NCBI GenBank assembly: GCA_963738405.1 | Contig: CAVTWJ010000002.1 | Coordinates: 1 to 64,000, forward strand | Length of the DNA stretch: 64,000 nt | Direction: 5' to 3' | Source: a candidate division FCPU426 bacterium | Lineage (GTDB): Bacteria > Oederibacteriota > Muellerivitia > Muellerivitales > Muellerivitaceae | Part shown: positions 1-64,000 of the stretch, piece after piece | Layout of the letters: every line of letters starts with the position of its first letter | Numbering within the stretch: the first letter of the stretch is position 1 | Program-made: the position numbers and the translations under genes | Notes under the pieces: generated by a model | Databases searched by the model: none | Told to the model about the DNA's origin: nothing | Seen by the model: the letters and a program-made list of their open reading frames with translations, nothing else

Positions 1-347
1 GCGGTCAGGGTAATGCCCGCCACGGCGGTCGGCAGGGCAAAAGGCAGGTCCACCAAGGCGTCTAAGAGGGATTTTCCAGGAAACTTGTAGCGCACCAATA
101 CCCAGGCCACAATCACGCCGAAAACGGAGTTAATCGTGGCTCCGATAAACGAACATCCAAAGGTCAGACGGTAAGAGGCCAAGACCCTTGGGCTGGTCAC
201 GGTCGCCCAAAACTGATCCCAGGTCAGCTGGGTGGTCTTCAATATAAGGGCCCCCAGGGGGATCAAGACGATAAGCCCTAAATATAGAAGGGTCGTGCCC
301 ATGGAAAGGCTGAATCCCGGTAAGACCCCGGTTGATTTAGACCGCAT
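1..347 (-). CDS. cysT: Sulfate ABC transporter permease CysT (5' part; runs off the window)
   Basis: Manual translation from ATG at 347: [31 protein letters not shown]...[31 protein letters not shown], which carries the CysT signature; follows sbp. Confidence 0.93.
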   Translation of the reverse strand, partial: [115 protein letters not shown]

Positions 348-380
348 TTAAAACCCCTTTACCACCCAAAAATCCATTTC

Positions 381-524
381 ACCACCAAGACACCAAGTCA
401 CCAAGAACAGCGGAGATTTCATAGTTAAAAACGAACTTTTTTGTTTTCCTGCCTGTGTTTTAGATTCGGTTCTAAAACCATTTCTTTGCCTTAGCCTAAC
501 TTGGTGCCTTGGTGTCTTGGTGGT
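381..524. mobile_element. MITE-like inverted-repeat element, copy A (CACCAAG heptamer ends)
   Basis: accaccaagacaccaagtcaccaag ... cttggtgccttggtgtcttggtggt with an AT-rich core shared with the copies at 3146 and 27772. Confidence 0.75.
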
Positions 525-541
525 TCAAATTGCCTTTTCTT

Positions 542-1576
542 TTATTTCGGCTGATAAATCTGGTCAAAGACCCCGCCGTCGGCAAAATAGGCCGTTTGGG
601 CCTTTTTCCACCCGCCGAACACCTTGTTCACCGTAAAGAGCTTGATCGCCGGGAACTGGCTTTGGTATTTCGCCTCCACCTTTTTCAAGCGGGGCCGGTA
701 AAAATTACGGGCAATCACTTCCTGGCCCTCGGGGCTATAGAGGTATTTTAAATATTCCTGTGCCACCTTCGTGGTTCCATGCTTTTCGGTGTTTTGGTCC
801 ACCCATGCCACCGAAGGTTCAGCCAATATACTTAAAGAAGGGTAAACAATCTCGAACTTGTCCTTCCCCAGTTGGTTGATCGCCAGGTAGGCCTCGTTCT
901 CCCAGGCGATCAAAACGTCGCCTAGGCCCCTTTCGGCGAAGGTGGTGGTGGAGCCCCTGGCCCCCGAATCAAGTACCGGCACGTTCCCGTAAACCTTGGC
1001 CACGAACTCCCTAGCCTTGTCTTCTGAACCGTATTTTTTCAGGGCCCAGCCCCAAACCGCCAGAAAATTCCACCGTCCGCCTCCCGAAGTCTTGGGGTTG
1101 GGAGTAATAACCGCTACCCCTGGCTTCGCTAGGTCATCCCAGTCTTTAATGGCCTTGGGGTTTCCCTTGCGCACCAGCAAAACAATGGTTGAGGTATAGG
1201 GGGCGCTGTTATCCGGCAGGCGGCTCTGCCAATTTTCAGGCAAGAGCTTGCCCCTGGTCGCGATGGCGTCGATATCGCCCGACAGTCCCAGGGTGGCTAC
1301 GTCGGCTTCCAGACCGTCGATGATGGCTCGGGCCTGTTTTCCCGACCCGCCGTTGGAAAGATCAACGGTCACATCCTGCCCCGTCTTCCCCTTCCAATAG
1401 GCGGCGAAAACCTTGTCGTAATCGGCGTAGAATTCCCTCGTCGGGTCGTAGGAAACATTCAAAATCTTGACCGCCCCGCCCGCCGGAGCCGCCGCCTTGT
1501 CGTCAGCGGAAGCCAAAGACCTTGAAATGAACAGCGCCGCCAAAACCAGCCCCCAAACTTTTAATTGGTTTTTCAT
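542..1576 (-). CDS. sbp: Sulfate/thiosulfate ABC transporter substrate-binding protein
   Basis: [38 protein letters not shown] and DSGARGST motifs; signal peptide. Confidence 0.95.
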
Positions 1577-1594
1577 TTTCGTTCTCCTTGGTCT

Positions 1595-2905
1595 TTAAAT
1601 CGAAATTTGCGATTGAATCGTGGTGACTTGGTAAGCTTCAACCCCGTCCAGCAAGTGGTCTTCCCAGTTTAGGCTTAACTTCAGGGCGTCTTTATCCTGA
1701 TACCAATCCAGCCCGACGGTGACCGTGTCGAATTCCTGGTCGTATTTTGAGCCTGCCCATTGGTTGAAGTTATATCCGTCCCAACGAACGCCCAGGCGCC
1801 AATTATCGTAGCGGTAGTTGGTCGACAGGTAATAGGCGGTCGGATAGATCTGGCCGGAGGGTATCGTGAAAGACTTAACCGCGGCGGGCAGGGGCGGCAG
1901 GCTCGTGAAGGCCGTCCAACCGCTGTTATTGGCCGAGCTGTTGTCGAGGGTGTTCACGCTTCCCTGGATAAATTCACCCTGAACCTTGAGGCCCTGGTAA
2001 GCCCAGCGGCCTTCCAACCCAAAGTCCCAACGGGGGCCGAAAACTTCCCAACCGTCGTAACCGGATAGGCCTAGAAAGAGGCTCTTGTCATAGGTAAAGC
2101 CCGCTCGGGCCGCCAAATCCTTGTCCACGTTGTTGTCCGCCGTGCTTTGGCCCGAACCCTGGATGACGGAAAGAACATATTCGCCCTGCAAGGGCAGATC
2201 GCCTATGGGTATTCCTGTTCCCGCCAATTGAACGCCGATGTCGCGTTTATTGCCAAAAGCTGTGGCGAGATTGGAGAGGTTGTTGAAATCCTGATCGCCG
2301 CTGGGCCAGCGCCCTTCCAATTCCTGGGCGAATTTATTTTGGCCCAGGATAACGGTGGCGTAGGGGCTGTAGGCCAGCTTCACATAGAAGTCCTTCACCA
2401 GCGAAAAGGGGTTGATGTTTCCCACAATGCTGGTGCCTCCCGAAACCTCACCGGGATAGCTCAAGGCCGTCCCGGACGTGAGGCCAAGACCGGTAAAGCT
2501 GGCCTGCGTCGGGTCGATTTTCAACAGCCAGGTAACCGCTGGGTCGCTTCCAAAGGTGGAACCCAGGGAAATCTCGCCCCGCCTGAAGGAGAAGGCGTCC
2601 CATTGGTTTTTCGACGAGGTGTAATCATTCGCCGATCCGTTGGCAGTCCCGCCTGTAAGGGTGCTTCCCCAACTGTTATGCGTGTACCAGAACTGAACCA
2701 AGGCACCCACCTTGATATTTGAAGACTGGACCGTTTCCAAAGCCTTCAAACGGTTGTTGATCGCTTCCAAGTCCGAAACTGAAATTGCCGCGGGTTCATC
2801 CACCGAATCGGTATCTCCTTTGGATACATCCTTCGCCCCAACCCTAGCGGCTGTTAAAAACAACCCCGCCAGTAATGCCAGCAGATAAGCGAATAGCTTT
2901 TTCAT
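1595..2905 (-). CDS. Outer-membrane porin (phosphate-selective porin O/P-like), probably an anion channel
   Basis: Signal peptide, short coiled coil, beta-strand-rich body, FSFRRGEI, RDIGVQ and DNNVDKDLAAR motifs; directly upstream of sbp. Confidence 0.7.
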   Translation of the reverse strand: MKKLFAYLLALLAGLFLTAARVGAKDVSKGDTDSVDEPAAISVSDLEAINNRLKALETVQSSNIKVGALVQFWYTHNSWGSTLTGGTANGSANDYTSSKNQWDAFSFRRGEISLGSTFGSDPAVTWLLKIDPTQASFTGLGLTSGTALSYPGEVSGGTSIVGNINPFSLVKDFYVKLAYSPYATVILGQNKFAQELEGRWPSGDQDFNNLSNLATAFGNKRDIGVQLAGTGIPIGDLPLQGEYVLSVIQGSGQSTADNNVDKDLAARAGFTYDKSLFLGLSGYDGWEVFGPRWDFGLEGRWAYQGLKVQGEFIQGSVNTLDNSSANNSGWTAFTSLPPLPAAVKSFTIPSGQIYPTAYYLSTNYRYDNWRLGVRWDGYNFNQWAGSKYDQEFDTVTVGLDWYQDKDALKLSLNWEDHLLDGVEAYQVTTIQSQISI

Positions 2906-2967
2906 TTTTAAACCCCTTTTATTTTTAATAACTGGCTTTTTCAGGTGTCCAGTCGCACCCGGGGTCC

Positions 2968-3001
2968 AAAAACCCGGCCCCTCTGCGTGTCGCGGGCCGG
3001 G
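2968..3001 (-). terminator. Intrinsic terminator of riboswitch 1 expression platform
   Basis: Minus strand CCCGGCCC...GGGCCGGG followed by UUUUU, about 60 nt before the porin start. Confidence 0.7.
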
Positions 3002-3024
3002 ATGAATTTGTCTTCATCACAACA

Positions 3025-3106
3025 CCGCTTTAGCTCCCTGTTTGTCCATTCCCACAAATCTGGAAACGAAACCGGCCGGGGCAAGTTGGTCATTAAATCC
3101 CGCCGT
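3025..3106 (-). ncRNA. SAM-II-like riboswitch aptamer, copy 1 (upstream of porin-sbp-cysT)
   Basis: Minus strand ACGGCGGG-AUUUAA-UGA-CCAACUUGC-CCCGGCCG...AAACAGGGA-GCUAAAGCGG: P1, U-rich L1, UUGC/GCUAA and CC/GG pseudoknot pairings as in SAM-II. Confidence 0.72.
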
Positions 3107-3145
3107 CAAACTCAAAAATTTTCACAACCACAACGTCAATTTTTC

Positions 3146-3295
3146 ACCACCAAGACACCAAGTCACCAAGAACAGCAAAGACTTTACATTTCAAAAAACA
3201 ATTCGCTTTTGTTTCCAACCCTATAATTTTGGGGTTCGGTCCTAAACCCATTTTCTTTGCCTTGGTCTTACTCGGTGCCTTGGTGTCTTGGTGGT
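3146..3295. mobile_element. MITE-like element, copy B
   Basis: accaccaagacaccaagtcaccaagaacagc ... ctcggtgccttggtgtcttggtggt; core similar to copy A. Confidence 0.75.
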
Positions 3296-3319
3296 AAACC
3301 TTTCTTCGTTTTTCCTTTC

Positions 3320-3958
3320 TTATTTGTTGGGCTGGGGCGTCAGGCGAAGGTAAGGCTTCACCACCTTGTAACCCTTCGGGAAACGCTTCTTCAGTTCTTC
3401 CTCGTCCTTCAAGGCTGGAACAATCACCACATCGTCCCCCTGCTTCCAATTCACCGGGGTGGCCACCTTGTAGTTGTCGGTCAGTTGGAGCGAGTCAATC
3501 ACCCGCAAAATCTCGTCGAAATTGCGGCCCGTGCTGGCCGGGTAGGTAATCGTGGCGCGGATTTTTTTATCGCCGTCGATGATGAAAACCGACCGCACCG
3601 TTGCGTTGGCCAGTGAATTGGGGTGGATCAGGTCGTACAACAGCGAAACCTTGTGGTCGTAATCCGCCAGAATGGGAAAATTAACCTGGGTGTTCTGGGT
3701 TTCGTTGATTTCCGGTATCCACCCCTTGTGGTTTTCCACCGAATCCACCGAAAGGGCGATGGCCTTCACGCCCCTCTTTTCAAATTCACCCTTCAATTTG
3801 GAAGTGGCCCCCAATTCAGTGGTGCAAACCGGGGTAAAATCCGCCGGGTGCGAAAAAAACACCACCCAGCTTTTACCCGCCCACTCATGAAAGTGAATCT
3901 TCCCTTCGCTTGAATCCTGCTCAAAATCCGGCGCGACGTCTCCTAATCGTAGTGACAT
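3320..3958 (-). CDS. 1-Cys peroxiredoxin (Prx6/LsfA type)
   Basis: FSHPADFTPVCTTE, YPASTGRNFDE and ATPVNWK motifs; start reassigned to MSLRLGD at 3958, which follows a GGGAGG RBS. Confidence 0.93.
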   Translation of the reverse strand: MSLRLGDVAPDFEQDSSEGKIHFHEWAGKSWVVFFSHPADFTPVCTTELGATSKLKGEFEKRGVKAIALSVDSVENHKGWIPEINETQNTQVNFPILADYDHKVSLLYDLIHPNSLANATVRSVFIIDGDKKIRATITYPASTGRNFDEILRVIDSLQLTDNYKVATPVNWKQGDDVVIVPALKDEEELKKRFPKGYKVVKPYLRLTPQPNK

Positions 3959-3996
3959 GACCTGCCTCCCCATTTTTAGATACGGCCCCGTAAAAC

Positions 3997-4033
3997 AAAA
4001 AACCCGAGTCCGCTTTTTTGGCGGCTCGGGTTT
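3997..4033 (-). terminator. Intrinsic terminator of riboswitch 2 expression platform
   Basis: Minus strand CCCGAGCCGC-CAAAAAA-GCGGACUCGGG-UUUUUU. Confidence 0.8.
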
Positions 4034-4054
4034 CCGGATGATGGAAATCATTTG

Positions 4055-4200
4055 CCGCTTTAGCCCCCAGTTCAGCCGACCTCCAGAAAAAAACCTAGAG
4101 AGCCAACACGGCCGGGGCAAGTTGGTCAAAAACCCTTTATTTCTAAGCGTTTTTGAAGGTTTCCCTTGTTCAGGAAAACCACCAGTTAAAGCCTCGCCGT
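4055..4200 (-). ncRNA. SAM-II-like riboswitch aptamer, copy 2, with long hairpin insertions in L1 and L3
   Basis: Minus strand ACGGCGAGG-CUUUAA-[~60 nt, two hairpins]-CCAACUUGC-CCCGGCCGU...GAACUGGGG-GCUAAAGCGG. Confidence 0.68.
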
Positions 4201-4222
4201 TACGACAAAAAACTAAATTTTC

Positions 4223-4326
4223 ACCACCAAGTCACAAAGACACCAAGAAAAGCAGAGGATATAGCTTCCGTTTTAACCCCATTTTCTTTGCCTTGGCCTT
4301 ACTTGGTGCCTTGGTGTCTTGGTGGT
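4223..4326. mobile_element. MITE-like element, copy C (shorter core), between the tandem riboswitches
   Basis: accaccaagtcacaaagacaccaag ... cttggtgccttggtgtcttggtggt. Confidence 0.72.
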
Positions 4327-4343
4327 TAATTGGGCTTTTAAAT

Positions 4344-4377
4344 AAAAAAACCCGGTCCACTTTTGGCGGATCGGGTT
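4344..4377 (-). terminator. Intrinsic terminator of riboswitch 3 expression platform
   Basis: Minus strand CCCGAUCCGC-CAAAA-GUGGACCGGG-UUUUUUU. Confidence 0.8.
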
Positions 4378-4402
4378 TAGGGAGTTCTTCCTAAATCTTC
4401 TA

Positions 4403-4470
4403 CCGCTTTAGCCCCCTGTTCTTTCCTTTCGGAAAACGCCGGGGCAAGTTGGACCTTAAAGCCTCGCGTT
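4403..4470 (-). ncRNA. SAM-II-like riboswitch aptamer, copy 3 (most compact)
   Basis: Minus strand AACGCGAGG-CUUUAA-GGU-CCAACUUGC-CCCGGCGUU-UUCCGAAAGGAA-AGAACAGGGG-GCUAAAGCGG. Confidence 0.75.
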
Positions 4471-4480
4471 GATATTTTGA

Positions 4481-4509
4481 AGGTTACCGGGGGTCCAGAT
4501 TATTGTCAA
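4481..4509 (-). promoter_or_regulatory. Sigma70-type promoter for the riboswitch-prx unit
   Basis: TTGACA-N17-TAACCT, ending about 10 nt upstream of aptamer 3. Confidence 0.65.
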
Positions 4510-4599
4510 GAGGGTGGAAACAATTCTCCTAATAAACCATCGAAATCTGAATGTCCGCGAACAACACTTTCCGCACACAGAAACGAGAATTCAGAGTCG

Positions 4600-5976
4600 T
4601 TAATTGGATTTTTTATTTTTCAAATCAATAAACACTGACAGAGGCACCGTCTTACGGAATTTCGCTCGATCACCGCTTGTATTTATAAGGTCCATAACCG
4701 ATTTAAGCGCAAATCCGCCAACAGGTATTTCCCAACCAATTGCACCACTAACTATAGGTGTCCCGAGAAGTGTTGCAAACATGCCGCCCTGAAAACTTTT
4801 CAACAATTCCATATCAATTTGTTTCCACTCCTCCTCAGCAACTTTGAATTCTTCTGTTAGGTTCTCTTTGAACTCATTGATAACTTTTTCTTTTACAGTT
4901 TTTTCAGAATCATTTTCTATTTCTCTCCAAACTTTCCTGAGAAAATTTCTCAAGGATTGCAACCGACCCGCAGATCGTATTTCAGAGGCGAATTTCGGAT
5001 CGACATTATCCAAGAACTTAAACTCCAAATCTTGAAACGACTTGGTTAACGGACTCCACACCTCGCTTTCCGTCCCCGCCGTCTGTTTTGACATCAATAT
5101 TTGATTCCAAGACATGTTTGAACTCGTAAAAAGATATGAACCTGTCAGCTGCGAGATATAAAAACAAGTTTCTAAATTCCCGCCTCCATGAATATGCAAA
5201 AATTGATTAGTGGGCTTCTCTTCAATCAATAAGGGGTCAGATTTATGATGTTGCCGAAGAACTTGAATAAATTTACGCGTTTTCTCATCGTCTGGCGCGT
5301 CTGGAAAAAACACCCTTAACTGATCAAGTGTCATTTCTTCTGGGACACTAGCAATTATTCTTCCAACCATTTCCTGAAACTCATTTTTAAGGTCACCATC
5401 GATGTCCTTCGGTTCTAATTTCGACATGGCATCCATTCTTTTTTGTGCCAAATTTGCCATTGTTTCTCGGAGGTTTGGTTCAAAATCAACAGGGCTTGGG
5501 ATCATCCTCACAACGCCACTTCTAATAAATGGATCAATTTGAATCATTAAATAAATCAAACGCAATAAGTTTTCTTTGTGCATTTCCGGATTCACCAAGG
5601 GGTTATATTCTTCTTTAACCCGCCATGGATTCATAAACGGATCAACGAGTAAAATTTCATCTGTGTAAAGTGAGTATCGGAGGATATTTTTTAATATGGT
5701 TTTGGGATTCTGGATACCCATATACAACCCGCGCAATTTCCCATCCGGCTTAGGATAAATTGTAGATAGTTCAGTATCGGGCGGCCAAAGAAACTTAATA
5801 GTTTCAAAAATTTCAATTATTTGTTCTTTAGAAAATCCTTTTTTGAATTGGTCCCATGTCTTTCCTTTTTTGAAACCACATGTTTCCCATAACATTTCCA
5901 GAAAAAATATATTTCGATTTAAAATAGGGGCATCTTTTTCGATTAGTGTGTATGGCGACCTTTCAGGTTCCTTCAT
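4600..5976 (-). CDS. Hypothetical protein, AT-rich (458 aa)
   Basis: Long ORF, visibly lower GC than its flanks; the LWPPDT...LRGLY...YSLYTDEILLVDPF pattern recalls an uncharacterised domain I associate with DUF4238/SEC-C fusions (unverified). Confidence 0.75.
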   Translation of the reverse strand: MKEPERSPYTLIEKDAPILNRNIFFLEMLWETCGFKKGKTWDQFKKGFSKEQIIEIFETIKFLWPPDTELSTIYPKPDGKLRGLYMGIQNPKTILKNILRYSLYTDEILLVDPFMNPWRVKEEYNPLVNPEMHKENLLRLIYLMIQIDPFIRSGVVRMIPSPVDFEPNLRETMANLAQKRMDAMSKLEPKDIDGDLKNEFQEMVGRIIASVPEEMTLDQLRVFFPDAPDDEKTRKFIQVLRQHHKSDPLLIEEKPTNQFLHIHGGGNLETCFYISQLTGSYLFTSSNMSWNQILMSKQTAGTESEVWSPLTKSFQDLEFKFLDNVDPKFASEIRSAGRLQSLRNFLRKVWREIENDSEKTVKEKVINEFKENLTEEFKVAEEEWKQIDMELLKSFQGGMFATLLGTPIVSGAIGWEIPVGGFALKSVMDLINTSGDRAKFRKTVPLSVFIDLKNKKSN

Positions 5977-6197
5977 AACACATCCTTTAAAGTTCAGGCC
6001 ATTCCATTACCAATTTAAAATTTTTAAACGTAACGGGCCATGTTTATCTAATAAATCCAGAACAAAATTCGTTGCACGAAACCCATAAATTCTACTTCCT
6101 AAAGGAGCCGGACCAACATTCAACACTTTTTTGTCCCTCGTCCCGACCCAACCGGGGTTTCCCGTCGGTGCCAACACTCCTAACGACTTCCTTACCC

Positions 6198-6269
6198 TCA
6201 AACCCTCTTTGTCCGCCAGGTCGCTTTGGGAGGGTCACCCAGGATAAATTCCCCCTTCACCAGCCAGGA
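6198..6269 (-). repeat. Diverged copy of the 3' end of gene 21795..22484
   Basis: Translates SWLVKGEFILGDPPKATWRTKRV*, versus SWLVKGEFILADPPKTTGRTRRG* at 21795-21866. Confidence 0.85.
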
Positions 6270-6284
6270 AAACCGCAAGTGCCC

Positions 6285-8036
6285 CTACGGCGAAGTCGCG
6301 ACCTTCCCATTACCTTGAGACAACACCACAAACTCCCCATTTCCAAAGGTCACGAAAGACCATTGGGCTTTGCTGGGAAGACTTTGGAGCGTCCAAGTCA
6401 TTCCATCCGGTGAAGTGGCTGCGGTTGTGCTATTACCAGCCAACACAATCGCCACGAATTCCCCATTCCCGTAGGCCATTGAATTCCAGTCATTGCTATT
6501 GGGCAGTGTGCTCGCCGTCCATTCAACCCCGTCCGGCGAGGTCGCTGCCGCCGCGCTATTATTCCCAGAAATCACCACAAATACTCCGTTTCCATAACAT
6601 ACCGATCCCCAATACTGTGAACTGGGAAGGGTTCGGGCTGTCCAAGTGATCCCGTCGGGTGAGGTCGCTGCCGCCGCGCTGGGTCCCGCCACAACCGCCA
6701 CAAATTCCCCGTTTCCATAAGACACTGATCCCCAATACTGTGAACTGGGGAGGGACCGGGCCGTCCAAGTGATCCCATCCGATGAAGTCGCTGCCACCGC
6801 ACCAGAACCATCTGAACCATAGCCCACCGCCACAAATATCCCATTCCCAAAGGTCACGGAAACCCAGTCCTGTGAGACGGGGAGGGAGCAAGCCGTCCAA
6901 GTGACCCCATCGGGCGAGGCCGCTGCCGCCGAGTTTCCACTAGCAACCGCCACAAATTCCCCGTTCCCGTAAGTCACGGAAGTCCAGAACTGTGAACTGG
7001 GGAGGTTTTGAAGCGTCCAGGCGATCCCATCCGGCGAGGTCATCGCCACCGTACTGCGAGACACCCCCGAGACCGCCACAAATTCCGCATCCCCGTAAGT
7101 CGCGGAAGTCCAGAACTGTGAACCAGGAAGGGTATGAGCTGTCCAGGACGATCCCGGCACCAGGGTGGGGCTTGTGGTTGGCGTTTGGCTCGGGTTCGGC
7201 GACATGGTCGACGTCGGTGTGTCGCTGGATGCCGTTTCAGTCATCGTGGGACTCAGGGTTGCGGTCAAAGTATACGTTGGCTCGGATGTGGAAGTATCCA
7301 TAGGGGTTGGAGTAGAGGTCGGAACCGGAGACGCTGTGGATGTGGGCTCCGGTGTACCGCCCGGAAGAACAAAAGTCGTTGGTTGACCCAGCGGGGTTAA
7401 CCCGCCTTGATACCATAATTCCGTACTGTGGATGAAAGTCTGTCCGGCGTTATTGGACCAATCGACATTTTCATAAGCCGCCAAGAGCGTCACGCAGCCG
7501 CTTGCCATGCCCGCCAGGGTGAAGACCCCTCCATTCCCGCCCGGAGCGCTGGCATAAGGATGGCTTGGATCAAACCCCGTGTTATGGATATAGGGGAATA
7601 CCCCGTTCCAACCCCACCCCTCAAACTGAAATGCGGTTCCGGTCATACTGTCCGAAAGGGTCACTGCCGTCCCCAAAGGGGCGGCATCGTTGCAAATCAC
7701 GATGGCATAGGTGACAGGAAAGCTGTTATCCACCTCGGTGATCCCTCCCCCATCCACCGCTTCCGCCATGCGGATACCGGCCGTGGGAATAACGGTCGGG
7801 GTAACCACACTGGTTTGGCTTGGTGTAGCAGGCGTTGGGGAGTTCGTAGCCGGTGGAGTGGTATCGTGGGTCGGGCTTTGCGTGACCGGAATATAAGTGT
7901 TCGTGACGGTCGGGGTGATCGTGGGGGACGATGAGGGGTTGCTGGGCGGGGCCGTGGGATTATCGTTTTTGTTGCCGCAGGAAAAAAAGAACGCCATCAT
8001 GGAAAACAGGAAGAAGGAAAGTACAAAACGAACCAT
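6285..8036 (-). CDS. Lipoprotein with Pro/Thr/Ser linkers and a C-terminal repeat (probable beta-propeller) domain
   Basis: Lipobox-like FFSC; about 6-7 repeats of ~43 aa (W.SV.YGNG.FVAV...AAAxSPDG.TW); start placed at MVRFVL. Confidence 0.75.
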   Translation of the reverse strand: MVRFVLSFFLFSMMAFFFSCGNKNDNPTAPPSNPSSSPTITPTVTNTYIPVTQSPTHDTTPPATNSPTPATPSQTSVVTPTVIPTAGIRMAEAVDGGGITEVDNSFPVTYAIVICNDAAPLGTAVTLSDSMTGTAFQFEGWGWNGVFPYIHNTGFDPSHPYASAPGGNGGVFTLAGMASGCVTLLAAYENVDWSNNAGQTFIHSTELWYQGGLTPLGQPTTFVLPGGTPEPTSTASPVPTSTPTPMDTSTSEPTYTLTATLSPTMTETASSDTPTSTMSPNPSQTPTTSPTLVPGSSWTAHTLPGSQFWTSATYGDAEFVAVSGVSRSTVAMTSPDGIAWTLQNLPSSQFWTSVTYGNGEFVAVASGNSAAAASPDGVTWTACSLPVSQDWVSVTFGNGIFVAVGYGSDGSGAVAATSSDGITWTARSLPSSQYWGSVSYGNGEFVAVVAGPSAAAATSPDGITWTARTLPSSQYWGSVCYGNGVFVVISGNNSAAAATSPDGVEWTASTLPNSNDWNSMAYGNGEFVAIVLAGNSTTAATSPDGMTWTLQSLPSKAQWSFVTFGNGEFVVLSQGNGKVATSP

Positions 8037-8234
8037 GGAATTTCGCAAAGGGACCCTCAATGAACCAGAAATGGTTATTGGGTCCAACCGTCGGAACCAA
8101 CCACCGCTCCCCCATGTCCTATTAAACTCTCATTTGAGAGGGTGTCAACGAGCCCAATCAATATCCCATGTCCTAATATTTAAACAGTCACAAGCGTGAA
8201 AAACCTTAAAAATTAACGCGGAAACCTATTAAAC

Positions 8235-8297
8235 TCACTTGGTACGCCATGTCGTCTTGGGAGGGCCGCCAAGGATAAACTCCCCCTTCACCAGCCA
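8235..8297 (-). repeat. Second diverged copy of the 3' end of gene 21795..22484
   Basis: Translates WLVKGEFILGGPPKTTWRTK*. Confidence 0.85.
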
Positions 8298-8318
8298 TTA
8301 TCCCCCTCAGAAAATTCT

Positions 8319-8921
8319 TTATGAAACCTCAAATAGAATCCGGAGCCTCGTTTTGGAATCGATGGGAACATTGTCCTTGGCCGCTGGCTTGAATTGCCAT
8401 TTGGAAGCAGTTTTCAAAGCGATGGCGTCCAATTCATCGTTGCCGCTGGAATCCAAAAGCCGAGGGGTCACCCCCCCCTGGGCCGTGATGAGGAATTCAA
8501 TGACCACGTTGGTTTTCAGGTTTTGGTCCCGCAAATAGACGGGAATGACCGGTGCCGGAGCGTAAAAGGCTACGGGCCCATGGGTGGGCCCCAGGGCCGG
8601 TCCCGCGTCCACCTGATTTTGCTGCTCGGGGGCTTTAGGCGGTTCCTTTTTCTCCACTTTCTTCCTGGGGCTTTGCTTATGGCTGAAAACCACCTCATCC
8701 TCGTCCTTCACGGCGGTAGCGCCGGTCAAATGGGCGTTGGCGGGCAATTGGATGATCTGGGCCTCAATATAATCAGTCGAATCAAACGGATTTTTAAAAA
8801 GAGATAGATGCCCTAATCCCAATGCGAGAAAGAAGAGAAGTTCCAATCCCGCCGCGATCAAAGCGGCCTTCCAAATTCGCTCTTGACCTTCTTCAAGGTC
8901 GTAAATTCCGGGATTCGTCAT
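8319..8921 (-). CDS. tonB: Energy transducer TonB
   Basis: N-terminal TM helix, Lys/Pro linker, TonB_C-like domain (SSGNDELDAIA...WQFKPA); follows exbBD. Confidence 0.85.
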   Translation of the reverse strand: MTNPGIYDLEEGQERIWKAALIAAGLELLFFLALGLGHLSLFKNPFDSTDYIEAQIIQLPANAHLTGATAVKDEDEVVFSHKQSPRKKVEKKEPPKAPEQQNQVDAGPALGPTHGPVAFYAPAPVIPVYLRDQNLKTNVVIEFLITAQGGVTPRLLDSSGNDELDAIALKTASKWQFKPAAKDNVPIDSKTRLRILFEVS

Positions 8922-9331
8922 TACTTGTCCTTCCCCGCTTCGGCCACGAGCGCAAATTTCCTTACCCCCACCTCTTTCGCCTTGTCCATGGCCGAAACCA
9001 CCAGCCCATAACCCACGCCCTCATCGGCGTTCACAATCACCACCGCCTGGGGGTCGGCCTGCATCTGGTAGGTCAATTGGCTTCCCAGCGTGTCGAGGGT
9101 TACCGCCGTCTTGTTGACCATCAGCGATCCGTCTTTCTTGACAGTCAGGATGATGTTTTGCTTCATGGTTTCGGGTTTTCCCGACATCTTGGGCAATACC
9201 ACCTTAACGCTGTTGATGCGGGTCATGGCCAGGGACGAAACCATGAAGAACACCAACAGAAAAAAGATTACGTCGATCATGGGAATAATCTCGATGCGGA
9301 CCCTTTTGAGGGGCCTTTGGCGTATTTGCAT
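8921..9331 (-). CDS. exbD: Biopolymer transport protein ExbD
   Basis: IEIIPMIDVIFFLLVFFMV motif; start reassigned to MQIRQR after GGAGG. Confidence 0.92.
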   Translation of the reverse strand: MQIRQRPLKRVRIEIIPMIDVIFFLLVFFMVSSLAMTRINSVKVVLPKMSGKPETMKQNIILTVKKDGSLMVNKTAVTLDTLGSQLTYQMQADPQAVVIVNADEGVGYGLVVSAMDKAKEVGVRKFALVAEAGKDK

Positions 9332-9351
9332 CAGGACACCTCCCGGCAAAA

Positions 9352-9532
9352 TTCACCACCAAGGCACCGAGACACCAAGGGAAATAAAGATTTATTGATT
9401 TTAACCGCCCCCCTCAAGAGGTCACTTTTTGAGTTATTAAGCATTCGGAGTGAATAAACATTTTTGGGTTTGTGTTGTTTAATCCAAGTTTGCCTTTCGG
9501 TGTTCTTGGTGTCTTGGTGCCTTGGTGGTGAA
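9352..9532. mobile_element. MITE-like element, copy D, between exbB and exbD
   Basis: ttcaccaccaaggcaccgagacaccaag ... cttggtgtcttggtgccttggtggtgaa; core differs from copies A and B. Confidence 0.72.
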
Positions 9533-9548
9533 AATTCAGGTTTTCGCA

Positions 9549-10184
9549 TTAGCCTTTTTTCCTTTCGGAGGCCATGCGGGCTTCCATCAGCCGGGAGGCG
9601 GCGGATTCCATCTCATATAGGAAGTTCTTAATCAGGGTGTTGAAGTAATTGTGGGCGATCACGCAAACCAGCGCGATGACGAGGCCCGTGGCGGTGGCGA
9701 TCAGGGCTTCGGCGATACCCCCGGTAATGGAATAGGGGTCGTCCACCCCGCTTTGGGTGAGGACCTTAAAGGAGCCCATCATGCCGATGATGGTGCCCAA
9801 CAGCCCCATCAGGGGCGCGATGGTGATGGTGGTATCGAGGATATGCACATATTTTTCAAGCCGAGGAACCCAGCTTTCCCCCGCGTTCTTCATGGCGATT
9901 TCCATTTCCGCCGCCGAATTCTTGAAATGCTCCAGCCCGGCCTTCAGCACCACGGCCACGGGGATCATCTTTCCCTCGCAGAGTTTTAATCCCTCCTTCA
10001 GTTCGCCTTGGCGGGCCATGTCCAGAACCTTTTGAATGAAGCCATGAGGCGTTACGTACTCTTGATGAAAAGCTTTCCACCGCTCGACGATCACCGTCAG
10101 GGCGATCAGCGAGGATAAAAGAAGCGGGATCATCATGAACCCGCCGTGAAATAGGAATTTGAATCCGTCGAATAAACCGTTCAT
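9549..10184 (-). CDS. exbB: MotA/TolQ/ExbB proton channel protein
   Basis: APLMGLLGTIIGM and GGIAEALIATATGL motifs. Confidence 0.92.
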   Translation of the reverse strand: MNGLFDGFKFLFHGGFMMIPLLLSSLIALTVIVERWKAFHQEYVTPHGFIQKVLDMARQGELKEGLKLCEGKMIPVAVVLKAGLEHFKNSAAEMEIAMKNAGESWVPRLEKYVHILDTTITIAPLMGLLGTIIGMMGSFKVLTQSGVDDPYSITGGIAEALIATATGLVIALVCVIAHNYFNTLIKNFLYEMESAASRLMEARMASERKKG

Positions 10185-10292
10185 TCCATCTTCCTTTCAA
10201 TATTTGAAATAATATCGGCATAACGCCAGTTGGTTCCTGAATTCCAGCTGGCGTTTGCCATGACGCGTTTGCGATCTAAATCTTTACTACGG

Positions 10293-12670
10293 TTAAATCT
10301 CCTTCGACAAACGGAAAATAATCTGGCGGCCCGCCTCGAAGTGGTTGCCGTTGAATCCGTTGGCGATGAAAATCGTGTAGGGGTTGTCGAATAGGTTCAG
10401 CACGTCCAAGCTGGCCTTGAGCCCCTGGAGCCCGCTTTCCTTCTTAAAGGCGTAGCCCACCGTGGCATCCATCGTGAAATGCGATGGAAGCCTCAAAGAG
10501 TTGTTGTCCCCCGTGCTCAAACCCCCGCCGAAGAGCCCCTCCGCCGTAATCCAAAGGTCCCCCGGGTTATAGGTCAGCCCCCCGTTGACGGTATGGATTT
10601 GGCAATGATCCAGAAATTGGTAATCACTGGACCCGTAGGCGGCTCCCGGTATGGCGAAGATGCCCCCCGCCAATCCCTCGCCCTTGGCGATTTCGTAGGA
10701 ATAATTCGCGAAATCCGACCATTGGCTGTCGATCTTGCCGTTGACGGTCACTTCCACACCGTATGCATAGCCCTTCTCAAAGTTATAGGGTTGGGCGATG
10801 GCGGTATTCAAAAGCTGGGTTTCATCCAGCATATCGACCGCGTCCTTGTAATAGCCCGTGAGGGTGAACAGATGGTCTCCCGCCTGTTGGCTGATCCCCG
10901 CCTCGTAGTAATCATCCTTTTCGGCCTTGATGTCATAGGGCGTCAATTGCCCTTGGCCAAGGTTGTTGAAGGTATCCCGCAGGTTCTCGGCGGGCGCGGG
11001 CATGAAAAGCTTGCCGTAGAAGAAATGGATCTTGGTCTCCTCGGTGGGAAGGATATTCAACCCCACGCGCGGCTCCACCAGGCTGTCGTTGGACGTGGTA
11101 TCGGGAAAGACGAACTGGGTAGCGTCCACCCTCACGCCCGCGTTCAGGACCAGCCACTTGGCCAGGGTCAAGTCATCCTGCAGGTAAACCCCTTCCTGGT
11201 AGCCGTTGTCCGTGGAATCGTCCTCACTCGTGGTCGTGACCGGACTGCCGCCCGTGGAATCGACGAAGACCACGTTCACGGGGCCGAAGGACTGGGTCCA
11301 GACGGCCTGGACACCGGCCTTGATCAGGTTGTTGTCGTCGGCGCGCAGGGTGTAGTCCGCCTGAATGCCCAAATTGTTGCTGGTGCGGTCCTCGGAAAAG
11401 GAATCCCCCGTCGTCTGGAAAAGGGTGGTCGCCATCAAGTCGTCGGCCAGGTCGTTGGTGAAGACCACGTTGGACTGCTTCCAATAGGGGGCGATTTGAA
11501 GGAACGAATTGTCCCCAAAGGCGTGTTTCCAGGCGAATTCCACGTACTTGTTGGATTCGCTTTGGGTGTCGTTGGTGCCGTTGGGCACGTAATTGAACGG
11601 CCCGTTGCCGTAGGGGTCGGTGTAGGTGTTGAAGAAGGGGCTGTCGGGGCCGAACGAGGAAGGATAGTTCGGGATCTGATAGAACTTGTTCTCACTGAAC
11701 CCGATCAAGGCCAGTTTATTCGTGTTGTCGGCCACCCAATCGAACTTCACGAACTGGTTGGAACCGTAACTCTGGTCGTGAACCGCCTCCGAGCCTCCTT
11801 GGGAATCGTCCGTCGGAACCGCCGGGTTGGGCGTGTCCAATCCCCGGTCGGTGTAGGTATTGCTGGTCGAGAGGAAATAGTGGAAATCCCCCGAGGCGTC
11901 CGACCCGCCGTAATTGGCGAAAGGGGTGAGCTGGTTGTAGGAACCGTAGCTCAAACCGATATTCCCGCCCGGAGTCGTGGTCCCCGACTTGGTGACGATA
12001 TTCACCACCCCGGCCAGGCGCGTCCCGAATTCCGAGGGCAGGCCCCCGGTGAGGACGTCCATGTGGTCGATGTTGGCCGTGGCGAAAGCCTCCCCGAAGG
12101 AGCCTCCCGTGGAATCGGGCAGCTGGATGCCGTCGATCTGGTACTGCAAATTGGCGTGGTTCCCGCGGGCGAAGATCTGCCCGAAGGGGCCTTCCACCAT
12201 CCCGGCGTTGGTGGTGTAGAGCAGTTTGGGCAGGGAAGCCGTGTCCCCCCCGGAAGCTGGGCAATCTCCTCCGAATTGATGGATTTACTGCTAGAGGAGG
12301 AGTTGGTGATGAGGTGGCGCTTGGCCTTCACCGTCATTTGGATTTCACCTGCTGGTGAAAGGGTAATATCCAAAGAGGTGGAGTTTCCCGAAACCGCCAC
12401 TGTTCCCTGGTAAAGGTTGAATCCCTCGGCCTGGACGCTGACCTGGTAATCCCCGATCGTCAGGGGGAAAACCTGGTAAGTCCCGGTGGCGGAGGCCGTC
12501 AAATCCTTTTCCATTCCGTTCCCCGTGATGGTTACCTTGGCATTTGGAACCGCCACGCCCTTGTCGTCCAAAACCGTACCGGATAAAGCGCCGTCCACCG
12601 TGGCCCAAACCTTGGCCGCCGGCAGAAGGCTAAAAAACACGGCTAACAAAAACATGCATCGTTTAAACAT
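10293..12670 (-). pseudogene. TonB-dependent receptor with N-terminal carboxypeptidase-regulatory-like domain, frameshifted at a G7 tract
   Basis: ORF 12002..12670 gives the signal peptide, CarboxypepD_reg-like domain and plug start; ORF 10293..12200 gives the rest of the plug and barrel; one extra G at 12245-12251 joins them. Confidence 0.85.
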
Positions 12671-12770
12671 TGATAAGCTCCTTTAAGGTTTTCTTCGTAC
12701 TTCTTCAACATTCATTCATTGGTTGCGGGCCCTTCGTAGGGCTTGTGGACGCATCGCTTTCAAGGAATAT

Positions 12771-13052
12771 TCAACAGGGGGGACCGCGTCCCCGATGAAA
12801 GAAAAGACGGGCGAGTTCAAGGCGGTTTTCTCTAGTCGCCGCCCTGAAAACGAAAAACAGCGGAAAGAGGGCCGGCGGCGCCGGCGGGGCTACCGCCTGG
12901 GAACCCGTATGGGACCAATGGCAGTAAGCGCAATTGTCCTCGGTCTCATGGTGGTGGTGGCGGTGAAAGAAGCCCTCCCCCGTCGAGACCAGCAATAGGA
13001 CGAGCGTCATCGTTAAGGGAAGCGTCCGTTTTAAGACTATCTTGAGATTCAC
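12771..13052 (-). CDS. DUF2946/CruR-like leader protein 1 (His run, CxxC, C-terminal RGPP)
   Basis: TM segment-HRHHHHE-CAYC...RGRGPPC*; 100 nt upstream of the TonB-dependent receptor. Confidence 0.8.
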   Translation of the reverse strand: MNLKIVLKRTLPLTMTLVLLLVSTGEGFFHRHHHHETEDNCAYCHWSHTGSQAVAPPAPPALFPLFFVFRAATRENRLELARLFFHRGRGPPC

Positions 13053-13065
13053 TGATCCCCCAAAT

Positions 13066-13824
13066 TTAAAATCCGAACCAGGATTTCTTCGGCAAATCCA
13101 ATTTCTCGCAAGTCATGCGGTACAGGCACCAGCCCTGGTTGTCCTGGTCGTAATTCGTCCCCACGCCCAAGGTTCCGAAAACCGTGAGAGGGATGTCCAT
13201 GGTGGAATCAACCGTTTTTCCATCGATCATCTTGACGTAAATCCACTGGTTCAGTTTCGGGTACGCGCCATAGCAACAGGTCATTTGGTTTTGGGCGAGA
13301 ATGAAAGAAAAAACTTTCCCTTTGTCGTTCACGTCCATGGGGATCATGAACCCGGCTACCGAAACCTTTTGCCCATCCAACCCGAGGATGGAATGCGGGA
13401 CTTCGTTTTGGAATTTTTCCTTCATGGCAGACTGGTCTTTGGGTTCAGCCACCAGGTCCGGCGTCTCGGAAGGAAAACCCGCAAGCGTGTTGAAGCCCAC
13501 CTGATAAAAACCGTCTTTTTGGGCGAAAGGCGGTTTCCAGGCGGGGGGGCCTTGCGGGGCCGAGGCGCTGGACAGGCTCGCCGGCTGTTCGGTTTCAATT
13601 CGGGTGGTCTCCCGCGCGGTTTGACTCTTCCAGTACTGGTTCATGTTGGGCGCGTTGTTCGCCCTCCAAAGGACATAGGTCAACAAGCCGAACCAGACCA
13701 CGCTGCAGGACAACATGAACCAGTATTTCCAATCCCTGGGCGGTATGACGGATTCATATTTGATTTTATTTTTTTTCCCCCCGGGCCAGAGACGGGGGAG
13801 GTCCTTCACCGTTTTCGTGTCCAT
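13066..13824 (-). CDS. DUF3299-like protein, paralog 1
   Basis: LDGQKVSVAGFMIPMD...FIL...TCCYG..P..NQWIYV. Confidence 0.8.
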   Translation of the reverse strand: MDTKTVKDLPRLWPGGKKNKIKYESVIPPRDWKYWFMLSCSVVWFGLLTYVLWRANNAPNMNQYWKSQTARETTRIETEQPASLSSASAPQGPPAWKPPFAQKDGFYQVGFNTLAGFPSETPDLVAEPKDQSAMKEKFQNEVPHSILGLDGQKVSVAGFMIPMDVNDKGKVFSFILAQNQMTCCYGAYPKLNQWIYVKMIDGKTVDSTMDIPLTVFGTLGVGTNYDQDNQGWCLYRMTCEKLDLPKKSWFGF

Positions 13825-13825
13825 C

Positions 13826-14440
13826 TCACCAATCCGCCTTTGGAATGACGACCTTATCCGAGACCATCCGGTAAAGGCTCCATCCCGTGTCCTCTTTCTT
13901 TTGCTCCCCCACCGAAAGGGTTCCGAAAACGGTGATGGGAATATCCATCATCACCTCGGCGGTTTTGCCCTTTTCCATCTCCACGAACATCCATTCGTTC
14001 ATTTTGGGAGTGATGCCGTAGCAGCAGGAGGCCTGGGTCCGGGCGAGAATGAAGGAAGTGGCCTTCTGGTCCGCATCGTCCGTGTCCAGGGGAATCATGA
14101 ACCCCACCACCGCGACGCTCACGCCGTCCAATTTTTTGACGAAATCGGGAATGGGAAACTTTTTCTTCTTGAGCCTGATATGGGGGTCGATCTCCTCCTC
14201 AATCTCAGGGGCGTCATAATCGAAATGAGCCAAGGTATTCCATGTCACATAGGGGTGGTTTTCGACCATGGAAAAAACGGTGGCCGGGGCGGACTTCAAG
14301 TCAATGGGCTTGATGGGCAGGGGATACCCATCTGCCGACGGTTGGTTTTGCCCTTGGATTTTACTCATGGAAAGCATCATTCCGAAGGCCAGGAGTATGG
14401 CCACACGGATGCCCCAGCCCTTCATTAATTCTTTATTCAT
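13826..14440 (-). CDS. DUF3299-like protein, paralog 2
   Basis: LDGVSVAVVGFMIPLD...ASCCYGITPKMNEW. Confidence 0.8.
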   Translation of the reverse strand: MNKELMKGWGIRVAILLAFGMMLSMSKIQGQNQPSADGYPLPIKPIDLKSAPATVFSMVENHPYVTWNTLAHFDYDAPEIEEEIDPHIRLKKKKFPIPDFVKKLDGVSVAVVGFMIPLDTDDADQKATSFILARTQASCCYGITPKMNEWMFVEMEKGKTAEVMMDIPITVFGTLSVGEQKKEDTGWSLYRMVSDKVVIPKADW

Positions 14441-14480
14441 TGCTTTGCCCCCTTTTCACGGAAAGACCTTTCGCTGTTTT

Positions 14481-15134
14481 TTATTTCATCCACTGATTTG
14501 CATTTTTGAGAAAAGCCACTTTGTCCGAAACCATCCGGTAAAGGCTCCATTGGCTTGTGTGTTTTTCGCCCACGGACAAAACCCCAAATACCGTGACCGG
14601 GACATCCATGACGGCATCCGCTGTTTTGCCCTCGTCCATTTGAACGAAGATCCATTCGTTCATCCTGGGTGCGATGCCAAAGCAGCAGGTCATTTGGCTT
14701 CGGATCAACATAAAGGAAGCGGCCTTTCCGCCGTCCGTGTCCAAATCCACCGGGATCATGAACCCCACAACCGCCACGCTGACCCCGTTCAATTTTTTCA
14801 CCGCTTCCGGTATGGGGTATTTATCCTTCTTCCGTAAATCGGGGTCATTCTCTTCGTCCTTTCCGGGAACGTCATAAGGGAACCGGGCCAAAGTGGCCCA
14901 AGTCACGAAGGGATGGTCCTCCACCTGGGCATACATCGACCCCGAATCCGACTGGGAATCGTCAATGGTTACGACGCTGCACGGAGTGGCCGTGGTTTTT
15001 CCGTAATCGATCTCAACCTCCGCTCCCGGTAGAATTGAAATCAGGATCGTGGAGAAAAAAACGGCCCCCCCAATAATGAATATTCCCCTTTTCACGCGCG
15101 GATCATCCAAGAAACCGCCTTGCCCATAAACCAT
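14481..15134 (-). CDS. DUF3299-like protein, paralog 3
   Basis: LNGVSVAVVGFMIPVD...TCCFGIAPRMNEW. Confidence 0.8.
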   Translation of the reverse strand: MVYGQGGFLDDPRVKRGIFIIGGAVFFSTILISILPGAEVEIDYGKTTATPCSVVTIDDSQSDSGSMYAQVEDHPFVTWATLARFPYDVPGKDEENDPDLRKKDKYPIPEAVKKLNGVSVAVVGFMIPVDLDTDGGKAASFMLIRSQMTCCFGIAPRMNEWIFVQMDEGKTADAVMDVPVTVFGVLSVGEKHTSQWSLYRMVSDKVAFLKNANQWMK

Positions 15135-15226
15135 GCCGAAAGAAGTCCGCAGAAGGCCGGAATCATTTCAATGGCCAAATCTTTTAGAATCCGGCCTTTC
15201 TGCGGCAAATACAAAGCGGCCACCCT

Positions 15227-15709
15227 TTACTTGACCCAATCCGGTTTTTTCACGCCTTCATTCCCTTCCGGATACAAAAACCAGACGTTTTTAAAATTCG
15301 TTCCCCTGGCATTGATACGAACGAACTCCCCTTGAAACCGGGCGGTTCCCTTGAGCTTGGGGGAGATGATCTGGTATTGGGAAGTGTCGCCGACCGTTTC
15401 ACCGGTCAACGCGTTAGCGATGGGCTTCAACTTGAGGGCCCAATCTTTCCCTTGGCCCTTCACCAGGATTTGAAGGGAAGACTGGGAAATCCTCACCGGG
15501 TTTTCCGCTTCCCCATCCAACACGAACGCGTCCAGTTCCCCGGTAGAAGGGTCGAGCAAAAGCTCCACGTGGGAAAATTCCTCACCCAACACCACCAATG
15601 TTCCATGGTGCGGAGGATGGTGCTCGTGGGCTGAAACCGGACCCGCCATGAACATCAACAGCGAGATCACCAACGAAGCGATTGAGGCCATTTCGATTAT
15701 TTTTTTCAT
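15227..15709 (-). CDS. Secreted His-rich putative metal-binding protein
   Basis: Signal peptide ending VSA, followed by HEHHPPHHG...HVEL. Confidence 0.7.
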   Translation of the reverse strand: MKKIIEMASIASLVISLLMFMAGPVSAHEHHPPHHGTLVVLGEEFSHVELLLDPSTGELDAFVLDGEAENPVRISQSSLQILVKGQGKDWALKLKPIANALTGETVGDTSQYQIISPKLKGTARFQGEFVRINARGTNFKNVWFLYPEGNEGVKKPDWVK

Positions 15710-15737
15710 TTTTAATTCTCCTTTTTTTATTGGGTGA

Positions 15738-17012
15738 TTAAGACAAGGGGTCCAAATTACGGGCTACGTCGGTGGAATAGGCCTTGAGGGCGGGGACCAA
15801 CCCCGATAAAGCCCCCAAAACCGTCATGCAAACAGGGACAAATAATAGGGAAATATGGAACTGGAACACTTCCAGCACCACGCCGGTTTGTTCGCGCACC
15901 ACCAGAGCGGCCACCGCAAAGAGGGCCAGGTAAATCACATAACCCACGAGCGATCCCAGTCCTGCGATAGCGGTAGCCTCCAGCACGATGGCGGAAAAGA
16001 CCGTGGTCCGCCTGGCGCCCAGAGACCTTAGAATCGCGAATTCCCTTCGCCTTTCGTTCAGCGTGTTGTACAGGCTGGAGAGGATGGAAGCGGCGGCCAC
16101 CAGCATTACCAGGTAGGCCACCAGGGTGAGGATCTTCGTCACCCAACCCATCTTGTCGAAAAGCTCGGCCATCACCTTGCCGATGGGCCAGGCCAGGGTC
16201 GCCACCTTGCCCTGTCGGTTGATGGTCTGGTCCAGCATGAAGCCCGCCTGTGGGCTGTAAAACTTCAGCATGACGGCGGAAACTTCCTTGTTGGCGTCGG
16301 GTATTTCCACGCCCTCTTTGGCCGTATATTCCGTTCCCGTTCCGCGCAGCACATGGCCCTTCATGCGGTAGACGTCGTCGATCGGGATCCACAAAACCCG
16401 GTCCGAGGGTGTATTGGTGGGCTTCAAGACCCCCACGATCTGGAAAACTTCCTCATGCTGCATGTTGGGGTCAAAATAAAGCCCGTGGAAAGGCTTGAAG
16501 GTGGACCCCACCCCGAGCCCCAGCTTGCGGGCCACGAAGCTTCCGATGACCGCTTCCTTTTTCGCGGGGTCAAAGACACGCCCCCCCGGCTCGACTTCCA
16601 GGTGCTTGTCCTTTTGGTACTCAAAGCGGGTGAAGATGTCATTGGTCGTGCCGACAATGCGGTAGCCGTAATAGTTATCCCCCACCGCATAGGGAACGGC
16701 CAATTCGACTCGAGGGTCGTTTTTGACCTCTTCGTAAAGCGTCCAGGGTATGTTGCCCGGTGAGGTTTCCAGTTGGTAGACAGCGTTCAACACCAACTGC
16801 AACTGGCTACCCCTCGCTCCCAGGACGGCGTCATATCCCACACGCCCTCCCGTAAAAGCCCCACGGGTTTGGTACTGAATGGAAAAGACCGCCATGGTCA
16901 ATCCAGTCGCCAGCCCCACCGACATCACCGTGATGACTGTGGAGAGGGCATGCTGTTTCATGCTTCGCTTGACCAGAAAAAACAGGTTCTTCAGGTTTTC
17001 CAGGGGGCTCAT
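15738..17012 (-). CDS. ABC transporter permease (MacB/FtsX type; ZrgC/PA4065-like)
   Basis: GARGSQLQLVLNAVY, GDNYYGYRIVGT and LNERRREFAILRSLGA; start reassigned to MSPLEN. Confidence 0.88.
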   Translation of the reverse strand: MSPLENLKNLFFLVKRSMKQHALSTVITVMSVGLATGLTMAVFSIQYQTRGAFTGGRVGYDAVLGARGSQLQLVLNAVYQLETSPGNIPWTLYEEVKNDPRVELAVPYAVGDNYYGYRIVGTTNDIFTRFEYQKDKHLEVEPGGRVFDPAKKEAVIGSFVARKLGLGVGSTFKPFHGLYFDPNMQHEEVFQIVGVLKPTNTPSDRVLWIPIDDVYRMKGHVLRGTGTEYTAKEGVEIPDANKEVSAVMLKFYSPQAGFMLDQTINRQGKVATLAWPIGKVMAELFDKMGWVTKILTLVAYLVMLVAAASILSSLYNTLNERRREFAILRSLGARRTTVFSAIVLEATAIAGLGSLVGYVIYLALFAVAALVVREQTGVVLEVFQFHISLLFVPVCMTVLGALSGLVPALKAYSTDVARNLDPLS

Positions 17013-17704
17013 ACGGTCACCCCCTTCTTGGCGGCCGATTCCACGGCCCGGTTGATGCGGCTCAGATTTTCCACCTTCTCGAACTTGGACAAGACTTCCT
17101 TGTCGTGGCTGACCAAAAGAAGCGCCGCCCCATTCTCCTTGCAAATTTCCCGGATCAAGGCGAGGGATTCCATGGCCCTCACGTGGTCCAGGTGGCCCGT
17201 GGGTTCGTCGGCCAGGACTAGCTGGGGATGGTTGGCCAGCGCCCGGGCCACGGCAACCCTTTGCTGTTGGCCTACCGACATCTGCCGGGGAAGATAGTGG
17301 AGGCGCTTTTCCAACCCCACCCGTTTGAGAAGGTCCCGCGCGTAGGATTCATTCACGCCCCTTCCGAACATCATTCCCAACATCACGTTTTCCAGGGCCG
17401 TATAGCCTTGGAGCAAGTTGAAGGTTTGGAAAATGTAGCCCAGGCTTTGGGCCCGAAGCATATCCCTCCGGCTTTCCGGAAGGGATTCCAATTCCTTGCC
17501 CGCGAGGCGGATGCTTCCCTCGTCGGCTTTCAAGATTCCCGCGATGAGGTTCAAGAAGGTGGTTTTTCCCGAACCGCTTTCACCCGCCATGGCCAACTGC
17601 TCGCCCTGGCCGAGCGCGAAAAAATTCACATGAACCACCAACTGACTGCCGCCTTCCGGAGACGGATAAGTCTTTTTTAAGTTTTTTATTTCAAGAACTT
17701 TCAT
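17009..17704 (-). CDS. ABC transporter ATP-binding protein (LolD-like)
   Basis: Walker A GESGSGKT, signature MSVGQQQR, LADEPTG. Confidence 0.93.
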   Translation of the reverse strand: MKVLEIKNLKKTYPSPEGGSQLVVHVNFFALGQGEQLAMAGESGSGKTTFLNLIAGILKADEGSIRLAGKELESLPESRRDMLRAQSLGYIFQTFNLLQGYTALENVMLGMMFGRGVNESYARDLLKRVGLEKRLHYLPRQMSVGQQQRVAVARALANHPQLVLADEPTGHLDHVRAMESLALIREICKENGAALLLVSHDKEVLSKFEKVENLSRINRAVESAAKKGVTV

Positions 17705-17888
17705 TTTTTCCTCGTAATCTTCCAATGGTTAAATTAGGAATAATCGAAATCAATTCATGAAGAGCTTTGGTCCAAACGGGGAAAGAAAATGAAAAGGGGT
17801 TGGAAAACTTGAAATGAATGGAACTGTGCCTGAGGTGCGGTTAATTAAAGCCGGACCCGTCCCCTATTCATTTGTTTCCCGTTTGAAG

Positions 17889-18182
17889 CTAGGAAAGAAC
17901 GGCTGGAGGGGCGCGGCCCGTGGGCAGAATGAAGCGGAAACTGCGGTAGGGCTGGCAAAAAACGAGCCCCGCGAAAAACAAGAAGAAAAGCGGGGCCAAA
18001 TCCACCAGGGGGGCGGTGGAAAAATCCGAACTGCTGAAGGCCTTATGAAAACTGCAGTACGCGCAATCCGCGTCTTCCGTCTTTTCATGGTGGTGGTGGA
18101 TATACCCTTCGGATAATTCCACCCCGGCGAAGGCCAGGAAGACCGCGAATGCGATGAATTGTAACCACTGGCGCGAACGCAT
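17889..18182 (-). CDS. DUF2946/CruR-like leader protein 2 (His run, CxxC, RAPP)
   Basis: TM segment-IHHHHEK-DCAYC...PTGRAPPAVLS*; upstream of the ABC operon. Confidence 0.8.
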   Translation of the reverse strand: MRSRQWLQFIAFAVFLAFAGVELSEGYIHHHHEKTEDADCAYCSFHKAFSSSDFSTAPLVDLAPLFFLFFAGLVFCQPYRSFRFILPTGRAPPAVLS

Positions 18183-18297
18183 CAAATCTCCCTTGATTTG
18201 CGACTGCCCGTTATCATCCAAGCGGTGCCAGGAAATGTCAATTGCAGGGGGCGAAATAATAATAACCGGATGATGTAGATGTCTATTATTGCGCTTC

Positions 18298-19671
18298 CTA
18301 TTGGGAGGCGCCGGTTTTCAACTCGAACTGAACGGGTTCGACGGGCAGGTCTTCCGGCGAAAAGGTAAATTGAACCGTGAGATCCCCCCCCTTCGCCGGG
18401 GTGAAAGTTAAATCAGGGCAATTGTCCCACCCTTGAAAAGTGTCCTTTCCAAATAGTTGGAGTTCGCCCCTGTCCTTTGGCCATCGGCCGTATTTAATCC
18501 GGAATTCCTGGATAACGTCTGTCAAATCCTGAACCAGCGTCTCCCGAATCTCCTGTTCAAATCCGGTGTACCCCTCCACCGGGTCATCGGGTATATCCGG
18601 GGCGACGTTGAAGTCAACCCTTGTCATGGGAATCACAAACCTGTCGAAGAAAGTGACCCGGCAGACATTCCCTTGGTTTGGCCCGACGGTAAGGTGGGGA
18701 TAGAGGCTCAAGTCGAAATTCCATTTGTTTTTCGCGATATAGGCTCTGAGCTCGGCAACCCCTGAGGGCCAGTGAGAGCAATGGGTATAGAAGTCCTGAA
18801 GGAGGCTGCTCATCGGTCCGGACAGGATGAAATGGAGGTTATTTTTTCCATCCAGGGCCCATTGGCGCAAACCATTATTTCCTGTTTTTTTCGACAAGAG
18901 GTCCAGTTTTTCAACCGCGATCCGAAAAAACTCGTTAATCCCTTCCGTTCTGCCGCTTTCTCGAAAATAGCTTTCCAGCCAGGAGCAATCAACAATGATG
19001 TCCACGGAGCGGGCCTTGCTATATTGCCAACCCTGGAGTTTATCCATTTCATTTTTGATGAGTTTTTTCCAGAAGTTCGGGAAGCGCAGTTCATCATATT
19101 CAAACCGCTGTTTTTCCTTATTCCAGACGAAGATGGAAGGCGCGTCGTAATTCTTGCTTCCCCGGTTGTAAAAAACCATCTCCCGGGTCCCGTCCCCGCG
19201 GAGGTCCACGAACGAGGGGGCCTCCCCCGCCGAGCCGGAGGAACCGTCAAAAACGATTCGGGGTTTCAGCCCATCCCACATCAGGAGTTTATACGCGGTG
19301 TAATCTCCCATAGGGGAATCGAAATAGGAATATCCGAAAACGGGCGGCAAATCATCGCGGAAGGTGCCGACAATGACCGGCTCGGGCTTGTTGAGCCTGC
19401 TCCAGACCAACCGGGAATCCGAATCCACCATAAACAAATCGGCGACCCGGTCCGATCCCTTGTCCAAATGAACCGCGTAGAGGGTCAGGGCCTTGCCATC
19501 CGCGTTCAGGCCGGACGGATATTTTTTGATACTTGTGATTTTCATTGTGGAATCGATCAAGGCCGAAATGGGCGAGGGGATGTTTTCGCCGGAAGAGGGT
19601 GTTTGGGCTGTCAGCCCGGGGGCCAAACCTGAAATAAACAAGAAAACCCAACCGACGTGCAAAGTTCTCAT
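18298..19671 (-). CDS. Secreted hypothetical protein (457 aa)
   Basis: Signal peptide; DLRGDGTREMV resembles an FG-GAP/Ca-binding loop; two weak internal repeats (WPS..ELRAY / WPK..ELQLF). Confidence 0.7.
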   Translation of the reverse strand: MRTLHVGWVFLFISGLAPGLTAQTPSSGENIPSPISALIDSTMKITSIKKYPSGLNADGKALTLYAVHLDKGSDRVADLFMVDSDSRLVWSRLNKPEPVIVGTFRDDLPPVFGYSYFDSPMGDYTAYKLLMWDGLKPRIVFDGSSGSAGEAPSFVDLRGDGTREMVFYNRGSKNYDAPSIFVWNKEKQRFEYDELRFPNFWKKLIKNEMDKLQGWQYSKARSVDIIVDCSWLESYFRESGRTEGINEFFRIAVEKLDLLSKKTGNNGLRQWALDGKNNLHFILSGPMSSLLQDFYTHCSHWPSGVAELRAYIAKNKWNFDLSLYPHLTVGPNQGNVCRVTFFDRFVIPMTRVDFNVAPDIPDDPVEGYTGFEQEIRETLVQDLTDVIQEFRIKYGRWPKDRGELQLFGKDTFQGWDNCPDLTFTPAKGGDLTVQFTFSPEDLPVEPVQFELKTGASQ

Positions 19672-19754
19672 GGTGCGCCTCGCGCATGAATATTGAATCC
19701 AACATCCATTCTTTGCCGACCTCAGTACAAAACCGGTTCAGATCAAAACACAAT

Positions 19755-20273
19755 CTATGGCGCAAAATTCTCCTTGAGGTGTTCCTGCTGTTCCTGCTGC
19801 CGCCGACGAAAGGCCTGGCATTGGGGGCAATTGCAGCCATTTTTGAAATACCATTCGAAGGTTTTGAGGGGTTTCTTTTTTTTCAAGGCCGGTTGGGTGA
19901 CAGCTCCGGACGAAACACCATCCTGGGGATTCATGGACATGGCATCGGACGCCGATAAGGCCGGTGTGCTTGAAAGGGCAGGTTTGGGGGCCTTATCCGC
20001 CGTCACCTGGGCCTGGACCGGGAGGACAAACCCAATCGCCAAGGCCAAGATCAGGAATGGGGCGGCGGCGGTGCATTGTAAAGCGCGTTGAACCTGCGGA
20101 TGGGCATGACCATGAGGGTTTTTCCCGACTTCCATTCGCAGGATTCCACTGTTTTTCCGTCGTTCGTCGCGAAAAGGATCCATTTTCCATTTCCCTCCAC
20201 CCTTATGAATTGGCTCGGCTGTTTTTTCTTCCACATTAATTTCCCGCGGCTGCTCAAAACGGAAAAACTGCAT
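19755..20273 (-). CDS. Small secreted hypothetical protein with CNCPQC (true start uncertain, probably near 20050-20090)
   Basis: Signal-like LILALAIGFVLPVQAQ, then CNCPQC; the 5' part of the listed ORF overlaps the upstream gene. Confidence 0.45.
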   Translation of the reverse strand: MQFFRFEQPREINVEEKTAEPIHKGGGKWKMDPFRDERRKNSGILRMEVGKNPHGHAHPQVQRALQCTAAAPFLILALAIGFVLPVQAQVTADKAPKPALSSTPALSASDAMSMNPQDGVSSGAVTQPALKKKKPLKTFEWYFKNGCNCPQCQAFRRRQQEQQEHLKENFAP

Positions 20274-20836
20274 TGCGAAGACCCCACGGACAGGTTCCGA
20301 ACCAGGATCATCGCATCATCATCCGATATGGCCGCTATCGATCCTTGGCCAATCCCAAACTCGTGTTTTTCCCAGCCATCGACATCGAAAATCCGGACCA
20401 AACCGTCGTCAAGGGCCGCCTTCCCGTCCCCAGGGGTGAAAGCGATGTACCTTCCCCCATTCGAGACGACAAGGGATTTCCCTTTTTGGGTCAAGATTCT
20501 TTGGCCCCCGCGGTCATAACCCCTGATTTCCCCGTCCGACAACTCAAAAAACGACCGGCCATTCCCCTGGCTGACGGCGGCATGTAGAACCAAATAGGAC
20601 GTGTTTTTCGACCATTGCGTTTTTCCTTCCTTCAGGAAAATCAGGGAGGTTTTCACCGCCTGATCTGGCAAAGCCGGGTGTTCGGTCTGTATTTGAATGT
20701 CATAAAGCCTTGGGGCCGTCATCGGCTTTTTAAAGATTTGGGCTTGCCCCTCGATCGGACCCATAAAAATTCCAAGAGCTAACATAAGCCACCCAAGCCT
20801 TTTGACCATGGCCTTATCCGGGTTCAGGGTGGCCAT
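20051..20836 (-). CDS. Secreted hypothetical protein
   Basis: Signal peptide; beta-rich segments (VSNGGRYIAF, AISDDDAMIL) suggest a partial propeller. Confidence 0.6.
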   Translation of the reverse strand: MATLNPDKAMVKRLGWLMLALGIFMGPIEGQAQIFKKPMTAPRLYDIQIQTEHPALPDQAVKTSLIFLKEGKTQWSKNTSYLVLHAAVSQGNGRSFFELSDGEIRGYDRGGQRILTQKGKSLVVSNGGRYIAFTPGDGKAALDDGLVRIFDVDGWEKHEFGIGQGSIAAISDDDAMILVRNLSVGSSQCSFSVLSSRGKLMWKKKQPSQFIRVEGNGKWILFATNDGKTVESCEWKSGKTLMVMPIRRFNALYNAPPPPHS

Positions 20837-21224
20837 GATCCCTGCAATGCTGGCAAAGCCTAAGGTTCACCATATGCCCCGCGGCCAAACCCAACGCGCC
20901 GGGCACCGCCATCCACAAACCCGGAACGCCGCCGATCAAAAGTTTTCCCGCCACGATCATCCCCGTACAAAGGTAAAGGACCAGCATCAGATGAATTTTT
21001 CGGTGGAAATGGAAACCATAGCTATAACTGAGCGTGGCCAAAAATATGGACCCGGCGATGAAAAAAAGCTCGATTTTCCGGTCATACAGGAAAGTCGCCC
21101 CCAACCAGGGCAATAGGACCAGTAAAAGCGGGAAAACAACGCAATGGATAGCGCATGTAAAGGACATGAGTGCGCCGATCCTGTCCAGATAGGGGGTTGG
21201 AAGCGTTTGCCATTTATGAACCAT
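20814..21224 (-). CDS. MerC-domain membrane protein
   Basis: LDRIGALMSFTCAIHC, GFHFHR and GHMVNLRLC; four TM segments. Confidence 0.85.
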   Translation of the reverse strand: MVHKWQTLPTPYLDRIGALMSFTCAIHCVVFPLLLVLLPWLGATFLYDRKIELFFIAGSIFLATLSYSYGFHFHRKIHLMLVLYLCTGMIVAGKLLIGGVPGLWMAVPGALGLAAGHMVNLRLCQHCRDHGHPEPG

Positions 21225-21384
21225 GTGGATGTAACCTCAAATCGTCATTACCTCAGATGATGAATAATCTTGGAGTGAACGGAACGGAAAGAAGGGGGAA
21301 AAGCGGGAAACCTAATGGTTTGATAGGACTACGGACGAAACCTAAAAGGCACCGGCGCCTTCCGCCCCATTCCCGTTAATGAAT

Positions 21385-21678
21385 TTAAGAAAAAATCGCG
21401 GGGGGAGCCCGGCCGGAATGGGCCGAGAAGGCCACCGGCTTGAAAGAAGGGTGGAAAACGGCAAGGGTGAACAACAGCAGAAACACCGGCACCAGGTTGG
21501 GGCAGGCGTTCGGAAGGTCGGTTTGGGAAGCGTGGTTATAGTAACTGCAAAAGGCGCAGTCCTGCTCCTCGCTCTCGCTGTGGTGATGGTGGTGCAGGAA
21601 CCCGTGGGCGGAACCCGCGAGGCCGAAAACCATCATCATGGCCAGCGCTAAAATTCTCATCCTGCTCTTGGTAGGCAA
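21385..21678 (-). CDS. DUF2946/CruR-like leader protein 3 (His run, CxxC, RAPP)
   Basis: Signal/TM segment-LHHHHHSES-DCAFC...HSGRAPPAIFS*; upstream of the MerC-like gene. Confidence 0.8.
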   Translation of the reverse strand: MPTKSRMRILALAMMMVFGLAGSAHGFLHHHHHSESEEQDCAFCSYYNHASQTDLPNACPNLVPVFLLLFTLAVFHPSFKPVAFSAHSGRAPPAIFS

Positions 21679-21794
21679 CGAAGGCTCCCGTTGTTGATGA
21701 AACTAGGGTTCATCATGCCGATACCCTCTAAAAAATGTCAATAAGGCGCCTATGCTGTAGAGGTCCAGCAACGGTCATACCAAATCTTCGACTC

Positions 21795-22484
21795 TCAACC
21801 CCGCCTAGTCCGCCCCGTCGTTTTGGGAGGATCGGCAAGGATAAATTCCCCCTTCACCAGCCAGGAGATACCAAAGAAGATCACCGCCGCCCCCTCGAAG
21901 AAAAAGACGATTCCCCAATATTGGTTCTGATCCGTTTTGAAAAAGAGATCATAGATCACAATCGCCGCCAAACAGGCCAGCATGACCCACCCGCAAACCC
22001 GGTAAACCCCGTTACGTTGTACCTTCTTGGCAGTCATGGTATTGACCGATCTGGTCTTGGTGAATTGAACCAAACTGATGAAGGCCAGGGTCGCCAAGAA
22101 AAGGGCCGCGAACCCCAGGTGGAACCAGCCTCGGATCACGTCTGGTTTCAAAAGGTCGTTCACCGGTGTGCAAGGAACCAAGGCCACCAAAAGTGCCGAA
22201 AAACCCGCAATGCGGGCCAACACCCGGTCCCTAATATCCCATCCCCGGTAACAGCAGAGGAACACCCCCACCGCCGCCATGACCCCCACGAAGATGTTCC
22301 GGGGCGCGGGCAAGCCCGAGTCGGAGTAGTAAAAGTCGCTGATGGAAGGTTCTATATGGAAGCCATTGGCCAGCCACAAGGCAAAGGGCAGGGCGATCCC
22401 CAAAAGGCCCACCAACCGCCGCAAAATTAGTTCGGAGATCACCAAAGAGCCGACCTTCCCGATCATAAGAGCCTCCGCTTCCAA
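21795..22484 (-). CDS. Multi-pass membrane protein (DUF998-like)
   Basis: LRRLVGLLGIALP, SISDFYYS, RNIFVG, RNGVYRVCG and FGISWLVKGE; about six TM segments. Confidence 0.75.
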   Translation of the reverse strand: MEAEALMIGKVGSLVISELILRRLVGLLGIALPFALWLANGFHIEPSISDFYYSDSGLPAPRNIFVGVMAAVGVFLCCYRGWDIRDRVLARIAGFSALLVALVPCTPVNDLLKPDVIRGWFHLGFAALFLATLAFISLVQFTKTRSVNTMTAKKVQRNGVYRVCGWVMLACLAAIVIYDLFFKTDQNQYWGIVFFFEGAAVIFFGISWLVKGEFILADPPKTTGRTRRG

Positions 22485-22817
22485 GGTTTGTCACCGGGTT
22501 ACCCGGCTTTGGGGATTAACTAGGGTTCAATTATTACGCAGAGTAATAATTCCGGGCGGGATTTATAACACTGTTATAAAAGACCCCAAATTCCCTTATT
22601 TGAATTGTACGGATTCCGTACAATTCGACCCCCCAATCCCCTTTTGGCACGATTCAGAGATGGCACGATCGGTGGCACGATTTCGATACCCCAAAAACCC
22701 TTTAAAATGATGCCCCGACTCGGGGCACGAAAAATAAGGGGTTTTTGAAGATTCTTCAGAATACCCAGATTTCCCCTATTTTAAGTGCCCGTATTACGGG
22801 CAACTAACCCTCGGTTT

Positions 22818-25109
22818 TTAGGGTTCGTCTAACACCCTTCGGATCTTCCGGGCCAGGTCGTCCATGGCGTATGGTTTTTGGACCCAATGTAGGTTCTCGC
22901 CCTTGTCCATAGCCTCAGTCAAAATCTCCTCCGGGTACCCGGAAACGAAGATCACCCTCAAGATAGGCCTTACCTTTATCAGTTCAGCCACCAATTCCCT
23001 TCCGTTCATCTTGGGCATGATGGTGTCGGTCAAAAGCAGGTCAATTTCCCCGGCGTGCTTTTCAGCCGCCTGGAGGGCTGCGGCGCCGTTTTCCCCCTCC
23101 AATACCTTGTAACCCAGTTTTTTCAACTGCCTCACCAAAATCTTCCTGACCGCGTCCTCATCCTCCGCCACCAGCAGGGTCTCCTTACCGCCTTCCATTC
23201 CCGAAGCCAGTCCTTCCTTGGGCGTTTCATGGGGTAACGCTTCCATCGCCCGGAAGTAGAGGGTGAAGGTGGACCCCCGGCCTACGATGCTCGTCAACCG
23301 AATATGCCCATTCCACCGGCTGACGATGCTGTAAACCGTGGCCAAACCCAGGCCCGTACCCTTCCCCCCCTTGGTGGTGAAAAAAGGCTCGAAGATACGC
23401 TTTTGAATTTCAGGCTCGATCCCCGTGCCCGTGTCGGTGACTGACAACCGCACGTAGGTTCCGGCGGGGATTCCCTCGCCCGAATCTTCCACCCTTTCCT
23501 CCAAAACCGTCTCCAAAATCAGCACACCCCCGTTGGGCATGGCGTCCCGCGCGTTCAAAACCAGGTTGAGGATAACCTGCTGGATCTGCCCTAAGTCGGC
23601 GTAGATGGGCTTGAGCCCGCCACCGGGGAGGATGCGAAGCTCAACGCTGGCGTCGATCAGCCGCCGGAACATCTTGTTCATCTCCACGCAAACGTTGTCG
23701 AGCCATACCGCCTGGGGCTGGGCCTCCTGCCTCTTACCGAAAATCAAAAGCTGGCGGGTCAGGTCCGAGCCCTGCTTGACCGCCTTTTGAATTTCCCCGA
23801 TTTCCTCCCTCCCGGGATCGCCCTCCGCCATCCCTTCCTTAAGAAAATCCGCGTTGCCCGTGATTACGCTCAGGAGGTTGTTGAAATCGTGCGCCACCCC
23901 GCCCGCCAGGCGGCCTATGGCGTCCATTTTCTGGGAAAGCATCATCTGTTCCTCTTGTTTGGCCAGGACTTCCTCGGTCTTCTTTTGCTCGCTGATGTCC
24001 CGGGCGATGATGGAGGCCCGGGTGGTTTCCCCGGAAGGGTCCTTGAGGGGGGTGAGGGTCATGGAGACCACGACCACCCTTCCGTCCTTCGTTCGGTGGG
24101 CCGCCGTTAAATTGGCCGCCGTGTCCCCCCGTCTCAGGATTTCCAAAATTCGCGGCAGGCCCTCCGGCCCCTCGGAGGGAACAATGAGGGACAAGTCCCT
24201 CCCCCCCGCTTCCCGCGCTGAAAACCCGTAGATGCGTTCCGCCCCCGGGTTCCAACTGAGGATGATCCCCTCCCGGGTGACCGAATAGATGGCGTCGGAG
24301 GATGTATCGACGATGGAAGCCAGCCGGGCCAGGGCCCTTTCGGCCTTGCGCCGGTCCGTGACGTCCCGGTAGTTCAAAACAAGCGAGGGGTAGGCGTCGG
24401 CGGGAAGGACGCGGGTTTTCCCCGTCACTTCCAGCGTGCGCCAGGTCCCATCCCTATGCCTCACCTGGAACTCGGTGGTCGTACTCAAGGCCGGGTTTTC
24501 GGAAAGGCGCCCCAAAAACTCACGCACCCCGATGGCGTCCTCAGGAAAAACATAATCCAGCAGATTGACCCAGTTCTTGTCCCCCCCGGGATAGCCCAGG
24601 ATGCGCTCCACCGAGGGGCTGAGGTAGCTGATGTTTCCGTCGCGGTTGGCCACCATGACGCCTTCCAGGGCGTTCTCGATGAGGGCGCGGTAATATTCCT
24701 TCTCGCGGGACAACTGTTCCGCGGCGCGCTTGCGCTCGAGTGAATAGCGGATGACCCGCTCCAATAGCCAGGTGTCCAATTGGGACTTGTTGACGTAATC
24801 GGCGGCGCCGAGCCGCATGGCCTCGCGGTCCACCTCCGGGTCCCCCTGCCCGGTAAGGAGAATGACGGGGGGAGGATCGTCCATGGAAGCCGCGGCCCTT
24901 AAAAAATCAAAACCCGAATCCGGCCCCAGGCGGTAATCCACCAGATAGACATCAAACCTCCGGTTGGAAAGCTCGTCCAAGCCCGCCTCGAGGGAAGCGG
25001 CGTTGGAAAGAACGTAATCCCCCGCCCCGGTCTTAGCCATGAGGGTCTTGAGGATTAAAAAATCCTCGGGGTTATCCTCAACCACGAGGATCCGCGCCGG
25101 GTTGCTCAT
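22818..25109 (-). CDS. Hybrid histidine kinase REC-PAS-PAS-HisKA-HATPase-REC (CckA-like core)
   Basis: LAGGVAHDFNNLL, NLVLNARDAM, DTGTG, FEPFFTTK and GTGLGL; start reassigned to MSNPAR (ATGA overlap). Confidence 0.93.
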   Translation of the reverse strand: MSNPARILVVEDNPEDFLILKTLMAKTGAGDYVLSNAASLEAGLDELSNRRFDVYLVDYRLGPDSGFDFLRAAASMDDPPPVILLTGQGDPEVDREAMRLGAADYVNKSQLDTWLLERVIRYSLERKRAAEQLSREKEYYRALIENALEGVMVANRDGNISYLSPSVERILGYPGGDKNWVNLLDYVFPEDAIGVREFLGRLSENPALSTTTEFQVRHRDGTWRTLEVTGKTRVLPADAYPSLVLNYRDVTDRRKAERALARLASIVDTSSDAIYSVTREGIILSWNPGAERIYGFSAREAGGRDLSLIVPSEGPEGLPRILEILRRGDTAANLTAAHRTKDGRVVVVSMTLTPLKDPSGETTRASIIARDISEQKKTEEVLAKQEEQMMLSQKMDAIGRLAGGVAHDFNNLLSVITGNADFLKEGMAEGDPGREEIGEIQKAVKQGSDLTRQLLIFGKRQEAQPQAVWLDNVCVEMNKMFRRLIDASVELRILPGGGLKPIYADLGQIQQVILNLVLNARDAMPNGGVLILETVLEERVEDSGEGIPAGTYVRLSVTDTGTGIEPEIQKRIFEPFFTTKGGKGTGLGLATVYSIVSRWNGHIRLTSIVGRGSTFTLYFRAMEALPHETPKEGLASGMEGGKETLLVAEDEDAVRKILVRQLKKLGYKVLEGENGAAALQAAEKHAGEIDLLLTDTIMPKMNGRELVAELIKVRPILRVIFVSGYPEEILTEAMDKGENLHWVQKPYAMDDLARKIRRVLDEP

Positions 25110-27220
25110 GAGGTCGCCGTCCAGGGAAGGGCGGAAGAAAATAGGGCCTCCGCCGAGGTGGGCGGGAGGGGCTTGGCGTAGTAATAACCCTGGGCCGCGG
25201 GACAATTCAGGGACCGAAGGATGACGGCCTGTTCCAGGGTTTCCACCCCCTCGGCGATGACCCCCATTCCCAGCTCGTCCGCCAGGGTGATGATGGTGCG
25301 CACGATGCCCGTGTCGGTGGGCGTCATGCGCCTGACGAAGGATTGGTCGATCTTCAAAACATCCAGGGGAAAGCGGTGGAGCTGGCTGAGGGAGGAATAG
25401 CCGGTGCCAAAATCGTCCAGGTGCAGTGAAAGCCGGTTCTTTTTCAGTTGGCCCAAAACGGCGGAGGCGGCGTCAAAATTCTCAACCATGACACTCTCGG
25501 TAATTTCCAAATTGATGTGCTCGGGCCGCAGCCCGTGGTCCTTCAGCGAGGAAAGGACAAAGGCCGCCATGTCTTTCCCTAAAAACTGTTTGGCCGACAT
25601 GTTGACCGAAACCGAGAGATGGTCGGCCTTGGGGTATTTTTCCAGCCATTCCCGCCTTTGACGGCAGGCTTCCCTCAAAACCCAATCCCCGATGGGCAAA
25701 ATGAGCCCCGTTTCCTCGGCCAGGGGGATGAATTGGGCGGGTGAAACCATGCCTTTCTTGGGATGTTCCCACCGCAGGAGGGCCTCGAAACCTTCCAGCT
25801 TTCCGTTTTTCAGGGAAACGACCGGCTGGTAAAAGACCTTGAATTCCTTTTTCTCCAGGGCGTGGCGCAGGTCGGTTTCCAGGGTCAGGTTTTCAACCGA
25901 GCCGGTGCGCATGGCGGAATCATAAAATTCGATGGGATTTTTGGAACGGTACCTGGCCCAATTGAGGGCCTGGTAGGCGTCCCGGAGCATTTCTTCGCCC
26001 TTGCCATAGGCCCGGGAGTCGGCCACGAGACCCGCCGTGGCGCTTAAAAAGACCTCATGGCCCTCGAAGCGGAAATGGGTCCTGAAAATCTCGATGATCG
26101 CTTTCCCCGAGCGGTCCGCTTCCTCCGGGCTGAGGGAGCCCCCTAAAAGAACGGCGAACTCGCTCCCGCCCAGATGCGCCGCCGTATCCCCCCGGGCCAC
26201 GGAATGTTCCAGCCGCCGGGCGGATTCCCGCAAAAGGAGGACTTCCGCGTCGGGGCCCAGGGCCTGGCTGATTTTCCGCACCCCCTTCACGTGAAGGTAA
26301 AGGACCGCGAAATAATCCCGGGAATCCCTCTGCTGGCGCTTGAGGGCCTGCCCCATCCGCTCCAGGAACAACACTCGGTTGGGAAGCCGGGTGATGGGGC
26401 TAAAAAGGGTGTGATGGAGGATTTTTTGTTCGGCCATCTTGAGGGGCGTGACATCCCGGAAGACCATCACAGCGCCGCCCGCCTGGCTTCCCGGGCTTTC
26501 TTTCAGGGGCCTGGCCGAGACGATCAAAAAAACGTTCCCCCCCGTTCTTTCGTTGGACACGACCATTTCCACGTTATCCACCATCTCGCCCCTCAGGGCC
26601 CGGGAGAGCGGCCTTTCCTCGTGAGGAAAGGGAGTGATTCCATCGGGGAGAAAAACACCGGATGCCTTCACCCAATCCCCGTTGGGGCCGGATTCCTTTT
26701 CCCCAATAATCCTCTCGCCCGCTGGGTTGATAAACATCAATTTTCCCCGGGCGTCAACCATGACCACCCCCTCCCCCATGTTTTCCAGGACCGATTCCAG
26801 GAGAAAGGTTCTTTGGCTCAGCTCGGAGCGGATTTTCTTTTGGGCGAGGGCGTAGCGGATGGCGCGGTCCAGCAGATCGGGGGTTAGGTCCGCCTTGGCA
26901 AGGTAATCGGCGGCGCCGAGCCGCATGGCTTCCATATCCACCGCCGGGTCCCCCTGCCCCGTGAGGAGGATGACCGGGGGAGCGTCCGGCAGGGCCGCCG
27001 CGGTTTGAAGGAAATCAAATCCCGTGTCCGGCCCCAGGCGGAAATCCACCAGGTAAGCGTCGTGCCTTTCCAAGGCCAGTTCCCTCAGGCCCTCCGCCAG
27101 GGATCGGGCCTGTTCCAGTACGTAAGACTTCAGGGCGGATTTGGCCAAGTGGGTTTGAAGGATCAGGAAATCCTCGGCGTTGTCCTCGACGGCCAGTACG
27201 CGGATCTTTGCCTCAGCCAT
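25106..27220 (-). CDS. REC-PAS-degenerate GGDEF-EAL protein (probable c-di-GMP phosphodiesterase)
   Basis: GGSEF instead of GGDEF; intact FEALLRW, EITES, DDFGTGYSS, LKID and AEGVE. Confidence 0.92.
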   Translation of the reverse strand: MAEAKIRVLAVEDNAEDFLILQTHLAKSALKSYVLEQARSLAEGLRELALERHDAYLVDFRLGPDTGFDFLQTAAALPDAPPVILLTGQGDPAVDMEAMRLGAADYLAKADLTPDLLDRAIRYALAQKKIRSELSQRTFLLESVLENMGEGVVMVDARGKLMFINPAGERIIGEKESGPNGDWVKASGVFLPDGITPFPHEERPLSRALRGEMVDNVEMVVSNERTGGNVFLIVSARPLKESPGSQAGGAVMVFRDVTPLKMAEQKILHHTLFSPITRLPNRVLFLERMGQALKRQQRDSRDYFAVLYLHVKGVRKISQALGPDAEVLLLRESARRLEHSVARGDTAAHLGGSEFAVLLGGSLSPEEADRSGKAIIEIFRTHFRFEGHEVFLSATAGLVADSRAYGKGEEMLRDAYQALNWARYRSKNPIEFYDSAMRTGSVENLTLETDLRHALEKKEFKVFYQPVVSLKNGKLEGFEALLRWEHPKKGMVSPAQFIPLAEETGLILPIGDWVLREACRQRREWLEKYPKADHLSVSVNMSAKQFLGKDMAAFVLSSLKDHGLRPEHINLEITESVMVENFDAASAVLGQLKKNRLSLHLDDFGTGYSSLSQLHRFPLDVLKIDQSFVRRMTPTDTGIVRTIITLADELGMGVIAEGVETLEQAVILRSLNCPAAQGYYYAKPLPPTSAEALFSSALPWTATS

Positions 27221-27683
27221 GGCCGGTGAAATCCCTTCCGGAGGGCAATTCCACGATTTCCAGCCAGTAGGTTTTGAGCGCCTGGATAATCTTCACCAGG
27301 CCCTCAAAATCAGGGGGCTTGACGATATATGAATTGGCGCCCATGTCGTAACAGCCCAGGATGTCCTCGAGGGATTTGGAAGTGGTCATGACGACGACCG
27401 GAATCCGCCTCAGTTTTTCATCCTTTTTAATGATCCGGAGCGCTTCCTGCCCGTTCATTCGGGGCATGTTCAAGTCGAGGAGAATGAAACAGGGGAAGGG
27501 CTCCTGGTCCAACTCGGAATATTTTCCGCGCCGGTAGAGGTAGTCGATCAATTCTCCTCCGTCGGCGACTGAAACGAAGGGGTTGAGGATTTGGTTCTTT
27601 TCCATGGCCTTTTTGGCGAGAAAACGGTCATCCGGGTCGTCTTCCGCCATCAGGATCGGCGCGTTGGGCAAGGCTTGGATCAT
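27213..27683 (-). CDS. Single-domain response regulator (Rcp1-like)
   Basis: AEDDPDD, LLDLNMP, GANSYIVKP and YWLEIVELP; start reassigned to MIQALP. Confidence 0.9.
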   Translation of the reverse strand: MIQALPNAPILMAEDDPDDRFLAKKAMEKNQILNPFVSVADGGELIDYLYRRGKYSELDQEPFPCFILLDLNMPRMNGQEALRIIKKDEKLRRIPVVVMTTSKSLEDILGCYDMGANSYIVKPPDFEGLVKIIQALKTYWLEIVELPSGRDFTGHG

Positions 27684-27771
27684 ATTTTCTCCTTTACCAT
27701 TTCCGGTAAAAATCAAAACCAAAATACATTCTTCACCGCCAAGAAAACCCAAAGTCATCAAAACCTAATTT

Positions 27772-27911
27772 TTCACCACCAAGACACCAAGAAAAACCAA
27801 AGCAAAGAAATTGGTTTAGACCCGAAACTAAAAACAAAGGCAGGAAACAAAAGGTTTTTTTAATCCATGAAATCTTTGCTGTTCTTGGTGCCTTGGTGTC
27901 TTGGTGGTGAA
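27772..27911. mobile_element. MITE-like element, copy E (inverted relative to A and B), with a degenerate extra end at ~27732-27760
   Basis: ttcaccaccaagacaccaag ... cttggtgccttggtgtcttggtggtgaa; core resembles the reverse complement of copy A. Confidence 0.75.
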
Positions 27912-27939
27912 CATTTCGCCGTTGTTCCTTTTTGTTTTT

Positions 27940-28383
27940 TTAAGGCAGTTCGACGATTTCCAGCCAGTAGTTCTTCAGCGACTGGACCACGGCCACCAGC
28001 CCCTCGAACGTGACCGGTTTGGTGATGTAGGAGTTGGCCCCCAGGTTGTAGCCCCGCAGGATGTCCTCCTCCGCCTTGGAGGTGGTGAGGATCACCAGGG
28101 GGATATTCTTAAGTGAAGGGTCGGACTTGATGATTTTCAAGGCCTCCCGTCCGTCCAGCCGGGGCATGTTCAAGTCGAGGAGGATGAAACAGGGCCGGGG
28201 CGCGGCGCCGGGCGCCGCGTATTTGCCCTTTTGATGGAGATAATCGAGCAGGACCTCCCCGTTTTCCACGGTGATGAGTGGGTTGGCCACCCGGTTTCGT
28301 TCCAGGGCCTTCGCGGTAATTAACCGGTCATCCGGATCGTCCTCCGCCATCAGGATCGGCGCGATCTGCCGTTTTTCCGTCAT
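27940..28383 (-). CDS. Single-domain response regulator (Rcp1-like)
   Basis: AEDDPDD, LLDLNMP, GANSYITKP and YWLEIVELP. Confidence 0.92.
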   Translation of the reverse strand: MTEKRQIAPILMAEDDPDDRLITAKALERNRVANPLITVENGEVLLDYLHQKGKYAAPGAAPRPCFILLDLNMPRLDGREALKIIKSDPSLKNIPLVILTTSKAEEDILRGYNLGANSYITKPVTFEGLVAVVQSLKNYWLEIVELP

Positions 28384-31130
28384 TCCTTTTCTCCTTTCAT
28401 GTCCTGCCTCACGGGTAAAATAACCTCGAACACCGCGCCCTCCCCCGGTTTGGAGGACGCCTTCATGGAGCCCCGGTGGCGCTCCACCACTTTGCGGCAG
28501 ATGGCCAGGCCGATGCCCGTCCCCTCGTACTCGGGCCCGTTGAGCCGCTGGAAAATATTGAAGATTTTATCGGCGTATTTTTGGTCGAACCCAATCCCGT
28601 TGTCCTTGACCCGGATGAGGCACCGGTTGGCTTTTTCATCCACGGCGCCCGTCACCTCAATCAAGGGATCAAGGTCTCTTTTGCGGAATTTCAGGGCATT
28701 GTTGATCAAGTTCTGGAAGAGCTGGCGCATTTGGGAAGGATCGACTTCGATGCGGGGCAAATCCTTCGCGAGGACCTTCCCGCCTGTTTCCTGAAGCCTT
28801 AACTCCAAATCGGCGGTCACTTCCTCGATGATTTGGGAAAGTTCCACCTCCTCGAAAGGCTTGGCCCGAGTGGTCACGCGGGTGAGTTGGAGCAGGTCCT
28901 CGATCAGCTGGCTCATGCGGCGGCCCGCGTCCTTCATGCGGGTCAGATAGTTGCGGGCCGACTCGTTTAAGGATGATCCCGCCTCATCCTCCAGGAAATT
29001 GCCGAAAGACTGTATCTTCCTCAAGGGCTCCTGCAGGTCGTGGGAGACCACGAAGATGAAATCCTGCATCTCCTTGTTGCTGGCTTCCAGGGCCCGGGTG
29101 TATATCCTCATCTCTTCATTCCGTTTTAATTCGCTGATGTCGCGGGTGATCTTGATGAAACCCTTCAACTTACCCTGCTCGTCCCTCAGGGTGTTCACGA
29201 GGACGTGCGCCATAAAACGCGAACCATCCTTGCGCACCCGCCATCCCTCCTCTTCCATCCGGCCTTCCTTCTCGGCGGTTTTCAATATTTCACCCGGATG
29301 ATTCCGATCTCTGTCTTCCGGGGTGTAAAAAACCGAAAAATGCAACCCAATGATTTCCGAAGCCTTGTAACCCTTGATTTTTTCGGCTCCCGCATTCCAG
29401 GTAAGAATTTTCCCCAGGGGATCCAGCATCAGGATGGCGTAATCCTTGAGATTTTCAATGGCCTGGGCTTCGCCCAGGCGTGTGACGGCCTCTATTTTTT
29501 TACGCTCGGTGATGTCGATCATCACGCTTAAGACCAAAAGGCCCTCCTCGGTGCGGATGGGGTTCAAGCCGATTTCCACCGGGAATTCGCTTCCGTCCTT
29601 GCGCAGCCCAAAAAGCTCGCGGCCGTTCCCGATCCTCCGCACCGCGGGTTTTCCCTTGAATTCGGAACGGTGGCGGGCGTGCCCAACCCGGAACCTTTCC
29701 GGCACGAGCATTTCGACCGATTGGCCGATCAGTTCCGCCTTGGAGTATCCGAAAAGTTTCAGGGCCTCGGCGTTCGCCAATAAAACGGCCCCCTTCTCAT
29801 CGGTCATGATCATGCCGTTGGGGGAGCCTTCAAACGCCAGGGCAAACTTTTCCTCCGCCTTCTTTCGCTTCTCCTCGGCTTCCATTTCAAGGGTGATGTC
29901 CCTTACGACCACCAGCCCGCCCGAGATGTTTCCCTGTTCGTCCCTTAAGGGGCGGCCGTTCACCTTGACGGCAACCCCCCCGGGATGCGCGGGATTGCGC
30001 AAAAACTGGACCATCCCTTGGACCTCTTCCCCCTGAAGGGCCCTTACCAGGGGAATGTCCTTTGCGGGGCAGGGAGTGACCCGGTCCTCGTTGAAAACGC
30101 CATATTCTTCAGTCCATTTATCAGGAGCCTGACTGGACATCCCAACGCCGGTGATGCGCCCCGCCGCGGCGTTGAAAAAGGTCATCTTTCCGTTGGGATC
30201 GGCCACCACGATCCCCTCGGACATGCTTTGCAACACCGAATTAAGGAGGTTGGTCTTTTCGGAAAGCGCCGCCGACTCCCTGTTCAGCAAGGCCGATTGC
30301 AAGCCGATGGCGATTCCCATAATCAATATAAAAAGCACCACCAATAGCGAGGTCCCCAAATCGGCGTCAAACCAGCCCCAATGCTCACCCTGGATGCGCA
30401 GCCAGCCCAGGAAAAGCGGAACGAGAATGGCAACCGGCAGGAGGCCGCGGGCTGTCCGCGTGCCCGTACCTTCGGAGAGAAAAACGGGACCCAGACCCTG
30501 GGACGGCCGCAGAGCCAGGGCGCCCGCTGAAAGAACCAGAAAAGTGGCCGCCGTGTGGAAAGCCATCGTGGTAAAGGCGGAAATTTGGTAAAGAGTTTTC
30601 ACCCCGTAGAGATACCCGATGACGGCCAACAAGGAGAGCAGGCCCGTTAGGAATAGGGCGGATTGACCCGCCAAAAGGATTCCAGGCCGATTGGACTTTG
30701 AAGCGAATAGAGCCAAGCCCAAAAGAACAAAACTAAGCGCGGTGATGGGGGCCATGCGGCCTGGATAGGCCCTATCGCTCGTGGCCCAGTCATCCCGGAC
30801 AAAAAACTCATCAAGGCCCGAACCCCAATGGAAGAAGTAGGCGAGGATAGCGGAAAGCCCCAGAACCACGGCCAACAAAGCAAATAGATCGGCCATACCC
30901 GATTTTGGATTCTTCCTCAGCAAAAGAAGGGAGGCGCCTAAAAACACGAATGATAAAGCGGTGTTGACCTTCATCGTAACCCATTGGGGGTTCAGACTGG
31001 CCAGAAGCTCAAAGTGAAGGGCCCATCCCAATAAAACCAAACCGCCGATACCTAAAGCCCACCAACCCGCGAAGACCTGGAGAACCCCGCTTTTAAAAAC
31101 GAAAAAAGGATCTTTTGTTTCAACGTCCAT
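28380..31130 (-). CDS. Membrane-bound multi-PAS sensor histidine kinase
   Basis: About eight N-terminal TM segments, three PAS domains, VSHDLQEPLR H-box, DNGIG and GTGIGLA. Confidence 0.93.
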   Translation of the reverse strand: MDVETKDPFFVFKSGVLQVFAGWWALGIGGLVLLGWALHFELLASLNPQWVTMKVNTALSFVFLGASLLLLRKNPKSGMADLFALLAVVLGLSAILAYFFHWGSGLDEFFVRDDWATSDRAYPGRMAPITALSFVLLGLALFASKSNRPGILLAGQSALFLTGLLSLLAVIGYLYGVKTLYQISAFTTMAFHTAATFLVLSAGALALRPSQGLGPVFLSEGTGTRTARGLLPVAILVPLFLGWLRIQGEHWGWFDADLGTSLLVVLFILIMGIAIGLQSALLNRESAALSEKTNLLNSVLQSMSEGIVVADPNGKMTFFNAAAGRITGVGMSSQAPDKWTEEYGVFNEDRVTPCPAKDIPLVRALQGEEVQGMVQFLRNPAHPGGVAVKVNGRPLRDEQGNISGGLVVVRDITLEMEAEEKRKKAEEKFALAFEGSPNGMIMTDEKGAVLLANAEALKLFGYSKAELIGQSVEMLVPERFRVGHARHRSEFKGKPAVRRIGNGRELFGLRKDGSEFPVEIGLNPIRTEEGLLVLSVMIDITERKKIEAVTRLGEAQAIENLKDYAILMLDPLGKILTWNAGAEKIKGYKASEIIGLHFSVFYTPEDRDRNHPGEILKTAEKEGRMEEEGWRVRKDGSRFMAHVLVNTLRDEQGKLKGFIKITRDISELKRNEEMRIYTRALEASNKEMQDFIFVVSHDLQEPLRKIQSFGNFLEDEAGSSLNESARNYLTRMKDAGRRMSQLIEDLLQLTRVTTRAKPFEEVELSQIIEEVTADLELRLQETGGKVLAKDLPRIEVDPSQMRQLFQNLINNALKFRKRDLDPLIEVTGAVDEKANRCLIRVKDNGIGFDQKYADKIFNIFQRLNGPEYEGTGIGLAICRKVVERHRGSMKASSKPGEGAVFEVILPVRQDMKGEKE

Positions 31131-31222
31131 GAAAATCCCTTCGGTTTCATTTCGGACCATGGGCGGGTCGGTTCAACCCATGTTCCGGGGGTTGAAATGA
31201 AGTCAACCCGTCGATCATTCCG

Positions 31223-31612
31223 TTATTTCGCCGGGACGATCCCTAAAATTTCCTTGACCTTGTTTTTAACCTCAGTCACCCCAACCGGCTTATTGATATA
31301 AGCGGAAATCTTGAATCCCTTCTTGGAGAAATCTTCCTTCAAATCCTTGTAGTGCCCCGAAACCACGATGACCGGAAGCTTGGGATATTCTTTTTTCAAA
31401 ACCGGAAACAGTTCCAACGTGTTCGCCTTGGGCATTTCCAAGTCGGTCACCAATAGGTCGATTTTTTCAGTTTTTAATTCCGCCAGGGTTTGGGCGGCGT
31501 TGTCGCAGGTGAAGACGCGGAAACCCTCTTTTTCAAACGCGCTCTTGTAGAGGGCTCGAATATTCGGATCGTCTTCCGCGAACAATAAATTGAAACTGGA
31601 CGGTTCGTTCAT
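31223..31612 (-). CDS. Single-domain response regulator
   Basis: AEDD, TDLEMP and NKP; start reassigned to MNEPSS after GGGGAG. Confidence 0.85.
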   Translation of the reverse strand: MNEPSSFNLLFAEDDPNIRALYKSAFEKEGFRVFTCDNAAQTLAELKTEKIDLLVTDLEMPKANTLELFPVLKKEYPKLPVIVVSGHYKDLKEDFSKKGFKISAYINKPVGVTEVKNKVKEILGIVPAK

Positions 31613-31935
31613 GAAATACTCCCCAAAAATGTGTTGGACGGCAAAAAGGTTCCCGAACGATTCCATTCGGCGAATTCTAAAACTCGTCAAACGTTGGGCC
31701 GTCGCTAATAGATAATGATTCTTCAAAATCAGGAGGGAAAAAAACTGCTTAATTGGTTGTTTAATTTGTCTTGCAGGACGCTGAAATTTTACATCAGCGC
31801 TTAGCCAATATGATAGATATCATATATTTTAACGGTACTTTATCGGACATCAGAGTGTCATAAATAGTGCACAAATTTTATTCAACGAAACACAAAAACC
31901 CGGAATGGTTGATGAGTACACCCATTAACGGGTGT

Positions 31936-32325
31936 TCAAAGCCCTTTCACATGGAAGCCCTTAAGAGCCCCCACCACAATCCAGATTCCCACTAGGGTTA
32001 CAAAAATTCCGAAGGAAAGCTTCAGCCATTGCTCGCCCATCTTGTGGGCTCCCCAGGCCCCGGCCCAGGCGCCCAGGATTAAACCCAGCGCTACAAAAAG
32101 TGCGGCCCTAAGATCCACATCCCCCTGCTTGTAATATTCCATGACCGCCAGAAGTCCCACGGGAGGAAGCAGGACTGCCAGGCTGGTGCCGGTGGCTTTT
32201 TCCTGGGTGAACCCCGCCAAAAAGGTAAGGGCCGGGACAATCAGGATACCCCCGCCGACTCCAAACAAACCCGCCGCCAACCCTGCCGCCAAACCGATTA
32301 GTAAAAATAACCCCATCATCGGCAT
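31936..32325 (-). CDS. Half-size TauE/SafE (sulfite exporter family) permease
   Basis: AGLFGVGGGILIVP and ATGTSL; four TM segments, 129 aa. Confidence 0.85.
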   Translation of the reverse strand: MPMMGLFLLIGLAAGLAAGLFGVGGGILIVPALTFLAGFTQEKATGTSLAVLLPPVGLLAVMEYYKQGDVDLRAALFVALGLILGAWAGAWGAHKMGEQWLKLSFGIFVTLVGIWIVVGALKGFHVKGL

Positions 32326-32334
32326 CCTCCTATT

Positions 32335-32562
32335 TCACCTGCGAATAGAACAGCTCGATCCCATTTCGGGTTCCTTGGGACGGGTGGTAAAACCCAACAA
32401 GGCATAGGGCAGGCACCAACCCATGAGTCCCGTGGCCAAAGGAACGATCCCCAAGAGAAACCATAAATTGGCTGGGCCCCAAAAAGCCAGACTGGTCAAA
32501 ATTATACCCACCACAACCCGCACAACCCTCTCCACCAGATGAATATTCTTCTTCATATCCAC
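32335..32562 (-). CDS. DUF2892/YgaP-like membrane protein
   Basis: KNI..VERVVRVVVG...PLATGLMGWCLPYALLG. Confidence 0.85.
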   Translation of the reverse strand: MDMKKNIHLVERVVRVVVGIILTSLAFWGPANLWFLLGIVPLATGLMGWCLPYALLGFTTRPKEPEMGSSCSIRR

Positions 32563-32569
32563 ACCCCTT

Positions 32570-32770
32570 TTAAACAGCTTTATTTTGCATCTTCCTCAAC
32601 AACATTTCCAACGGGCAAAAGCCCGTGAAAGACGACTGCAAAAGATTCAAGCCCACGAACAGGGTGAAATAAAGCCAGTTGTGGGAATGAACCTGATAAA
32701 GCACGAGACTAAGCAGGATGAAACTCCCCGCGAATGCCCGAACCTGGGAATCAATCGACATCTTTTTCAT
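32570..32770 (-). CDS. DUF2892/YgaP-like membrane protein
   Basis: VRAFAG...FVGLNLLQSSFTGFCP. Confidence 0.85.
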   Translation of the reverse strand: MKKMSIDSQVRAFAGSFILLSLVLYQVHSHNWLYFTLFVGLNLLQSSFTGFCPLEMLLRKMQNKAV

Positions 32771-35700
32771 CGCGCCATCTCCTTATGTTCTTGAATGTAT
32801 TTTTCCCGCGCAGGTCCCACAAACCAGTAATACAAAACCGGCACCGCCAGGGGACTCAACAGCGTGGCCGCCACTTCCCCGAAGATGAGGCTCAAGGCCA
32901 GGCCTTGGAAGATCGGATCCATCAGCATGACCGAACTGCCCACTACAACCGCCTCGGCAGTCAGGAGCATGGGACGGAAACGCAAGACCCCCGCGCTCAT
33001 CACCGCCGCCTTCAGGGGAATGCCCCTGGCCAACTGTCGCTCGGTGAAATCCACCAAAATGATGGAGTTGCGCACGATAATGCCCGCCCCCGCGATAAAG
33101 CCGATCATGGAGGTGGCGGTGAAATAGGAACCTGTCAGCCAATGGCCCGGCAGGATGCCGATGAGGCTCAAGGGGATGGGGGCCATGATGATCAAGGGAA
33201 CCGCGTAACTGCGGAACCAGCCCAGTACCAGCACGTAAATAAGGAGAACCACCACCCCGTAGGCTCCCCCTAGGTCGCGGAAAACCTCGTAGGTGATGAA
33301 CCATTCCCCATCCCACTTCACGACTGGCTTCTGGGTGTCCCAGGGCACCTCGGCGGTCTGCTGTTCGTAGGGAATCTTGGGCGAGAGCTTGAGGATTCCG
33401 TACACCGGCGCCTCGTCCTTGCCAGCCAGTTCGCTCATGACATAGGCGACGGGTTTGAGATTTTTGCGGTAGAGCGTTGCATCTTCCATCGTCACGGGCT
33501 TCTGGATCACATTTTCCAACCGAGCCGTACCGGAAACATAGGAACCCATCATCTCATCCCGGAAAGGGTTGGACCCGGACCGGACCCCCTGGTCAACCGA
33601 CAGGTCCACGCTCACGTCCTCGGGGCTGGAAGCGCCGTTGAGGGTGCCCATGGGGGATTCGAAAAAGATCAGCCGGCCCGCCGACATCACCTGGGCGGCG
33701 TTCAACCCCAACTGCCCCCCCTTGATCTGGTCGAACCCGTAAACGACACGGGGGCGACCCAGCCTCCAGGTGCTGTCCAGGTCCACCACGCTTTCCTCGG
33801 AAGCGAAATCCCGATAAACCTCCTCAGCCACCTGGCGCCGGGTCTTCGCGTCCGGCCCGTAGACCTCAGCCATCATCGTGGCCAAAACCGGGGGGCCGGG
33901 CGGAATCTCGATGACCTTGGTCACCGCGCCCTTGGATTGGCCGAAAGAGAGGATCACCGGACGAAGGGACTGGATGATCTCATGGCTGGATTGTTTTCGT
34001 TCCCCTTTATCGGTCAGGACGATTTGCAGGTCCGCCTGGTAGTCGCTTCCCCTCAAGAAAGTGTGTTTCACCATTCCGGAAAAGGAATAGGGCGCGGCCT
34101 CGCCGGTAAAAACCTGAATCCTCTTCACGTTCGGGTCTTTCAAAATTTGAGACGCCAGTTCCTGGGACCAGGTCAGGCTTTGGTTCAGCGGCGTGGTCGG
34201 CGGGTAATCCAACAGGACCTGAAACTCGTTCTTGTTGTCGAAGGGCAGCATCTTGACCCGCACCGCCTTGAAGGCGAAAAGACTGCAGGAAGCCAGCAGG
34301 AGCAATCCCACCGCCAGGCCCATACCAATAGCCGCTTTTTTGTCAGTCAGGAGCCGGTTCATGGTGGCCTGGTAGATGGCCTTGAGCGGAATTCCCCTGG
34401 TCGGTTCCTTCGCGTGTTCCTTGCCGTAGTTCTTCAACAGCCGAACCGAGGCCCAGGGCGTCACGATGAATGCGACTAACAGGGAGAACAGCATGGCCAT
34501 GCTGGCCCCCACCGGGATGGGTTTCATATAGGGGCCCATCAGCCCCCGCACGAAGGCCATGGGCAAAATGGCGGCGATAACAGTGAAGGTTGCCAGAATA
34601 GTGGGGTTACCGACCTCCGCCACCGCTTCCAGGGTGGCTTTGAGGATGCCCTTCTTGGGGTCGGTCTGCAGGTAACGCTCGATGTTTTCCACCACCACGA
34701 TGGCGTCATCCACCAGGATGCCGATGGAAAAGATCAGAGCGAAAAGCGTGACCCGGTTCAGGGTGTAGCCCATGAAGTAATAGACCGCCAGGGTCAAGGC
34801 CAAGGTGACGGGGATGGCGGTCGCCACCACCAGGGCGGAACGTCCTCCCATAACCAGAGCGATCAGGACGCAAACTGAGAGAGTGGCCAACAGAAGATGT
34901 TCGATCAGTTCTTTCGATTTCTCGCCCGCCGTGGCGCCGTAATCCCGCATGACCGAAAGGTTCACGTCGGGGGGAAGCTGGGCAGCGAAAGTTTTTGCCC
35001 TTTGGAGAAGCTGAGAGGATAGCTCCACCACGTTGGTGCCCTTGCGCTTGGCGAAGACGATGGAGACGGCGGTTTCCGGATCGCCCCCCTTTTCTTTGTC
35101 CAGAAGTACCGAGGCACGGACCCTCTCCTCCGGGCCGTCCACTACCTTGGCGATGTCGCGGATGCGCACCTGGGCGCCGCCCCTTTGCCCTACCGGAATG
35201 GTCTCGATGGCCTTCGCGGAGGTGATCCTCGCCCCCACCTCCACGTCATAGACCTGGCTGTCGCCCCAGGTCTTGCCCGCCGGCGCGTAGGCGTCGTTGG
35301 CCCTCAGGGCCTGCGCCACGTCGGGAAGGGACACGCCCTGCTCAACCAGCCGTTTCGGGTCCACAATGACCCGGATAGCCCTTTTCTGTCCGCCCAGAAG
35401 CTCCACCCTCGACAGGTCGGGGGTGCTGGAAAGTTCCCTTGCCAGTGGGGCCACCAAGGTTCTTAAGGCGAAGTCGTCTCGGCTCTTGGAACTGAAGGTG
35501 AGGGTCAGGAAGGGCACGTCGTCGATGGAATAGGACTTCACCATCGGGGCCGAGGCGTTCTCCGGCAATTGCTGCCGAATAGAGAGGAGCTTGTGGTGCA
35601 CCTTCACCAGGCTTGGTTCCATGGGCTCCCCCACCTTGAAGCGCACCGTCACCAGCGACCCGTGGGGCTGGCTGGCCGAATAGACGTATTCCACCCCGTC

Positions 35701-35943
35701 CAGGCCCCAGACCGCCCTCTCGATGGGCTCGGTGACCTTGCGTTCCACCTCGTCCGCCTCAAAGCCCGGCGCCGCCACCTGGATGTCGATCATGGGGACG
35801 GAGATCTGGGGTTCTTCCTCCTTGGGGGTCAGCCACACGGCCAGAACCCCGAGCACGATGCTCATGACCGCGATGACCGGCGTTAATTTGGAATGGACGA
35901 AGGCCTCGGCCAATGCCCCGGCGAAGCCCCTGTTCGCTTTCAT
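32767..35943 (-). CDS. RND efflux permease (AcrB/AcrD/AcrF family)
   Basis: PKEEEPQI, GILVDDAIVVVENI, RNSIILVDF and LRFRPMLLT; start reassigned to MKANRG. Confidence 0.93.
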   Translation of the reverse strand: MKANRGFAGALAEAFVHSKLTPVIAVMSIVLGVLAVWLTPKEEEPQISVPMIDIQVAAPGFEADEVERKVTEPIERAVWGLDGVEYVYSASQPHGSLVTVRFKVGEPMEPSLVKVHHKLLSIRQQLPENASAPMVKSYSIDDVPFLTLTFSSKSRDDFALRTLVAPLARELSSTPDLSRVELLGGQKRAIRVIVDPKRLVEQGVSLPDVAQALRANDAYAPAGKTWGDSQVYDVEVGARITSAKAIETIPVGQRGGAQVRIRDIAKVVDGPEERVRASVLLDKEKGGDPETAVSIVFAKRKGTNVVELSSQLLQRAKTFAAQLPPDVNLSVMRDYGATAGEKSKELIEHLLLATLSVCVLIALVMGGRSALVVATAIPVTLALTLAVYYFMGYTLNRVTLFALIFSIGILVDDAIVVVENIERYLQTDPKKGILKATLEAVAEVGNPTILATFTVIAAILPMAFVRGLMGPYMKPIPVGASMAMLFSLLVAFIVTPWASVRLLKNYGKEHAKEPTRGIPLKAIYQATMNRLLTDKKAAIGMGLAVGLLLLASCSLFAFKAVRVKMLPFDNKNEFQVLLDYPPTTPLNQSLTWSQELASQILKDPNVKRIQVFTGEAAPYSFSGMVKHTFLRGSDYQADLQIVLTDKGERKQSSHEIIQSLRPVILSFGQSKGAVTKVIEIPPGPPVLATMMAEVYGPDAKTRRQVAEEVYRDFASEESVVDLDSTWRLGRPRVVYGFDQIKGGQLGLNAAQVMSAGRLIFFESPMGTLNGASSPEDVSVDLSVDQGVRSGSNPFRDEMMGSYVSGTARLENVIQKPVTMEDATLYRKNLKPVAYVMSELAGKDEAPVYGILKLSPKIPYEQQTAEVPWDTQKPVVKWDGEWFITYEVFRDLGGAYGVVVLLIYVLVLGWFRSYAVPLIIMAPIPLSLIGILPGHWLTGSYFTATSMIGFIAGAGIIVRNSIILVDFTERQLARGIPLKAAVMSAGVLRFRPMLLTAEAVVVGSSVMLMDPIFQGLALSLIFGEVAATLLSPLAVPVLYYWFVGPAREKYIQEHKEMAR

Positions 35944-36001
35944 GTTTTTTTCTTGGTTCAAATCGGGTCGTTTCTCCATGTCTCTGTGCCTCTGTGGTGG
36001 A

Positions 36002-37318
36002 TTACTTTTCATTGGAAGGCTCCTGGAATCCGGAATTCACGGCCAACTGGACCCTAGCCTGCACCAATTCCATTTCCGCCTGGGCCCGGCTGGTGATCAG
36101 GTCCGCCCGGCGGGATAACACCTCCACCAATTGAAGGGCGTTGATGGAGCCCTCTTTAAACAGGTTCCGGGCGGTCTCGGTTTGCTCTTCCAACAGTTTG
36201 GAACTGTCCTCCATCAGGGCCAGGTTCGACTCCAGCGCCTTTTTGGATTCCACGGCCTGGACCCGGTCGGCCGCTGATTTTTGCCGCAGAACCTCGGCTT
36301 CCTCCCGCGAGGCTTTCGCGTCCGCTTGGGCCTGATCGCCCGCGCCGAAATTGGGCACGTCCAGCAGATCCCATTGCAGGTAGGCCCCGGCGGTATAGCT
36401 GGTGCCCGTGGCACGATCCCCGTTTTGGACGGAACCCTGCCCGAAGAGGGCGACCCGCGGGAGCAGAAGAGCGTTCTGGGCTCCTTCCATCTTTTCGGCG
36501 GCCTCGGCATGGGAAAGGGCGGCTTTCACGTATGCGGGTTCTTCCGCCGGGGAAGAGGGGAAGGCTTGGTCGAGGAAGGCTTCATCTGCAAGGGAAACAG
36601 GAGCCCAATCGGTTGCTAGGCCTGGGGCCTCAATTCCGATCTGGCCTTTGAGGGTATTTTCCTGGGCCTGGTCCTGAACCGACAGGCCCGAAAGCCGATT
36701 CTGGAGGTTTTTCAAGCCCAGAAGGCCCGAATAGCCTACGGGATTCGATTTGGATCCGATGGTGTAATGATCGAGAACGGCCTGAACCTGGGTCTGGAGC
36801 GCTGTCACCGCGCCCTCCTCATCTTGGGTTACCAGCAGGTCGGCGTATTTCGCGGCCAGCTTTACATATTCTTGCGTTTGGACCGAGTCGTCCTGCCATT
36901 GAATGGCCTCTTTCATCTTGCGGGCCGAGTCGGCAAGCGCCTCCTTGCCCCCGCCCTCGAAGAGGGGGAAATCGAGCCCCAGCGTCCCGCTTTCGTAGAA
37001 CTTGTCCAGGGGCTCATTAAGGGCGGCGGGTGAAAAATCCGCCGGGGCGATCTGCCGCTCCTCCAGAAGGGACATGAAGGATCGGGCCGGGTCGTTGGTC
37101 TCGTAGGCCCGGGCGTCCAGGGCGAGGCGGGGAAACCAGTGGTTCGCGGACCGGCTTTCGGCAATCTCGGCAGATTTCAATTGGGCCTGGGAAGACTGGA
37201 TTGCGGGCGAGGCTTTCTTCACAAGATTCCAAAGTTCCGGGAAAGGTATCTCTTGCCCCGCCTGGACCGGGCATAGGGACAGGAGGCAAACCACGGCGAT
37301 CAAACCCATTCGTATCAA
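36002..37318 (-). CDS. TolC-family outer-membrane efflux protein
   Basis: Signal peptide, two helical OEP-like repeats (FPLFEGG; FKEGSINALQLVE); AAGGAG RBS before TTG. Confidence 0.85.
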   Translation of the reverse strand: MIRMGLIAVVCLLSLCPVQAGQEIPFPELWNLVKKASPAIQSSQAQLKSAEIAESRSANHWFPRLALDARAYETNDPARSFMSLLEERQIAPADFSPAALNEPLDKFYESGTLGLDFPLFEGGGKEALADSARKMKEAIQWQDDSVQTQEYVKLAAKYADLLVTQDEEGAVTALQTQVQAVLDHYTIGSKSNPVGYSGLLGLKNLQNRLSGLSVQDQAQENTLKGQIGIEAPGLATDWAPVSLADEAFLDQAFPSSPAEEPAYVKAALSHAEAAEKMEGAQNALLLPRVALFGQGSVQNGDRATGTSYTAGAYLQWDLLDVPNFGAGDQAQADAKASREEAEVLRQKSAADRVQAVESKKALESNLALMEDSSKLLEEQTETARNLFKEGSINALQLVEVLSRRADLITSRAQAEMELVQARVQLAVNSGFQEPSNEK

Positions 37319-37345
37319 GTTAGACTCCTTATTTTTCTTGTTCGA

Positions 37346-37501
37346 TTACGCGTGACTAAAAAAGAAACCCATCAGGGCCCCGTAAAGGGTGCTGATCCAG
37401 GGGTTGGCGGTGATGGGGCAGGCCCCGGTGGAACAACCCACCAGCTTGTGGTAGCCGAATCCCAACGCTGCCCCGATCGCGACACTTAAAAGAATCTTCA
37501 T
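37346..37501 (-). CDS. Small membrane protein with GCxxGxCPIT motif (DUF6132-like), 51 aa; not in the ORF track
   Basis: MKILLSVAIGAALGFGYHKLVGCSTGACPITANPWISTLYGALMGFFFSHA*; GGAGG RBS. Confidence 0.85.
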   Translation of the reverse strand: MKILLSVAIGAALGFGYHKLVGCSTGACPITANPWISTLYGALMGFFFSHA

Positions 37502-37519
37502 CACCACCTCCATAACAAA

Positions 37520-37541
37520 ATTAGATTTTCCTAATATAGAT
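37520..37541. promoter_or_regulatory. Putative ArsR operator 2
   Basis: ATTAG-attttc-CTAATATAGAT, matching the operator upstream of the arsR gene. Confidence 0.7.
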
Positions 37542-37555
37542 AAACAAAAAAAGGG

Positions 37556-37846
37556 TTACTTTTCCGGTTCGCAAAACACTTCCCGCATCAATTCAACCAG
37601 CTGAAGAATTTTCGGGTTCTGGATCGAGTAATAGATCATGTTCCCTTCCCGGCGGGTGACCACCAAATTCCTTTCTTTCATTTTGACTAAATGCTGGGAA
37701 ACATTGGATTGGGAAGCGCCCAGACCCTCGGTCAATTCCTGGACGTTCTTCTCGCCTTCGGCCAACATGGCCAAAATGGAAAGCCTGTGCGGATGGGCAA
37801 AAGCCTTGACGCAATGGGCGGCTTTATGGATTTGCGCTGTTTTCAT
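37556..37846 (-). CDS. ArsR/SmtB-family repressor (BigR/SqrR-like)
   Basis: AHPHRLSIL, SQSNVSQHL and RREGNMIYYS; C-terminal VFC. Confidence 0.9.
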   Translation of the reverse strand: MKTAQIHKAAHCVKAFAHPHRLSILAMLAEGEKNVQELTEGLGASQSNVSQHLVKMKERNLVVTRREGNMIYYSIQNPKILQLVELMREVFCEPEK

Positions 37847-37863
37847 ATTCGGAGCCTCGTTCT

Positions 37864-37899
37864 TATATTAGATATTACTAATATAGATTAAAAAGTCAA
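37864..37899 (-). promoter_or_regulatory. ArsR promoter with overlapping palindromic operator 1
   Basis: TATATTAG-atatta-CTAATATA (37864-37885); TTGACT -35 at 37894-37899. Confidence 0.72.
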
Positions 37900-37943
37900 G
37901 AGCCCATTTAATTGAATGAAAACTTGTTTCTTTGAATGGAGCC

Positions 37944-38411
37944 TTAGGGATTTTCCCTGGATCTCTTAAATTCCAGGAGTTCTTTGAATTCCCGCGCCAA
38001 TTCATCGCCCTTGATCAATTCGTCGGAAACGTCCCGCACGATGATCCGGGGGTCGTCCGCGATCTCCGCGATGCTTTCCCAGGCGAGAACCGACATCCGC
38101 GGATGATAGGCCAGGGAAAACACCGATACTTCCTTTTCATCTATATACATCTGGCGGAAAAACTCGCGGTCGGAAGGGCTATGCAGGAAAAGATCACCGG
38201 CTTCCCCATCATGGATCAGAAAAAATTCTTCCATGGGGCGTTTGAAACTAAATTCGAGAAAAACCACCAAGTGGTTGTTCCCTTTTCGTTGAATGCCGAT
38301 CCGGTTGGAGGTGATTTCAAATGATTCCATGGCCGGTTTTTCTAATTTGGGCAAAAAATAGTTTCTAAGGGTGTAGGAACTTGGGACATAAAGCAGAAAT
38401 TCTTTGGTCAT
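37944..38411 (-). CDS. Hypothetical protein
   Basis: 155-aa ORF with GGAAAGGGA RBS, in line with the upstream genes. Confidence 0.65.
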   Translation of the reverse strand: MTKEFLLYVPSSYTLRNYFLPKLEKPAMESFEITSNRIGIQRKGNNHLVVFLEFSFKRPMEEFFLIHDGEAGDLFLHSPSDREFFRQMYIDEKEVSVFSLAYHPRMSVLAWESIAEIADDPRIIVRDVSDELIKGDELAREFKELLEFKRSRENP

Positions 38412-38447
38412 CTTTCCCTTTCCATCGGGTTCATCGCCGTGATGGTT

Positions 38448-39167
38448 CTAAACCCTGCATAGAGTCCCAGAAGCGCTTTCCTCCAACTTACCCGTTCCAC
38501 AAGCCGAGCAGAGGGGATTTCGTTGGGGGATGAGGGATCGAATGCTTCTTTTTTGAATCTCCACTTTCCAAAGCCGCAAGGGGCGCTTTCCCTCCGCCAT
38601 CCGGATCAGCTCCTTTGCCGCAAGACTTCCCACCATCTGGGAGAAAGAACCCAGAACCCCCGCTTCCCGGCAGGTGGGCATGGCAAAGGGAGGCGGAATC
38701 TTAGGGATCAGACACCTTAAACAGGCCGTTTCCCCCGGAGCCACCGCCAGTACTTGGCCCTCAAACATCACCACCCCCGCGTGCACAAAGGGCTTGCCCG
38801 TTTTGACGCACCAATCGTTAAGCAAAAACTTCTTTTCCAGGCGGTCCAAGCCGTCCACCACCAGGTCAAAGCAGGAAAGAACCTTTTCGGCGTTGGAGGC
38901 ATCCAGGGCTTCCGGAATCGCCTCAAAGGCTCCATTGGGATAAAGGCGCAAAAGCTTTTTTACGGCGGTTTCGGCCTTAGGTTTTCCCAAGTCGTCATCA
39001 GAATAAAGTATCTGCCGGTGAAGATTGGAAAGCTCGACCTTGTCCGGGTCCATCAGGGTCAGGTTGTGAAACCCTTCAGCAGCTAGGGCTAAGGCCACAG
39101 GACAACCAAGCCCTCCCGCCCCGACGATCAATATTTTTTTATTTGAATTGAACATGATTTTAAACAA
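38448..39167 (-). CDS. HesA/MoeB/ThiF-family adenylyltransferase
   Basis: VGAGGLG, SNLHRQILY, CLRC, TCREAGVLG and C-terminal CSAC. Confidence 0.92.
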   Translation of the reverse strand: MFKIMFNSNKKILIVGAGGLGCPVALALAAEGFHNLTLMDPDKVELSNLHRQILYSDDDLGKPKAETAVKKLLRLYPNGAFEAIPEALDASNAEKVLSCFDLVVDGLDRLEKKFLLNDWCVKTGKPFVHAGVVMFEGQVLAVAPGETACLRCLIPKIPPPFAMPTCREAGVLGSFSQMVGSLAAKELIRMAEGKRPLRLWKVEIQKRSIRSLIPQRNPLCSACGTGKLEESASGTLCRV

Positions 39168-39214
39168 TAAACCTCAAGTTTGACGCCATTAGCAAGGGCG
39201 CCGCTTTTGATGGG

Positions 39215-40198
39215 TCAATAAACTCCCCGGATTTGTTTTTCCACCTGAGCCCAGTAGAAATCCCTTAAATCCTGATGCAAGGTTTCGGATAAAGAAGGCA
39301 AGTCGCTGGCCGAGGCGTTTTCCATGGCCTGGGCCGCCGTTTTCCCGCCGGGAATCAAGGTCGTGACCGCGTCAAAATCCAAGCACCAACGGTTGGCCAT
39401 TTGGCCCAGGTTCATGCCGGAAGGAACCATGGGCTTCAACTGTTCCACCAATTCCACCCCCTTCTCAAAGGGAATTCCCGCGAAGGTTTCGCCCACGTTG
39501 AAAGCCTGTCCGTCGCGGTTATAGGTGCGGTGGTCCTGCGGGGCAAACTGGGTGTTTTTGACATATTTTCCAGCCAGAAGCCCGCTGGCCAAGGGAAGCC
39601 GAACAATCAAGGCGATCTCTTTCTCCCGGGCCTTTTCAAAAAGCACATCAATGGGTTTTTGTCTGAAGATATTAAAAATAATTTGGAGCGATTCCATCCC
39701 CTCTTGATCGAGGCAAAGCAGGGCCTGGTCCATGGATTCCACGCTCACGCCGAAGCGCTTGATCTTGCCCAGCTTTTTGAGCTTTCGGAGCCAGCCGAAC
39801 ATATCTCCTTTTTCTAATTCGGAAGTTGGCGGGCAGTGCAATTGGGTTAAATCGAGCGAATCGACCCCCAGGCGGTTCAGGGACCCTTCGGTATGCTTCT
39901 CAAAGGATGGCCAAGTGAAGTTCGCCGTGCCTCCCGGCTCGGGAAAACGGATGATCTTGGTGGCAATGAATATTTTGGCCTTGGTTTCTTTTAGAAATTT
40001 TCCAATCAAGGTCTCGCTTCGCCCCGCCCCGTAAACATCGGCGGTATCGAAAAAATCAACGCCCGAATCCACGGCGGCTTTCATGGTCTCGAAGGCCTGG
40101 GTTTCGGAAACCTCTCCCCAATCCCCGCCGAACTGCCAGGTTCCGAGCCCCACCTCGGAAACTTCCGGCCCCGATTTCCCGAATTTACGTTTTTTCAT
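39215..40198 (-). CDS. Aldo/keto reductase
   Basis: GLGTWQFGG, DTADVYG, ATK, DLTQLH and PLASGLL. Confidence 0.93.
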   Translation of the reverse strand: MKKRKFGKSGPEVSEVGLGTWQFGGDWGEVSETQAFETMKAAVDSGVDFFDTADVYGAGRSETLIGKFLKETKAKIFIATKIIRFPEPGGTANFTWPSFEKHTEGSLNRLGVDSLDLTQLHCPPTSELEKGDMFGWLRKLKKLGKIKRFGVSVESMDQALLCLDQEGMESLQIIFNIFRQKPIDVLFEKAREKEIALIVRLPLASGLLAGKYVKNTQFAPQDHRTYNRDGQAFNVGETFAGIPFEKGVELVEQLKPMVPSGMNLGQMANRWCLDFDAVTTLIPGGKTAAQAMENASASDLPSLSETLHQDLRDFYWAQVEKQIRGVY

Positions 40199-40247
40199 GC
40201 CGCCTCCGCTTTATGCGTCTTGGAATTTCATGAATTATAAATGGTTT

Positions 40248-41726
40248 CTAAGGGTTTCCCGCCACTAAATGAAGGATCACATCCTTCAGCCTTCCGCCGT
40301 CCTTCGTGAAAACGACCAAGTAATAACCGGGAGCCACCGGCCTTCCCGATTCATCTTTCCCATCCCACAAAGCCCAATCATCCGCCTCGGCCACCACCTT
40401 CTTTTGATAGATGGGTCGAATCAAACGGTTCTGGCTGTCATAAACCGCCAGGCGGTAGACCCCCGGCCCATCGGAGAAGCTGACATATAGATTGGCGGGC
40501 GGCGCCTCCACCTCCATCGTCTGGGCCTGGGATTCAACGGGTTTTGGACCAAAGGTGGCGGTGGGTTGTTGGGGTACTACAGGGATCGCCGTGGGGGTAT
40601 CGACCGGGGGATGGTATTCCCAATTGACAGTGGGTGTGGGCGTGAAAAAAGGTGTTGGCTTAGAAATGATTATCCGTAAGGGGGCGGGATGTGCCAAGCG
40701 ACGTGGGGAGGGGCTTGGAACTACGGGGAGTTTCTTGACCGGGATGGTTGGAAACCAGACCCTGAGCGTTGGAGTTGCCACCGGGTTGATTAAAGGCGAC
40801 TGGGAAGTATTTCGGGGCCAAGGAGCCGGAAGGTAGGTCAAGGTCGGCCAAGGAGTTGCGGTTGGCGCCAAGGCAATATAAACCCGAGGGGTCGGAATCA
40901 AGGGTTCGGCGGGAATGGCAGTCGGCAGGGGTGTTGGAGTAGGGCGCGGCGTTTGAGTTGGGGTCGGTCGCGGAGGACGAGGCATCTGGGGGTGTCGGGG
41001 CCCTTCCGGCTCAACCACCCTGGAGACTTCTTTGGGAATGACCGCCGTTGGCGTTAAACAATAGGGACTTTGGCTGATGGGAAGGCTGAAATAGCGCCTA
41101 AAAAGATGCCGTTCGCCGGGGTGCAGGGCTTGAGTTTCTTGGGAGCGGGCCGAAAGAAAGCTCGCCAAAACACCCGAATCCGGGTCTTTTACCTGGGCAC
41201 AATCGGGAACCGTGGCGCCGAGGGCAAAGGCTGAAATCCATCCGGCGTCATTAAAATATTTGAACTGCCATCCCGAAGGGTCCGAATCCATTTCATCCGG
41301 TATATAAAAGGCCCGGTGTTGGTCCGTCTCGCTGCTGGCAAGAATGACTTCCCTTCCGTCGGACAACCTCATCTTCAATATATAGGCAAGGCCTATCGAA
41401 GCCTGAAGCAGCGTCTGGGGCTTCACCACCGACTTGGCGACCTCCAGGGCCAGAATATTCTCGCGGGTGAAATAGCAGAGGCTGGAGGGTTTGGCCTTGA
41501 TGGTCTTAAACCCCTTCTCCGGCGGGGTATGGGGCTGCTGGTCCACAATGTGGACTCCATTGAGCCAAACATCGGCCCAATTATCGACGCTTAGGTAAAT
41601 CGTCGCGGAAACCAGGTAGGGGTCGTCCGTCTGGGCGGAGAGGGGGGAGAAAAGAAAGAATCCCCCGAGTATCAGACCGAAGACAAATATGCGCCCTCGT
41701 TTATTTGGTAGAAATTTCCCGTTCAT
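40248..41726 (-). CDS. Secreted protein with Pro/Thr-rich linker and C-terminal FlgD-Ig-like domain
   Basis: Signal peptide; SVDNWADVWLNG lectin-like N-domain; WDGKDESGRPVAPGYY. Confidence 0.75.
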   Translation of the reverse strand: MNGKFLPNKRGRIFVFGLILGGFFLFSPLSAQTDDPYLVSATIYLSVDNWADVWLNGVHIVDQQPHTPPEKGFKTIKAKPSSLCYFTRENILALEVAKSVVKPQTLLQASIGLAYILKMRLSDGREVILASSETDQHRAFYIPDEMDSDPSGWQFKYFNDAGWISAFALGATVPDCAQVKDPDSGVLASFLSARSQETQALHPGERHLFRRYFSLPISQSPYCLTPTAVIPKEVSRVVEPEGPRHPQMPRPPRPTPTQTPRPTPTPLPTAIPAEPLIPTPRVYIALAPTATPWPTLTYLPAPWPRNTSQSPLINPVATPTLRVWFPTIPVKKLPVVPSPSPRRLAHPAPLRIIISKPTPFFTPTPTVNWEYHPPVDTPTAIPVVPQQPTATFGPKPVESQAQTMEVEAPPANLYVSFSDGPGVYRLAVYDSQNRLIRPIYQKKVVAEADDWALWDGKDESGRPVAPGYYLVVFTKDGGRLKDVILHLVAGNP

Positions 41727-41796
41727 GAGCGGACAGGATAACACGCTCCCAAGCTCAACCAACGGCTGGGTGGGGGCGTAACATTCCCGGCAATAT

Positions 41797-42753
41797 TCAG
41801 CGCCTTCCTTCCATGGCATCGCCCGTGGGGTCCTGCATATAAAAAGCCACCTCCGCGCCGAAAAGAATAATGGTCCAGGAAATATAAAACCAAATCAGAA
41901 TCACGGGAAAAACCCAAAGGGCGCCGTAGACGTGGGAATGCTCCAAAACATGGACGGTATAGAGGTTCATCAGTTCCCGGGCGATTTCCAACGCCAGGGA
42001 GGCCATCAACCCGGCCCAAACCGCACCTCTCATCAGCACCTTCGTGTTGGGCACCAGCGCGTACATGAGCGTACAGCCCAGCCATAGGGCCATGAAGGGC
42101 AATAGAATCGGCACAAAGGAAAGGCCTAAAAGGGGCCTCAGCATGGACCAGCTCTCAATCCAAGTTTTAAAAGAAAGCCAAACAACCGCCAGAAGAGGCG
42201 TCGCCACCAAAAAAACAAAATGGCGTAAAACCTGGTGCCCAATCCGCCTGCCTTTGGGGATGCCCCAAAGATAGTTAAAAGAAGTTTCCACATCCCTCAG
42301 CAATAGAAACACCACCACCCCGAAAGCCGCAAGTCCCGTAATCCCTACCCGCCTTGCGTGGCTGGCGAATTTATCCATGGAGGACATGATCTCCTGCTTG
42401 CCCGCCTGGTTGAGTTCCTCCATCTTCGCGACATCCTGGCCGTCCAGGGTGGGGTCGTGGTCAAGGTCTTCCACCGGATAGATGAGGTCGACGATCTTGT
42501 CGAGGATCACGGCCCTCTTCTCGACAAAGGCGGAAGCGGAAAGAATGGCCATGCCGATGGCCAGGGCGGGAACCAGGGCCAGGATAGTTTTAAAGGCCAT
42601 GGAACTGGCGTAAAGGCGCTTGTGCCCCTGGGGGCGGTTTTTGTTATGCGCGAAGGTTTTCTTGATGGCGGTCAATACCAGGCTGAGGGTATGGCCCGAT
42701 CCCAACGCTTTTCTTTCCGTCAGGGGGCTTTTACCGCGATAATTCGATCCCAA
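41797..42753 (-). CDS. YihY/virulence factor BrkB family membrane protein
   Basis: SSMAFKTILALVP, FNYLWG, YALVPN, VYGALW and WTIILFGAEV. Confidence 0.88.
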   Translation of the reverse strand: MGSNYRGKSPLTERKALGSGHTLSLVLTAIKKTFAHNKNRPQGHKRLYASSMAFKTILALVPALAIGMAILSASAFVEKRAVILDKIVDLIYPVEDLDHDPTLDGQDVAKMEELNQAGKQEIMSSMDKFASHARRVGITGLAAFGVVVFLLLRDVETSFNYLWGIPKGRRIGHQVLRHFVFLVATPLLAVVWLSFKTWIESWSMLRPLLGLSFVPILLPFMALWLGCTLMYALVPNTKVLMRGAVWAGLMASLALEIARELMNLYTVHVLEHSHVYGALWVFPVILIWFYISWTIILFGAEVAFYMQDPTGDAMEGRR

Positions 42754-42859
42754 AATCGCCTCGTTTGATTGAAGATGGGGACTGCGGGGTTATTTTAGAC
42801 AGGAAACCCCCGTTACCGTTATGTCATATCGTCAAAAATAAATTTTTCAGAGGTTTGAC

Positions 42860-43471
42860 TTGACCGAATCCCAAACTTATTCCCTCAAAAGCCGGACGCC
42901 CCCCGCCTGGGCGCCGCTAGCCCTCCAAGACCCCCTGGCTCTTTTGGCCGACCAGGCCTATCTGGAAAAAAAGGCCGCCAATAACGCCCTGGAATTCCTG
43001 AACATTTGGCCCTCGGCGCAGGCTCCCAAAGACTGGCTTTCTTCGGTCGCGGCGATTGCCAAGGATGAAACCCAGCATTTGGGCTTGGTTTTAAGGTTTT
43101 TGGAAAAAAGAGGGGGAGACCTGCCCCGAACCCACCGCAACCCCTACGCGCTTTCCCTTCAACAGCTCGTGCGCAAGGGCAAAGGCCCCGAGGAACTGGC
43201 GGATCGTCTATTGGTTTCAGCCTTGATTGAAATAAGGTCTTGCGAACGTTTTGAAAGGCTGGCCGAAGCCTCGCAAGACGCCGAACTTTCCAGGTTTTTT
43301 TCCTCGTTGGTTAAAAGCGAGAAGGGGCACCATCGAATTTTCGTGGAAATGGCCAAAAAAATATTGTCGGCGGAAAAGGTCAACGCCCGTTGGCGTTATT
43401 TAGCTGAAAAAGAGGCGGAAATCATCGAGGCTCAACAAGCGGGCCCAAGAATTCACAGCGGTTATTCCTGA
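42860..43471 (+). CDS. miaE: tRNA-(ms2io6A) hydroxylase MiaE-like ferritin-fold protein
   Basis: EKKAA, DETQH, DRLLVSALIEIRSCERF, SEKGH and RIHS. Confidence 0.85.
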   Translation: MTESQTYSLKSRTPPAWAPLALQDPLALLADQAYLEKKAANNALEFLNIWPSAQAPKDWLSSVAAIAKDETQHLGLVLRFLEKRGGDLPRTHRNPYALSLQQLVRKGKGPEELADRLLVSALIEIRSCERFERLAEASQDAELSRFFSSLVKSEKGHHRIFVEMAKKILSAEKVNARWRYLAEKEAEIIEAQQAGPRIHSGYS

Positions 43472-44100
43472 GAGATCTGCGAAAGAACCTGTTTGAACAC
43501 CGAAACCGGCTGGGCCCCTGAAACGGCGGCTTTCTGGTTGAACACAAAAAAAGGAACGCCCGTCACGCCCAGGTCGTAAGCTTTTTCTTCCGATTCCCGC
43601 ACTTCACGCACGCCTTCGTCGCTTTTCAAAAAGGCTTCTACTTTCTTAGAATCCAACCCCACGGAGACGGCCAAACCTACCAGGGTTTCAGGAAGGGTCA
43701 GGTCTTTTCCATCGGTAAAATAACCTTTGAAAAAAGCATCGTGTAATTCCTTGGCCTTTCCCTCTTTTTCAGCCAACCAAAGAACCCGGTGCGCCTGGAA
43801 GGTATTGGGGATCTTTTGAATTCTGTCGAACTGATAATCCAACCCAGCTTCCTTTCCTAATTGAGTCAATCGGTCATGGGCTGCGGCCAAGGCCTTCTCG
43901 CTTCCCAATTTGGATGACAGGTAGGTGTGATGGTCGATGCCTTCTTCGGGGGTGGCGGGATTGAGTTCATAGGGCAAGAACCGCACCTGGACGGGGCCTC
44001 CGCCCCATTCGTCCAAGGCCGTCTCCAGGCGTTTCTTTCCCAGGTAGCACCAGGGACAAATCACATCGGAATAGACATCGATAGAAAGGGTTGGCGTCAT
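43462..44100 (-). CDS. DsbA-family (FrnE-like) oxidoreductase
   Basis: SDVICPWCYLG, PNTFQAHR and GVTGVPFF. Confidence 0.92.
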   Translation of the reverse strand: MTPTLSIDVYSDVICPWCYLGKKRLETALDEWGGGPVQVRFLPYELNPATPEEGIDHHTYLSSKLGSEKALAAAHDRLTQLGKEAGLDYQFDRIQKIPNTFQAHRVLWLAEKEGKAKELHDAFFKGYFTDGKDLTLPETLVGLAVSVGLDSKKVEAFLKSDEGVREVRESEEKAYDLGVTGVPFFVFNQKAAVSGAQPVSVFKQVLSQISQE

Positions 44101-44183
44101 GGAATTCTCCTCACACAAGGAACATAGGTTTCCTAGTACAAGAAAAACAAGGGATGGGGGACGATTAGAATTGTTGGGACGCC

Positions 44184-44852
44184 CTATTTGCCCATCGTTT
44201 TTTTCAGGTCGTCGATGTTTTTCTGGGCATCGTTGTTTCCGTCCGCCAGGGCTTTCTGATACCAGACAAGCGCCTGCTGCTTATCTTGGGTTACGCCCAT
44301 GCCGTTCTCGTACATGACGCCCACGCCCCGCTCCGCGTTGGAATCGCCCTTGTCCGCGGCCTTTTTAAACCAGCTAAAGGATGCTTTATCGTCCTGCGCC
44401 ACACCTTCGGCTTGGTCGTACATCACCCCCACACAGACCATGCCGTTGGTATCCCCCATGTCGGCGGCCTTTTGATACCAGACAAGCGCTTGTTTGAAAT
44501 CCACCTTGACGCCGATACCGGATTCGTACATGGCGCCGACGCAAACATCCGCGCTGGAGTTGCCCATCGCCGCGGCCTTTTGGTACCAGGCTAGCGCCTG
44601 AGCGTTATCCACCGGCACTCCATCCCCGGCTTGGTACATGACGCCCAGGATACGGTCGGCGTCTGAGTGGCCAAGGGAAGCGGATTTTTTGAATAACTTC
44701 AGGGCCGAGGGATAGTCCTTGGCGGTAAAGGCGATAACTCCCTTGTCATATTCGGCTTTGCCCGGAGCTTTAGCGGCTAAAAGCGGCATGGGCAACGTCA
44801 TTCCTAATAGCAGTAACAAGACCAACCCGTTTAATCCGGCGATTCTTTTCAT
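44184..44852 (-). CDS. Secreted Sel1-repeat protein
   Basis: Repeated G.MY..G.GV..D...AL.WYQKAA..G. Confidence 0.9.
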   Translation of the reverse strand: MKRIAGLNGLVLLLLLGMTLPMPLLAAKAPGKAEYDKGVIAFTAKDYPSALKLFKKSASLGHSDADRILGVMYQAGDGVPVDNAQALAWYQKAAAMGNSSADVCVGAMYESGIGVKVDFKQALVWYQKAADMGDTNGMVCVGVMYDQAEGVAQDDKASFSWFKKAADKGDSNAERGVGVMYENGMGVTQDKQQALVWYQKALADGNNDAQKNIDDLKKTMGK

Positions 44853-44870
44853 TTTTTGTCTCCCTCAAAA

Positions 44871-45956
44871 TTATTTCACCATGCTGATTTTCATCTTATC
44901 GCCCTGCCGCAAGGTCATGACTACCGGCATTCCCTGAATGACCTGGCCAAAGACGGCGTATTTCCCGTCCAATTCGGGCTGGGCCGCGAGGCAGATGTAA
45001 AACTGGCTTGAGGCGGAATTGGGGTCGTTCGTCCGGGCCATCGCCACCGCCCCCTCAATGTGTTTATGTGATGAAATTTCCAGCGGAATCGTTTTGCCCG
45101 ACCCTCCGGCGCCCTTGCCAGTCGGGTCCCCACCTTGGATCACAAACCCGGGAACATAACGGTGGAAAGTGAGCCCGTCATAAAACCCCCGGTTGACCAG
45201 TTCGATGAAATTTTCAGTCGTCGTGGCAACATCGGGAAACAGTTTGATAATGATGGTACCCCGGTCGGTCTCAATCTTCGCCTCAAGATTACCTGTCGGG
45301 GGTTTGGGAGGGGGTGCGGAGGCCGGTTTTTCGGGCGCCGTATTAAGCGCCGTCTCCGCCTTGGACGCGGAGGGCGGCTTGGGCGGGTTCTTCACAAATT
45401 GGGCCATCTTGTCATATACCCAATGCATCAACCCGAATTGGTTGGGGGTCATGAGAAAGGTGGACTGATCCAGCTTAATTTGAATTTTCTTGGCGGTGTA
45501 AAGGGTTTTAAGCATGTCGGGGGTCACTGTGACATTAAATTCCTTCTGAGGCACATTCTTTGGATAATCGGTGTGATAACCAAAACTTATCCACTTCAAG
45601 GCTTTACCATCCACCAGCCAGGAAAAAGATTTTTGAGAGTAGGTCGTATTTTGGGAGCGGTAATAAAAGCTCAGATGGGCCAAAGGCTGTTCGGTCGAAA
45701 CTAAACCCGTTGATACGCATAAAAAAAATGGCGCGTCTTTTCCTTTGGCGTCTTTGAAGACCAGGTCGCTTTCCATCTTCGGATCGGGATAAATATTCAC
45801 CAAATGGTTCTTCGCGTCATTGCGCACAATAAGATATTTCTTTTTTTCCTCATCCGCGACGAACTTCAGGTATTGGGCTTTGGGTCCGGAATCAGAAAAG
45901 GCGGGAAAGGGTAGGCAGGAAAACAACAACAGGGATAGGGCCAGCAGTTTAAACAT
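44871..45956 (-). CDS. Secreted cyclophilin-type PPIase with an extra N-terminal domain
   Basis: C-terminal [31 protein letters not shown] and LDGKYAVFG. Confidence 0.88.
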
Positions 45957-46123
45957 AAATCCCTCCGGCTTTGGAATAGGGGCCGGGGAAATTATAAGCG
46001 GTTTAGGCCTAAGGGCGGGTTCAAATGCCGGTTAAAAATCCCCTCTTTGCGGGGTTAGGTGCCTTTGGTATGGTCGCCACAAGGCCCCTTATCGATTGGG
46101 CTAGAAATGGCACGGAGGTAGGT

Positions 46124-47056
46124 TTAGGGCTTGCGGCTATAAAAAACATAGTGGTATTTCACGGCTTTATTATATTCGGAAGGCGCGAGGGGCCTGTCGC
46201 CGCTGAGGGTCAAGTAGGAGGTGTCCTCGGCTAGATTCGCGTAAATTTGTTTTACACGACCATCTTTCGCGCGGACTTCCCAACGGATGTCTTTTAATAA
46301 TGGCCCGTTCGGGACGCCATAAATATCCCCTTGAACCGCCGAGCCATTTAAAGCCCAAGCCGCGTATTCATCCAACTTCACGGTCCCATCCGCCAAAAAA
46401 GAGAAGGTGATCGGCCAGGGTTGGCCGGGATTCGGCGAAAGTTGATTCCAACTGGTTCCATAGCAATCGGCGTCGTTACATCCGCCATTGAACTTCTCAT
46501 TCCCCGACCCGACACCGCAGAAACGGGCATACCACGTCCCCTCTAATTTATTAATGGCGGCGGCCGAATCGGTGTTCTTGGCCAATTTTTCGGCCGCGTA
46601 TTCTAGGGAACCGATTCTTTCCATAACGCTTTTACGGTCTTTGGCGTGGGGTTTTGCCAACAGGTATAACTTAAAATCGTTTATGGCGGTCAAAGGATCA
46701 TTCGCTTTTTCCCGGGCGGAACCGCAGTCGTAATAAGCTTCCGCGAGCCAGGGGGCCAAAGACAAGGCTTGATGGAGGACATCCGCCGCTTGTTTATAAT
46801 CCTCGGGGCTTTTCGCGTCCTTCATGATGGCTTTAGCCTTTCCGATCAACACATCCACTTCCTCGGGCGTTTCGGGTTTTTTCGGCATGTTTAAGACCAG
46901 TTGGATGATTTTCGCACGGAGGTCGAAAGAATCAGGTCCCTTTTGAACCTGGGCGACCCAATCCGCCAATTGGGCCTTCGAAGAAGTGGCGGCAAAGGAA
47001 GAAATGGAGAAAGAGAATAAAAACAAAATGAAAAGGGCCAACGGCAATTTAGACAT
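46124..47056 (-). CDS. Secreted TPR-like protein
   Basis: Signal peptide; ALSLAPWLAEAYY...A...FKLYL..P. Confidence 0.7.
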   Translation of the reverse strand: MSKLPLALFILFLFSFSISSFAATSSKAQLADWVAQVQKGPDSFDLRAKIIQLVLNMPKKPETPEEVDVLIGKAKAIMKDAKSPEDYKQAADVLHQALSLAPWLAEAYYDCGSAREKANDPLTAINDFKLYLLAKPHAKDRKSVMERIGSLEYAAEKLAKNTDSAAAINKLEGTWYARFCGVGSGNEKFNGGCNDADCYGTSWNQLSPNPGQPWPITFSFLADGTVKLDEYAAWALNGSAVQGDIYGVPNGPLLKDIRWEVRAKDGRVKQIYANLAEDTSYLTLSGDRPLAPSEYNKAVKYHYVFYSRKP

Positions 47057-47133
47057 ACTTCCCCCCGTTTGGAATGGACACTTGAGGGGGGAAGTATACG
47101 TCTATTAGACCCAAGGGCGGGTTTTAAAGCGGG

Positions 47134-47577
47134 TTAAGGTTTTTGCAGAACGATAGATCCAGTCTCAAGCAGGGACTTCAGATTGGAGATCACCATTGGC
47201 CAGGCGACGGAAACCGCCATGATGAATTTCGAGGGTTCGCAATCGATGGTATGGGCGAGTGAAAACTTGACGGCCGTTCCCTTGGGTTCCAGTTCCATCA
47301 CGCAGTGGGACACCCCTTCGGCCTTGAACTCGGGATTGGCCTGATGCTGCCAGCGGATCACAAGCCGGCGCGGCGGCGCGGCTTCGACGATTTCCCCGTC
47401 GTCGGTGAGGCGTCCGTCGGGATAAACCAACTTCCAAGGTGATCCCGCAGTCCATTGGCTTTCGCAGCGGACGTCGAACCAGTACTGCTTGATGGCATCA
47501 GCGTCGGTCAGCGCGGACCATAATTTTTCCGGAGTGGTTCGGATGTAGGTCACGTAAACAAATCTCGATTGAGCCAT
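47134..47577 (-). CDS. SRPBCC/AHSA1 domain protein
   Basis: YIRTTPEKLWSALT, PPRRLVIRW and WPMVISNLKSLLET. Confidence 0.88.
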   Translation of the reverse strand: MAQSRFVYVTYIRTTPEKLWSALTDADAIKQYWFDVRCESQWTAGSPWKLVYPDGRLTDDGEIVEAAPPRRLVIRWQHQANPEFKAEGVSHCVMELEPKGTAVKFSLAHTIDCEPSKFIMAVSVAWPMVISNLKSLLETGSIVLQKP

Positions 47578-47582
47578 GTCTT

Positions 47583-47903
47583 CTACACCTTTTCTTTCGA
47601 GGCCTGCTCCATTGAAACTTCCGGGAGCACCTCGTGCGTGAAGCCGAATTTCAACCCAGGCGATTTTTTGGCCAGCGCAACGGCCTGTTCAAGGTTTTCG
47701 GCCTCATAAATGATTACTCCCCCAATATCCCCACTGTATTCATCGATCTGCTTTGCGGTAACACTTTTTCCGCCCCTAATCGGCATCGCTATTTCGGGTT
47801 TAAGCAAACCAACCCACTCCCCCATATCTTTAAGATTTTTCTCCCTTTCACTCTCGGGAATTTCAGCGCCATCCGTATGCCGCGAAATCAAAACAAATTT
47901 CAT
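47583..47903 (-). CDS. YciI-like protein
   Basis: IGGVIIYEAENLEQAVALAKKSP. Confidence 0.7.
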   Translation of the reverse strand: MKFVLISRHTDGAEIPESEREKNLKDMGEWVGLLKPEIAMPIRGGKSVTAKQIDEYSGDIGGVIIYEAENLEQAVALAKKSPGLKFGFTHEVLPEVSMEQASKEKV

Positions 47904-48001
47904 AAAATGCTCCTTTTAGGTCTATCGGTTAATTTTCGAGTCTTGCTCCAAAGCGGCCTCGGGGATAAACCGGACCGCTTTACCCCGCTTGGTTTTAAAC
48001 A

Positions 48002-48460
48002 CTACCGGCCACGCCATCCCTTGGGTTCCTTCACGTCCTTCGGCGAACCAGTTCCAAAAGTTTTAGTCAATTTATCGAGGAAGTAATTCCAGCCGTCCTT
48101 GTGGGCCTTCGACAATTCATTATTGGGAAGGCCCGAATGTACCAGCGTCATTAGGGTGTTCTTCCCCTTTTTCTTGAAGGTCGTCGTGACTATCGATTCT
48201 TCCCCCGAGGTATAACGGGACATCCAGGTATGCTGTATCCGGGCTGGCCTTTGGACCTGTGTGAATCGCCCATAATGGGAAGTCCCATGGATGAGCCAGT
48301 AAAAGAACCCGTCCACTTTGGGTTCAAGGATCAACTTGTCGTTCTCGTTCCAGGGAGTGCCCGGAGTTTTGGGGTCCAGCCATCCGTCAAATACCTTCCC
48401 CGGAGCCGCAGGAATCAGCCTTTCAAACTTCAATTCAACCGTCTTCTTAGCCTTTTTCAT
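48002..48460 (-). CDS. SRPBCC/AHSA1 domain protein
   Basis: KVFDGWLDP, TLVHSGLP and HKDGWNYFLD. Confidence 0.88.
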   Translation of the reverse strand: MKKAKKTVELKFERLIPAAPGKVFDGWLDPKTPGTPWNENDKLILEPKVDGFFYWLIHGTSHYGRFTQVQRPARIQHTWMSRYTSGEESIVTTTFKKKGKNTLMTLVHSGLPNNELSKAHKDGWNYFLDKLTKTFGTGSPKDVKEPKGWRGR

Positions 48461-48792
48461 TTCTTTCTCCCCTTTTTCTCTTTTTGTTCCCTGAAATGCC
48501 CCTCAAATTGGTCGAGCTTTTGGTTCCAGAACCGTTCGTATCCCTGCACCAAGCCCGCCACCTCTTGAAGGGGTTCCCCCCGAAAGGAAATGAGGACTTC
48601 CCGGCCCTGTTTCTTGCGCTCGATCAGCCCGGCCCTTTCCAGGATTTTCAAGTGTTTGGTCACCGCGTTCAGTGCTGTGTCAAAGGGTTTTGCCACATCT
48701 AAAAACCGGGCGGGCCCTTTGGATAGCCGCTCAATAATCGCCCGCCTTGTGGGGTGCGAAAGAGCATTCAGCACATCCGTCAATTGATCCAT
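48457..48792 (-). CDS. ArsR/SmtB-family regulator
   Basis: ALSHPTRRAII, KHLKILERAGLI and YERFW. Confidence 0.9.
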   Translation of the reverse strand: MDQLTDVLNALSHPTRRAIIERLSKGPARFLDVAKPFDTALNAVTKHLKILERAGLIERKKQGREVLISFRGEPLQEVAGLVQGYERFWNQKLDQFEGHFREQKEKKGRKK

Positions 48793-48799
48793 GCCGATA

Positions 48800-48817
48800 T
48801 TACACCCTATGGTGTAA
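48800..48817. promoter_or_regulatory. Palindromic operator for the ArsR-SRPBCC operon
   Basis: TTACACC-ctat-GGTGTAA, immediately upstream of the start codon. Confidence 0.7.
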
Positions 48818-48897
48818 CGTAAAGCAAGTCTTTTTTGGAGAATATTTATTGGGTGGATATTTCAAAAGAGAGGCGAGGATGTGTATCTGAACCTTCG

Positions 48898-49758
48898 CTA
48901 GATGGTCGCCACAAGAATTTCCTCAGAATTATTTGGCGGGCGAAGGCCGTCCGTTCTGCCCGCAAAATAGCGCTGGGCAAGGTCCGCTGCTGAAACATGC
49001 CTTACTTCGCTAAAACCCGCTTCCCGGGCCAAGGCCAGCATCTCCTCCGGCGTGAAGAAACTGAGAAAGGGGGTCCCGCTCGCCTGCGCCCCCTTGACCG
49101 CCCTCTCCAGTCCGGGGCGAACATCGGGGTCCGCGAGTTCCAAAGGCACTAAAAACGTCATGGCGAAGGTGGTTCCCGGTGCAAGCTGGACAATCTGTCG
49201 CAACAGGGCGGCGTTTGCCTCTTTCGTGAGGTACATACTGACCCCGGTAGATACAATGACCGCCTTCTGGTTGGGGAAAAATCCAGCTTTCTTGATTTGC
49301 TCCAACCAGGAATTTCCCGCCTCAAAATCGACCGGCACGAATCTCAGCCATTCGGGGATTCCAAAATCCAATTCCATAAGCCGCTGGCGTTTCCAGGCCT
49401 GGGGACCCGGTTGATCGATCTCGAAAACCTTCAAACCCGAGGCAATCTCGGCCCTGCGCTGAGCGAAAGTGTCGAGACCGGCTCCGAGGATGATGTATTG
49501 GCGAACGCCCAGCGCGGCCTGTTCCACCACCAGGTCCTCGATGAAACGGGCACGGGCCAGGATGGAGGCGCGGAAGGGTTTGGTGAAATCGGGGTGCATG
49601 TCCGGGCGGTCGCGCCAAAGCGCCTCTGGGGCCACAAGCTTCAGGCCGATCTCGTCCACAAACACGTGCGGAAGCGGGTCGATTTGGAGGTGAAGGGCAC
49701 GCCATAGGGCGACTCGGACGGCCGAGGATTCCGGTCCCACCGTTTGTTGGTCTGTCAT
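48898..49758 (-). CDS. Class I SAM-dependent methyltransferase (LCM family)
   Basis: ARARFIED, ILGAGLDT, FEIDQP and GVSMYL. Confidence 0.9.
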   Translation of the reverse strand: MTDQQTVGPESSAVRVALWRALHLQIDPLPHVFVDEIGLKLVAPEALWRDRPDMHPDFTKPFRASILARARFIEDLVVEQAALGVRQYIILGAGLDTFAQRRAEIASGLKVFEIDQPGPQAWKRQRLMELDFGIPEWLRFVPVDFEAGNSWLEQIKKAGFFPNQKAVIVSTGVSMYLTKEANAALLRQIVQLAPGTTFAMTFLVPLELADPDVRPGLERAVKGAQASGTPFLSFFTPEEMLALAREAGFSEVRHVSAADLAQRYFAGRTDGLRPPNNSEEILVATI

Positions 49759-49956
49759 CCTATCCTCATTCCCGGTTCACACCGGCTTCCCCAAAAGCCT
49801 TCAAAAGAACATTTGAAAAAACACACGAACTGTAAAAGCGATGAACCAATAGGCCATGTAAGCGAAGGCCGCGACGGTTAAGGCCAGGACCACCCATTTG
49901 AGGGGGCTGTTGGAGAAAGCCAGTTTGGATAATTTCACAATAATCCTTTTTCAATA

Positions 49957-49982
49957 GACCACAAGGGGTCACCGTCCTGGAC
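49957..49982. repeat. 26-bp REP-like palindrome, copy 1
   Basis: gaccacaaggggtcaccgtcctggac. Confidence 0.55.
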
Positions 49983-50028
49983 CCCTATTGAATCTTGCTC
50001 GACAGGATAACCCTTTGCGTCGGGACCT

Positions 50029-50571
50029 TTAATAAAAACCATTCCATAGCCAAAAGCGAAGTGCCATGTATAAGAAGAGGCCGATATCGATCCCCGCCGC
50101 GATGAACAAAAACTTACGTGGTCGTTTGAATCGGGTGATGATGGCAAAGAGGAGGAACCCAAACCCTAGAATAACGGCCCCAAAAACACGAAGCATGGCG
50201 ATGAAAACCACCATGGCCAACCAGTTTTGTGGCCAAAAATGAAATTGCCTGACCGCGATCATAAAACACTCCGCGGGAGGCCCCGTGAGAGCCAGACCGA
50301 GGGCGAGGATGGAGAAAAGGTTCCAAAATTTTTCATCCGACCGCAAAAAGAAAAGCGCCAAAGCGGTTGGAAAGACGCATAAAAAAGCAAAGACCGCGAT
50401 GAAAAGGATCATTTCCCCGCCTGCCACCATCCCCGGGGATTGGGCTTGAAACTGAGTGGTCGCCAAGTCGTCCAAATAAGCCGCTAAGAAAGCGCCGGCC
50501 AATGCCAAAACATAACCCGCGAGGACTAAACTGATTTTCGTATTTTTTTTCACGGGTGTCCGATCTGTCAT
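50029..50571 (-). CDS. Hypothetical membrane protein
   Basis: About five hydrophobic segments. Confidence 0.75.
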   Translation of the reverse strand: MTDRTPVKKNTKISLVLAGYVLALAGAFLAAYLDDLATTQFQAQSPGMVAGGEMILFIAVFAFLCVFPTALALFFLRSDEKFWNLFSILALGLALTGPPAECFMIAVRQFHFWPQNWLAMVVFIAMLRVFGAVILGFGFLLFAIITRFKRPRKFLFIAAGIDIGLFLYMALRFWLWNGFY

Positions 50572-50670
50572 TAAATGAAATCCCTATTCTTTAAAGCCGC
50601 AAACCCAAATAAATAACTTATGTGCTTGGTACCCTGTAAGTTTATTACCTTTTTCAGTAATCGTCTTTGC

Positions 50671-51744
50671 TCACTTGAGAATCCCCCGAACGAAAAAGTA
50701 AACGCTCACCCCGATCAAGCCCAACCCCCAGAGGATCAAGGTCAAGGCGCTGCGGCCATCCTGTTTTTCCAGGTTCTCCCGGCTCTTGTCCGAAATGATA
50801 AACAGATCCCCAGGCCGAGACCCCTTACCCAGGAAAACCATCCCCTCGTCGCTCTCCTCAAGGCCGGTCTTTTGCTGGCATACAGCCATAACAAAAACCC
50901 TTTGCCCCTCCTGAAAGTGGCGTTCGGTGAACCGCAATGTGCTATCCATTCTCCCTGCCAGCCCCATTTCCACCAGGATGGTCTGCATCGGTTTAGGAAT
51001 GTCATTACTACGGACGGTTACCAATGAATAGGCACCGGAAAACTTGGTATCCGCCCCTTCTGGATGAATATGGGCTTTACCGGTGCCATCATCGATCGTG
51101 AAAGGAGTGGTTTGGGAGCCGCCGCTTTCGAGGGTCATCCAATCAGCTGTCTTACCGGTAGACACAAATTGTTCGATTTGACACTCGAAATAAACGCAGG
51201 GTTTTAGGGTGAAGGGGGTTTGTAAGGCGGCTGTACCCGCGGCGTTACCGCTGATTTCCACCTGTCCGGGGGCCATGGCCCTGATAGTGGAGAAGGGAAT
51301 ATTTTCCATCAGTCTTTTTCGGGACAACTTGAAGAAAGTAAGGACAAAAGATTGCAAACCAAACAGCAGGCCGAAACCCTCAAACATGTAAAACATTATC
51401 CTTTGATCGCGGGTAACGTACAGGAAGTAAAAACCGATGAGGAAGCCTATGACGAAGATGAAGATAGAGACCAGGAGAAACTTTGCTTCCAGGCTCTTCG
51501 GGTCCACTTTTTCATCGCCACTTGAAGTATGAAGGGTAATTTGGGACGGTCCCGACCTCCAGGTGTACCCGCCGATCTGGTGAGTGGTCCAGCCGTTTTC
51601 TGGCGTTTCTTGCTTTTCCCTGAGTTTTCGAGCCATATCTCCCGTGAGGATAACATCCGGATTGTATTTCGCGAAAATCAACCCACAGCCTTCGCAAGTC
51701 GTGTTGGCGTCCGGCTGTTCAAAATGGCAGGAAGGACATTGCAA
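50671..51744 (-). CDS. Zinc-ribbon plus GIDE-like domain membrane protein
   Basis: CPSC...CEGCGLIFAK; two TM segments; MENIPFSTIRAMAPGQVEISG...FTIDDGTG...LRFTE...FIISDKS; C-terminal TM. Confidence 0.75.
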   Translation of the reverse strand: MQCPSCHFEQPDANTTCEGCGLIFAKYNPDVILTGDMARKLREKQETPENGWTTHQIGGYTWRSGPSQITLHTSSGDEKVDPKSLEAKFLLVSIFIFVIGFLIGFYFLYVTRDQRIMFYMFEGFGLLFGLQSFVLTFFKLSRKRLMENIPFSTIRAMAPGQVEISGNAAGTAALQTPFTLKPCVYFECQIEQFVSTGKTADWMTLESGGSQTTPFTIDDGTGKAHIHPEGADTKFSGAYSLVTVRSNDIPKPMQTILVEMGLAGRMDSTLRFTERHFQEGQRVFVMAVCQQKTGLEESDEGMVFLGKGSRPGDLFIISDKSRENLEKQDGRSALTLILWGLGLIGVSVYFFVRGILK

Positions 51745-51837
51745 CGTGTTAACCTCGATTAAAAGGATTAATGCTTAAAAATCCTCAGCACTTTTTCCCT
51801 CCCCATATTGAATATCCAAAGCGGTACTTTTTCTTTT

Positions 51838-51863
51838 GTCCACGACGGGTCACCGTCGTGGAC
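51838..51863. repeat. 26-bp REP-like palindrome, copy 2 (perfect 11-bp arms)
   Basis: gtccacgacgg-gtca-ccgtcgtggac. Confidence 0.65.
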
Positions 51864-51875
51864 GACCCAGTTGGT

Positions 51876-52220
51876 TTATTCGAATATGAGAATTTTAAGA
51901 TTTTCGATCAACTTCACCTTATCAATCAGGTTTAACTCCCCCAAGTGCTTGACGAACCTGCGGTTATCAATGGCTCGAATTTGATCGGCTAATATGTCGG
52001 AATCTTTTTTAAGGCCCATTCCTTTTTTAGAAAGGTGAACCCGGAGGATTTCCGCCCCACGGACGACTTGCGTGGTGATGGGGCAAACAATGGTGCTGGG
52101 GTGTTGACCGTCGTTTAAAAGGTTGGTTTGGAGAACGACGACGGGCCTCGTTTTTCCGGATTCGGTGCCGAAGCGGGGACTTAGATCCGCCAGGTAAATA
52201 TTAAATTTCCTGATTTTCAT
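51876..52220 (-). CDS. PemK/MazF-family toxin
   Basis: YLADLSPRFGTESGKTRPVVV, PITT and DQIRAIDNRR. Confidence 0.93.
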   Translation of the reverse strand: MKIRKFNIYLADLSPRFGTESGKTRPVVVLQTNLLNDGQHPSTIVCPITTQVVRGAEILRVHLSKKGMGLKKDSDILADQIRAIDNRRFVKHLGELNLIDKVKLIENLKILIFE

Positions 52221-52456
52221 TCAACGGAAGCCTCTTCAAGCTTTTCCATCTCGCCCAGGATATCCATGGAATTCTTTCGCGTAAGCAGGGATTCTTTTTT
52301 AAGTTTCTGGCGAAGCCCTTTGCGCCGGTTGAAAGCGTTATAAAAATCCAACGCCTCATTGATGTAGGTGTTTCGGGGCATATGAAGCCGCTTGGTCTGG
52401 ACTTCCACATCCTCGAAAATTTCACCTTTTATTTTAAGGGATAGAACTTTGGTCAC
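52217..52456 (-). CDS. Putative ribbon-helix-helix antitoxin
   Basis: 79 aa, 4-nt overlap with the toxin, VLSLKI...RNTYINEAL; AAGGAGG RBS. Confidence 0.85.
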   Translation of the reverse strand: MTKVLSLKIKGEIFEDVEVQTKRLHMPRNTYINEALDFYNAFNRRKGLRQKLKKESLLTRKNSMDILGEMEKLEEASVE

Positions 52457-52472
52457 TTCGACCTCCTTGGGA

Positions 52473-52493
52473 GTACATACGAATAGTATATAC
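52473..52493. promoter_or_regulatory. Putative toxin-antitoxin autoregulatory operator
   Basis: GTACATAC-gaata-GTATATAC imperfect palindrome upstream of the antitoxin. Confidence 0.55.
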
Positions 52494-52527
52494 CTCTTGG
52501 TTTAAATGGGATTTTTTTAAATCGCCT

Positions 52528-52553
52528 GTCCATTCCGGGTCCCCGTCGTGGTC
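52528..52553. repeat. 26-bp REP-like palindrome, copy 3
   Basis: gtccattccgggtccccgtcgtggtc. Confidence 0.55.
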
Positions 52554-52590
52554 AAAAAGGTGGCGATTAAAGAAGGGTATTAAAGGCTGG

Positions 52591-53031
52591 TTATCTTTTG
52601 TGTGGTTTGGGTTCTTTGGCTTCGGCGGAAAGCAGCGTCACTTGATCGAGGACATCCACCGCGAATTCGAGGTCCGGCAGTATTTCCGAAAGGCTCTCCA
52701 GGGGAATTTGGACAGCCTGAACGAGCTTGAGGGCTTCTTCTTTCGCGAAGGCCTTTTCCAGTTTCTTGTTGAAAAACTCGATTGATTTCATCTTGATCAC
52801 CATCTGGGGTCCGCTAAAACCCTTCTGCTCCAAAACCTCGCTGGTCACATCCGTCTTGTTGAGGTTTTCCTTCACCTTTTTGAATCGGTAGATGGAATCA
52901 CTCAGCATCTTTTCCCCGTCCTCCGAAAGTTCGGATGGGAAAAGGCGGGTCTTGTGTTTCAAAAGCGTCTCGAAGGCCCCCATTGAGGCGTCCATCAGTT
53001 TTTTGATTCGGTCTTGGTCGTAATTGAGCAT
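52591..53031 (-). CDS. Hypothetical protein
   Basis: Helical ~146-aa ORF with GGAGG RBS before MLNYDQ. Confidence 0.7.
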   Translation of the reverse strand: MLNYDQDRIKKLMDASMGAFETLLKHKTRLFPSELSEDGEKMLSDSIYRFKKVKENLNKTDVTSEVLEQKGFSGPQMVIKMKSIEFFNKKLEKAFAKEEALKLVQAVQIPLESLSEILPDLEFAVDVLDQVTLLSAEAKEPKPHKR

Positions 53032-53069
53032 CAAAACACCTCCCCCACACAATGGTTAATGGCCCGCCT

Positions 53070-53774
53070 TTATTCCGTTTCGCTGATTCGCTTTTTCAAA
53101 TTCTCGATGGCCGCCTTGGCGTCCAGATTGCCGCCGTCGGCCGATTTTTGGTACCACTTCAAGGCTTCGTCAAAGTTCTGTTTGCCCGCCCAGCCATGCT
53201 CATCATAATACCCGATCTCGTATTGGGCCTGGGCGTTGCCCTGGTCCGCGGCCTTTTGATAATAGGAGCGGGAATAGTCGTAATTCGGGTAGGTGCCCAG
53301 GCCATGCTCCCAAAGATAGGCCAGATCCATCAAGCCTAACACATTCCCCTGGTCGGCCGACTTTTGGAACCATTGAATGGCGATGGAATAATCCTTGGGG
53401 ACGCCCCAACCGTTTTCATATAAATAGCCCAAATGGTCCTGGCCCGCCGGGTTGCCCTGATCTGCCGACTTTTGAAACCAGAAGAGCGCCTGCGCGTAAT
53501 CCTGGGTGACGCCCATCCCATGCTCGTAGCAGAAGCCCAATTTGTTTTGACCATTGGAGTTTCCAAGATCGGCCGATTTTTGGTACCAACCCAGGGCGCC
53601 TGGAACATCCTTGGCTTTTTCAGCCAGCAGGCCCTTTTGGTATTCGGCATCGCCGGGAATGGCAGGTGTGGCGGTGGGGATGGGGGTAGCGGGCTTGGGA
53701 TCGGCGAAAAGGGACCCGGCTAACCCGGCAAAGATAAATCCCGCGAACAAAATCCATATTTTTCGATTCATCAT
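53070..53774 (-). CDS. Secreted Sel1-repeat protein
   Basis: Repeated LG..YE.G.GV..DY..A..WFQKSADQGN. Confidence 0.9.
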   Translation of the reverse strand: MMNRKIWILFAGFIFAGLAGSLFADPKPATPIPTATPAIPGDAEYQKGLLAEKAKDVPGALGWYQKSADLGNSNGQNKLGFCYEHGMGVTQDYAQALFWFQKSADQGNPAGQDHLGYLYENGWGVPKDYSIAIQWFQKSADQGNVLGLMDLAYLWEHGLGTYPNYDYSRSYYQKAADQGNAQAQYEIGYYDEHGWAGKQNFDEALKWYQKSADGGNLDAKAAIENLKKRISETE

Positions 53775-53803
53775 TACCGTTTCCAAATTGGGTTCCAAAC
53801 AGC

Positions 53804-53839
53804 AAAAAGCCCGGCTTCGCAGGTTAAACCGGGCTTTTT
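53804..53839. terminator. Intrinsic terminator after the autotransporter (bidirectional shape)
   Basis: AAAAAGCCCGG...CCGGGCTTTTT. Confidence 0.75.
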
Positions 53840-53875
53840 CTAACCACAACTATTTTTTCCCTAAATCGGCGGCTT

Positions 53876-56800
53876 TTAGAACCCTAGGCTGATCCCCGCG
53901 TTCACATTTTGCTCGGTGACATTCGTCTGACCGATCTTACCTTGATAAGAGGCATACATATTGAAGCTCCTGGAAAGCTGGGCCTTCAAGCCAGCCCCCA
54001 CCAAAACCGCCTCGGTGCCGGTGGCCGGGCCGTTGACGGTAAAGTTGGCGCCCGATCCAAAGCTGGCGCTTAAGGCATCCAAATTACCTGAGTAGACATG
54101 TTCCCAGGCGGCGTTTATAGAGGGCGACAAGCTAATCCCGTTCAGGTCCCAAGTCCAGCTGGAAGCCACCCCCAAATCGCTGTCGAGAGAGTCTTCGCCT
54201 TGGGCGTCATAGCTTAAGGGCGCCAGGGAGCCCGTTTCGGAGAAGGCGTTGATATGGACGCTGGTGAACTGGCCCGAAGCGTAGGGCCCGATCTTCACCT
54301 GGTCCATCTTGAAATCGTATCCGGCGCTTAGGCTTCCGGAGATCATCTGGCCCTGGGTGGTGCCGGTGGCGATCCCGCTCCAGCCGTTGCGAGAAGTGCT
54401 GTAGTTGCTCAGGCCCCCTACCGCCAAAGCGTTCACGTGGAATTCATCCTCGCGCATTCCGGCGAAAAAGCCTTCCTGCCCGCCGGTGGCGCTCACCGTG
54501 CCGGTGGATTGGCTGGTGCCCGATTGGCTGTAGCCGAAGAACAAGCCGGCCGCCCAATCTTTGGAGAAACGGTAATCCAAGCCCGCCAGCATGCCGCCTG
54601 TGAAATATTGGTAGCCGGGGCCGTTGCCGTCGGGGGAAACCGTCCCGAAGTTGGCGGTCTCATCGGTGAAAACGCCCCACTGGTTGGGCTGAAGGTCTTT
54701 CGCCATGCCCGCCTCATCGGAGGCGGAAAGGTTTCCGGCGAACCTTGTTCCCTCCCCGTTCCAGGCCGTATCACGTGATGTGAATTCCCCGAACAACGAG
54801 TCCAGGTGCCGATTGATCAACCCGGCTTCCCCCTGCGCCGCGCCGAAACCCATATGGAAAAGGGGCGTCAGGCTGGCGGGAGAAAGCTGGTCGTAAATGC
54901 CGGGCAAGGAGGCGTTCGTCTGGCCGTTCAGGTAGGCGATCAAAGCCGGGGGGTTCAACACACCCGCCAGGTTATCCAGCCCCGCGCCCAGATTCTTTTG
55001 GTTGGGCGTGGTGCCGATTTCGGCAAAGGTGAGGGAGGAACCGGGATTGGCCAGATCGGTCAAAAGCACATCCGTCGATTGGTACACCAGCGAAACCGCG
55101 CTGCCGCCCACCGTGTTGTCGATGGAAGCGAAGGTTCCCGTCACGCTCCCCGCCGTCAGCAGGGTGAAGGTTTCGTTATCGTGGATGGTAAACCCGGCGT
55201 AGGAAACAACCTTCAAAGCCCCGTCTAAGGAAGCTGTACCCGCGATATTAAGTTTGTCCCATTGGCTGCTGGAGGGTCCAAGACCTAACTGCAAGGTGGC
55301 GCCCGCGGATTGGGTGTAATTGCCTCCAATGTTCAGGGTCATCGGGCCTGAGTAGACCAGGGTTCCGCCGTTGAAGACGTTGCCCGTTCCCAAGGCGCCG
55401 CTGTTGGCCGCCTCCAAAACGCTTCCGTTGATGGAGGTTCCGCCGCTGTAGAGGTTTTCACCCGTCAGCGTCAAGTTGCCCCCGCCCGAGAGATCCAGGT
55501 TCATGTTGCCTTCCATCACGCCCCCGAAATTCCCCGTGCCTACCTGTAATTGGGCGTTGGTTCCGCCCACGCTGACAACCCCCGAGCCGTTCAAACTGCC
55601 CAGGGTCACCAAGGCCTGACCCGCCGTACCCGCCGTGTAGGTTCCGGAAATGGCGGTTCCATTGCCGGTGGCACTCAAAACCCCGCCCGTTCCGCCTGAA
55701 ACCGTGAAGGTGGAAGCTGAATCCAAGATGAGTGCAGTCAGGGACACCCCGGCATTACCGCCGTTGCCCGCCGTGCCGTTACCGTTAATGCCGGTGGTAA
55801 AGGTGTCGGTGTCCATCGTCAGGACCCCGCCGTTGCCTCCGGAAACCGTGAAGTTCGAGCCCGTGAGGGAAACGAAGGTTCCCGTGACAGCCGCGGCCCC
55901 GCCCGAACCCGCCAGGCTGTTTCCGTTGAAACCGGCTGAAGCGGCCCCGTAGACGGTGGTGCCATTGGAAGCGGTGACGCTTAAACTTCCGCCGTTGCCG
56001 CCCGAGACCGTGAAGCCGGAAGTGGTGAGATAGGCCAAATCCAGGGACAACCCCGCGTTGCCGCCCAAGCCCGCCGTCACGGAGCCGTTGACGCCGTAGT
56101 CGCCGCCCAAAGCGGCCACATCGATGGCGCCGCCGTTCCCGCCGGTAAGGGCGAATTGGGAACCGGTCACGGAAACCGCGCCCATCGACATTTGGGCCAA
56201 CCCGCCCGCGCCCGCCGCGCCGTTACCGTGGATGCCGTTGGAGATGCCGTAATAAAAGCCCTCATCCGTGGAAAGGGCCGTGATGTTTCCGCCGTTTCCG
56301 CCCGAAACCGTGAAGCCGGAGGCCGAATCCATTTCCAGGTCCGTCATCGAAAGGGTAATGGCCCCGCCCGAACCCGCGAATCCGTTTCCCTGAATGCCCC
56401 AGCCGCCGCTGTCGGCGTCCATCGTGATATTGCCGCCCCTCCCGCCGGACAAGCTGACCGAAGAAGAACTCAAGGAAGCCGTCCCCATCGTCACGCCCGC
56501 AGCCCCGCCCAAATGGATCGGGACGTTTCCCAGAATGCCGTCGCTTGAAAATTGAGAATTCAACAGCACATCGCCGCTCGCTCCGCCCGTTACATCGAAG
56601 GCCGAACCCAGAAGGCTCAAGGAACCCATCGACACCCCGGCCGTACCGCCCGCGCCAACGGGCATCGATCCATAAATGCCAGTGGCCCCGAGAAGGGTAC
56701 TATCCCCCGATGCCTCAATGGTCGCCCCCCCGCCATTCCCGCCCGCCACGTTGAAGGTGGACCCGGTTGCCGTCATCGGACCCATCAAGAGGTTGGCGTT

Positions 56801-58165
56801 TCCTCCCAAGCCCGTCGCGGTGCCCGCGTTGGTGCCTTGGGCCCCCGATTCGACATCCGCCACCATTCCCCCGCCGTTCCCGCCCAAAAGGTTGAAGGCG
56901 GAGCCGAACATGGAAACGGGCCCCATCGACAAATTCGCGTTCCCCCCGATGCCCGACGAGGACGCCCCAAAGATGGCAAGACTCAAATTGGTGCAGTTCA
57001 CCGTGATCCCCCCGCCGTCCCCGCCGCTAATGCTGAAGGCGGTCCCCTTGAGCCCCAAGGAGCCGATGGAAGCGTCCGCGTCGGCGCCCGATCCCGCGTC
57101 GGCGGATTGGAAAAGATCCTCCGCGCCCTGGTCCGAATTAACCAGGATTCCGCCTCCGCTTCCGCCCTTTTCATCGAATTGGGAGCCGGAAAGTGAAACC
57201 GAGGACGACAATAAATCCGCGGTCCCGCCCGTGCCCGCCGTGGTGTTTCCCAGGACACCCGAGAGGTCCTGAACCGTGACGCTTCCGCCGTTTCCGCCCG
57301 TCACGTTGAAAAACCCCTCTTTATTCAGCAAACTCACCGCGGCATAGGCCGTCCCGCCGTTCCCGCCGTCGGCGTCTCCCCCAATGCCCAAGTCGTTCGG
57401 GTCGAGTAATCCGACGCCCCCGCCGTTTCCGGCCACGATGTTCACGGCTCCAAAGCCCAAGGCGAGGGTGCCCGTCGATACCGCGGCTGACCCGCCGTTG
57501 CCCGCAGTGGCGGTGCCGGTCAGGCCGTTCGGGCCGCTCACGGATAGGTCCCCGCCGGTCCCGCCCATGACGTTGATTTCGCCCTGAACGAAATTGAAGG
57601 ACGAAAAATTCGAAAAGGCAGACAAAACCACGGTGGTGGCCGTGAGAGCCGCGTTCCCTCCCTGGCCAGCGGTCAAGCTGGTACATAGGGTGGTCACATT
57701 CGGCGAGCCGCCGTCTCCGCCCCAAAGACCCAGGGTGATCCCCGAGGAATCCAAAGACAAATTCGAGGTAGAGGTAAAGACAGCGTTTCCGCCCGCGCCT
57801 CCGTTAACATTGGATCCACTCGTTCCTGTGGTACCGGTCAACAGGGGCTGGGCGCCGGAATCCCAGCTTAAGGTCACGGGCGCGGTAAAGACCAAGGAAC
57901 CCAAGCCCCCGCCGACCGACCCGAGGACGATGGGAGAACTGGGCAGGTCAAACAGGATGACGCCCGCGGGCGAGGAGTTGGTGCCGGCAACCGCCGTCCC
58001 CAAGTCGCCCGCGGAGGCGGAATTGTCGTCATTGGAATAGACATCAAAAATTGAATAGGCCGCCCGCGCGCCGGGAGCGAAAAGGAAAACCAAAAGGGAG
58101 AGAAGAAGGAAGGATTTAGCGGGCGATGCTTTGAAACCGGGAATGAATTTCGAGCCTTGGGTCAT
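53876..58165 (-). CDS. Autotransporter with Gly-rich (GGxGG) passenger
   Basis: Signal peptide, many GGNGG repeats, LTLTGENLYSGGTSIN passenger-associated repeat, C-terminal beta-barrel ending in F. Confidence 0.9.
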   Translation of the reverse strand: MTQGSKFIPGFKASPAKSFLLLSLLVFLFAPGARAAYSIFDVYSNDDNSASAGDLGTAVAGTNSSPAGVILFDLPSSPIVLGSVGGGLGSLVFTAPVTLSWDSGAQPLLTGTTGTSGSNVNGGAGGNAVFTSTSNLSLDSSGITLGLWGGDGGSPNVTTLCTSLTAGQGGNAALTATTVVLSAFSNFSSFNFVQGEINVMGGTGGDLSVSGPNGLTGTATAGNGGSAAVSTGTLALGFGAVNIVAGNGGGVGLLDPNDLGIGGDADGGNGGTAYAAVSLLNKEGFFNVTGGNGGSVTVQDLSGVLGNTTAGTGGTADLLSSSVSLSGSQFDEKGGSGGGILVNSDQGAEDLFQSADAGSGADADASIGSLGLKGTAFSISGGDGGGITVNCTNLSLAIFGASSSGIGGNANLSMGPVSMFGSAFNLLGGNGGGMVADVESGAQGTNAGTATGLGGNANLLMGPMTATGSTFNVAGGNGGGATIEASGDSTLLGATGIYGSMPVGAGGTAGVSMGSLSLLGSAFDVTGGASGDVLLNSQFSSDGILGNVPIHLGGAAGVTMGTASLSSSSVSLSGGRGGNITMDADSGGWGIQGNGFAGSGGAITLSMTDLEMDSASGFTVSGGNGGNITALSTDEGFYYGISNGIHGNGAAGAGGLAQMSMGAVSVTGSQFALTGGNGGAIDVAALGGDYGVNGSVTAGLGGNAGLSLDLAYLTTSGFTVSGGNGGSLSVTASNGTTVYGAASAGFNGNSLAGSGGAAAVTGTFVSLTGSNFTVSGGNGGVLTMDTDTFTTGINGNGTAGNGGNAGVSLTALILDSASTFTVSGGTGGVLSATGNGTAISGTYTAGTAGQALVTLGSLNGSGVVSVGGTNAQLQVGTGNFGGVMEGNMNLDLSGGGNLTLTGENLYSGGTSINGSVLEAANSGALGTGNVFNGGTLVYSGPMTLNIGGNYTQSAGATLQLGLGPSSSQWDKLNIAGTASLDGALKVVSYAGFTIHDNETFTLLTAGSVTGTFASIDNTVGGSAVSLVYQSTDVLLTDLANPGSSLTFAEIGTTPNQKNLGAGLDNLAGVLNPPALIAYLNGQTNASLPGIYDQLSPASLTPLFHMGFGAAQGEAGLINRHLDSLFGEFTSRDTAWNGEGTRFAGNLSASDEAGMAKDLQPNQWGVFTDETANFGTVSPDGNGPGYQYFTGGMLAGLDYRFSKDWAAGLFFGYSQSGTSQSTGTVSATGGQEGFFAGMREDEFHVNALAVGGLSNYSTSRNGWSGIATGTTQGQMISGSLSAGYDFKMDQVKIGPYASGQFTSVHINAFSETGSLAPLSYDAQGEDSLDSDLGVASSWTWDLNGISLSPSINAAWEHVYSGNLDALSASFGSGANFTVNGPATGTEAVLVGAGLKAQLSRSFNMYASYQGKIGQTNVTEQNVNAGISLGF

Positions 58166-58329
58166 GTCAATTGCCTCCATTTTTTGAAAAAGAAAACACA
58201 AACCGTGGGAATGAAATGAAGAAGGGGATGTTGGTTGGGGAGACGATACAGGAACCCATCAATCAAAAACAACCCGATGCGACAATTTCAGGCTTTATTT
58301 TTCGGGTTCCGCGAGCCGGTCCCCCAAAT

Positions 58330-58363
58330 AAAAAAGCCCGGCTCTCAGGGCAAGCCGGGCTTT
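58330..58363 (-). terminator. Intrinsic terminator
   Basis: AAAAAAGCCCGGCT...AGCCGGGCTTT, downstream of the zinc-ribbon gene. Confidence 0.75.
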
Positions 58364-58383
58364 AAGCCGCTCAGCGGCAAGTA

Positions 58384-58860
58384 TTATTTTTTATTCGGGT
58401 CTTTTTGAATGGGGGCGGGCTTGGGGGCTTCTCCGCGCTGTGCCTTGACCTTGAGGATCCGCTCGAAAAGCTTGAGATATTCTTTTTTCAGTTCCTGCGG
58501 GGTGTTGCCGCGGTAATTGGATTCGTTGAAATCCTCGCCCAAATAATCTTTGCTCTGGCGGATGAAGGTCAAAATGGTTCCCACCGTCTCATCAGTGGCG
58601 CTGTTGGCGTTGGATTCGATGGTGACTTTTTGCACCACTCCCTCGCGGTAGCGGCCGATTTGGTCTTCGCTGGGGTTGACGATGCCTGAGATCTTGCCCG
58701 TAAAACTCTCTATAAAGAAGAGAACTTCTACCTCTTTGCCGTACAACTCGGTAAGGGTGGTGATTTGGCCGGCATCGGGGTGGGCCAGCAGTTCCAGCCC
58801 GCATTGGCTGCAAAACCGGCTTTTTACTTCATTTTTAAAGCCGCATTGGGTGCATTTCAT
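58384..58860 (-). CDS. Zinc-ribbon domain protein
   Basis: MKCTQCG...FCSQCG; start reassigned to 58860. Confidence 0.75.
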   Translation of the reverse strand: MKCTQCGFKNEVKSRFCSQCGLELLAHPDAGQITTLTELYGKEVEVLFFIESFTGKISGIVNPSEDQIGRYREGVVQKVTIESNANSATDETVGTILTFIRQSKDYLGEDFNESNYRGNTPQELKKEYLKLFERILKVKAQRGEAPKPAPIQKDPNKK

Positions 58861-59142
58861 TAAAATCATTCTCCAGAAAAGTTGGGTAACTATACCATGC
58901 CCAGAACCTGAGACAAGGTGGGAAAACCCTTTTTTCACGTTTTTTACTAAGGTTTCTAACGGTTCCATTTTCCGGAAACTGAAGGGCTAACTCAAAGATT
59001 GGGTGCCCTTCGATTACCAAAATTGAAACTTTTGGCGTTCCCTGACTGCCCAAATTCCAAAGATTTAACCTTGTAACATCGCACAATTTATTTTGCTATT
59101 TTTTTATTGAAGATTTCGGCCCCTGCTTTTAACTTCTAGGCT

Positions 59143-59313
59143 ATGGCTTGGATCAAGAAGGTTCTCCGGCAAGAAAAAGGACAGGCGCTGACCGAATACC
59201 TGATCCTTGCCGCGGCGGTTTCCGCCGCTATGCTGGGGGTGTCGTTTCTCTTCGCCAACCAAATTCAACGATATCTTTCCTTTGTTTACGATCTTTTATC
59301 CAAGCCGTTTTAA
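59143..59313 (+). CDS. Flp-type pilin or minor pilin, 56 aa; not in the ORF track
   Basis: MAWIKKVLRQEKG|QALTEYLILAAAV...; prepilin motif with E5 and Y6. Confidence 0.75.
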   Translation: MAWIKKVLRQEKGQALTEYLILAAAVSAAMLGVSFLFANQIQRYLSFVYDLLSKPF

Positions 59314-59337
59314 AATTATGCCTGGGAGGCATGGAAC

Positions 59338-59574
59338 ATGAAAAAACTTTTGAAGAAACAATCGGGCCAGGGGATGACGGAATATATTTTGGTTATCGCC
59401 CTGATCGCGGTGGCGGTGATTGCGGCCGTGAAGATGTTTGGTGGGACGCTGACTGGGGGTTTCAACGCTGCCTCAGGCGCCATCGGAACCAATACGGGAG
59501 CCCCCTCCGGCCAAGGCGTTGCTGGCGCTGCAGGAGCTGCCGGCGCGGTTGGAAACGCAGTGGGCGGCCATTAA
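59338..59574 (+). CDS. flp: Flp family type IVb pilin
   Basis: QSG|QGMTEYILVIALIAV; GGAGG RBS. Confidence 0.9.
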   Translation: MKKLLKKQSGQGMTEYILVIALIAVAVIAAVKMFGGTLTGGFNAASGAIGTNTGAPSGQGVAGAAGAAGAVGNAVGGH

Positions 59575-59580
59575 CCTGGA

Positions 59581-60129
59581 ATGGTTCACGGCAATTCACA
59601 AGAGGGGCAATCCCTAGCGGAATTTTCATTGATTGCCCCTTTTTTATTTATGTTTTTCTTTGGTTTGATCCAGATCACCTACACGGCTTTTGCGGCGTTT
59701 GCCGTCCAAAGGGCGGCGTTCGCGGTTGCCCGTGAAGCCGCTTCGTCCAATGAACCAACTAAATACAATCCATATTTTCAATTGGCCTATTGCCTTGCCC
59801 CCATTGGTCAGCTAAGTCCAACAACGATGGCGACCGTCTTAGCCACCCGTTGCGATATCAATATCGATGACGAAGGTTATGTTCATGCGCAAGTTTCATA
59901 TCCCATGCCCATTTGGGTTCCACTCATCGGGAAGATATTCGGCCGCCCTTTCCAAATTTCATCCGCTTTGCGTTCCCCTATGGAAGACACTCTTGAAAGG
60001 GTATTTGAATCCCTCGGCAAACCCAAACCCGACCTTTCGTTCAAACAGCTTCATTTTCCCAATGTTCAAACCCTTACTTTTACAGCGGAGGCATTGAACG
60101 AAAATTCGGTCGGCTACGAGGAGGAATGA
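59581..60129 (+). CDS. TadE-like pseudopilin
   Basis: EG|QSLAEFSLIAP...AA..VAREA. Confidence 0.85.
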   Translation: MVHGNSQEGQSLAEFSLIAPFLFMFFFGLIQITYTAFAAFAVQRAAFAVAREAASSNEPTKYNPYFQLAYCLAPIGQLSPTTMATVLATRCDINIDDEGYVHAQVSYPMPIWVPLIGKIFGRPFQISSALRSPMEDTLERVFESLGKPKPDLSFKQLHFPNVQTLTFTAEALNENSVGYEEE

Positions 60130-60130
60130 C

Positions 60131-61330
60131 GTGCTCAAGCTTCAACGCTGGTCCATAACCCCCTGCGGTCAGGTTTTGATGGCCACCTTATTTTTTTGCT
60201 TTATTTTCACCGCCCTTTTCTATGGTGTTTATAAATCCGGCGCCTTCTACAACGCAAAAACGAGGGCGAATCGGGCCACAGATTTGACCGCCTTATCAGC
60301 CGGGGCGGTTTACGCAAATGGGATGCAATTGGTGAGATTATCTAATGTCATTTTGATGGGTTTCTTATCTATTGATATCGGCATTATGCTCGCGTCTTTA
60401 AGCATTACAGGAGGCCTTGGTAATTATGCGCTCAATTATTTCCTCCCCCCAATGCCGTTCACAAAAATTGTTCAAACTGTCCAAAAGGTTTTATTTGGAA
60501 TAGATCTGCCTACCGGGGCCTATCCTTTCTTGATATTTTCAGAGGCAAGCGTACTTTCCAAGGATAACCAGCTATCAAATAATTGGCCCAGCCTAACTTC
60601 CTGGACAATCCCAACCCCGCCTTCCCCAATATTTTTATTCAATTTCGAAGGCAATTTGGCTGAATCCTTCATTCCAAACATGGCTTTGAAATTTAGAACT
60701 CTCGACATTTTGCTGTTAAAACTGCCGAAGGATGAAAAACCATCGAGGTATTACTACCTCGAAAAGAAAACCGGCTTAAAACACTATTACAACGCCGAAC
60801 AGGTTGTGGATGCCCGCAATCCACGGTTCCCTGATCAAAAAAAGGTAAAGGTAGGCGATCAATGGAAATGGGTCGCCTTAGAAAAGGACGGAGAAAAAGC
60901 AGTGAAGGAAGGTGAAAAAGCCGTAGAAGCCGAGGGGGAAAAGGTTGAGGAAAAAGGCGCTCTTCAAGAGTTGAAAGATAAAATCCCTTTCTTTAACTTA
61001 TTCAAACAAATTCCCGTCGATGTAACCGACCGGGACGACCCACCCAATCACACCGTTTTGATTTATTCCTCGTTTCCCTCATCAGTATCGGGAGTGGCTG
61101 AATCTTCCAAATCCTTTCAATGTGTCAGCGAAGCCTCGGTGGAGGGCTCTGGCTTGGGCGCAACGAAAATCAACGACCCACCTTATTGCGCCAAACTGAA
61201 ATCCACAGACCCCACAACCCTCGCAAAATATCTCGATGTCCAGAATATGATTCAAACCGCGGTTCAAACGGGTCATTTACCTAATGTGAGCGATATGTTC
61301 AATCTCGCCGCGGGAGTGCCTTCCAAATGA
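60131..61330 (+). CDS. TadG-like (Tad domain) pseudopilin
   Basis: G|QVL...TM segment...ATDLTALSAGA. Confidence 0.65.
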   Translation: MLKLQRWSITPCGQVLMATLFFCFIFTALFYGVYKSGAFYNAKTRANRATDLTALSAGAVYANGMQLVRLSNVILMGFLSIDIGIMLASLSITGGLGNYALNYFLPPMPFTKIVQTVQKVLFGIDLPTGAYPFLIFSEASVLSKDNQLSNNWPSLTSWTIPTPPSPIFLFNFEGNLAESFIPNMALKFRTLDILLLKLPKDEKPSRYYYLEKKTGLKHYYNAEQVVDARNPRFPDQKKVKVGDQWKWVALEKDGEKAVKEGEKAVEAEGEKVEEKGALQELKDKIPFFNLFKQIPVDVTDRDDPPNHTVLIYSSFPSSVSGVAESSKSFQCVSEASVEGSGLGATKINDPPYCAKLKSTDPTTLAKYLDVQNMIQTAVQTGHLPNVSDMFNLAAGVPSK

Positions 61331-61812
61331 GGCACGCTATCCTTCAAAGGGGACAGGCGCTCACTGAAATGATTTTAGTAATTCCCCTGCTGTGTCTCAT
61401 GGCCGCCGGGTTGATTCAATTTTCACAATTATTTCTGGCCCAAAACGCCTTTGATCAAGCTTGTGGGCTTGCGGCAAGGGATTTCGCCGCCAGCGAAATT
61501 GACGATACTCTATTCAGCCAAGACGCATGGGAAAACTTAGGGCCAGACCAAAAATATTTTATTCCAAGTTCAATTGTGTCAGTGCCTTTATCCGGAAGTT
61601 CCTCTACTTCAAACCTTTTAATTAATAACCTCAACGTCTTAGGACCCCTTTTTTCTAAATTAAAATCAGTCTTTGTAAATTATTCGGGGGAAAAGCGGCT
61701 TGTCACGATTCAATTTAAGGGTCCCGCGTTCTTCGGATTGATCTTTCCTACAGGCATTACCTTTCAGACCCAATTAGCGGTTTTAAAATATCCTGAGGTG
61801 GCGACGCCATGA
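61327..61812 (+). CDS. TadE-like pseudopilin
   Basis: RG|QALTEMILVIP...AAR. Confidence 0.82.
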   Translation: MRHAILQRGQALTEMILVIPLLCLMAAGLIQFSQLFLAQNAFDQACGLAARDFAASEIDDTLFSQDAWENLGPDQKYFIPSSIVSVPLSGSSSTSNLLINNLNVLGPLFSKLKSVFVNYSGEKRLVTIQFKGPAFFGLIFPTGITFQTQLAVLKYPEVATP

Positions 61813-62546
61813 AAAATAAATGGTTTTGGGGAACCCTTTCATTCTGGTTTATATTCGCCATTGCCTTCACGAGCCGAGCCCTTATTTTCTCAGATGTAAA
61901 GTTCGATCCCCAGATAATCAGCCATTACGAAATCAAAACAAATGGCCTGATCCAATCACACAAGCTTTGGATTAACGAGGGATCCCTAAACAATCTACTC
62001 CCTTTGCTAAGCGATCGCTTACGACAGGAGGGATGGATTTCTTGCGCAGGGGGGCGGGATATCATTCCCGATCTGTTGCAACTCGATAGTTCAGTTCCAG
62101 ACATTTCCGATAAGCTCCAAATTAAAATTTACCGAAAGCCCGGGTTCCATTTGTCAATTGGACTTCTTCAACGAGAGGGCGAAACTAAAACCTACGGATG
62201 GGAAAGTATTCTCCCAGATATGGTTTTCAACCAGGAACAAGCCCGCAAAAGTTGGGACCTTTCTTTTCCGACTCCTTCCGACGCAAAACAATTGGTCAAT
62301 GAAAAGCTCGAAAACCTTCAAATTGCCATGGTGATCCTGCCACTGCAAAAAAATCTAACAGGCCGATTCCAGGAGCTATGCCAACAAGGGAACTGGGAAG
62401 CGGCCTTATGGAAAAAAGGCGAAACCGATCCAGTCTTTATACTCACCAAAGGGGAAAATAAACTTTTGGCTTTATTGAGCCATCAAGATTCGGAAGACGT
62501 CATTACCCTTCTTCGTTTAGATAAAAGAAAGGACTTTTATGATTAA
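61809..62546 (+). CDS. Hypothetical exported protein in the Tad locus
   Basis: N-terminal hydrophobic segment; overlaps both neighbouring genes. Confidence 0.7.
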   Translation: MKNKWFWGTLSFWFIFAIAFTSRALIFSDVKFDPQIISHYEIKTNGLIQSHKLWINEGSLNNLLPLLSDRLRQEGWISCAGGRDIIPDLLQLDSSVPDISDKLQIKIYRKPGFHLSIGLLQREGETKTYGWESILPDMVFNQEQARKSWDLSFPTPSDAKQLVNEKLENLQIAMVILPLQKNLTGRFQELCQQGNWEAALWKKGETDPVFILTKGENKLLALLSHQDSEDVITLLRLDKRKDFYD

Positions 62547-63306
62547 AAAAACAATGATCCCACTCGGCTCTGGAATCTTACTCGGTTTGTTCGCTTTTAT
62601 TTTTTTATTTCAAAAAGCGTCCGAAATGGATAAAAAAACAACCCCCGTTCACGTCCTAGTGGCAAAATCCTACGTCGCTACCGGTCATTTCTTAACCGCA
62701 GATCTTGTAGAAATGAAATCAATTCCTGGTGAATATGTGAGCCCCAGTGCCATTCGTGATTTGAAAGAAGTTGAGGGAGAAGTCGCACTAGTGCCTCTTT
62801 CAACTGGAGAACAAATACTTTCAAATAAATTCGGCCCTCCAGAGGATTCATTGGCTTGGACCCTTACTCAAGGGCAACGCGCGTTCACGCTAGAAGTTAA
62901 CGAAGCCAGCGGAGTCGGAAATATGATTCATCCCGGAAACCACGTGGATATCTTGGCTAAGATAAGTTCAGGGAATCGAAATGTGACGTCGTTTGTGTAC
63001 CAAAATCTTACGGTATTAGCTACGGGGCAAAAGATATCCACCTCCAAACCAGGTGATAGCGGCGCGGGAACCTCAAGCGACGGCCGCAATAATTACAATA
63101 CGATTACCCTGTCAGTAACAGCCGAGCAGGCGGAAACCCTGTTGTATCTTGAAGGCCAAAATTTAAAATTAATTTTAAGGGCGGCAAACGACGAAGAAAT
63201 TTCAGACCTCCCGCCCATGAGCGATACGGAAGTTTTAGCCAAAATCGGTCATTTTCACACGGATGCAACGCGTTCGATCCGAGTCATTCAGGGAGAATCT
63301 CGTTAA
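62539..63306 (+). CDS. cpaB: Flp pilus assembly protein CpaB/RcpC
   Basis: SAF-like domain, GQRAFTL.V..ASGVGNMIHPGNHVDIL, QNLTVLATG and TITLSVTAEQAE. Confidence 0.9.
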   Translation: MIKKTMIPLGSGILLGLFAFIFLFQKASEMDKKTTPVHVLVAKSYVATGHFLTADLVEMKSIPGEYVSPSAIRDLKEVEGEVALVPLSTGEQILSNKFGPPEDSLAWTLTQGQRAFTLEVNEASGVGNMIHPGNHVDILAKISSGNRNVTSFVYQNLTVLATGQKISTSKPGDSGAGTSSDGRNNYNTITLSVTAEQAETLLYLEGQNLKLILRAANDEEISDLPPMSDTEVLAKIGHFHTDATRSIRVIQGESR

Positions 63307-63335
63307 AATTTTATGATTCAATCAAGGAGCGCACA

Positions 63336-64000
63336 ATGAAATATAAAATTCTTTTAGGAATTCTTTCACTTACCCTTTCCGGAACAGCTCATGCCACTCA
63401 AGAAGATATTCACCTTACCCTTGGCGAATCTAAGCTTCTACATTTGGATACAGCCGAAAAGGTCGCTATTGCAAACCCCGCCATCGCGGGTGTTACCCCT
63501 GTTAGTGATGATGAAATTCTTATATCAGCCAAATCACCCGGGAGTACTAATTTAGTTTTAATTTCTCCGGACGGCGACAAAGAAACCTGTCAAATTTTCG
63601 TAATAAGCCACAACCTCAAAAAAGCCATGGTCGAAATTGGCGTTGAAGTCATGGAAATTGACTACGAAAGTTCGCTTAAAGCCGGTTTAAGCTGGGGTTC
63701 GAACGCCTCATCGGGAGGAACTGGTTCATCCAGCGCTTCCTCAACTTCCATCCCCAACAACTTTACCTTAAACGAGGGGACGCCCCCTTCCATATTTACT
63801 TTTGGAACTGTTAGCCGAGATGCCCTAACTGCAAGCCTGCAACTGTTAATAAATCGCGGAAAAGCTAAAATTTTAGCAAAACCAAAACTTTTGGCTGTCA
63901 GTGGATCGGAAGCTAGCTTTTTATCAGGCGGGGAGGTTCCCTATGTAGTTGATACAAAACTAGGCTCTGTGGATGTCCAATGGAAGCCCTATGGGGTCAA
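63336..64000 (+). CDS. cpaC: Tad secretin CpaC/RcpA (5' part; runs off the window)
   Basis: Manual translation: signal peptide, VAIANPAIA...KSPGSTNL, GKAKILAKPKLLAVSGSEASFLSGGEVP...QWKPYGV; AAGGAG RBS. Confidence 0.88.
   Translation, partial: MKYKILLGILSLTLSGTAHATQEDIHLTLGESKLLHLDTAEKVAIANPAIAGVTPVSDDEILISAKSPGSTNLVLISPDGDKETCQIFVISHNLKKAMVEIGVEVMEIDYESSLKAGLSWGSNASSGGTGSSSASSTSIPNNFTLNEGTPPSIFTFGTVSRDALTASLQLLINRGKAKILAKPKLLAVSGSEASFLSGGEVPYVVDTKLGSVDVQWKPYGV

Follow-up and report, generated by a model that had tools for sequence, protein, structure and literature searches.

A candidate riboswitch of SAM-II/SAM-V-like architecture with intrinsic terminators upstream of sulfur genes in uncultured bacteria

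In Firmicutes, operons for methionine, for cysteine and in some cases for sulfate assimilation are repressed by SAM-I (S-box) leaders, which are terminator switches that respond to SAM; in Bacillus these leaders control sulfate-assimilation genes. Their four-helix-junction fold is unrelated to that of the element described here, and Rfam SAM-I had no match on the window (the whole 64-kb stretch of DNA that was analysed) or on its leaders. Corbino et al. (2005, PMC1273637) drew a functional parallel between SAM-II and SAM-I, and the accessible part of that paper describes many SAM-II representatives in which an intrinsic terminator separates P2 from the ORF, regarded as OFF switches, the motif usually starting a few nucleotides after the promoter. 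Translational metX SAM-II is called ‘rare’ by Huang and Lilley in the accessible sections of PMC6061858. As far as these portions of the two papers go, they do not support the statement, made in a preliminary description of this DNA, that SAM-II usually acts on translation; terminators are common in SAM-II, and termination is therefore no novelty. One classic gene context of SAM-II and SAM-V is metY-metX.

The SAM-V crystal structure, as set out in the accessible text of PMC6061858, has a third strand that spans G5-G11 and includes the bulged C6 and U8-U10, then a 3-nt turn, after which the descending strand U19, U20, G21 runs straight into P1, followed by the P3 hairpin and A40-A42. Its ascending strand comprises C46, a bulged U47 that binds the SAM adenine, A48 in the U20:A48.U9 layer at the sulfonium, A49 and then A50, which binds the amino acid, and it is completed by a 2-bp P2a. 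Two further points of comparison come from Weinberg et al. (2017), in the accessible part of PMC5737381. The sul1 RNA motif, an orphan cis-regulatory candidate located before sulfate transporter and serine acetyltransferase genes, resembles our element in its suspected role in sulfur metabolism and its sulfate transporter context, but the transporters behind the element are of the ABC type (sbp-cysTWA), not those of sul1, and the sul1 Rfam model had no match on the leaders at the gathering score or at E<=10. Tandem riboswitch arrangements, which according to the same source could tighten the dose response, are paralleled here by two complete aptamer and terminator units in series before one gene.

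The window contains three minus-strand leaders with exact common core blocks that are unique to them within the 64 kb, together with the following associated features.

4481-4509, minus strand: promoter-like site before copy 1 (TTGACA at 4504-4509, a 17-nt spacer and TAACCT at 4481-4486, with P1 10 nt on)
4403-4470, minus strand: copy 1 aptamer, the best match of covariance model R1 (88.5 bits)
4376-4395, minus strand: copy 1 spacer hairpin (UUUAGG...CCUAAA)
4344-4376, minus strand: copy 1 intrinsic terminator, hairpin dG -14.4, then U7
4222-4327, no strand assigned: REP/MITE-like long inverted repeat between the copy 1 terminator and copy 2, outside the riboswitch
4055-4200, minus strand: copy 2 aptamer, insertion subtype (R1 39.6 bits)
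4038-4051, minus strand: copy 2 spacer hairpin
3992-4035, minus strand: copy 2 terminator, dG -22.7, U run
3320-3958, minus strand: peroxiredoxin gene (AhpC-TSA and 1-cysPrx_C domains), the first one behind copies 1 and 2
3025-3106, minus strand: copy 3 aptamer (R1 64.2 bits)
3001-3018, minus strand: copy 3 spacer hairpin
2968-3000, minus strand: copy 3 terminator, dG -15.8, U5
1595-2905, minus strand: first gene behind copy 3, for a secreted 436-aa protein that belongs to no known family
542-1576, minus strand: sbp, sulfate ABC transporter substrate-binding protein (NCBIfam NF008022, 2.4e-149)
3-347, minus strand: cysT, sulfate ABC permease, truncated by the window edge (NCBIfam TIGR02139, 1.8e-46)

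All three copies follow the same order of elements: a 5' arm, (C/A)UUUAA, CCAACUUGC, CCCGGC and AAC(A/U)GGG(A/G)GCUAAAGCGG. The 15-mer CCAACTTGCCCCGGC has three exact occurrences in the window, all on the minus strand (4438-4452, 4111-4125 and 3075-3089), the remaining six of the nine listed matches having three mismatches each (chance expectation 4.49), and GGGRGCTAAAGCGG is exact at 4403-4416, 4055-4068 and 3025-3038. Outside this core the paralogous copies diverge widely. Copy 1 is the simplest to describe: the P1 5' strand AACGC is followed by GAGG-C-UUU-AA, a candidate third strand, and a 3-nt turn; then come CCAACUUGCCCC as the descending pseudoknot strand, a bulged G, the P1 3' strand GCGUU and a small hairpin; and the 3' part consists of AACA and GGGGGC-U-AAA-GCGG, that is, the ascending strand and the tail. 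In copy 2 the P1 5' strand and GAGGCUUUAA (4186-4200) are separated from the descending and P1 3' strands (4108-4125) by a 60-nt insertion between UUUAA and CCAAC that forms two hairpins (4126-4185; dG -22.2, z -4.5), and a further hairpin (4073-4107) precedes AACU and GGGGGCUAAAGCGG (4055-4072); because the insertion displaces the 5' arm, model R1 scores only the 3' two thirds of this copy. Copy 3 has a 5' arm variant, GGG-A-UUUAA, without the bulged A, a longer hairpin and GGGAGCUAAAGCGG. With exact blocks and a common element order in every copy, and with the element present in 25 other assemblies as well, the three SAM-II-like leaders of the preliminary description prove to be real.

Every window copy is followed by a spacer hairpin and then a G+C-rich hairpin with a U run, and the ViennaRNA-based scan recovers all three of the terminators that had been proposed. 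The simple terminator scan of the window gave 8 terminator-like sites for 8.3 expected and listed only part of the copy 1 terminator. The promoter-like site before copy 1 is weak evidence of a promoter, its second hexamer matching at 3/6 positions only, and for that reason it was omitted by the promoter scan, whose single promoter-like site in the window lies on the wrong strand. As for the genes, domain and family matches bear out the earlier assignments of 1-Cys peroxiredoxin, sbp and cysT. The earlier label ‘porin’ for the 436-aa ORF stands on weaker ground: the ORF has no Pfam or NCBIfam match, it occupies the position held by Porin_O_P proteins in related loci, and it shows weak BLASTP similarity to one Porin_O_P protein (E 0.001). 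It is probably an outer-membrane porin.

Homologs of the element were gathered by one pattern scan of species-representative genomes, with the conserved core blocks as part of the pattern. The scan returned 51 loci; there were 58 distinct pattern matches, 48 of them with the full element and ten without the 5' arm (9/10 of these also without the GG tail). Relaxed matching added copies with altered cores, for a total of 76 distinct instances including the three of the window. Those outside the window come from 25 uncultured assemblies, counted by accession prefixes, which according to record titles are mostly Elusimicrobia/Elusimicrobiota and represent several phyla overall. A covariance model built from 39 copies gave 102 matches at E<=0.01, corresponding to 80 distinct rows, and among ten chance loci it scored only one (L032, E 0.009). 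Tandem copies are frequent: of 55 units, 17 are double and 2 are triple. The arrangement in the window, whose combination of mechanism, gene context and copy number had been presented as undescribed, is not unique: the tandem pair before prx is present in 8 genomes, where it conserves two distinct subtypes (simple and insertion), and other genomes have 7 to 11 copies each. No description of the element itself was found in the open-access literature.

These homologs define a common core architecture. P1 has 5 bp, and its 3' strand is the continuation of a descending strand, CCAA(C/A)UUGCCCC. A hairpin of variable form may follow, and then AAC(A) as a conserved linker. The ascending strand, GGG-N-GC-U-AAA, pairs with UUGCCCC and leaves one U bulged; the tail, GCGG, is invariant. 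Covariation, whose presence in P1 and P2 the preliminary description had made a test of its proposal, is strong in P1 and in the variable hairpin. Specifically, a regex parse of 72 of the 76 copies, which leaves out four insertion-type copies, finds P1 pairs 2 to 5 paired in 67, 68, 69 and 68 copies, with A-U, C-G, G-C and U-A as alternatives, and the alignment of 66 copies (A4) contains both-sided changes in four of the five P1 pairs and all four hairpin pairs. The A4 covariation score is 0.277, compared with 0.120 in shuffles (0/500 reach 0.277) and at most 0.104 for slid partners. In some GCGGG copies both MAFFT and the model put the 5' arm one column off; the alignment-based P1 counts are lowered by this, and the regex parse is unaffected. 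For the pseudoknot the support is limited: pairing holds for 96.6% of P2 cells, where the fixed register contains a single both-sided change, and there are a few compensatory changes reflecting few independent events, namely GCUCC with GAGC or GGAGC in 10 copies, GCCUC with GAGGC in L018:4761-4850, and GCUCC with GGAGC in the divergent copy L002:4128-4231; the GCUCC/GAGC and GCCUC/GAGGC cases are shifted in register. The P2 strands and the C-U-A-A-A block lie within the search pattern, which in part accounts for their invariance.

In A4, near-invariance is also seen at positions that the search pattern did not contain, with G20, G21, U24 and U25 conserved in 66/66 copies, A26 in 62/66 and A27 in 64/66, and, on the 3' side, A108 in 66/66, A109 in 65/66, C110 in 61/66 and G124 and G125 in 66/66. 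A108 and A109 precede the ascending strand, as do the conserved adenines of SAM-II/SAM-V that make A-minor contacts with P1. U24 and U25 are candidates for a third strand, which would form major-groove triples with P2, and the C/A that precedes them is variable, like the bulged C6 of SAM-V. The CC (64 and 66 of 66) and the GG (66/66) are able to pair, with two U-G variants and no both-sided change. C-U-A-A-A is present in all 66 aligned copies and in the divergent L002:4128-4231, most copies having been retrieved with a pattern that holds this block. For the three C's of GCCCC there are two possible partners, G(A)GG on the 5' side and GGG on the 3' side; since G(A)GG:CCC pairing, also when taken as the top of P1, shows one-sided changes only, to call G(A)GG a third strand is guesswork. 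Two other pairings were dropped: a Watson-Crick pairing of GCUUUA in L1 with UAAAGC in the tail, where L1 varies (GAUUUA, GCGUUA, GAGUUC) and the tail is constant, and one between the C/A that follows GG and the variable N of GGG-N-GC, where no correlation was found.

Set against the accessible description of SAM-V, the element repeats the succession of parts, in a mapping that is a reading of the text description, not a structural alignment: P1, a candidate third strand with bulged C and U's, a 3-nt turn, a UUG strand leading into P1, a P3 hairpin, three stacked A's, an ascending C, bulged U and AAA, and a putative 2-bp P2a, with G-C-U-U-U, UUG and C-U-A-A-A at corresponding places. The fold outlined in the preliminary description (UUGC paired to GCUAA with a U bulged out, CC paired to a terminal GG, and a U-rich L1) agrees with the roles of these parts in the crystal structure, within the portion of PMC6061858 at hand. 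By analogy, the ligand pocket would be made up of the bulged U, the third A and the U:A.U layer, and pairing of CC to the terminal GG would give a short P2a helix. The two RNAs also share metY as a target. They differ, in the same mapping, at several pocket-lining positions; those matching A18, U10 and U17 are mostly C, A and A in the element, and the element has a tail one nucleotide longer before the CC:GG helix and a longer, G+C-rich lower pseudoknot helix. SAM-V is translational, with the Shine-Dalgarno sequence in P2a according to the accessible text, whereas 66/76 copies of the element have terminators and a Shine-Dalgarno-like tail is confined to a single divergent copy, L002:4128-4231.

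The likeness to SAM-II (RF00521 SAM_alpha, metA motif), as far as the accessible text of PMC1273637 describes it, lies in a single P1 stem with a pseudoknot P2, a promoter a few nucleotides before P1, an intrinsic terminator in many members and, for part of the element's units, methionine-pathway genes downstream; the 3' segment of the SAM_alpha consensus displayed by cmscan also resembles AAAC-AGGG-N-GCUAAAG-CGG of the element, in a sub-threshold alignment. The element departs from SAM-II in an additional hairpin, which is variable, in the 5' extension G(A)GG, which is rich in G, and in a lower pseudoknot helix that is longer and G+C-rich; its hosts are mostly Elusimicrobia/Elusimicrobiota by record title, and its regulon is centred on sulfate uptake and cysteine synthesis. 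The Rfam SAM models do not recognise it. At the gathering score, no family of Rfam 15 matched the window or the 18 loci holding many copies. At E<=10, the window leaders gave only chance-level microRNA and sRNA matches, from REP-like hairpins and terminators; SAM_alpha had a single match, on L002 (12.8 bits against a cut-off of 36, E 1.9), with its helix on the wrong stem, and none on the window leaders or the hairpin-less copy L004:2825-2925; and the SAM-V and SAM-II long-loops models had none on the leaders, L002 or the L004 copy. The gathering threshold is thus not reached by SAM_alpha, SAM-V or SAM-II long-loops, and by the Rfam test the element is a non-member; a clear structural relative of a known class escapes the database models now in use.

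We place at roughly 60% the probability that each copy is a riboswitch aptamer of SAM-II/SAM-V pseudoknot-triplex architecture joined to a terminator platform, acting as an OFF switch with SAM as its presumed ligand, a reading based on sequence. S-adenosylmethionine is the most likely ligand by analogy. Gene context ties the element to sulfur metabolism, as anticipated in the preliminary description: Sbp, CysT/W/A, MetY, MetX, CysK, CysE or DsrE-like genes are among the next four same-strand ORFs of 50/76 copies. Most units begin with prx, porin, sbp or unknown genes, and metY, often followed by metX, is the first gene in 6/55.

It is rather unlikely that the element is a real riboswitch of this pseudoknot fold responding to another metabolite of sulfur status (SAH, methionine, homocysteine, cysteine or an adenylated sulfur compound), its likeness to SAM-II and SAM-V being partial or convergent. 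Such a ligand would fit the failure of the SAM-II and SAM-V models, the differences at several pocket-lining positions of the SAM-V mapping, and a regulon of sulfate uptake, cysK/cysE, porins, peroxiredoxin, DsrE-like and TonB genes from which, going by the labelled ORFs downstream of the 76 copies, metK and other SAM-cycle genes are absent. SAM as a proxy for sulfur, however, has a precedent in the SAM-I (S-box) leaders of Bacillus, and metY-metX operons are among the targets. In addition, the SAM-recognition elements named in the accessible text of Huang and Lilley (bulged U, U:A.U layer and third A) all have invariant counterparts in the element.

In the expression platform, a hairpin with a U run lies about 20-25 nt past the aptamer in 66/76 copies, the other ten having no U run. 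CCGC, the complement of the aptamer tail GCGG, is included in the 5' arm of the copy 1 terminator, and it occurs in the 5' arm or loop of 60/64 strong terminators, compared with 119/562 other terminator-like hairpins in the same DNA. When folds are ended before the terminator 3' arm, 61/66 pair at least 4 nt of the 5' arm with the last 9 nt of the aptamer, a figure to be read against the high rate of the shuffled-tail control (665/1320, 50%). Full-length minimum-energy folds with the tail left free showed no antiterminator and still keep the terminator in 59/66, and the argument for switching is therefore a kinetic one. In sequence terms, the complementarity of CCGC to the invariant tail implies a candidate OFF switch. 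With ligand bound, the tail UAAAGCGG would be held in the aptamer, the downstream hairpin and U run would form, and transcription would stop; without ligand, the free tail would pair with the emerging CCGC-bearing 5' arm, giving an antiterminator across the spacer hairpin, and the genes would be read. In the window, copies 1 and 2 would act in series before the peroxiredoxin gene, and copy 3 would gate the porin-like gene together with sbp and cysT. Over all the genomes, a regulon for sulfur assimilation would be defined by the element and turned off by an abundance of the sulfur end product.

That full-length folds do not switch alone would also suit a protein-dependent attenuator, in which the leader is read by a protein or other trans factor with no direct binding of a small molecule; the ligand is a prediction, and the conserved single-stranded blocks could be a protein site. 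We regard this as quite improbable given the hallmarks of a riboswitch, namely a pseudoknot with near-invariant junction nucleotides, variable peripheral stems, insertions tolerated at the turn only and a tail common to aptamer and antiterminator, all kept in assemblies of several phyla (by record titles), and given that no conserved regulator gene stands beside the element among the labelled downstream ORFs. An ON switch, in which a starvation signal such as O-acetylserine stabilises read-through, is very improbable: the regulated genes are of the sulfur-starvation-induced kind and thermodynamic folds are ambiguous, but the invariant tail is the very strand that pairs with the terminator 5' arm, so that a folded aptamer frees the terminator, and the same arrangement in SAM-II is read as OFF in the accessible part of PMC1273637. 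Barely credible is a dispersed repeat, a REP or mobile-element remnant without regulatory role, which would account for many, often tandem, copies per genome and has a true REP-like element in the same intergenic regions of the window for company, but which is at odds with the same-strand ORFs after the copies and their sulfur genes, with covarying stems, fixed cores and paralogs that differ widely outside the core, and with the absence of the REP-like element from related loci where the leader is present.

Beyond the reading of each copy as a SAM-responsive OFF switch lies a broader and bolder proposal, which we consider unlikely as a whole: in Elusimicrobiota and uncultured lineages close to them, a new riboswitch class on the SAM-II/SAM-V scaffold, with a different sulfur-status ligand, may govern the entire sulfur-starvation regulon as its master cis-regulator. 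That regulon would span sulfate ABC uptake, anion porins, cysteine and homocysteine synthesis, peroxiredoxin, DsrE-like carriers and TonB uptake, with up to 11 or more copies of the element per genome and fixed tandem pairs of two subtypes. In well-studied bacteria, the corresponding role in sulfur assimilation is filled by protein regulators of the CysB type. If the reading of each copy as a SAM-II/SAM-V-like riboswitch is confirmed, the element would be a third sequence family in the SAM-II/SAM-V fold, found in phyla without cultured model organisms, and one small RNA would preside over an entire regulon of uptake, porins, cysteine and homocysteine synthesis and peroxiredoxin. Its natural tandem pairs of two aptamer subtypes would lend themselves to dose-response studies of serial switches, and it would offer an annotation handle for the unknown families under its common control, among them DUF3034, the 436-aa outer-membrane protein and small DsrE-like proteins.

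Three minus-strand leaders between window positions 2968 and 4509 carry the same blocks in the same order, as the preliminary description had proposed, and exact matches to the core blocks in all three copies bear this out. Specifically, the 15-mer CCAACTTGCCCCGGC occurs exactly three times in the 64 kb (4438-4452, 4111-4125 and 3075-3089; the six further matches listed each have three mismatches, the chance expectation), and GGGRGCTAAAGCGG matches exactly at 4403-4416, 4055-4068 and 3025-3038, in copies 1, 2 and 3, respectively. Beyond these blocks, which look to be under constraint, the copies diverge strongly in sequence and are therefore not recent duplicates; copy 2 holds a 60-nt insertion with a predicted fold of two hairpins. 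Behind each copy, the spacer hairpin and terminator described earlier are present, as a small hairpin followed by a G+C-rich hairpin and a U run.

Features of the window around the leaders
347 to the window edge, minus strand: cysT (family search)
542-1576, minus strand: sulfate-binding protein, sbp (family search)
1595-2905, minus strand: secreted 436-aa protein of no known family (signal-peptide-like N-terminus)
3320-3958, minus strand: peroxiredoxin with 1-Cys C-terminal domain (domain search)
4600-5976, minus strand: 458-aa protein without family match (ORF upstream of the leaders)
6285-8087, minus strand: 600-aa repeat protein, sub-threshold matches only (ORF upstream of the leaders)
380-525, 3145-3296, 4222-4327, 9354-9530 and 27774-27909, strand not given: inverted-repeat copies (arm search)

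Among the proposed target genes, the 1-Cys peroxiredoxin, sbp and cysT stand by their domains, whereas the supposed porin, the 436-aa protein, had no match in Pfam or NCBIfam; it weakly resembles one Porin_O_P protein (E 0.001 over 101 aa) and holds the position that Porin_O_P proteins have before sbp at other loci. Over its first 57 residues, identity to the N-terminus of L013:4560-6068 is 74% (L numbers denote related loci from our genome scan, with coordinates within the locus). The two upstream ORFs appear unrelated to the sulfur unit. The inverted repeat, a dispersed element about 100-150 nt long, has arms of type CACCACCAAGACACCAAG (12 arm matches in the window versus 0.07 expected) and folds into extended hairpins (dG -45.6 and -57.5, z -5.7 and -6.7). 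The sulfur locus contains three of its five copies, including one that separates the copy 1 terminator from copy 2, and the 51 related loci contain none but a lone half-site in L022; its sequence suggests a REP- or MITE-like repeat.

Relatives were collected from species-representative genomes by an exact-word pattern of the two core blocks with a gap between them. The scan returned 51 loci, with the whole element (5' arm, UUUAA and the GG after the tail) in 48 of 58 distinct pattern matches, and relaxed matching within the fetched flanks added copies with altered cores, giving 76 distinct instances, the window's three included. Copies outside the window come from 25 assemblies, counted by accession prefixes, whose record titles name Elusimicrobia/Elusimicrobiota (11), Firestonebacteria (1), Acidobacteria (2), 'Candidatus Obscuribacterium' (1), 'proteobacteria' (3) or just 'bacterium' (7). 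Some contigs are copy-rich: a stretch of about 25 kb in CAZUXW010000001.1 has 10 copies and JABDGD010000017.1 has 7; assembly CAZGKT01 has 11. Ten loci lacking the 5' arm were set aside as chance matches (L009, L011, L012, L022, L029, L032, L033, L037, L045 and L046). A covariance model (R1), the check suggested in the preliminary description, was trained on 39 copies, its structure annotation limited to P1 and the hairpin; it recovered 102 matches at E<=0.01, 80 of them distinct, and turned down nine of the ten chance loci.

The predicted covariation in P1, a 5-bp stem, is clear. Pairs 2, 3, 4 and 5 are paired in 67, 68, 69 and 68 of the 72 copies that a regular-expression parse took in (four insertion-type copies were left unparsed), and alternate among A-U, C-G, G-C and U-A. 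In the model-derived alignment of 66 simple copies, four of five P1 pairs and four of four hairpin pairs change on both sides, with a covariation score of 0.277 versus 0.120 in column shuffles (0 of 500 reaching 0.277) and at most 0.104 with slid partners. The hairpin 3' of P1 ranges from none (L004:2835-2908) to more than 40 nt. In the pseudoknot, UUGCCCC pairs with GGG-N-GC-U-AA, leaving N and U bulged, and here the expected covariation was found only in part: the existing variants are compensatory (GCUCC with GAGC or GGAGC in 10 copies plus L002:4128-4231; GCCUC with GAGGC in L018:4761-4850), but the strands otherwise hardly vary because both were in the search pattern. Near-invariant outside the pattern are two G's before C/A, two U's, AA, the AAC linker and the final GG. 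The three C's have alternative partners, the 3' GGG or a 5' G(A)GG, the latter pairing with one-sided changes only.

As the text on its crystal structure describes it (Huang and Lilley 2018, PMC6061858), SAM-V has a P1 of 4 bp; a third strand of G5-G11 lying in the P2 major groove, where U8-U10 form triples and C6 bulges out; a turn of 3 nt, then a descending strand with U19, U20 and G21 straight into P1; a P3 hairpin; three stacked adenines with A-minor contacts; an ascending strand ending in C46, then bulged U47 pairing with the SAM adenine, A48 in U20:A48.U9 around the sulfonium, A49, and A50 holding the amino acid; and a 2-bp P2a in which nucleotides 14-15 pair with the sequence immediately downstream of the aptamer. 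Our element reads G-(C/A)-U-U-U-A-A, a turn of about 3 nt, CC and AA(C/A)-UUG-CCCC running into P1, and, in its 3' part, an optional hairpin, AAC(A), GGG-N-GC-U-AAA, GC and GG. Mapped onto that text description, all SAM-V parts have counterparts in the same order, invariant for the three ligand-contacting features. On this SAM-V-like reading, the third strand would begin with G(A)GG, and the three C's would no longer have competing partners; the turn is where extra hairpins should be tolerated, and the second-subtype insertions sit exactly there. By contrast, SAM-V A18, U10 and U17 are mostly replaced by C, A and A, respectively, one more nucleotide precedes the CC:GG helix, and the lower pseudoknot helix is longer.

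The element is outside SAM-II and SAM-V by the Rfam membership test named in the preliminary description, falling below every threshold. At gathering score nothing matched on the window or on 18 loci, and at E<=10 nothing relevant appeared on the window leaders or the hairpin-less copy. The best SAM_alpha match, a single one in L002, scored 12.8 bits (cut-off 36) with the model stem on the wrong helix, although in it the SAM-II consensus 3' segment resembles that of the element. The element probably works like SAM-II/SAM-V and descends from or converges on them. No description of it was found in Rfam 15 or the literature searched; the sul1 motif, listed as an orphan candidate before sulfate transporters (PMC5737381), is a different RNA, judged by the Rfam test.

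In 66 of 76 copies, a hairpin with dG <= -7 and a U run at its end begins about 20-25 nt past the aptamer; several of the other ten keep the hairpin but no U run. CCGC, the complement of the invariant tail GCGG, lies in the terminator 5' arm or loop in 61 of the 66, and in 60 of 64 strong hairpins versus 119 of the 562 remaining terminator-like hairpins of these sequences; many copies have longer complementarity (CCGCUUU with AAAGCGG). In minimum-energy folds of transcripts truncated ahead of the terminator 3' arm, the final nine nucleotides of the aptamer pair with at least 4 nt of the 5' arm in 61 of 66, a statistic that is weak on its own since shuffled tails give such pairing in 665 of 1320. 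In full transcripts with a free tail, the minimum-energy fold keeps the terminator in 59 of 66, so any antitermination must be kinetic, as is common among such switches. The ligand-bound, folded aptamer would keep hold of the tail, and the terminator would then form and turn the genes off.

The preliminary view that SAM-II usually acts on translation is contradicted by published work. Corbino et al. 2005 (PMC1273637) describe for SAM-II the same expression arrangement as here, in that terminators occur in many members, the switch is of the OFF type and P1 lies directly behind a promoter, and Huang and Lilley (PMC6061858) call the translational metX SAM-II rare; one SAM-II is also predicted to terminate transcription (PMC9373788). 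Termination is therefore not the new feature. The divergent L002:4128-4231, a second, tandem copy (R1 25.3 bits, E 1e-4) with descending strand CCCGAAUUGCUCC, has its tail GCUAAAAAAGGAG immediately before the start codon; from GGAGCUAAAAAAGGAG, with which the ascending strand ends, it is 8-10 nt to the ATG at 4239. This copy is probably a translational form whose tail contains the ribosome-binding site, arranged in tandem behind a copy of the terminator type.

Up to four same-strand ORFs were called after each copy and named by NCBIfam (matches listed for about 87 of 115 proteins), BLASTP clustering and Pfam. As anticipated, homologs lie upstream of sulfur genes: for at least 50 of 76 copies these ORFs include Sbp, CysT/W/A, MetY, MetX, CysK, CysE or DsrE-like proteins. 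Of the other 26, most run up against a contig end or stand before peroxiredoxin, porin, DUF3034 or TolQ/R-TonB-receptor genes, which occur in the same clusters as sulfur genes elsewhere. Behind the same leader we also found DUF3034 proteins (L010:4342-5268, L021:2299-3120 and L027:710-1606), small DsrE-like proteins (L018:3427-3906, L039:4896-5444 and L042:4086-4544) and, after cysK-cysE, a family 2A encapsulin shell gene (L015:3-815); in the TolQ/R-TonB-TonB-dependent receptor set (L018, L039) a leader precedes nearly every gene. Two copies, in Acidobacteria by title (L003:2222-2303 and L023:2693-2777), have a GGAUUUAA variant and a terminator, with no recognisable sulfur gene among the following ORFs; neighbours are purD, 507 nt away, in one and only small uncharacterised ORFs in the other.

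We put the probability that the element is a genuine riboswitch at about 0.9. It very probably has SAM-II/SAM-V architecture and, as modelled, would turn sulfur assimilation off by way of its terminator; the novelty suggested by its sequence would be a variant of that fold outside the Rfam models, the fold type and termination being already known. SAM is the likeliest ligand by analogy, somewhat better than an even bet, favoured because pocket features are conserved and metY-metX operons are among the targets; the broad sulfur regulon, the changed pocket-lining positions and the lack of metK targets (none among labelled ORFs downstream of the 76 copies) leave room for another. Gene context and copy number, part of the combination that the preliminary description took as undescribed, recur elsewhere: two copies stand in series in 17 of 55 units and three copies in 2, and a simple then insertion-type pair precedes the peroxiredoxin gene in eight genomes (the window, L014, L015, L025, L028, L043, L044 and L048). 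The window is thus no special case but a typical member of a conserved regulon.

Follow-up and report, generated by a model that had tools for sequence, protein, structure and literature searches.

In the 64-kb stretch of DNA analysed here (the window), the 3′-terminal ~22 codons of a gene for a membrane protein are present three times, on the same strand and in direct orientation. We assign a probability of about one half to the reading that two site-specific integrative elements accreted here in tandem, using an att site within the gene's 3′ end, both elements now being devoid of a recombinase and resembling cis-mobilizable elements (CIMEs). The array, which would be ordered attL – module 1 – attI – module 2 – attR, and the gene past it comprise the following features:

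21795..22484, minus strand: target gene, coding for a DUF998-related multi-pass membrane protein of 229 aa from a TTG start (223 aa from an ATG in the database copy P0001)
21795..21866, minus strand: copy A, the 3′ end within the gene, attL-like; core at 21847-21863, stop codon TGA at 21795-21797
8298..21794, minus strand (all genes): module 1, 13,497 nt, three operons, each with a CruR-like gene first
8235..8297, minus strand: copy B, orphan 3′ end, attI-like; core at 8281-8297, 20 codons followed by TGA at 8235-8237
6270..8234, minus strand: module 2, about 2 kb, with a single 600-aa ORF at 6285-8087
6198..6269, minus strand: copy C, orphan 3′ end, attR-like; core at 6250-6266, 22 codons followed by TGA at 6198-6200
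4600..5976, minus strand: first gene past the array, coding for a 458-aa protein, strongly low-GC (GC 0.38, GC3 0.37)

The three copies bound both modules as direct repeats, one of them lying in the 3′ end of the target gene, and they start with the same 17-nt block, TGGCTGGTGAAGGGGGA, which is identical at 17 of 17 nt at the common boundary. This block occurs exactly three times on the minus strand of the 64-kb window, where no further sites were found with up to two mismatches; 0.03 matches are expected by chance at that tolerance, and none of 100 shuffles contained at least three. A repeat search returned one three-copy family of 76 nt (6194-6269; 8225-8300, 78%; 21791-21866, 84%), and tblastn with the 229-aa protein matched, apart from the gene itself, nothing but the two orphans (E values of 3e-07 and 1.3e-06, the next match having an E value of 0.75). 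A fourth copy was not found by blastn-short in the 64-kb window; a 15-nt exact match at 45612-45626 showed no extension and was taken as chance. Copies A, B and C translate as WLVKGEFILADPPKTTGRTRRG, WLVKGEFILGGPPKTTWRTK and WLVKGEFILGDPPKATWRTKRV, respectively, each ending at a TGA stop codon. The core of copy B starts 21 nt past the stop codon of a tonB gene (TAA, 8319-8321), and that of copy C 18 nt past the stop codon of a lipoprotein gene (TAG, 6285-6287). A previous sequence-only reading of this DNA had described the two orphans as direct repeats of the gene end that share a common start, terminate in TGA and follow shortly after the stop of the preceding gene; all of its coordinates hold, and the common start corresponds to the 17-nt block.

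Pairwise identity of the copies amounts to 50-51 of the common 60 nt, with perfect identity over stretches of 17-26 nt only. The 13 variable sites are distributed as 2, 3 and 8 over codon positions 1, 2 and 3; all of them fall within the last 43 positions, the first 17 nt being invariant (P=0.013), a pattern to be expected of a crossover core. Considered for third codon positions alone, the lack of variation in the core is only marginally significant (P=0.05) and might stem from codon preference. The two orphans differ from each other in nine codons, seven differences being synonymous and two non-synonymous, as compared to 26% synonymous changes expected if random (P=0.0018). This agrees with the previous proposal that the copies derive from homologous alleles once under coding selection: the gene ends evolved apart while still coding, each in its own lineage, and so stem from three diverged functional alleles and not from duplication in place followed by decay. 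Both orphans show the drop in identity at one and the same nucleotide, from 50-51/60 downstream of the W codon to 16/36 and 17/36 upstream of it. Similarity between copies C and A runs on to about +100 nt from the start of the core.

A search with the target protein retrieved 92 homologues, several of which, at 33-47% identity, carry a precomputed PF06197 assignment or an NCBI DUF998 name; the target protein itself had no Pfam match at E≤0.01. Alignment of homologues revealed FGxSWLVKGE as the conserved C-terminal motif of the family. The C-terminus of the nearest homologue, P0002 (87% identity), is closer to the orphans than to the present end of the gene, as expected if displaced ends of the native type have been retained; homologues P0003-P0007 follow at 52-64% identity. 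Among 14 aligned homologues, only P0002 shares the tail DPPKTTWRTK, suggesting that the donors belonged to a narrow clade.

The genes of module 1, all on the minus strand and annotated with the help of Pfam matches and of CxxC and RAPP motifs, are the following:

21385-21678, minus strand: operon a, CruR-like a
20814-21224, minus strand: operon a, MerC-like
20051-20836 and 18298-19671, minus strand: operon a, secreted hypothetical proteins
17889-18221, minus strand: operon b, CruR-like b
17009-17725, minus strand: operon b, ABC ATPase
15738-17144, minus strand: operon b, MacB/FtsX permease
15227-15709, minus strand: operon b, His-rich periplasmic protein
13066-15134, minus strand: operon b, three DUF3299 genes
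12771-13052, minus strand: operon c, CruR-like c
10293-12670, minus strand: operon c, TonB-dependent receptor, frameshifted
9549-10184, minus strand: operon c, ExbB
8921-9349, minus strand: operon c, ExbD
8319-8921, minus strand: operon c, TonB

The CruR-like proteins match PF11162 (DUF2946) with E values of 1e-4 to 1e-3, narrowly missing the gathering score, and their alignment shows invariant C..C and GR.PP motifs; CruR-like a has 45 residues between CAFC and RAPP, and CruR-like c has RGPP in place of RAPP. Copper-sensing leader peptides of the CruR/CutF type are characterized by an export signal, a CxxC motif that is separated by about 45 residues from a C-terminal RAPP arrest motif, and a position as first gene of the operon, according to excerpts of PMC9426467. 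The three operon-leading genes show the features of such leader peptides and are hence predicted to be CruR/CutF-like. The ~13.5-kb metal module perceived between the copies by the sequence-only reading can accordingly be specified as three CruR-headed operons with a predicted role in copper handling. Atypical cargo composition, which is usual for islands and not defining, was not observed for module 1: its tetranucleotide correlation with the flank is 0.957 and its GC content 0.538, and an intergenic inverted-repeat element is present once inside the module and four more times outside. The host-like composition and the common intergenic element suggest that module 1 either has resided here for long or came from a close relative.

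Module 2 had been described as a ~2-kb lipoprotein module, in agreement with its one ORF, whose likely start is an ATG at 8037, yielding a predicted lipoprotein signal that ends in FFSC. The predicted lipoprotein contains a Thr/Pro-rich linker and about seven repeats of ~41 aa; the tetranucleotide correlation of the module (0.625) is uninformative, as the module is short and repetitive. For the 458-aa protein encoded past copy C, no match was obtained in Pfam, NCBIfam or PADLOC, and its closest Atlas clusters are widespread clusters of hypothetical proteins. Since this low-GC flank is itself atypical, the array has no obviously native sequence beside copy C.

In the accretion model, the DUF998-related gene would offer its 3′ end as the integration site, most likely to a tyrosine-type recombinase, with TGGCTGGTGAAGGGGGA as the crossover core and each incoming element bringing its own last ~22 codons and stop codon beside the core. 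Due to the element-borne gene end at the crossover, the target gene would be kept intact, and its previous end displaced downstream as an orphan. Copy C would then represent the original chromosomal end, copy B the end delivered by the lipoprotein element, and copy A, the present end of the gene, that delivered by the copper module. As both orphans retain frame and stop codon, deletion between any two copies would restore a complete gene. With coding sequence only 18-21 nt from the core on the element side, arm-type sites, as usually found in the attP of tyrosine integrases, would hardly fit in; the search for arm-type repeats near the module ends revealed only short local repeats at 8111-8258, none of them common to both modules.

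Matches to integrases, transposases or excisionases, or to any other recombinase family, were absent among the 74 ORF translations of the 64-kb window, as the sequence-only reading had already remarked for integrases, and this places the two elements within the definition of a CIME and outside that of an ICE or IME. Both, now lacking genes for recombination and transfer, would be movable only by an integrase acting in trans. No tRNA gene was detected in the 64 kb by ARAGORN, and none of the phage and plasmid records searched contained the repeat. A sample of 80 loci with distant homologues of the target gene (35-46% identity) was surveyed: an orphan gene end was found at none of the 80 (a second W-x-x-K-G match, present in three, had no flanking similarity), and direct repeats of at least 15 nt were likewise absent from all 80, the longest exact ones being of 13-14 nt (two loci downstream, seven upstream), which is chance level. 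The first downstream ORF coded for a recombinase at none of 72 such loci, 12 of these ORFs being without a family at E≤1e-8. The survey thus lends no support to the claim that this gene family in general is an integration hotspot. The claim of attL/attR-like integration that restores the gene end is partly supported, namely by the same-strand copies, the 17-nt core and the intact ends; the composition of module 1 (0.957) shows no foreign signature. Queries with 19 module or flank proteins found 17 of them near the target gene family at none of the 80 distant loci, indicating that this family is not accompanied by the module genes elsewhere; the remaining two matched as a generic ABC ATPase (nine loci) and a histidine kinase (13 loci). 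For the first module gene, close homologues, P0094, P0095 and P0096 among them, are located on contigs of 1101, 13309, 1238 and 1917 bp (86, 82, 74 and 55% identity), sizes unlike those of every contig with a full or partial target-gene homologue, which indirectly hints at variable linkage.

Tandem accretion with CIMEs is exemplified in Streptococcus thermophilus by the ICESt1/ICESt3-type arrays, which occupy the fda gene at its 3′ end, and genomic islands and IMEs that bring a replacement end to gene 3′ ends by SGI1 in trmE and the MGIs in yicC. The array described here resembles CIME accretion arrays, as defined and schematized in excerpts of PMC5704250, in its direct att repeats, one of them within the 3′ end of a protein-coding gene that remains intact, in the internal attI between two stacked elements, and in the retention of both att sites by elements lacking integration and transfer genes. 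It differs from them in that no functional partner element or integrase is present within 64 kb, in that the repeat is a long gene-end mimic (about 60-76 nt) that has diverged (about 85%) and is identical over 17 nt only, and in that the coding sequence of the cargo adjoins the core. As in SGI1/MGI-type islands and IMEs, an element-borne end restores the frame and the displaced end is left as a direct repeat; those elements, however, encode an integrase beside the att site. None of the listed papers on DUF998 concerns integration, as judged by titles and abstract openings. The type of structure thus looks like one already known, and the DUF998-related gene like a site not seen before.

Integron cassette arrays likewise consist of stacked, promoter-proximal units that lack a recombinase and end a few nt before a recombination-site-like repeat. 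In contrast to these, the present array shows no attC-like hairpin (fold z scores of +0.74 to +1.55) and no IntI among the 74 ORF translations, one of its units comprises three operons over 13.5 kb, and its repeat is the end of a protein-coding gene. We consider it rather improbable that the array is a working platform, at which a recombinase encoded elsewhere stacks recombinase-free, operon-sized cassettes at the gene 3′ end in an integron-like capture without hairpin sites, the cassettes being tagged by a ~60-nt gene-end mimic flush to the last stop codon and serving to trade copper-homeostasis operons among close relatives.

Among the alternatives to accretion, insertion independent of a recombinase survives best, although it is still unlikely. 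Circular or linear DNA of closely related strains, comprising a homologous gene end and downstream genes, would have been taken up into the WLVKGE-coding stretch, either through a single crossover of the Campbell type or through homology-facilitated recombination, duplicating the homologous segment. The host-like composition of module 1 and its copy of the host's intergenic repeat, the provenance of all three ends from one narrow clade, and the lack of a recombinase in the window are compatible with such events. However, two independent insertions would have had to produce a 5′ boundary equal to the nucleotide, and the homology on offer (17-26 nt of perfect identity, ~85% over 60 nt) would support RecA-dependent exchange only poorly. 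If the donor was a circle with that exact boundary, moreover, prior site-specific excision would be implied.

It is improbable that the orphans are relics of former paralogues, that is, of two more membrane-protein genes upstream of the lipoprotein and low-GC genes that were reduced to their last ~22 codons. The coding-type divergence between copies would suit this origin, as would weak residual similarity to the gene over the 36 nt that precede the core, where the 16 and 17 matches of the two orphans compare with an average of 9.1 under the null (P about 0.015 and 0.007). Yet truncation would have had to strike both genes at the same codon, identity falls from ~85% to ~45% at one nucleotide instead of decaying evenly, the orphans are unlike each other upstream of the core (11/36), and no further gene fragment is present in the 64 kb.

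A reused cis-element of ~76 nt (3′-UTR, terminator or regulatory RNA) placed after three transcription units, its coding likeness being secondary, would explain why every copy directly follows a stop codon or forms the gene's own end, but it is very improbable: none of six folds (three copies, both strands) was more stable than shuffles, no Rfam family was matched at the gathering threshold, the copies carry no terminator-like site, and the variable sites follow codon positions, indicating protein-coding constraint. A structured RNA or DNA site was rejected on the grounds of fold, Rfam and terminator searches. Concatenation by the assembler of strain variants with different downstream genes is equally implausible, even though the assembly is apparently of the metagenome type, the genome of the window is absent from 185,579 species representatives, and a frameshift at a G7 homopolymer near 12244-12250 suggests some base-level error, because a join from the tonB or lipoprotein end into the gene needs common sequence upstream of the W codon, where there is none, exact common stretches measure only 17-26 nt, and the copies differ from one another like real paralogous sites.

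Taken together, the same-strand copies, the sharp 5′ boundary, the surrogate ends, the synonymous bias, and the self-contained cargo flush to the repeats fit an att array better than any of these rivals. The practical value of the accretion model is modest, the 17-nt core providing an exact query with which related metagenomes can be searched for empty sites, other cargo and the integrase that is lacking here. If the model is correct, the DUF998-related gene would be a new chromosomal docking site in an uncultured lineage, and the array a clean example of recombinase-less islands persisting between usable att sites; a whole set for copper acquisition and copper tolerance, comprising three CruR-led operons, could then come or go as a unit through a single recombination event.

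The 3' end of the DUF998-related membrane-protein gene at 21795–22484 (minus strand, 229 aa) is present three times in the window: in the gene itself (21795–21866) and as two orphans, the 8235 copy (8235–8297) and the 6198 copy (6198–6269). Each copy begins with the identical 17-nt core TGGCTGGTGAAGGGGGA (minus strand), which has exactly three sites (21847–21863, 8281–8297 and 6250–6266) against 0.03 expected by chance, with three or more in 0 of 100 shuffles and no additional site in the window at up to two mismatches. A repeat search of the window returned one family of 76 nt at the same places (78% and 84% identity to the reference copy; start-to-start distances of 2,031 and 13,566 nt). By tblastn, the 229-aa protein had no matches besides the gene itself and both orphans (E 3e-07 and 1.3e-06; the following match has E 0.75), and blastn-short found no fourth copy in the window. 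The 60 nt common to the copies lack indels, TGA closes each copy, and translation in the gene frame gives WLVKGEFILADPPKTTGRTRRG for the gene, WLVKGEFILGGPPKTTWRTK for the 8235 copy and WLVKGEFILGDPPKATWRTKRV for the 6198 copy, each followed by the stop. The positions, shared start and TGA ends described in the sequence-only reading were confirmed, and the search for more copies which it proposed yielded none beyond these three when run on the window. At 45612–45626 (minus strand), inside a cyclophilin-type gene, 15 nt are identical to the left edge of the 6198 copy, covering the nucleotides just before the core and its first ten; this match does not extend further and is probably due to chance (blastn-short E 0.006).

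The repeats enclose two modules. Module 1 (8298–21794) has all its genes on the minus strand; they form three operons, and the first gene of each is small and DUF2946-like. Module 2 is a single lipoprotein gene with internal repeats of about 41 aa.

Gene content of module 1
Operon (a), minus strand: MerC-like protein and two secreted proteins without assigned function
Operon (b), minus strand: ABC ATPase, MacB/FtsX permease, His-rich periplasmic protein and three DUF3299 paralogues
Operon (c), minus strand: TonB-dependent receptor, ExbB, ExbD and TonB
21385–21678, 17889–18221 and 12771–13052, minus strand: mutually paralogous DUF2946-like leader genes, one per operon

An alignment of the three leader proteins showed an invariant C-x-x-C and a C-terminal GR(A/G)PP in common, besides a signal-like N-terminus and a His run. 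In copy a, 45 residues were counted from CAFC to RAPP, the same spacing as in CruR of Bordetella pertussis, the nascent peptide of which is described as a copper sensor controlling a downstream TonB-dependent transporter (PMC9426467). Copy c, an RGPP variant, is the first gene of the TonB-dependent receptor operon. The related CutF acts via ribosome stalling (bioRxiv 10.1101/2025.02.05.636593). Based on these motifs and their spacing, the "metal module" of the sequence-only reading can be narrowed to a copper module. The receptor gene (10293–12670) is split into overlapping ORFs, 12002–12670 and 10293–12200, by a frameshift in a seven-G run (about 12244–12250, minus strand), and the plug-domain reading carries on in the other frame; this points to a pseudogene, a slippage site or an error in sequencing the homopolymer. 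The lipoprotein-gene promoter region (8111–8258) contains two direct repeats of CCCATGTCCTAWTA, 54 nt apart, and two of CCTATTAAACTC, 107 nt apart, one of which runs into the end of the 8235 copy.

Module 1 is host-like in composition, since its tetranucleotide correlation with 22485–64000 is 0.957 and its GC content of 0.538 lies inside the range of the flank windows. The sole compositional outlier is a 458-aa gene immediately past the 6198 copy (4600–5976, minus strand; GC 0.38 and GC3 0.37 versus about 0.54 and 0.70 in its neighbours), without a family in Pfam, NCBIfam or PADLOC; its nearest Atlas clusters comprise widespread hypothetical proteins of about 450 aa, a few of whose members carry DUF6236, and the gene probably entered separately as foreign DNA. 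Intergenic elements of about 115–190 nt occur at five places (377–531, 3142–3302, 4219–4333, 9351–9536 and 27760–27915), with variable interiors and terminal inverted repeats of about 30 nt built of three 8-mers (CACCAAGN three times, and its complement three times); they resemble those of MITE or REP type, and one (9351–9536) lies within module 1, between exbB and exbD. Densely clustered signalling genes upstream of the target gene encode two hybrid PAS histidine kinases, one GGDEF-EAL protein and three single-domain response regulators; two of the regulators are recent paralogues (78% identical over 65 nt, 27244–27308 versus 27944–28008):
27213–27761: single-domain response regulator
27940–28383: single-domain response regulator
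31223–31726: single-domain response regulator

The target-gene product has 92 detectable homologues, several with PF06197 or a DUF998 name; unlike these, the window protein itself falls below a Pfam model match. In a 15-sequence alignment, the last membrane helix closes with the conserved FGxSWLVKGE, the W, K and G of which are invariant; the first codon of the repeat is thus precisely that of the invariant Trp. The closest homologue (87% identity) ends in SWLVKGEFILGDPPKTTWRTKQG, nearer to both orphans than to the gene's current end. As this DPPKTTWRTK-type tail is missing from the 13 more distant aligned sequences, all three ends stem from one narrow clade. Pairwise identity among the copies is 50–51 of 60 nt, and the 13 variable sites are distributed over codon positions 1/2/3 as 2/3/8. 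None falls within the first 17 nt (P=0.013); all five third positions of the core are invariant versus 8 of 20 variable overall, which is marginal (P=0.05) and could be caused by codon preference. Between the orphans, seven of nine differing codons are synonymous, compared with 26% expected for random single changes (P=0.0018), indicating that the ends diverged while translated, in separate lineages. This bears out the earlier suggestion of homologous alleles under coding selection, and rules out local duplication with neutral decay. On the upstream side of the Trp codon, both orphans lose identity at one and the same nucleotide: over 36 nt they match the gene at 16 and 17 positions and each other at 11 (null mean 9.1), and the slight excess towards the gene (P about 0.01 each) could mark a recombinase-binding half-site or be chance. 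Downstream, similarity between the gene copy and the 6198 copy extends to about +100 nt.

Site-specific accretion at the 3' end of the target gene fits the array best, at a probability of roughly 0.5, because the boundary is common, nucleotide-sharp and marked by an identical block, surrogate ends leave the target intact, end divergence is of coding type, and the cargo lies flush between the repeats. The array would then read attL – copper module – attI – lipoprotein gene – attR; the 6198 copy would be the end that the chromosome had at first, and the copper module would have brought the one that the gene has now. Neither module carries recombination or transfer genes, matching the definition of a cis-mobilizable element (CIME), and the whole three-copy, two-module structure agrees with the accretion scheme, both as set out in PMC5704250. 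Confidence is lowered by the near absence of element-side arms, coding sequence lying within 18–21 nt of the core: the core starts 21 nt past the TonB stop in the 8235 copy and 18 nt past the lipoprotein stop in the 6198 copy. Both orphans are in frame with the preceding stop (8298–8321, TonB TAA plus 21 nt; 6267–6287, lipoprotein TAG plus 18 nt). Two further in-frame stops make read-through implausible at the 8235 copy; none intervenes before the 6198 copy. The window contains no tRNA gene, and the statement of the sequence-only reading that no integrase is visible was borne out, as none of the 74 ORF translations covering it matched integrase, transposase or excisionase families. No phage or plasmid record searched carries the repeat.

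Homologous or Campbell-type insertion from close relatives is an unlikely source of the array, and that the orphans are truncated paralogues is less probable still; both fail mainly on the exact boundary common to the copies. Very improbable are a reused cis-element, given the lack of structure (no Rfam family, no stable fold, all six z-scores positive) and variation that follows codon positions, and misassembly, as no shared sequence could mislead the assembler.

Scanning species-representative genomes gave at least 556 relatives; the best 80, which were examined, are only 35–46% identical, so this genome and its close kin are absent from the scanned collection. At none of these 80 distant loci does the gene end recur within 10 kb, and the longest direct repeats that it forms there are 13–14 nt (two loci downstream, seven upstream), at chance level. 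A recombinase was the first downstream ORF in 0 of 72 cases (12 of the 72 without a family at E≤1e-8), and for 17 of 19 queries no module gene occurred near the target-gene homologue at any of the 80 loci. The hotspot of the sequence-only reading is therefore not supported for the gene family in general, nor does the copper module usually lie beside that gene. The first module gene has homologues (86, 82, 74 and 55% identity) on contigs of 1101, 13309, 1238 and 1917 bp, and no recorded contig of these sizes bears a full or partial target-gene homologue, an indirect hint that the two genes need not always be neighbours, contig size being only a proxy and breaks at such junctions frequent. That the site is a docking platform, served in trans, for recombinase-free, operon-size cassettes seems doubtful.

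Among the papers listed for the name DUF998, none concerns integration to judge by its title or opening abstract lines. It is well established that islands can enter the 3' ends of genes, restoring these and stacking in tandem, and integrase-less members of this class are known too; what is new in this case is the site in a DUF998-related gene, together with the lineage and the cargo.

Follow-up and report, generated by a model that had tools for sequence, protein, structure and literature searches.

Three short open reading frames (ORFs), W1, W2 and W3, in the 64,000-nucleotide stretch of DNA analysed here (the window) are probably, at a rough probability of 0.6, translated cis-acting leaders of the CruR/CutF (DUF2946-like) family of metal-sensing ribosome-arrest peptides. 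They appear to be divergent members of this family, and such leader peptides are already known, having been described recently. Arrest and metal response of the three are suggested by homology.

Three probable leader ORFs in the window

The sequence-only reading had reported three paralogous ORFs with a His run, CxxC and GR(A/G)PP at 12771, 17889 and 21385. All three were present there, on the minus strand:

12771-13052, minus strand: leader W1, 93 aa, GTG start, C-terminal end GRGPPC-stop; HRHHHH 30-35, CAYC 41-44, GRGPP 88-92 (RGPP 89-92), 1-codon tail
17889-18182, minus strand: leader W2, 97 aa from ATG, C-terminal end GRAPPAVLS-stop; HHHH 29-32, CAYC 40-43, GRAPP 89-93 (RAPP 90-93), tail AVLS
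21385-21678, minus strand: leader W3, 97 aa, TTG start, C-terminal end GRAPPAIFS-stop; HHHHH 29-33, CAFC 41-44, hydrophobic helix 63-74, GRAPP 89-93 (RAPP 90-93), 4-codon tail

The three ORFs share a signal-like N-terminus, the His run, CA(Y/F)C, a second hydrophobic helix and GR(A/G)PP 1-4 codons upstream of the stop. They are 34-37% identical with 20 invariant columns, and the CxxC-to-Arg spacing is 44, 46 and 45 residues in W1, W2 and W3, respectively. GGGAG lies 5 nt upstream of the W2 ATG and 6 nt upstream of the W3 TTG; the ORF listing gives W2 an alternative start at TTG 18221 (110 aa). The pattern CxxC, 42-48 residues, R[AGSD]PP, 0-8 residues and stop was found in 3 of 499 stop-to-stop ORFs of at least 60 aa, namely W1, W2 and W3, against a mean of 0.006 in 500 residue shuffles, which excludes a chance origin. 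A family HMM matched only W1, W2 and W3 among the window ORFs, and 7 of 1,265 ORFs when two related loci were included.

Relationship to DUF2946 and CruR

An HMM search bore out the suggested link to DUF2946 and CruR. PF11162 was matched by all three ORFs (E 1e-4 to 1e-3), and the alignments ran to profile position 117 of 117, i.e. the RAPP end. The scores of W1 (20.3 bits), W2 (20.7) and W3 (23.5, E 1e-4) were below the Pfam cut-off of 23.7 bits, and the W3 orthologue, the first leader of related locus L001 (54-57% identical), scored above it with 23.9 bits. DUF2946 was also found on 54% of the members of an Atlas look-alike cluster.

An exhaustive profile search gave 64 related cluster representatives elsewhere at E<=1e-3, of which 63 were used after a spurious 672-aa repeat protein was removed. 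Only one of the 63 reached the Pfam DUF2946 cut-off, and 27 matched at E<=0.01. The architecture of the window leaders recurs in these relatives, with CxxC present in 61 and a His run in 47. The end motifs were RAPP (27), RSPP (24), RGPP (4), RDPP (3), forms with an extra Pro (3) and forms without Arg (2). The distance from the first Cys to the Arg was 48-49 residues in 49 of the 61 CxxC-bearing relatives, and the C-terminal tail was 3-4 residues long in 35 of 63. Each of W1, W2 and W3 has a separate orthologous lineage elsewhere, and the three closest relatives of W2 (48-54% identical) all retain the tail AVLS. The leader amino-acid sequence is under purifying selection with dN/dS of about 0.2 (0.20 for W3 and the first L001 leader, 0.21 for W2 and W3); synonymous sites were saturated in the remaining six leader pairs (pN 0.24-0.49).

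Published hallmarks of the DUF2946 family comprise an export signal, a CXXC motif followed after 45 residues by RAPP, which stands a few residues short of the C-terminus, placement as the first gene of a metal operon and a long intergenic region (PMC9426467). All of these were found in W1, W2 and W3. As described in the same report, CruR (Bp2923) of Bordetella pertussis has the N-terminal export signal and CXXC, 45 intervening residues (44-46 here), RAPP 3 residues from the end (1-4 here), first position upstream of a TonB-dependent transporter, a 162-nt intergenic region (100-184 nt here) and, as here, a C-over-G tract that extends from the 3' portion of the ORF into that region. However, CruR is 145 aa long against 93-97 aa in the window. 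W1, W2 and W3 also differ in scoring slightly below the Pfam cut-off, in a conserved E-G-(F/Y)-x-HHH(H) before CxxC, a feature absent from the described DUF2946 hallmarks, in a wider range of targets (also the MacB-type ABC/DUF3299 set and the MerC-like gene), in a large post-stop hairpin and in occurring three times within 9 kb, with W1 inside an operon.

The earlier statement that RAPP and RGPP are arrest motifs agrees with experimentally validated arrest cores, and CruR arrest occurs in the PURE system (PMC12992588). RSPP and RDPP are partly permissive (PMC12992588). ApdA, ApdP and SecM-like proteins of protein-localisation operons are likewise small exported proteins encoded upstream of the regulated gene, with the same arrest core close to the C-terminus, but sec/yidC lies downstream and translocation force releases them (PMC12992588), whereas the targets here are metal transporters and a metal site stands at a fixed distance from the core.

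It is very improbable that W1, W2 and W3 are instead mature membrane-anchored or periplasmic metallochaperones acting in trans, their RAPP-like end having no regulatory role. The AF2 model of W3 (pLDDT 78.8; helices 3-28, 35-38, 42-50 and 63-74) is a hairpin of two helices and a His/Cys loop of 35 residues, which fits a small membrane metal-binding protein; purifying selection extends over the full length, and one relative has lost the Arg. However, Arg is present in 61 of 63 relatives and its distance from CxxC is constant within a few residues, as expected of a ruler to the ribosome rather than of a chaperone. CruR and CutF are reported to be undetectable as mature proteins and to act only in cis (PMC9426467, PMC9973294), and RGPP and RAPP are described as the most avoided tetrapeptides of bacterial proteomes (PMC12992588).

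Each leader precedes a transport module

Domain matches agreed with the neighbours named by the sequence-only reading:

8319-12670, minus strand: Module 1, TonB-dependent receptor, ExbB 9549-10184, ExbD 8921-9349, TonB 8319-8921
13066-17725, minus strand: Module 2, ABC ATPase 17009-17704/17725, MacB_PCD+FtsX permease 15738-17144, 160-aa protein 15227-15709, three DUF3299 genes (14481-15134, 13826-14440, 13066-13824)
20051-21224, minus strand: Module 3, MerC-family membrane protein 20814-21224 and overlapping 261-aa exported protein 20051-20836
18213-18241, minus strand: promoter-like site upstream of W2, TTGACA, 17 nt, GATGAT; 10/12 matches
21712-21741, minus strand: promoter-like site upstream of W3, TTGACA, 18 nt, CATGAT; 10/12 matches

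The gaps, previously given as 100-185 nt, were 100 nt from W1 to the receptor ATG (12670), 184 nt from W2 to the ABC ATG (17704) or 163 nt to TTG 17725, and 160 nt from W3 to the MerC-like ATG (21224). Module 1 matched CarboxypepD_reg/Plug/TonB_dep_Rec, ExbB, ExbD and TonB_C; its receptor is split over two frames (12002-12670 and 10293-12200), with the frame change within 12176-12248. The 160-aa protein of Module 2 is an exported beta-sandwich with a conserved HEH..H motif; its conserved residues are H28, E29, H30, H34, H47, E49, D65, E67, E69 and E104, with no conserved Cys or Met. Module 2 also gave a match to PDB 4hsp (E 9.8e-7). In Module 3, the MerC match scored 66.6 bits, no known family was found for the 261-aa protein, and a 457-aa protein without known family follows at 18298-19671.

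Module 2 resembles ZrgABCDE of Vibrio and PA4063-PA4066 of P. aeruginosa, which have a split MacB-type ABC transporter (ATPase plus MacB_PCD/FtsX permease) and a DUF3299 protein (ZrgE type) and are described as Zur-repressed at a Zur box (PMC9817125, PMC11481552). Unlike these, Module 2 has three DUF3299 copies, no DUF2796 (ZrgA) or DUF2607 (ZrgD) match, a different 160-aa beta-sandwich partner and a leader peptide in front.

W1 starts 13 nt past the stop of the last DUF3299 gene and is therefore operon-internal. No promoter-like site was found in front of W1; W2 and W3 each have their own, and W1 lies within the W2 operon. Such sites were not enriched in the region (7 observed, 8.0 +/- 3.2 in shuffles).

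The leader-plus-module units of the window recur, in another order, in two related genomes. Locus L002 reads leader, receptor, ExbB, ExbD, TonB, leader, ABC, FtsX, 163-aa protein and three DUF3299 genes, i.e. the receptor and ABC modules of the window in reversed order, and L001 has two leaders, one of them upstream of receptor/ExbB/ExbD. Each leader moves together with a transport module when gene order changes. The L002 leader before the ABC set ends in GLSPP without Arg, and its module is retained; its intergenic fold was not significant (z -0.60, 54/200 shuffles as stable). In CruR, the Arg of the arrest core is needed, as R139A abolishes arrest (PMC12992588).

C-rich tracts and predicted hairpins

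All seven leaders have a C-rich, G-poor tract in their 3' half: per 60 nt, C exceeds G by as much as 14 to 23 in five of them and by 9 and 11 in the other two. The excess rises again in six of seven intergenic regions. Values of at least 14 per 60 nt occur in 2.3% of strand windows (55 regions), so such tracts are not unique to leaders, and they arise in part because the coding is Pro/Leu/Phe/Ala-rich. A significant fold was found in five of the seven intergenic regions (z -2.2 to -3.0), with the hairpin beginning 1-8 nt past the stop; its pairing partner in the four ABC/MerC-type regions is the C-rich tract.

21283-21377, minus strand: predicted hairpin downstream of W3, -35.7 kcal/mol, z -2.92, 1/200 shuffles as stable; G-rich 5' arm 21356-21377, 8 nt past the stop; 3' arm 21283-21305 within C-rich tract 21272-21307
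17771-17887, minus strand: predicted hairpin downstream of W2, -33.6 kcal/mol, z -3.02, 1/200 shuffles as stable; 5' arm 17875-17887, 2 nt past the stop; 3' arm 17771-17784 in C-rich tract 17774-17807
12671-12770, minus strand: W1 intergenic region, 100 nt, AAAGGAG Shine-Dalgarno 7 nt before the receptor ATG

The W1 intergenic region showed no significant structure (z +0.28, 118/200 shuffles as stable) and no second C-rich tract, its C excess being weaker (top 9% of 120-nt windows). Because the closing helix is kept in sequence, without compensatory change, the hairpin structure is unproven. An Rfam scan found no family and thus no known riboswitch.

CutF of Rhodobacter capsulatus and its superfamily share the small Sec-exported leader, the Cys/His metal site, the proline-rich arrest end and the action on the next gene (PMC9973294; bioRxiv 10.1101/2025.02.05.636593). 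CutF differs in having CxxxC and a proline repeat, in heading a multicopper oxidase and in being switched on by Cu-induced stalling, with a short stem-loop over the ribosome-binding site (PMC9973294). If the window leaders worked as CutF does, which we consider unlikely, periplasmic sensing of the metal while the peptide is exported co-translationally would induce or prolong arrest, the arrested ribosome would open mRNA structure masking the next ribosome-binding site, and metal would switch the modules on, for detoxification or export and not for uptake. CutF, of the same superfamily, acts in this way (PMC9973294; bioRxiv 10.1101/2025.02.05.636593), W1, W2 and W3 have a Sec-like signal, the last codons of W2 and W3 are paired with the next Shine-Dalgarno region in both the minimum-energy and the centroid fold, and a MacB-type exporter model has been published for the PA4064/65 homologues (PMC11481552). 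However, against a background of 3,000 segments, this pairing was below 0.05 in only one of seven pairs (W2, 0.038; others 0.14-0.63), which does not support such masking here. The intergenic regions measure 100-184 nt, and the CutF authors argue that a stalled ribosome can open a stem-loop only across a short spacer (PMC9973294). Moreover, a TonB-dependent receptor with ExbBD/TonB serves uptake, and the RAPP/RGPP end matches CruR, not the proline repeat of CutF.

Proposed mechanism

By analogy with toeprinted CruR, the ribosome would arrest at R(A/G)PP with the codon of the third residue in the P site and that of the fourth in the A site. The distance from the peptidyl-transferase centre would then be 48-51 residues for CxxC and about 59-63 residues for the His run. 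Both would lie just beyond the exit tunnel, or else at or within the Sec translocon, with the second hydrophobic helix still within the tunnel. Metal on the His/Cys site would alter the duration of arrest.

For polarity, we chose CruR logic, with modules on at low metal and off with metal, because all three targets resemble uptake systems; we hold this at a little under even odds. If the MacB-type ABC were an exporter, as argued for its P. aeruginosa homologue (PMC11481552), the opposite polarity would be expected. Under CruR logic, at low metal, arrested and queued ribosomes would cover the C-rich tract within the ORF, the intergenic tract would be held in the hairpin, and Rho, if the host has it, would be kept from loading, so that the module is transcribed. 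With metal, arrest would be released, the ribosome would reach the stop beside the hairpin base and leave, and the exposed C-rich RNA would end transcription or expression before the module.

Sensed metal and regulation

To our knowledge, copper is the response metal of every characterised family member. A signal peptide cut after the conserved G would presumably give an X-X-His N-terminus, an amino-terminal Cu(II)/Ni(II)-binding motif, which also favours copper. MerC-family proteins carry thiophilic metals. CruR and CutF respond to Cu via the Cys motif (PMC9426467, PMC9973294), and in Pseudomonas DUF2946 showed cofitness with a copper receptor (bioRxiv 10.1101/072470). AhpC/TSA genes, recurrent neighbours of cruR operons (PMC9426467), lie near the window locus (3320-4129) and near L002. 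The locus may thus be a copper-acquisition region sensing copper, a reading with perhaps one chance in three. However, the combination of DUF3299 and a split MacB-type ABC is that of the Zur-regulated zrg/PA4063-PA4066 operons (PMC9817125, PMC11481552), the 160-aa partner conserves His/Glu/Asp and has no conserved Cys or Met, the receptor had no match to the copper-receptor model among the NCBIfam matches, and His-only relatives were already linked to Ni/Co genes by the CutF authors (PMC9973294). The earlier preference for Zn, Ni or Co over Cu is a plausible conjecture; in our rough weighing, zinc stands level with copper and Ni/Co lower.

The region had also been proposed to be run by arrest sensors in place of a DNA-binding regulator. 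The scanned ORFs contained no Fur-family or NikR domain, but absence of a regulator is not supported: regulators of this kind usually work from other parts of the genome, and their absence from these ORFs is no evidence. Two ArsR-type genes are present in the window. DUF2946 genes are listed in the Zur transcriptome table of Caulobacter (PMC4176598), and leaders and Zur can therefore coexist.

Beyond the sequence-only reading, this study adds the post-stop intergenic hairpins and the operon-internal position of W1. W1 would be a second checkpoint inside the W2 operon, separately gating the outer-membrane receptor/TonB genes.

Three Paralogous Leader Frames in the Window

Three minus-strand leader ORFs, designated W1, W2 and W3, head the metal-transport modules of the window.

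12771-13052, minus strand: W1, 93 aa, GTG start
17889-18182, minus strand: W2, 97 aa, ATG start preceded by GGGAG at 5 nt; the automatic ORF call reaches a TTG at 18221
21385-21678, minus strand: W3, 97 aa, TTG start preceded by GGGAG at 6 nt

The three frames show a pairwise identity of 34-37%, with 20 invariant columns, and have the same order of parts. A basic and then hydrophobic N-terminus (basic residues, 13-16 hydrophobic residues and a small-x-small site, as read by eye) is followed by E/H-G-(F/Y)-x with 4-5 His and an acidic stretch. The C-terminal half consists of CA(Y/F)C, a second hydrophobic stretch and GR(A/G)PP, which lies 1 to 4 codons from the stop. The AF2 model of W3 (pLDDT 78.8) contains helices that include residues 3-28 and 63-74, the latter being the second hydrophobic helix. 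The CXXC motif is CAYC in W1 (residues 41-44) and W2 (40-43) and CAFC in W3 (41-44), and W1 ends with GRGPP plus one residue, W2 and W3 with GRAPP plus four. Between CXXC and RAPP lie 44, 46 and 45 residues in W1, W2 and W3, respectively; the spacing given for DUF2946 leaders in PMC9426467 is 45 residues.

The sequence-only reading had described these frames as paralogous His-run/CxxC/RAPP leaders, and they proved to be real: the full pattern was found in 3 of the 499 window ORFs of at least 60 aa, compared with 0.006 in residue shuffles. A family HMM run over the window detected no further copy, and no leader was found ahead of the RND/OEP efflux genes of the window. The dN/dS ratio was 0.20 between W3 and its orthologue in L001, a related locus from another genome, and 0.21 between W2 and W3. 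For the other six leader pairs, synonymous sites were saturated and pN was 0.24-0.49. These values point to selection at the protein level, which makes it very likely that the leader frames are translated.

A Largely Unannotated Clade of the DUF2946/CruR Family

An HMM search agreed with the earlier assignment of the leaders to DUF2946, the family of the copper-responsive CruR of Bordetella. Against Pfam PF11162 (gathering score 23.7 bits), W1, W2 and W3 scored 20.3, 20.7 and 23.5 bits (E 1e-3 to 1e-4), with alignments that extended to the last profile position, and the W3 orthologue in L001 passed the cut-off with 23.9 bits. An NCBIfam search with W1-W3 gave no match.

The DUF2946/CruR-CutF family has been characterised in PMC9426467, PMC9973294, bioRxiv 10.1101/2025.02.05.636593 and PMC12992588. 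The superfamily that includes CutF of R. capsulatus comprises 29 clusters and 5,334 proteins; their sites are of Cys, His or mixed type and, in the words of the authors, "not all Cu-specific" (PMC9973294). RAPP and RGPP are robust arrest cores, while RSPP and RDPP are partly permissive; in the PURE system, CruR arrests with the third codon in the P site and the fourth in the A site; and RAPP/RGPP uORFs occur ahead of TonB-dependent receptors throughout Gram-negative phyla (PMC12992588).

A word-based search for relatives returned only 5 proteins, the window's own among them. When 1.84 billion representatives were searched exhaustively with a profile, 64 proteins were obtained at E<=1e-3, and 63 were kept after one 672-aa repeat protein was dropped. 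CxxC was present in 61 of the 63 and a His run in 47. The end motifs were RAPP (27), RSPP (24), RGPP (4), RDPP (3), forms with an extra Pro (3) and forms without Arg (2), so the Arg was kept in 61/63. The distance from the first Cys to the Arg was 48-49 residues in 49 of the 61 relatives with CxxC, and the tail after the motif was 3-4 residues in 35/63. A PF11162 match at E<=0.01 was found for 27/63. Because just one of the 63 reaches the Pfam cut-off, this His-plus-Cys clade is largely invisible to routine annotation, which does not call most of its members DUF2946. The closest relatives outside the window share 53-86% identity with W3, 46-54% with W2 and 65% with W1. Each paralog is closer to these relatives than to the other window copies, and the three lineages are therefore old. 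W1 and the receptor leader of L001 are only 31% identical.

Each Module Has Its Own Leader

The region from about 21741 to at least 8319 carries genes on one strand only. A spacer of 160 nt separates W3 from a MerC-family gene (PF03203, 66.6 bits against a cut-off of 27.6). Next come a gene, overlapping the first, for a 261-aa exported protein without known family and one for a 457-aa protein, also without known family. Downstream of W2, across 184 nt, lie genes for an ABC ATPase and a MacB_PCD/FtsX permease, then for a 160-aa exported protein and three DUF3299 proteins. The spacer of W1 measures 100 nt and leads to a gene for a TonB-dependent receptor with an N-terminal CarboxypepD_reg domain, and then to ExbB, ExbD and TonB genes.

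Among species-representative genomes, the pattern matched 82 times in one scan, and two of these matches, L001 and L002, were confirmed. In both loci, leaders also lie on the same strand ahead of metal-homeostasis genes with a long spacer. The order in L002 is leader, receptor, ExbB, ExbD, TonB, second leader, ABC, FtsX, a 163-aa protein and three DUF3299; that in L001 is leader, DUF3299 fragments, a 233-aa ORF, second leader, receptor, ExbB and ExbD. No homology was found between the 233-aa ORF and a 229-aa ORF above W3. Both module orders thus occur, each module with its own leader. This arrangement is the best evidence here that leader and module form a functional unit.

W1 and the second L002 leader (5947-6285), which starts at an ATG 1 nt past the TonB stop, sit inside operons and are not first. 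W1 starts 13 nt past the stop of the last DUF3299 gene. Promoter-like sites (10/12 matches) were found just upstream of W3 and W2 and none ahead of W1, in a region where such sites are not enriched (7 compared with 8.0 +/- 3.2 expected). With no such site and so short a gap, W1 is most simply read as an operon-internal leader. The -35-like TTGACA of four leaders lies in a common ATTGACA(T/A)T and is accompanied by a -10-like box, (C/G)AT(C/G)AT. The element was located as follows.

L002, 1195-1207: TTGACA-containing element
Window, 21741 and 18241: TTGACA-containing element
L001, about 5930: TTGACA-containing element

The L002 version is a perfect palindrome, TTGACATTGTCAA, and may be an operator for a DNA-binding regulator.

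The receptor gene (10293-12670, minus strand) is in two reading frames, with the frame change within 12176-12248. Compared with the intact L001 receptor, identity is 86% over residues 144-796 and only 59% over residues 1-167, and the frame change coincides with the junction between these segments. This could stem from a frameshift, from a join made in assembly or from recombination long ago at this point. On receptor specificity, only generic TonB models matched (NCBIfam).

Other genes of the window were also noted. In the MerC-family protein (20814-21224), which lies outside any mer operon, the first predicted helix contains CAIHC and the C-terminal tail CQHC..HGH. AhpC/TSA peroxiredoxin genes, a neighbour type known for cruR operons (PMC9426467), are near leaders in both genomes (window 3320-4129, L002 519-1133). 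A heavy-metal-efflux-like cluster (32767-37846) encodes an outer-membrane efflux protein, an RND pump, an ArsR-type regulator (37556-37846) and a membrane ORF of 55 aa that contains CSTGAC (37346-37513); it contains no DUF2946-like leader, though OEP is the commonest published neighbour of CutF-like leaders. A MazF/PemK-type toxin gene (51876-52220) and a 1,441-aa autotransporter gene (53876-58201) have no relation to the leaders.

Comparison with Known Systems

The Zrg-type zinc system (ZrgABCDE) combines a split MacB-type ABC with DUF3299 (ZrgE), DUF2796 (ZrgA) and DUF2607 (ZrgD) under the control of Zur. The window has ABC_tran, MacB_PCD/FtsX and three DUF3299 in common with it. However, the 160-aa protein matched neither DUF2796 nor DUF2607 even at E<=5, and no Zur gene was among the scanned window ORFs, so the locus was not assigned to ZrgABCDE. 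A mercury-resistance MerC of a mer operon was likewise rejected: the domain is present, but no MerR, MerA or MerP/T partner was among the scanned ORFs. Substrates that monitor Sec/YidC lie upstream of secA, secDF or yidC, whereas the genes downstream of W1-W3 encode transporters.

It had also been proposed that arrest sensors act here instead of a DNA-binding regulator. The observation behind this proposal stands, as no Fur-family or NikR domain was found among the 56 larger window ORFs scanned (14 + 42), but it says little about the replacement itself because the window is 64 kb of a contig of at least 200 kb. Two ArsR-type genes are 16 and 27 kb away within the window.

Spacers Contain Predicted Hairpins After the Stop Codon

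Spacer-only folds were compared with 200 shuffles per spacer for the seven leaders (a and b denote the first and second leaders of a locus).

Table. Stability of spacer-only folds
Spacer; z; shuffles as stable
W1; +0.28; 118/200
W2; -3.02; 1/200
W3; -2.92; 1/200
L001a; -2.66; 3/200
L001b; -2.20; 2/200
L002a; -2.88; 1/200
L002b (GLSPP copy); -0.60; 54/200

Five of the seven were stabler than their shuffles. Only the spacer-only folds were significant; folds of leader end plus spacer were not (z -0.6, -0.6, -0.2). The closing helix of the ABC- and MerC-type spacers begins 1-8 nt past the stop, with a conserved (A/G)CGGGAA box in its 5' arm and its 3' arm within a C-rich tract. The receptor-type spacers of L001 and L002 keep a different hairpin pair, with some compensatory changes. 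Consensus folding of four and three spacers gave 4 and 15 pairs, respectively, with little covariation, and does not prove the structure because the sequences are too few. No Rfam family matched (one chance lncRNA match, E 0.64), and no intrinsic terminators were listed in the three window spacers. The second L002 leader ends with GLSPP in place of GRAPP, having lost the Arg, and its spacer fold is not significant; this copy may be decaying or may work differently.

Five of the seven leaders had an excess of C over G of 14-23 per 60 nt within the 3' half of the ORF, the remaining two one of 9 and 11, and the excess recurred in the spacer in 6/7. Since windows that extreme make up 2.3% of the strand, with 55 such regions in the window, these tracts are suggestive only.

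Arrest and Its Polarity

Arrest at R(A/G)PP in W1-W3 is supported by homology. In a nascent chain of 92 residues, the catalytic centre would be 48-51 residues away from CxxC and about 59-63 from the His run. As the ribosome exit tunnel holds about 30-40 residues, the metal site would have just emerged and the second hydrophobic helix (63-74) would still be inside.

In the CruR logic, arrest would keep the module ON, and metal would free the ribosome and turn it OFF. We chose this polarity for W1-W3, at somewhat under even odds, because the targets resemble uptake devices, the end motif and spacing are those of CruR, and Rho-dependent control would agree with the C-rich tracts and the long spacers. 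If the mRNA protected 3' of the P site is taken as about 12-15 nt, a ribosome stalled at Pro3 would end 6-9 nt short of the stop and leave the hairpin intact, and a terminating ribosome would reach the hairpin base; this geometry is suggestive. The opposite, CutF-type polarity, in which metal-induced arrest would unmask the Shine-Dalgarno of the next gene and turn the module ON with metal, appears improbable. The folds of W2 and W3 hinted at such masking by pairing of the tail with the Shine-Dalgarno, but in a duplex test against 3,000 background segments only 1/7 pairs was below 0.05, and an anti-Shine-Dalgarno tail was not accepted as a general feature.

The Sensed Metal and the 160-aa Partner

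The 160-aa exported protein (15227-15709) gave a beta-sandwich AF2 model (pLDDT 89.5). Conserved features of its sequence are HEH..PH.G at the start and several invariant Glu/Asp. Foldseek of the model against the PDB found nothing at E<=0.001, no Pfam or NCBIfam family matched, and the best hit of a PDB sequence search was not below E 0.28. In the Atlas, it fell into unnamed clusters only, with weak leads to YtkA, CzcB_N and HMBD at 0.76-0.80. Its homologues number 296; a Pfam domain is absent from all of the 120 listed, and those that are named by their source are all called hypothetical. Its counterpart in L002 (41% identity) adjoins the MacB-type ABC. The 160-aa protein may bind metal in the periplasm as a partner of DUF3299/MacB-type systems.

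This partner conserves His, Glu and Asp and no Cys or Met, which argues for zinc, cobalt or nickel as the sensed metal. DUF3299 with a split MacB-type ABC is the arrangement of Zur-regulated zrg and PA4063-66 (PMC9817125, PMC11481552), Ni/Co genes are linked to His-only relatives (PMC9973294), and the Caulobacter Zur table includes DUF2946 genes (PMC4176598). Zinc is a reasonable contender, short of an even chance, and nickel or cobalt is unlikely. Copper is a contender of the same rank as zinc: every characterised family member responds to it, CxxC is an established motif for Cu binding, AhpC/TSA genes lie nearby, and DUF2946 fitness data indicate copper (bioRxiv 10.1101/072470).

Discussion

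A more far-reaching reading, to which we give a probability of about 0.2, is that three nascent-chain sensors would control a 17-kb one-strand uptake locus; they would belong to an unannotated His-plus-Cys CruR clade and respond to zinc (or nickel/cobalt) and not copper. Arrest strengths would differ (RGPP with a 1-codon tail and RAPP with a 4-codon tail), and the internal checkpoint would gate inner- and outer-membrane uptake separately. A tract for Rho loading would be concealed by a new RNA device, a post-stop hairpin, as long as the ribosome does not reach the stop.

Already in print are the leader class, its presence ahead of TonB-dependent receptors and the likelihood that it extends beyond copper. 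The largely unannotated His-plus-Cys clade, the three copies at one locus, one of them operon-internal, and the post-stop hairpin are new here. DUF3299, MerC, FtsX and ABC_tran did not occur in the searched supplements to PMC9973294 and PMC9426467, and the texts searched make no mention of a link between leaders and Zrg-like or MerC-like modules, which we regard as new within this scope.

Only copper has been shown so far to act through such leader peptides. Nascent-chain sensing of zinc, nickel or cobalt could be tested directly in a clade associated with Zrg-like ABC/DUF3299 and MerC-like genes. One genome provides natural comparisons of RAPP with RGPP, of 1- with 4-codon tails and of structured with unstructured spacers, and the Arg-less relative adds another. 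The layout also suggests that such leaders can occupy the interior of an operon as well as its head.
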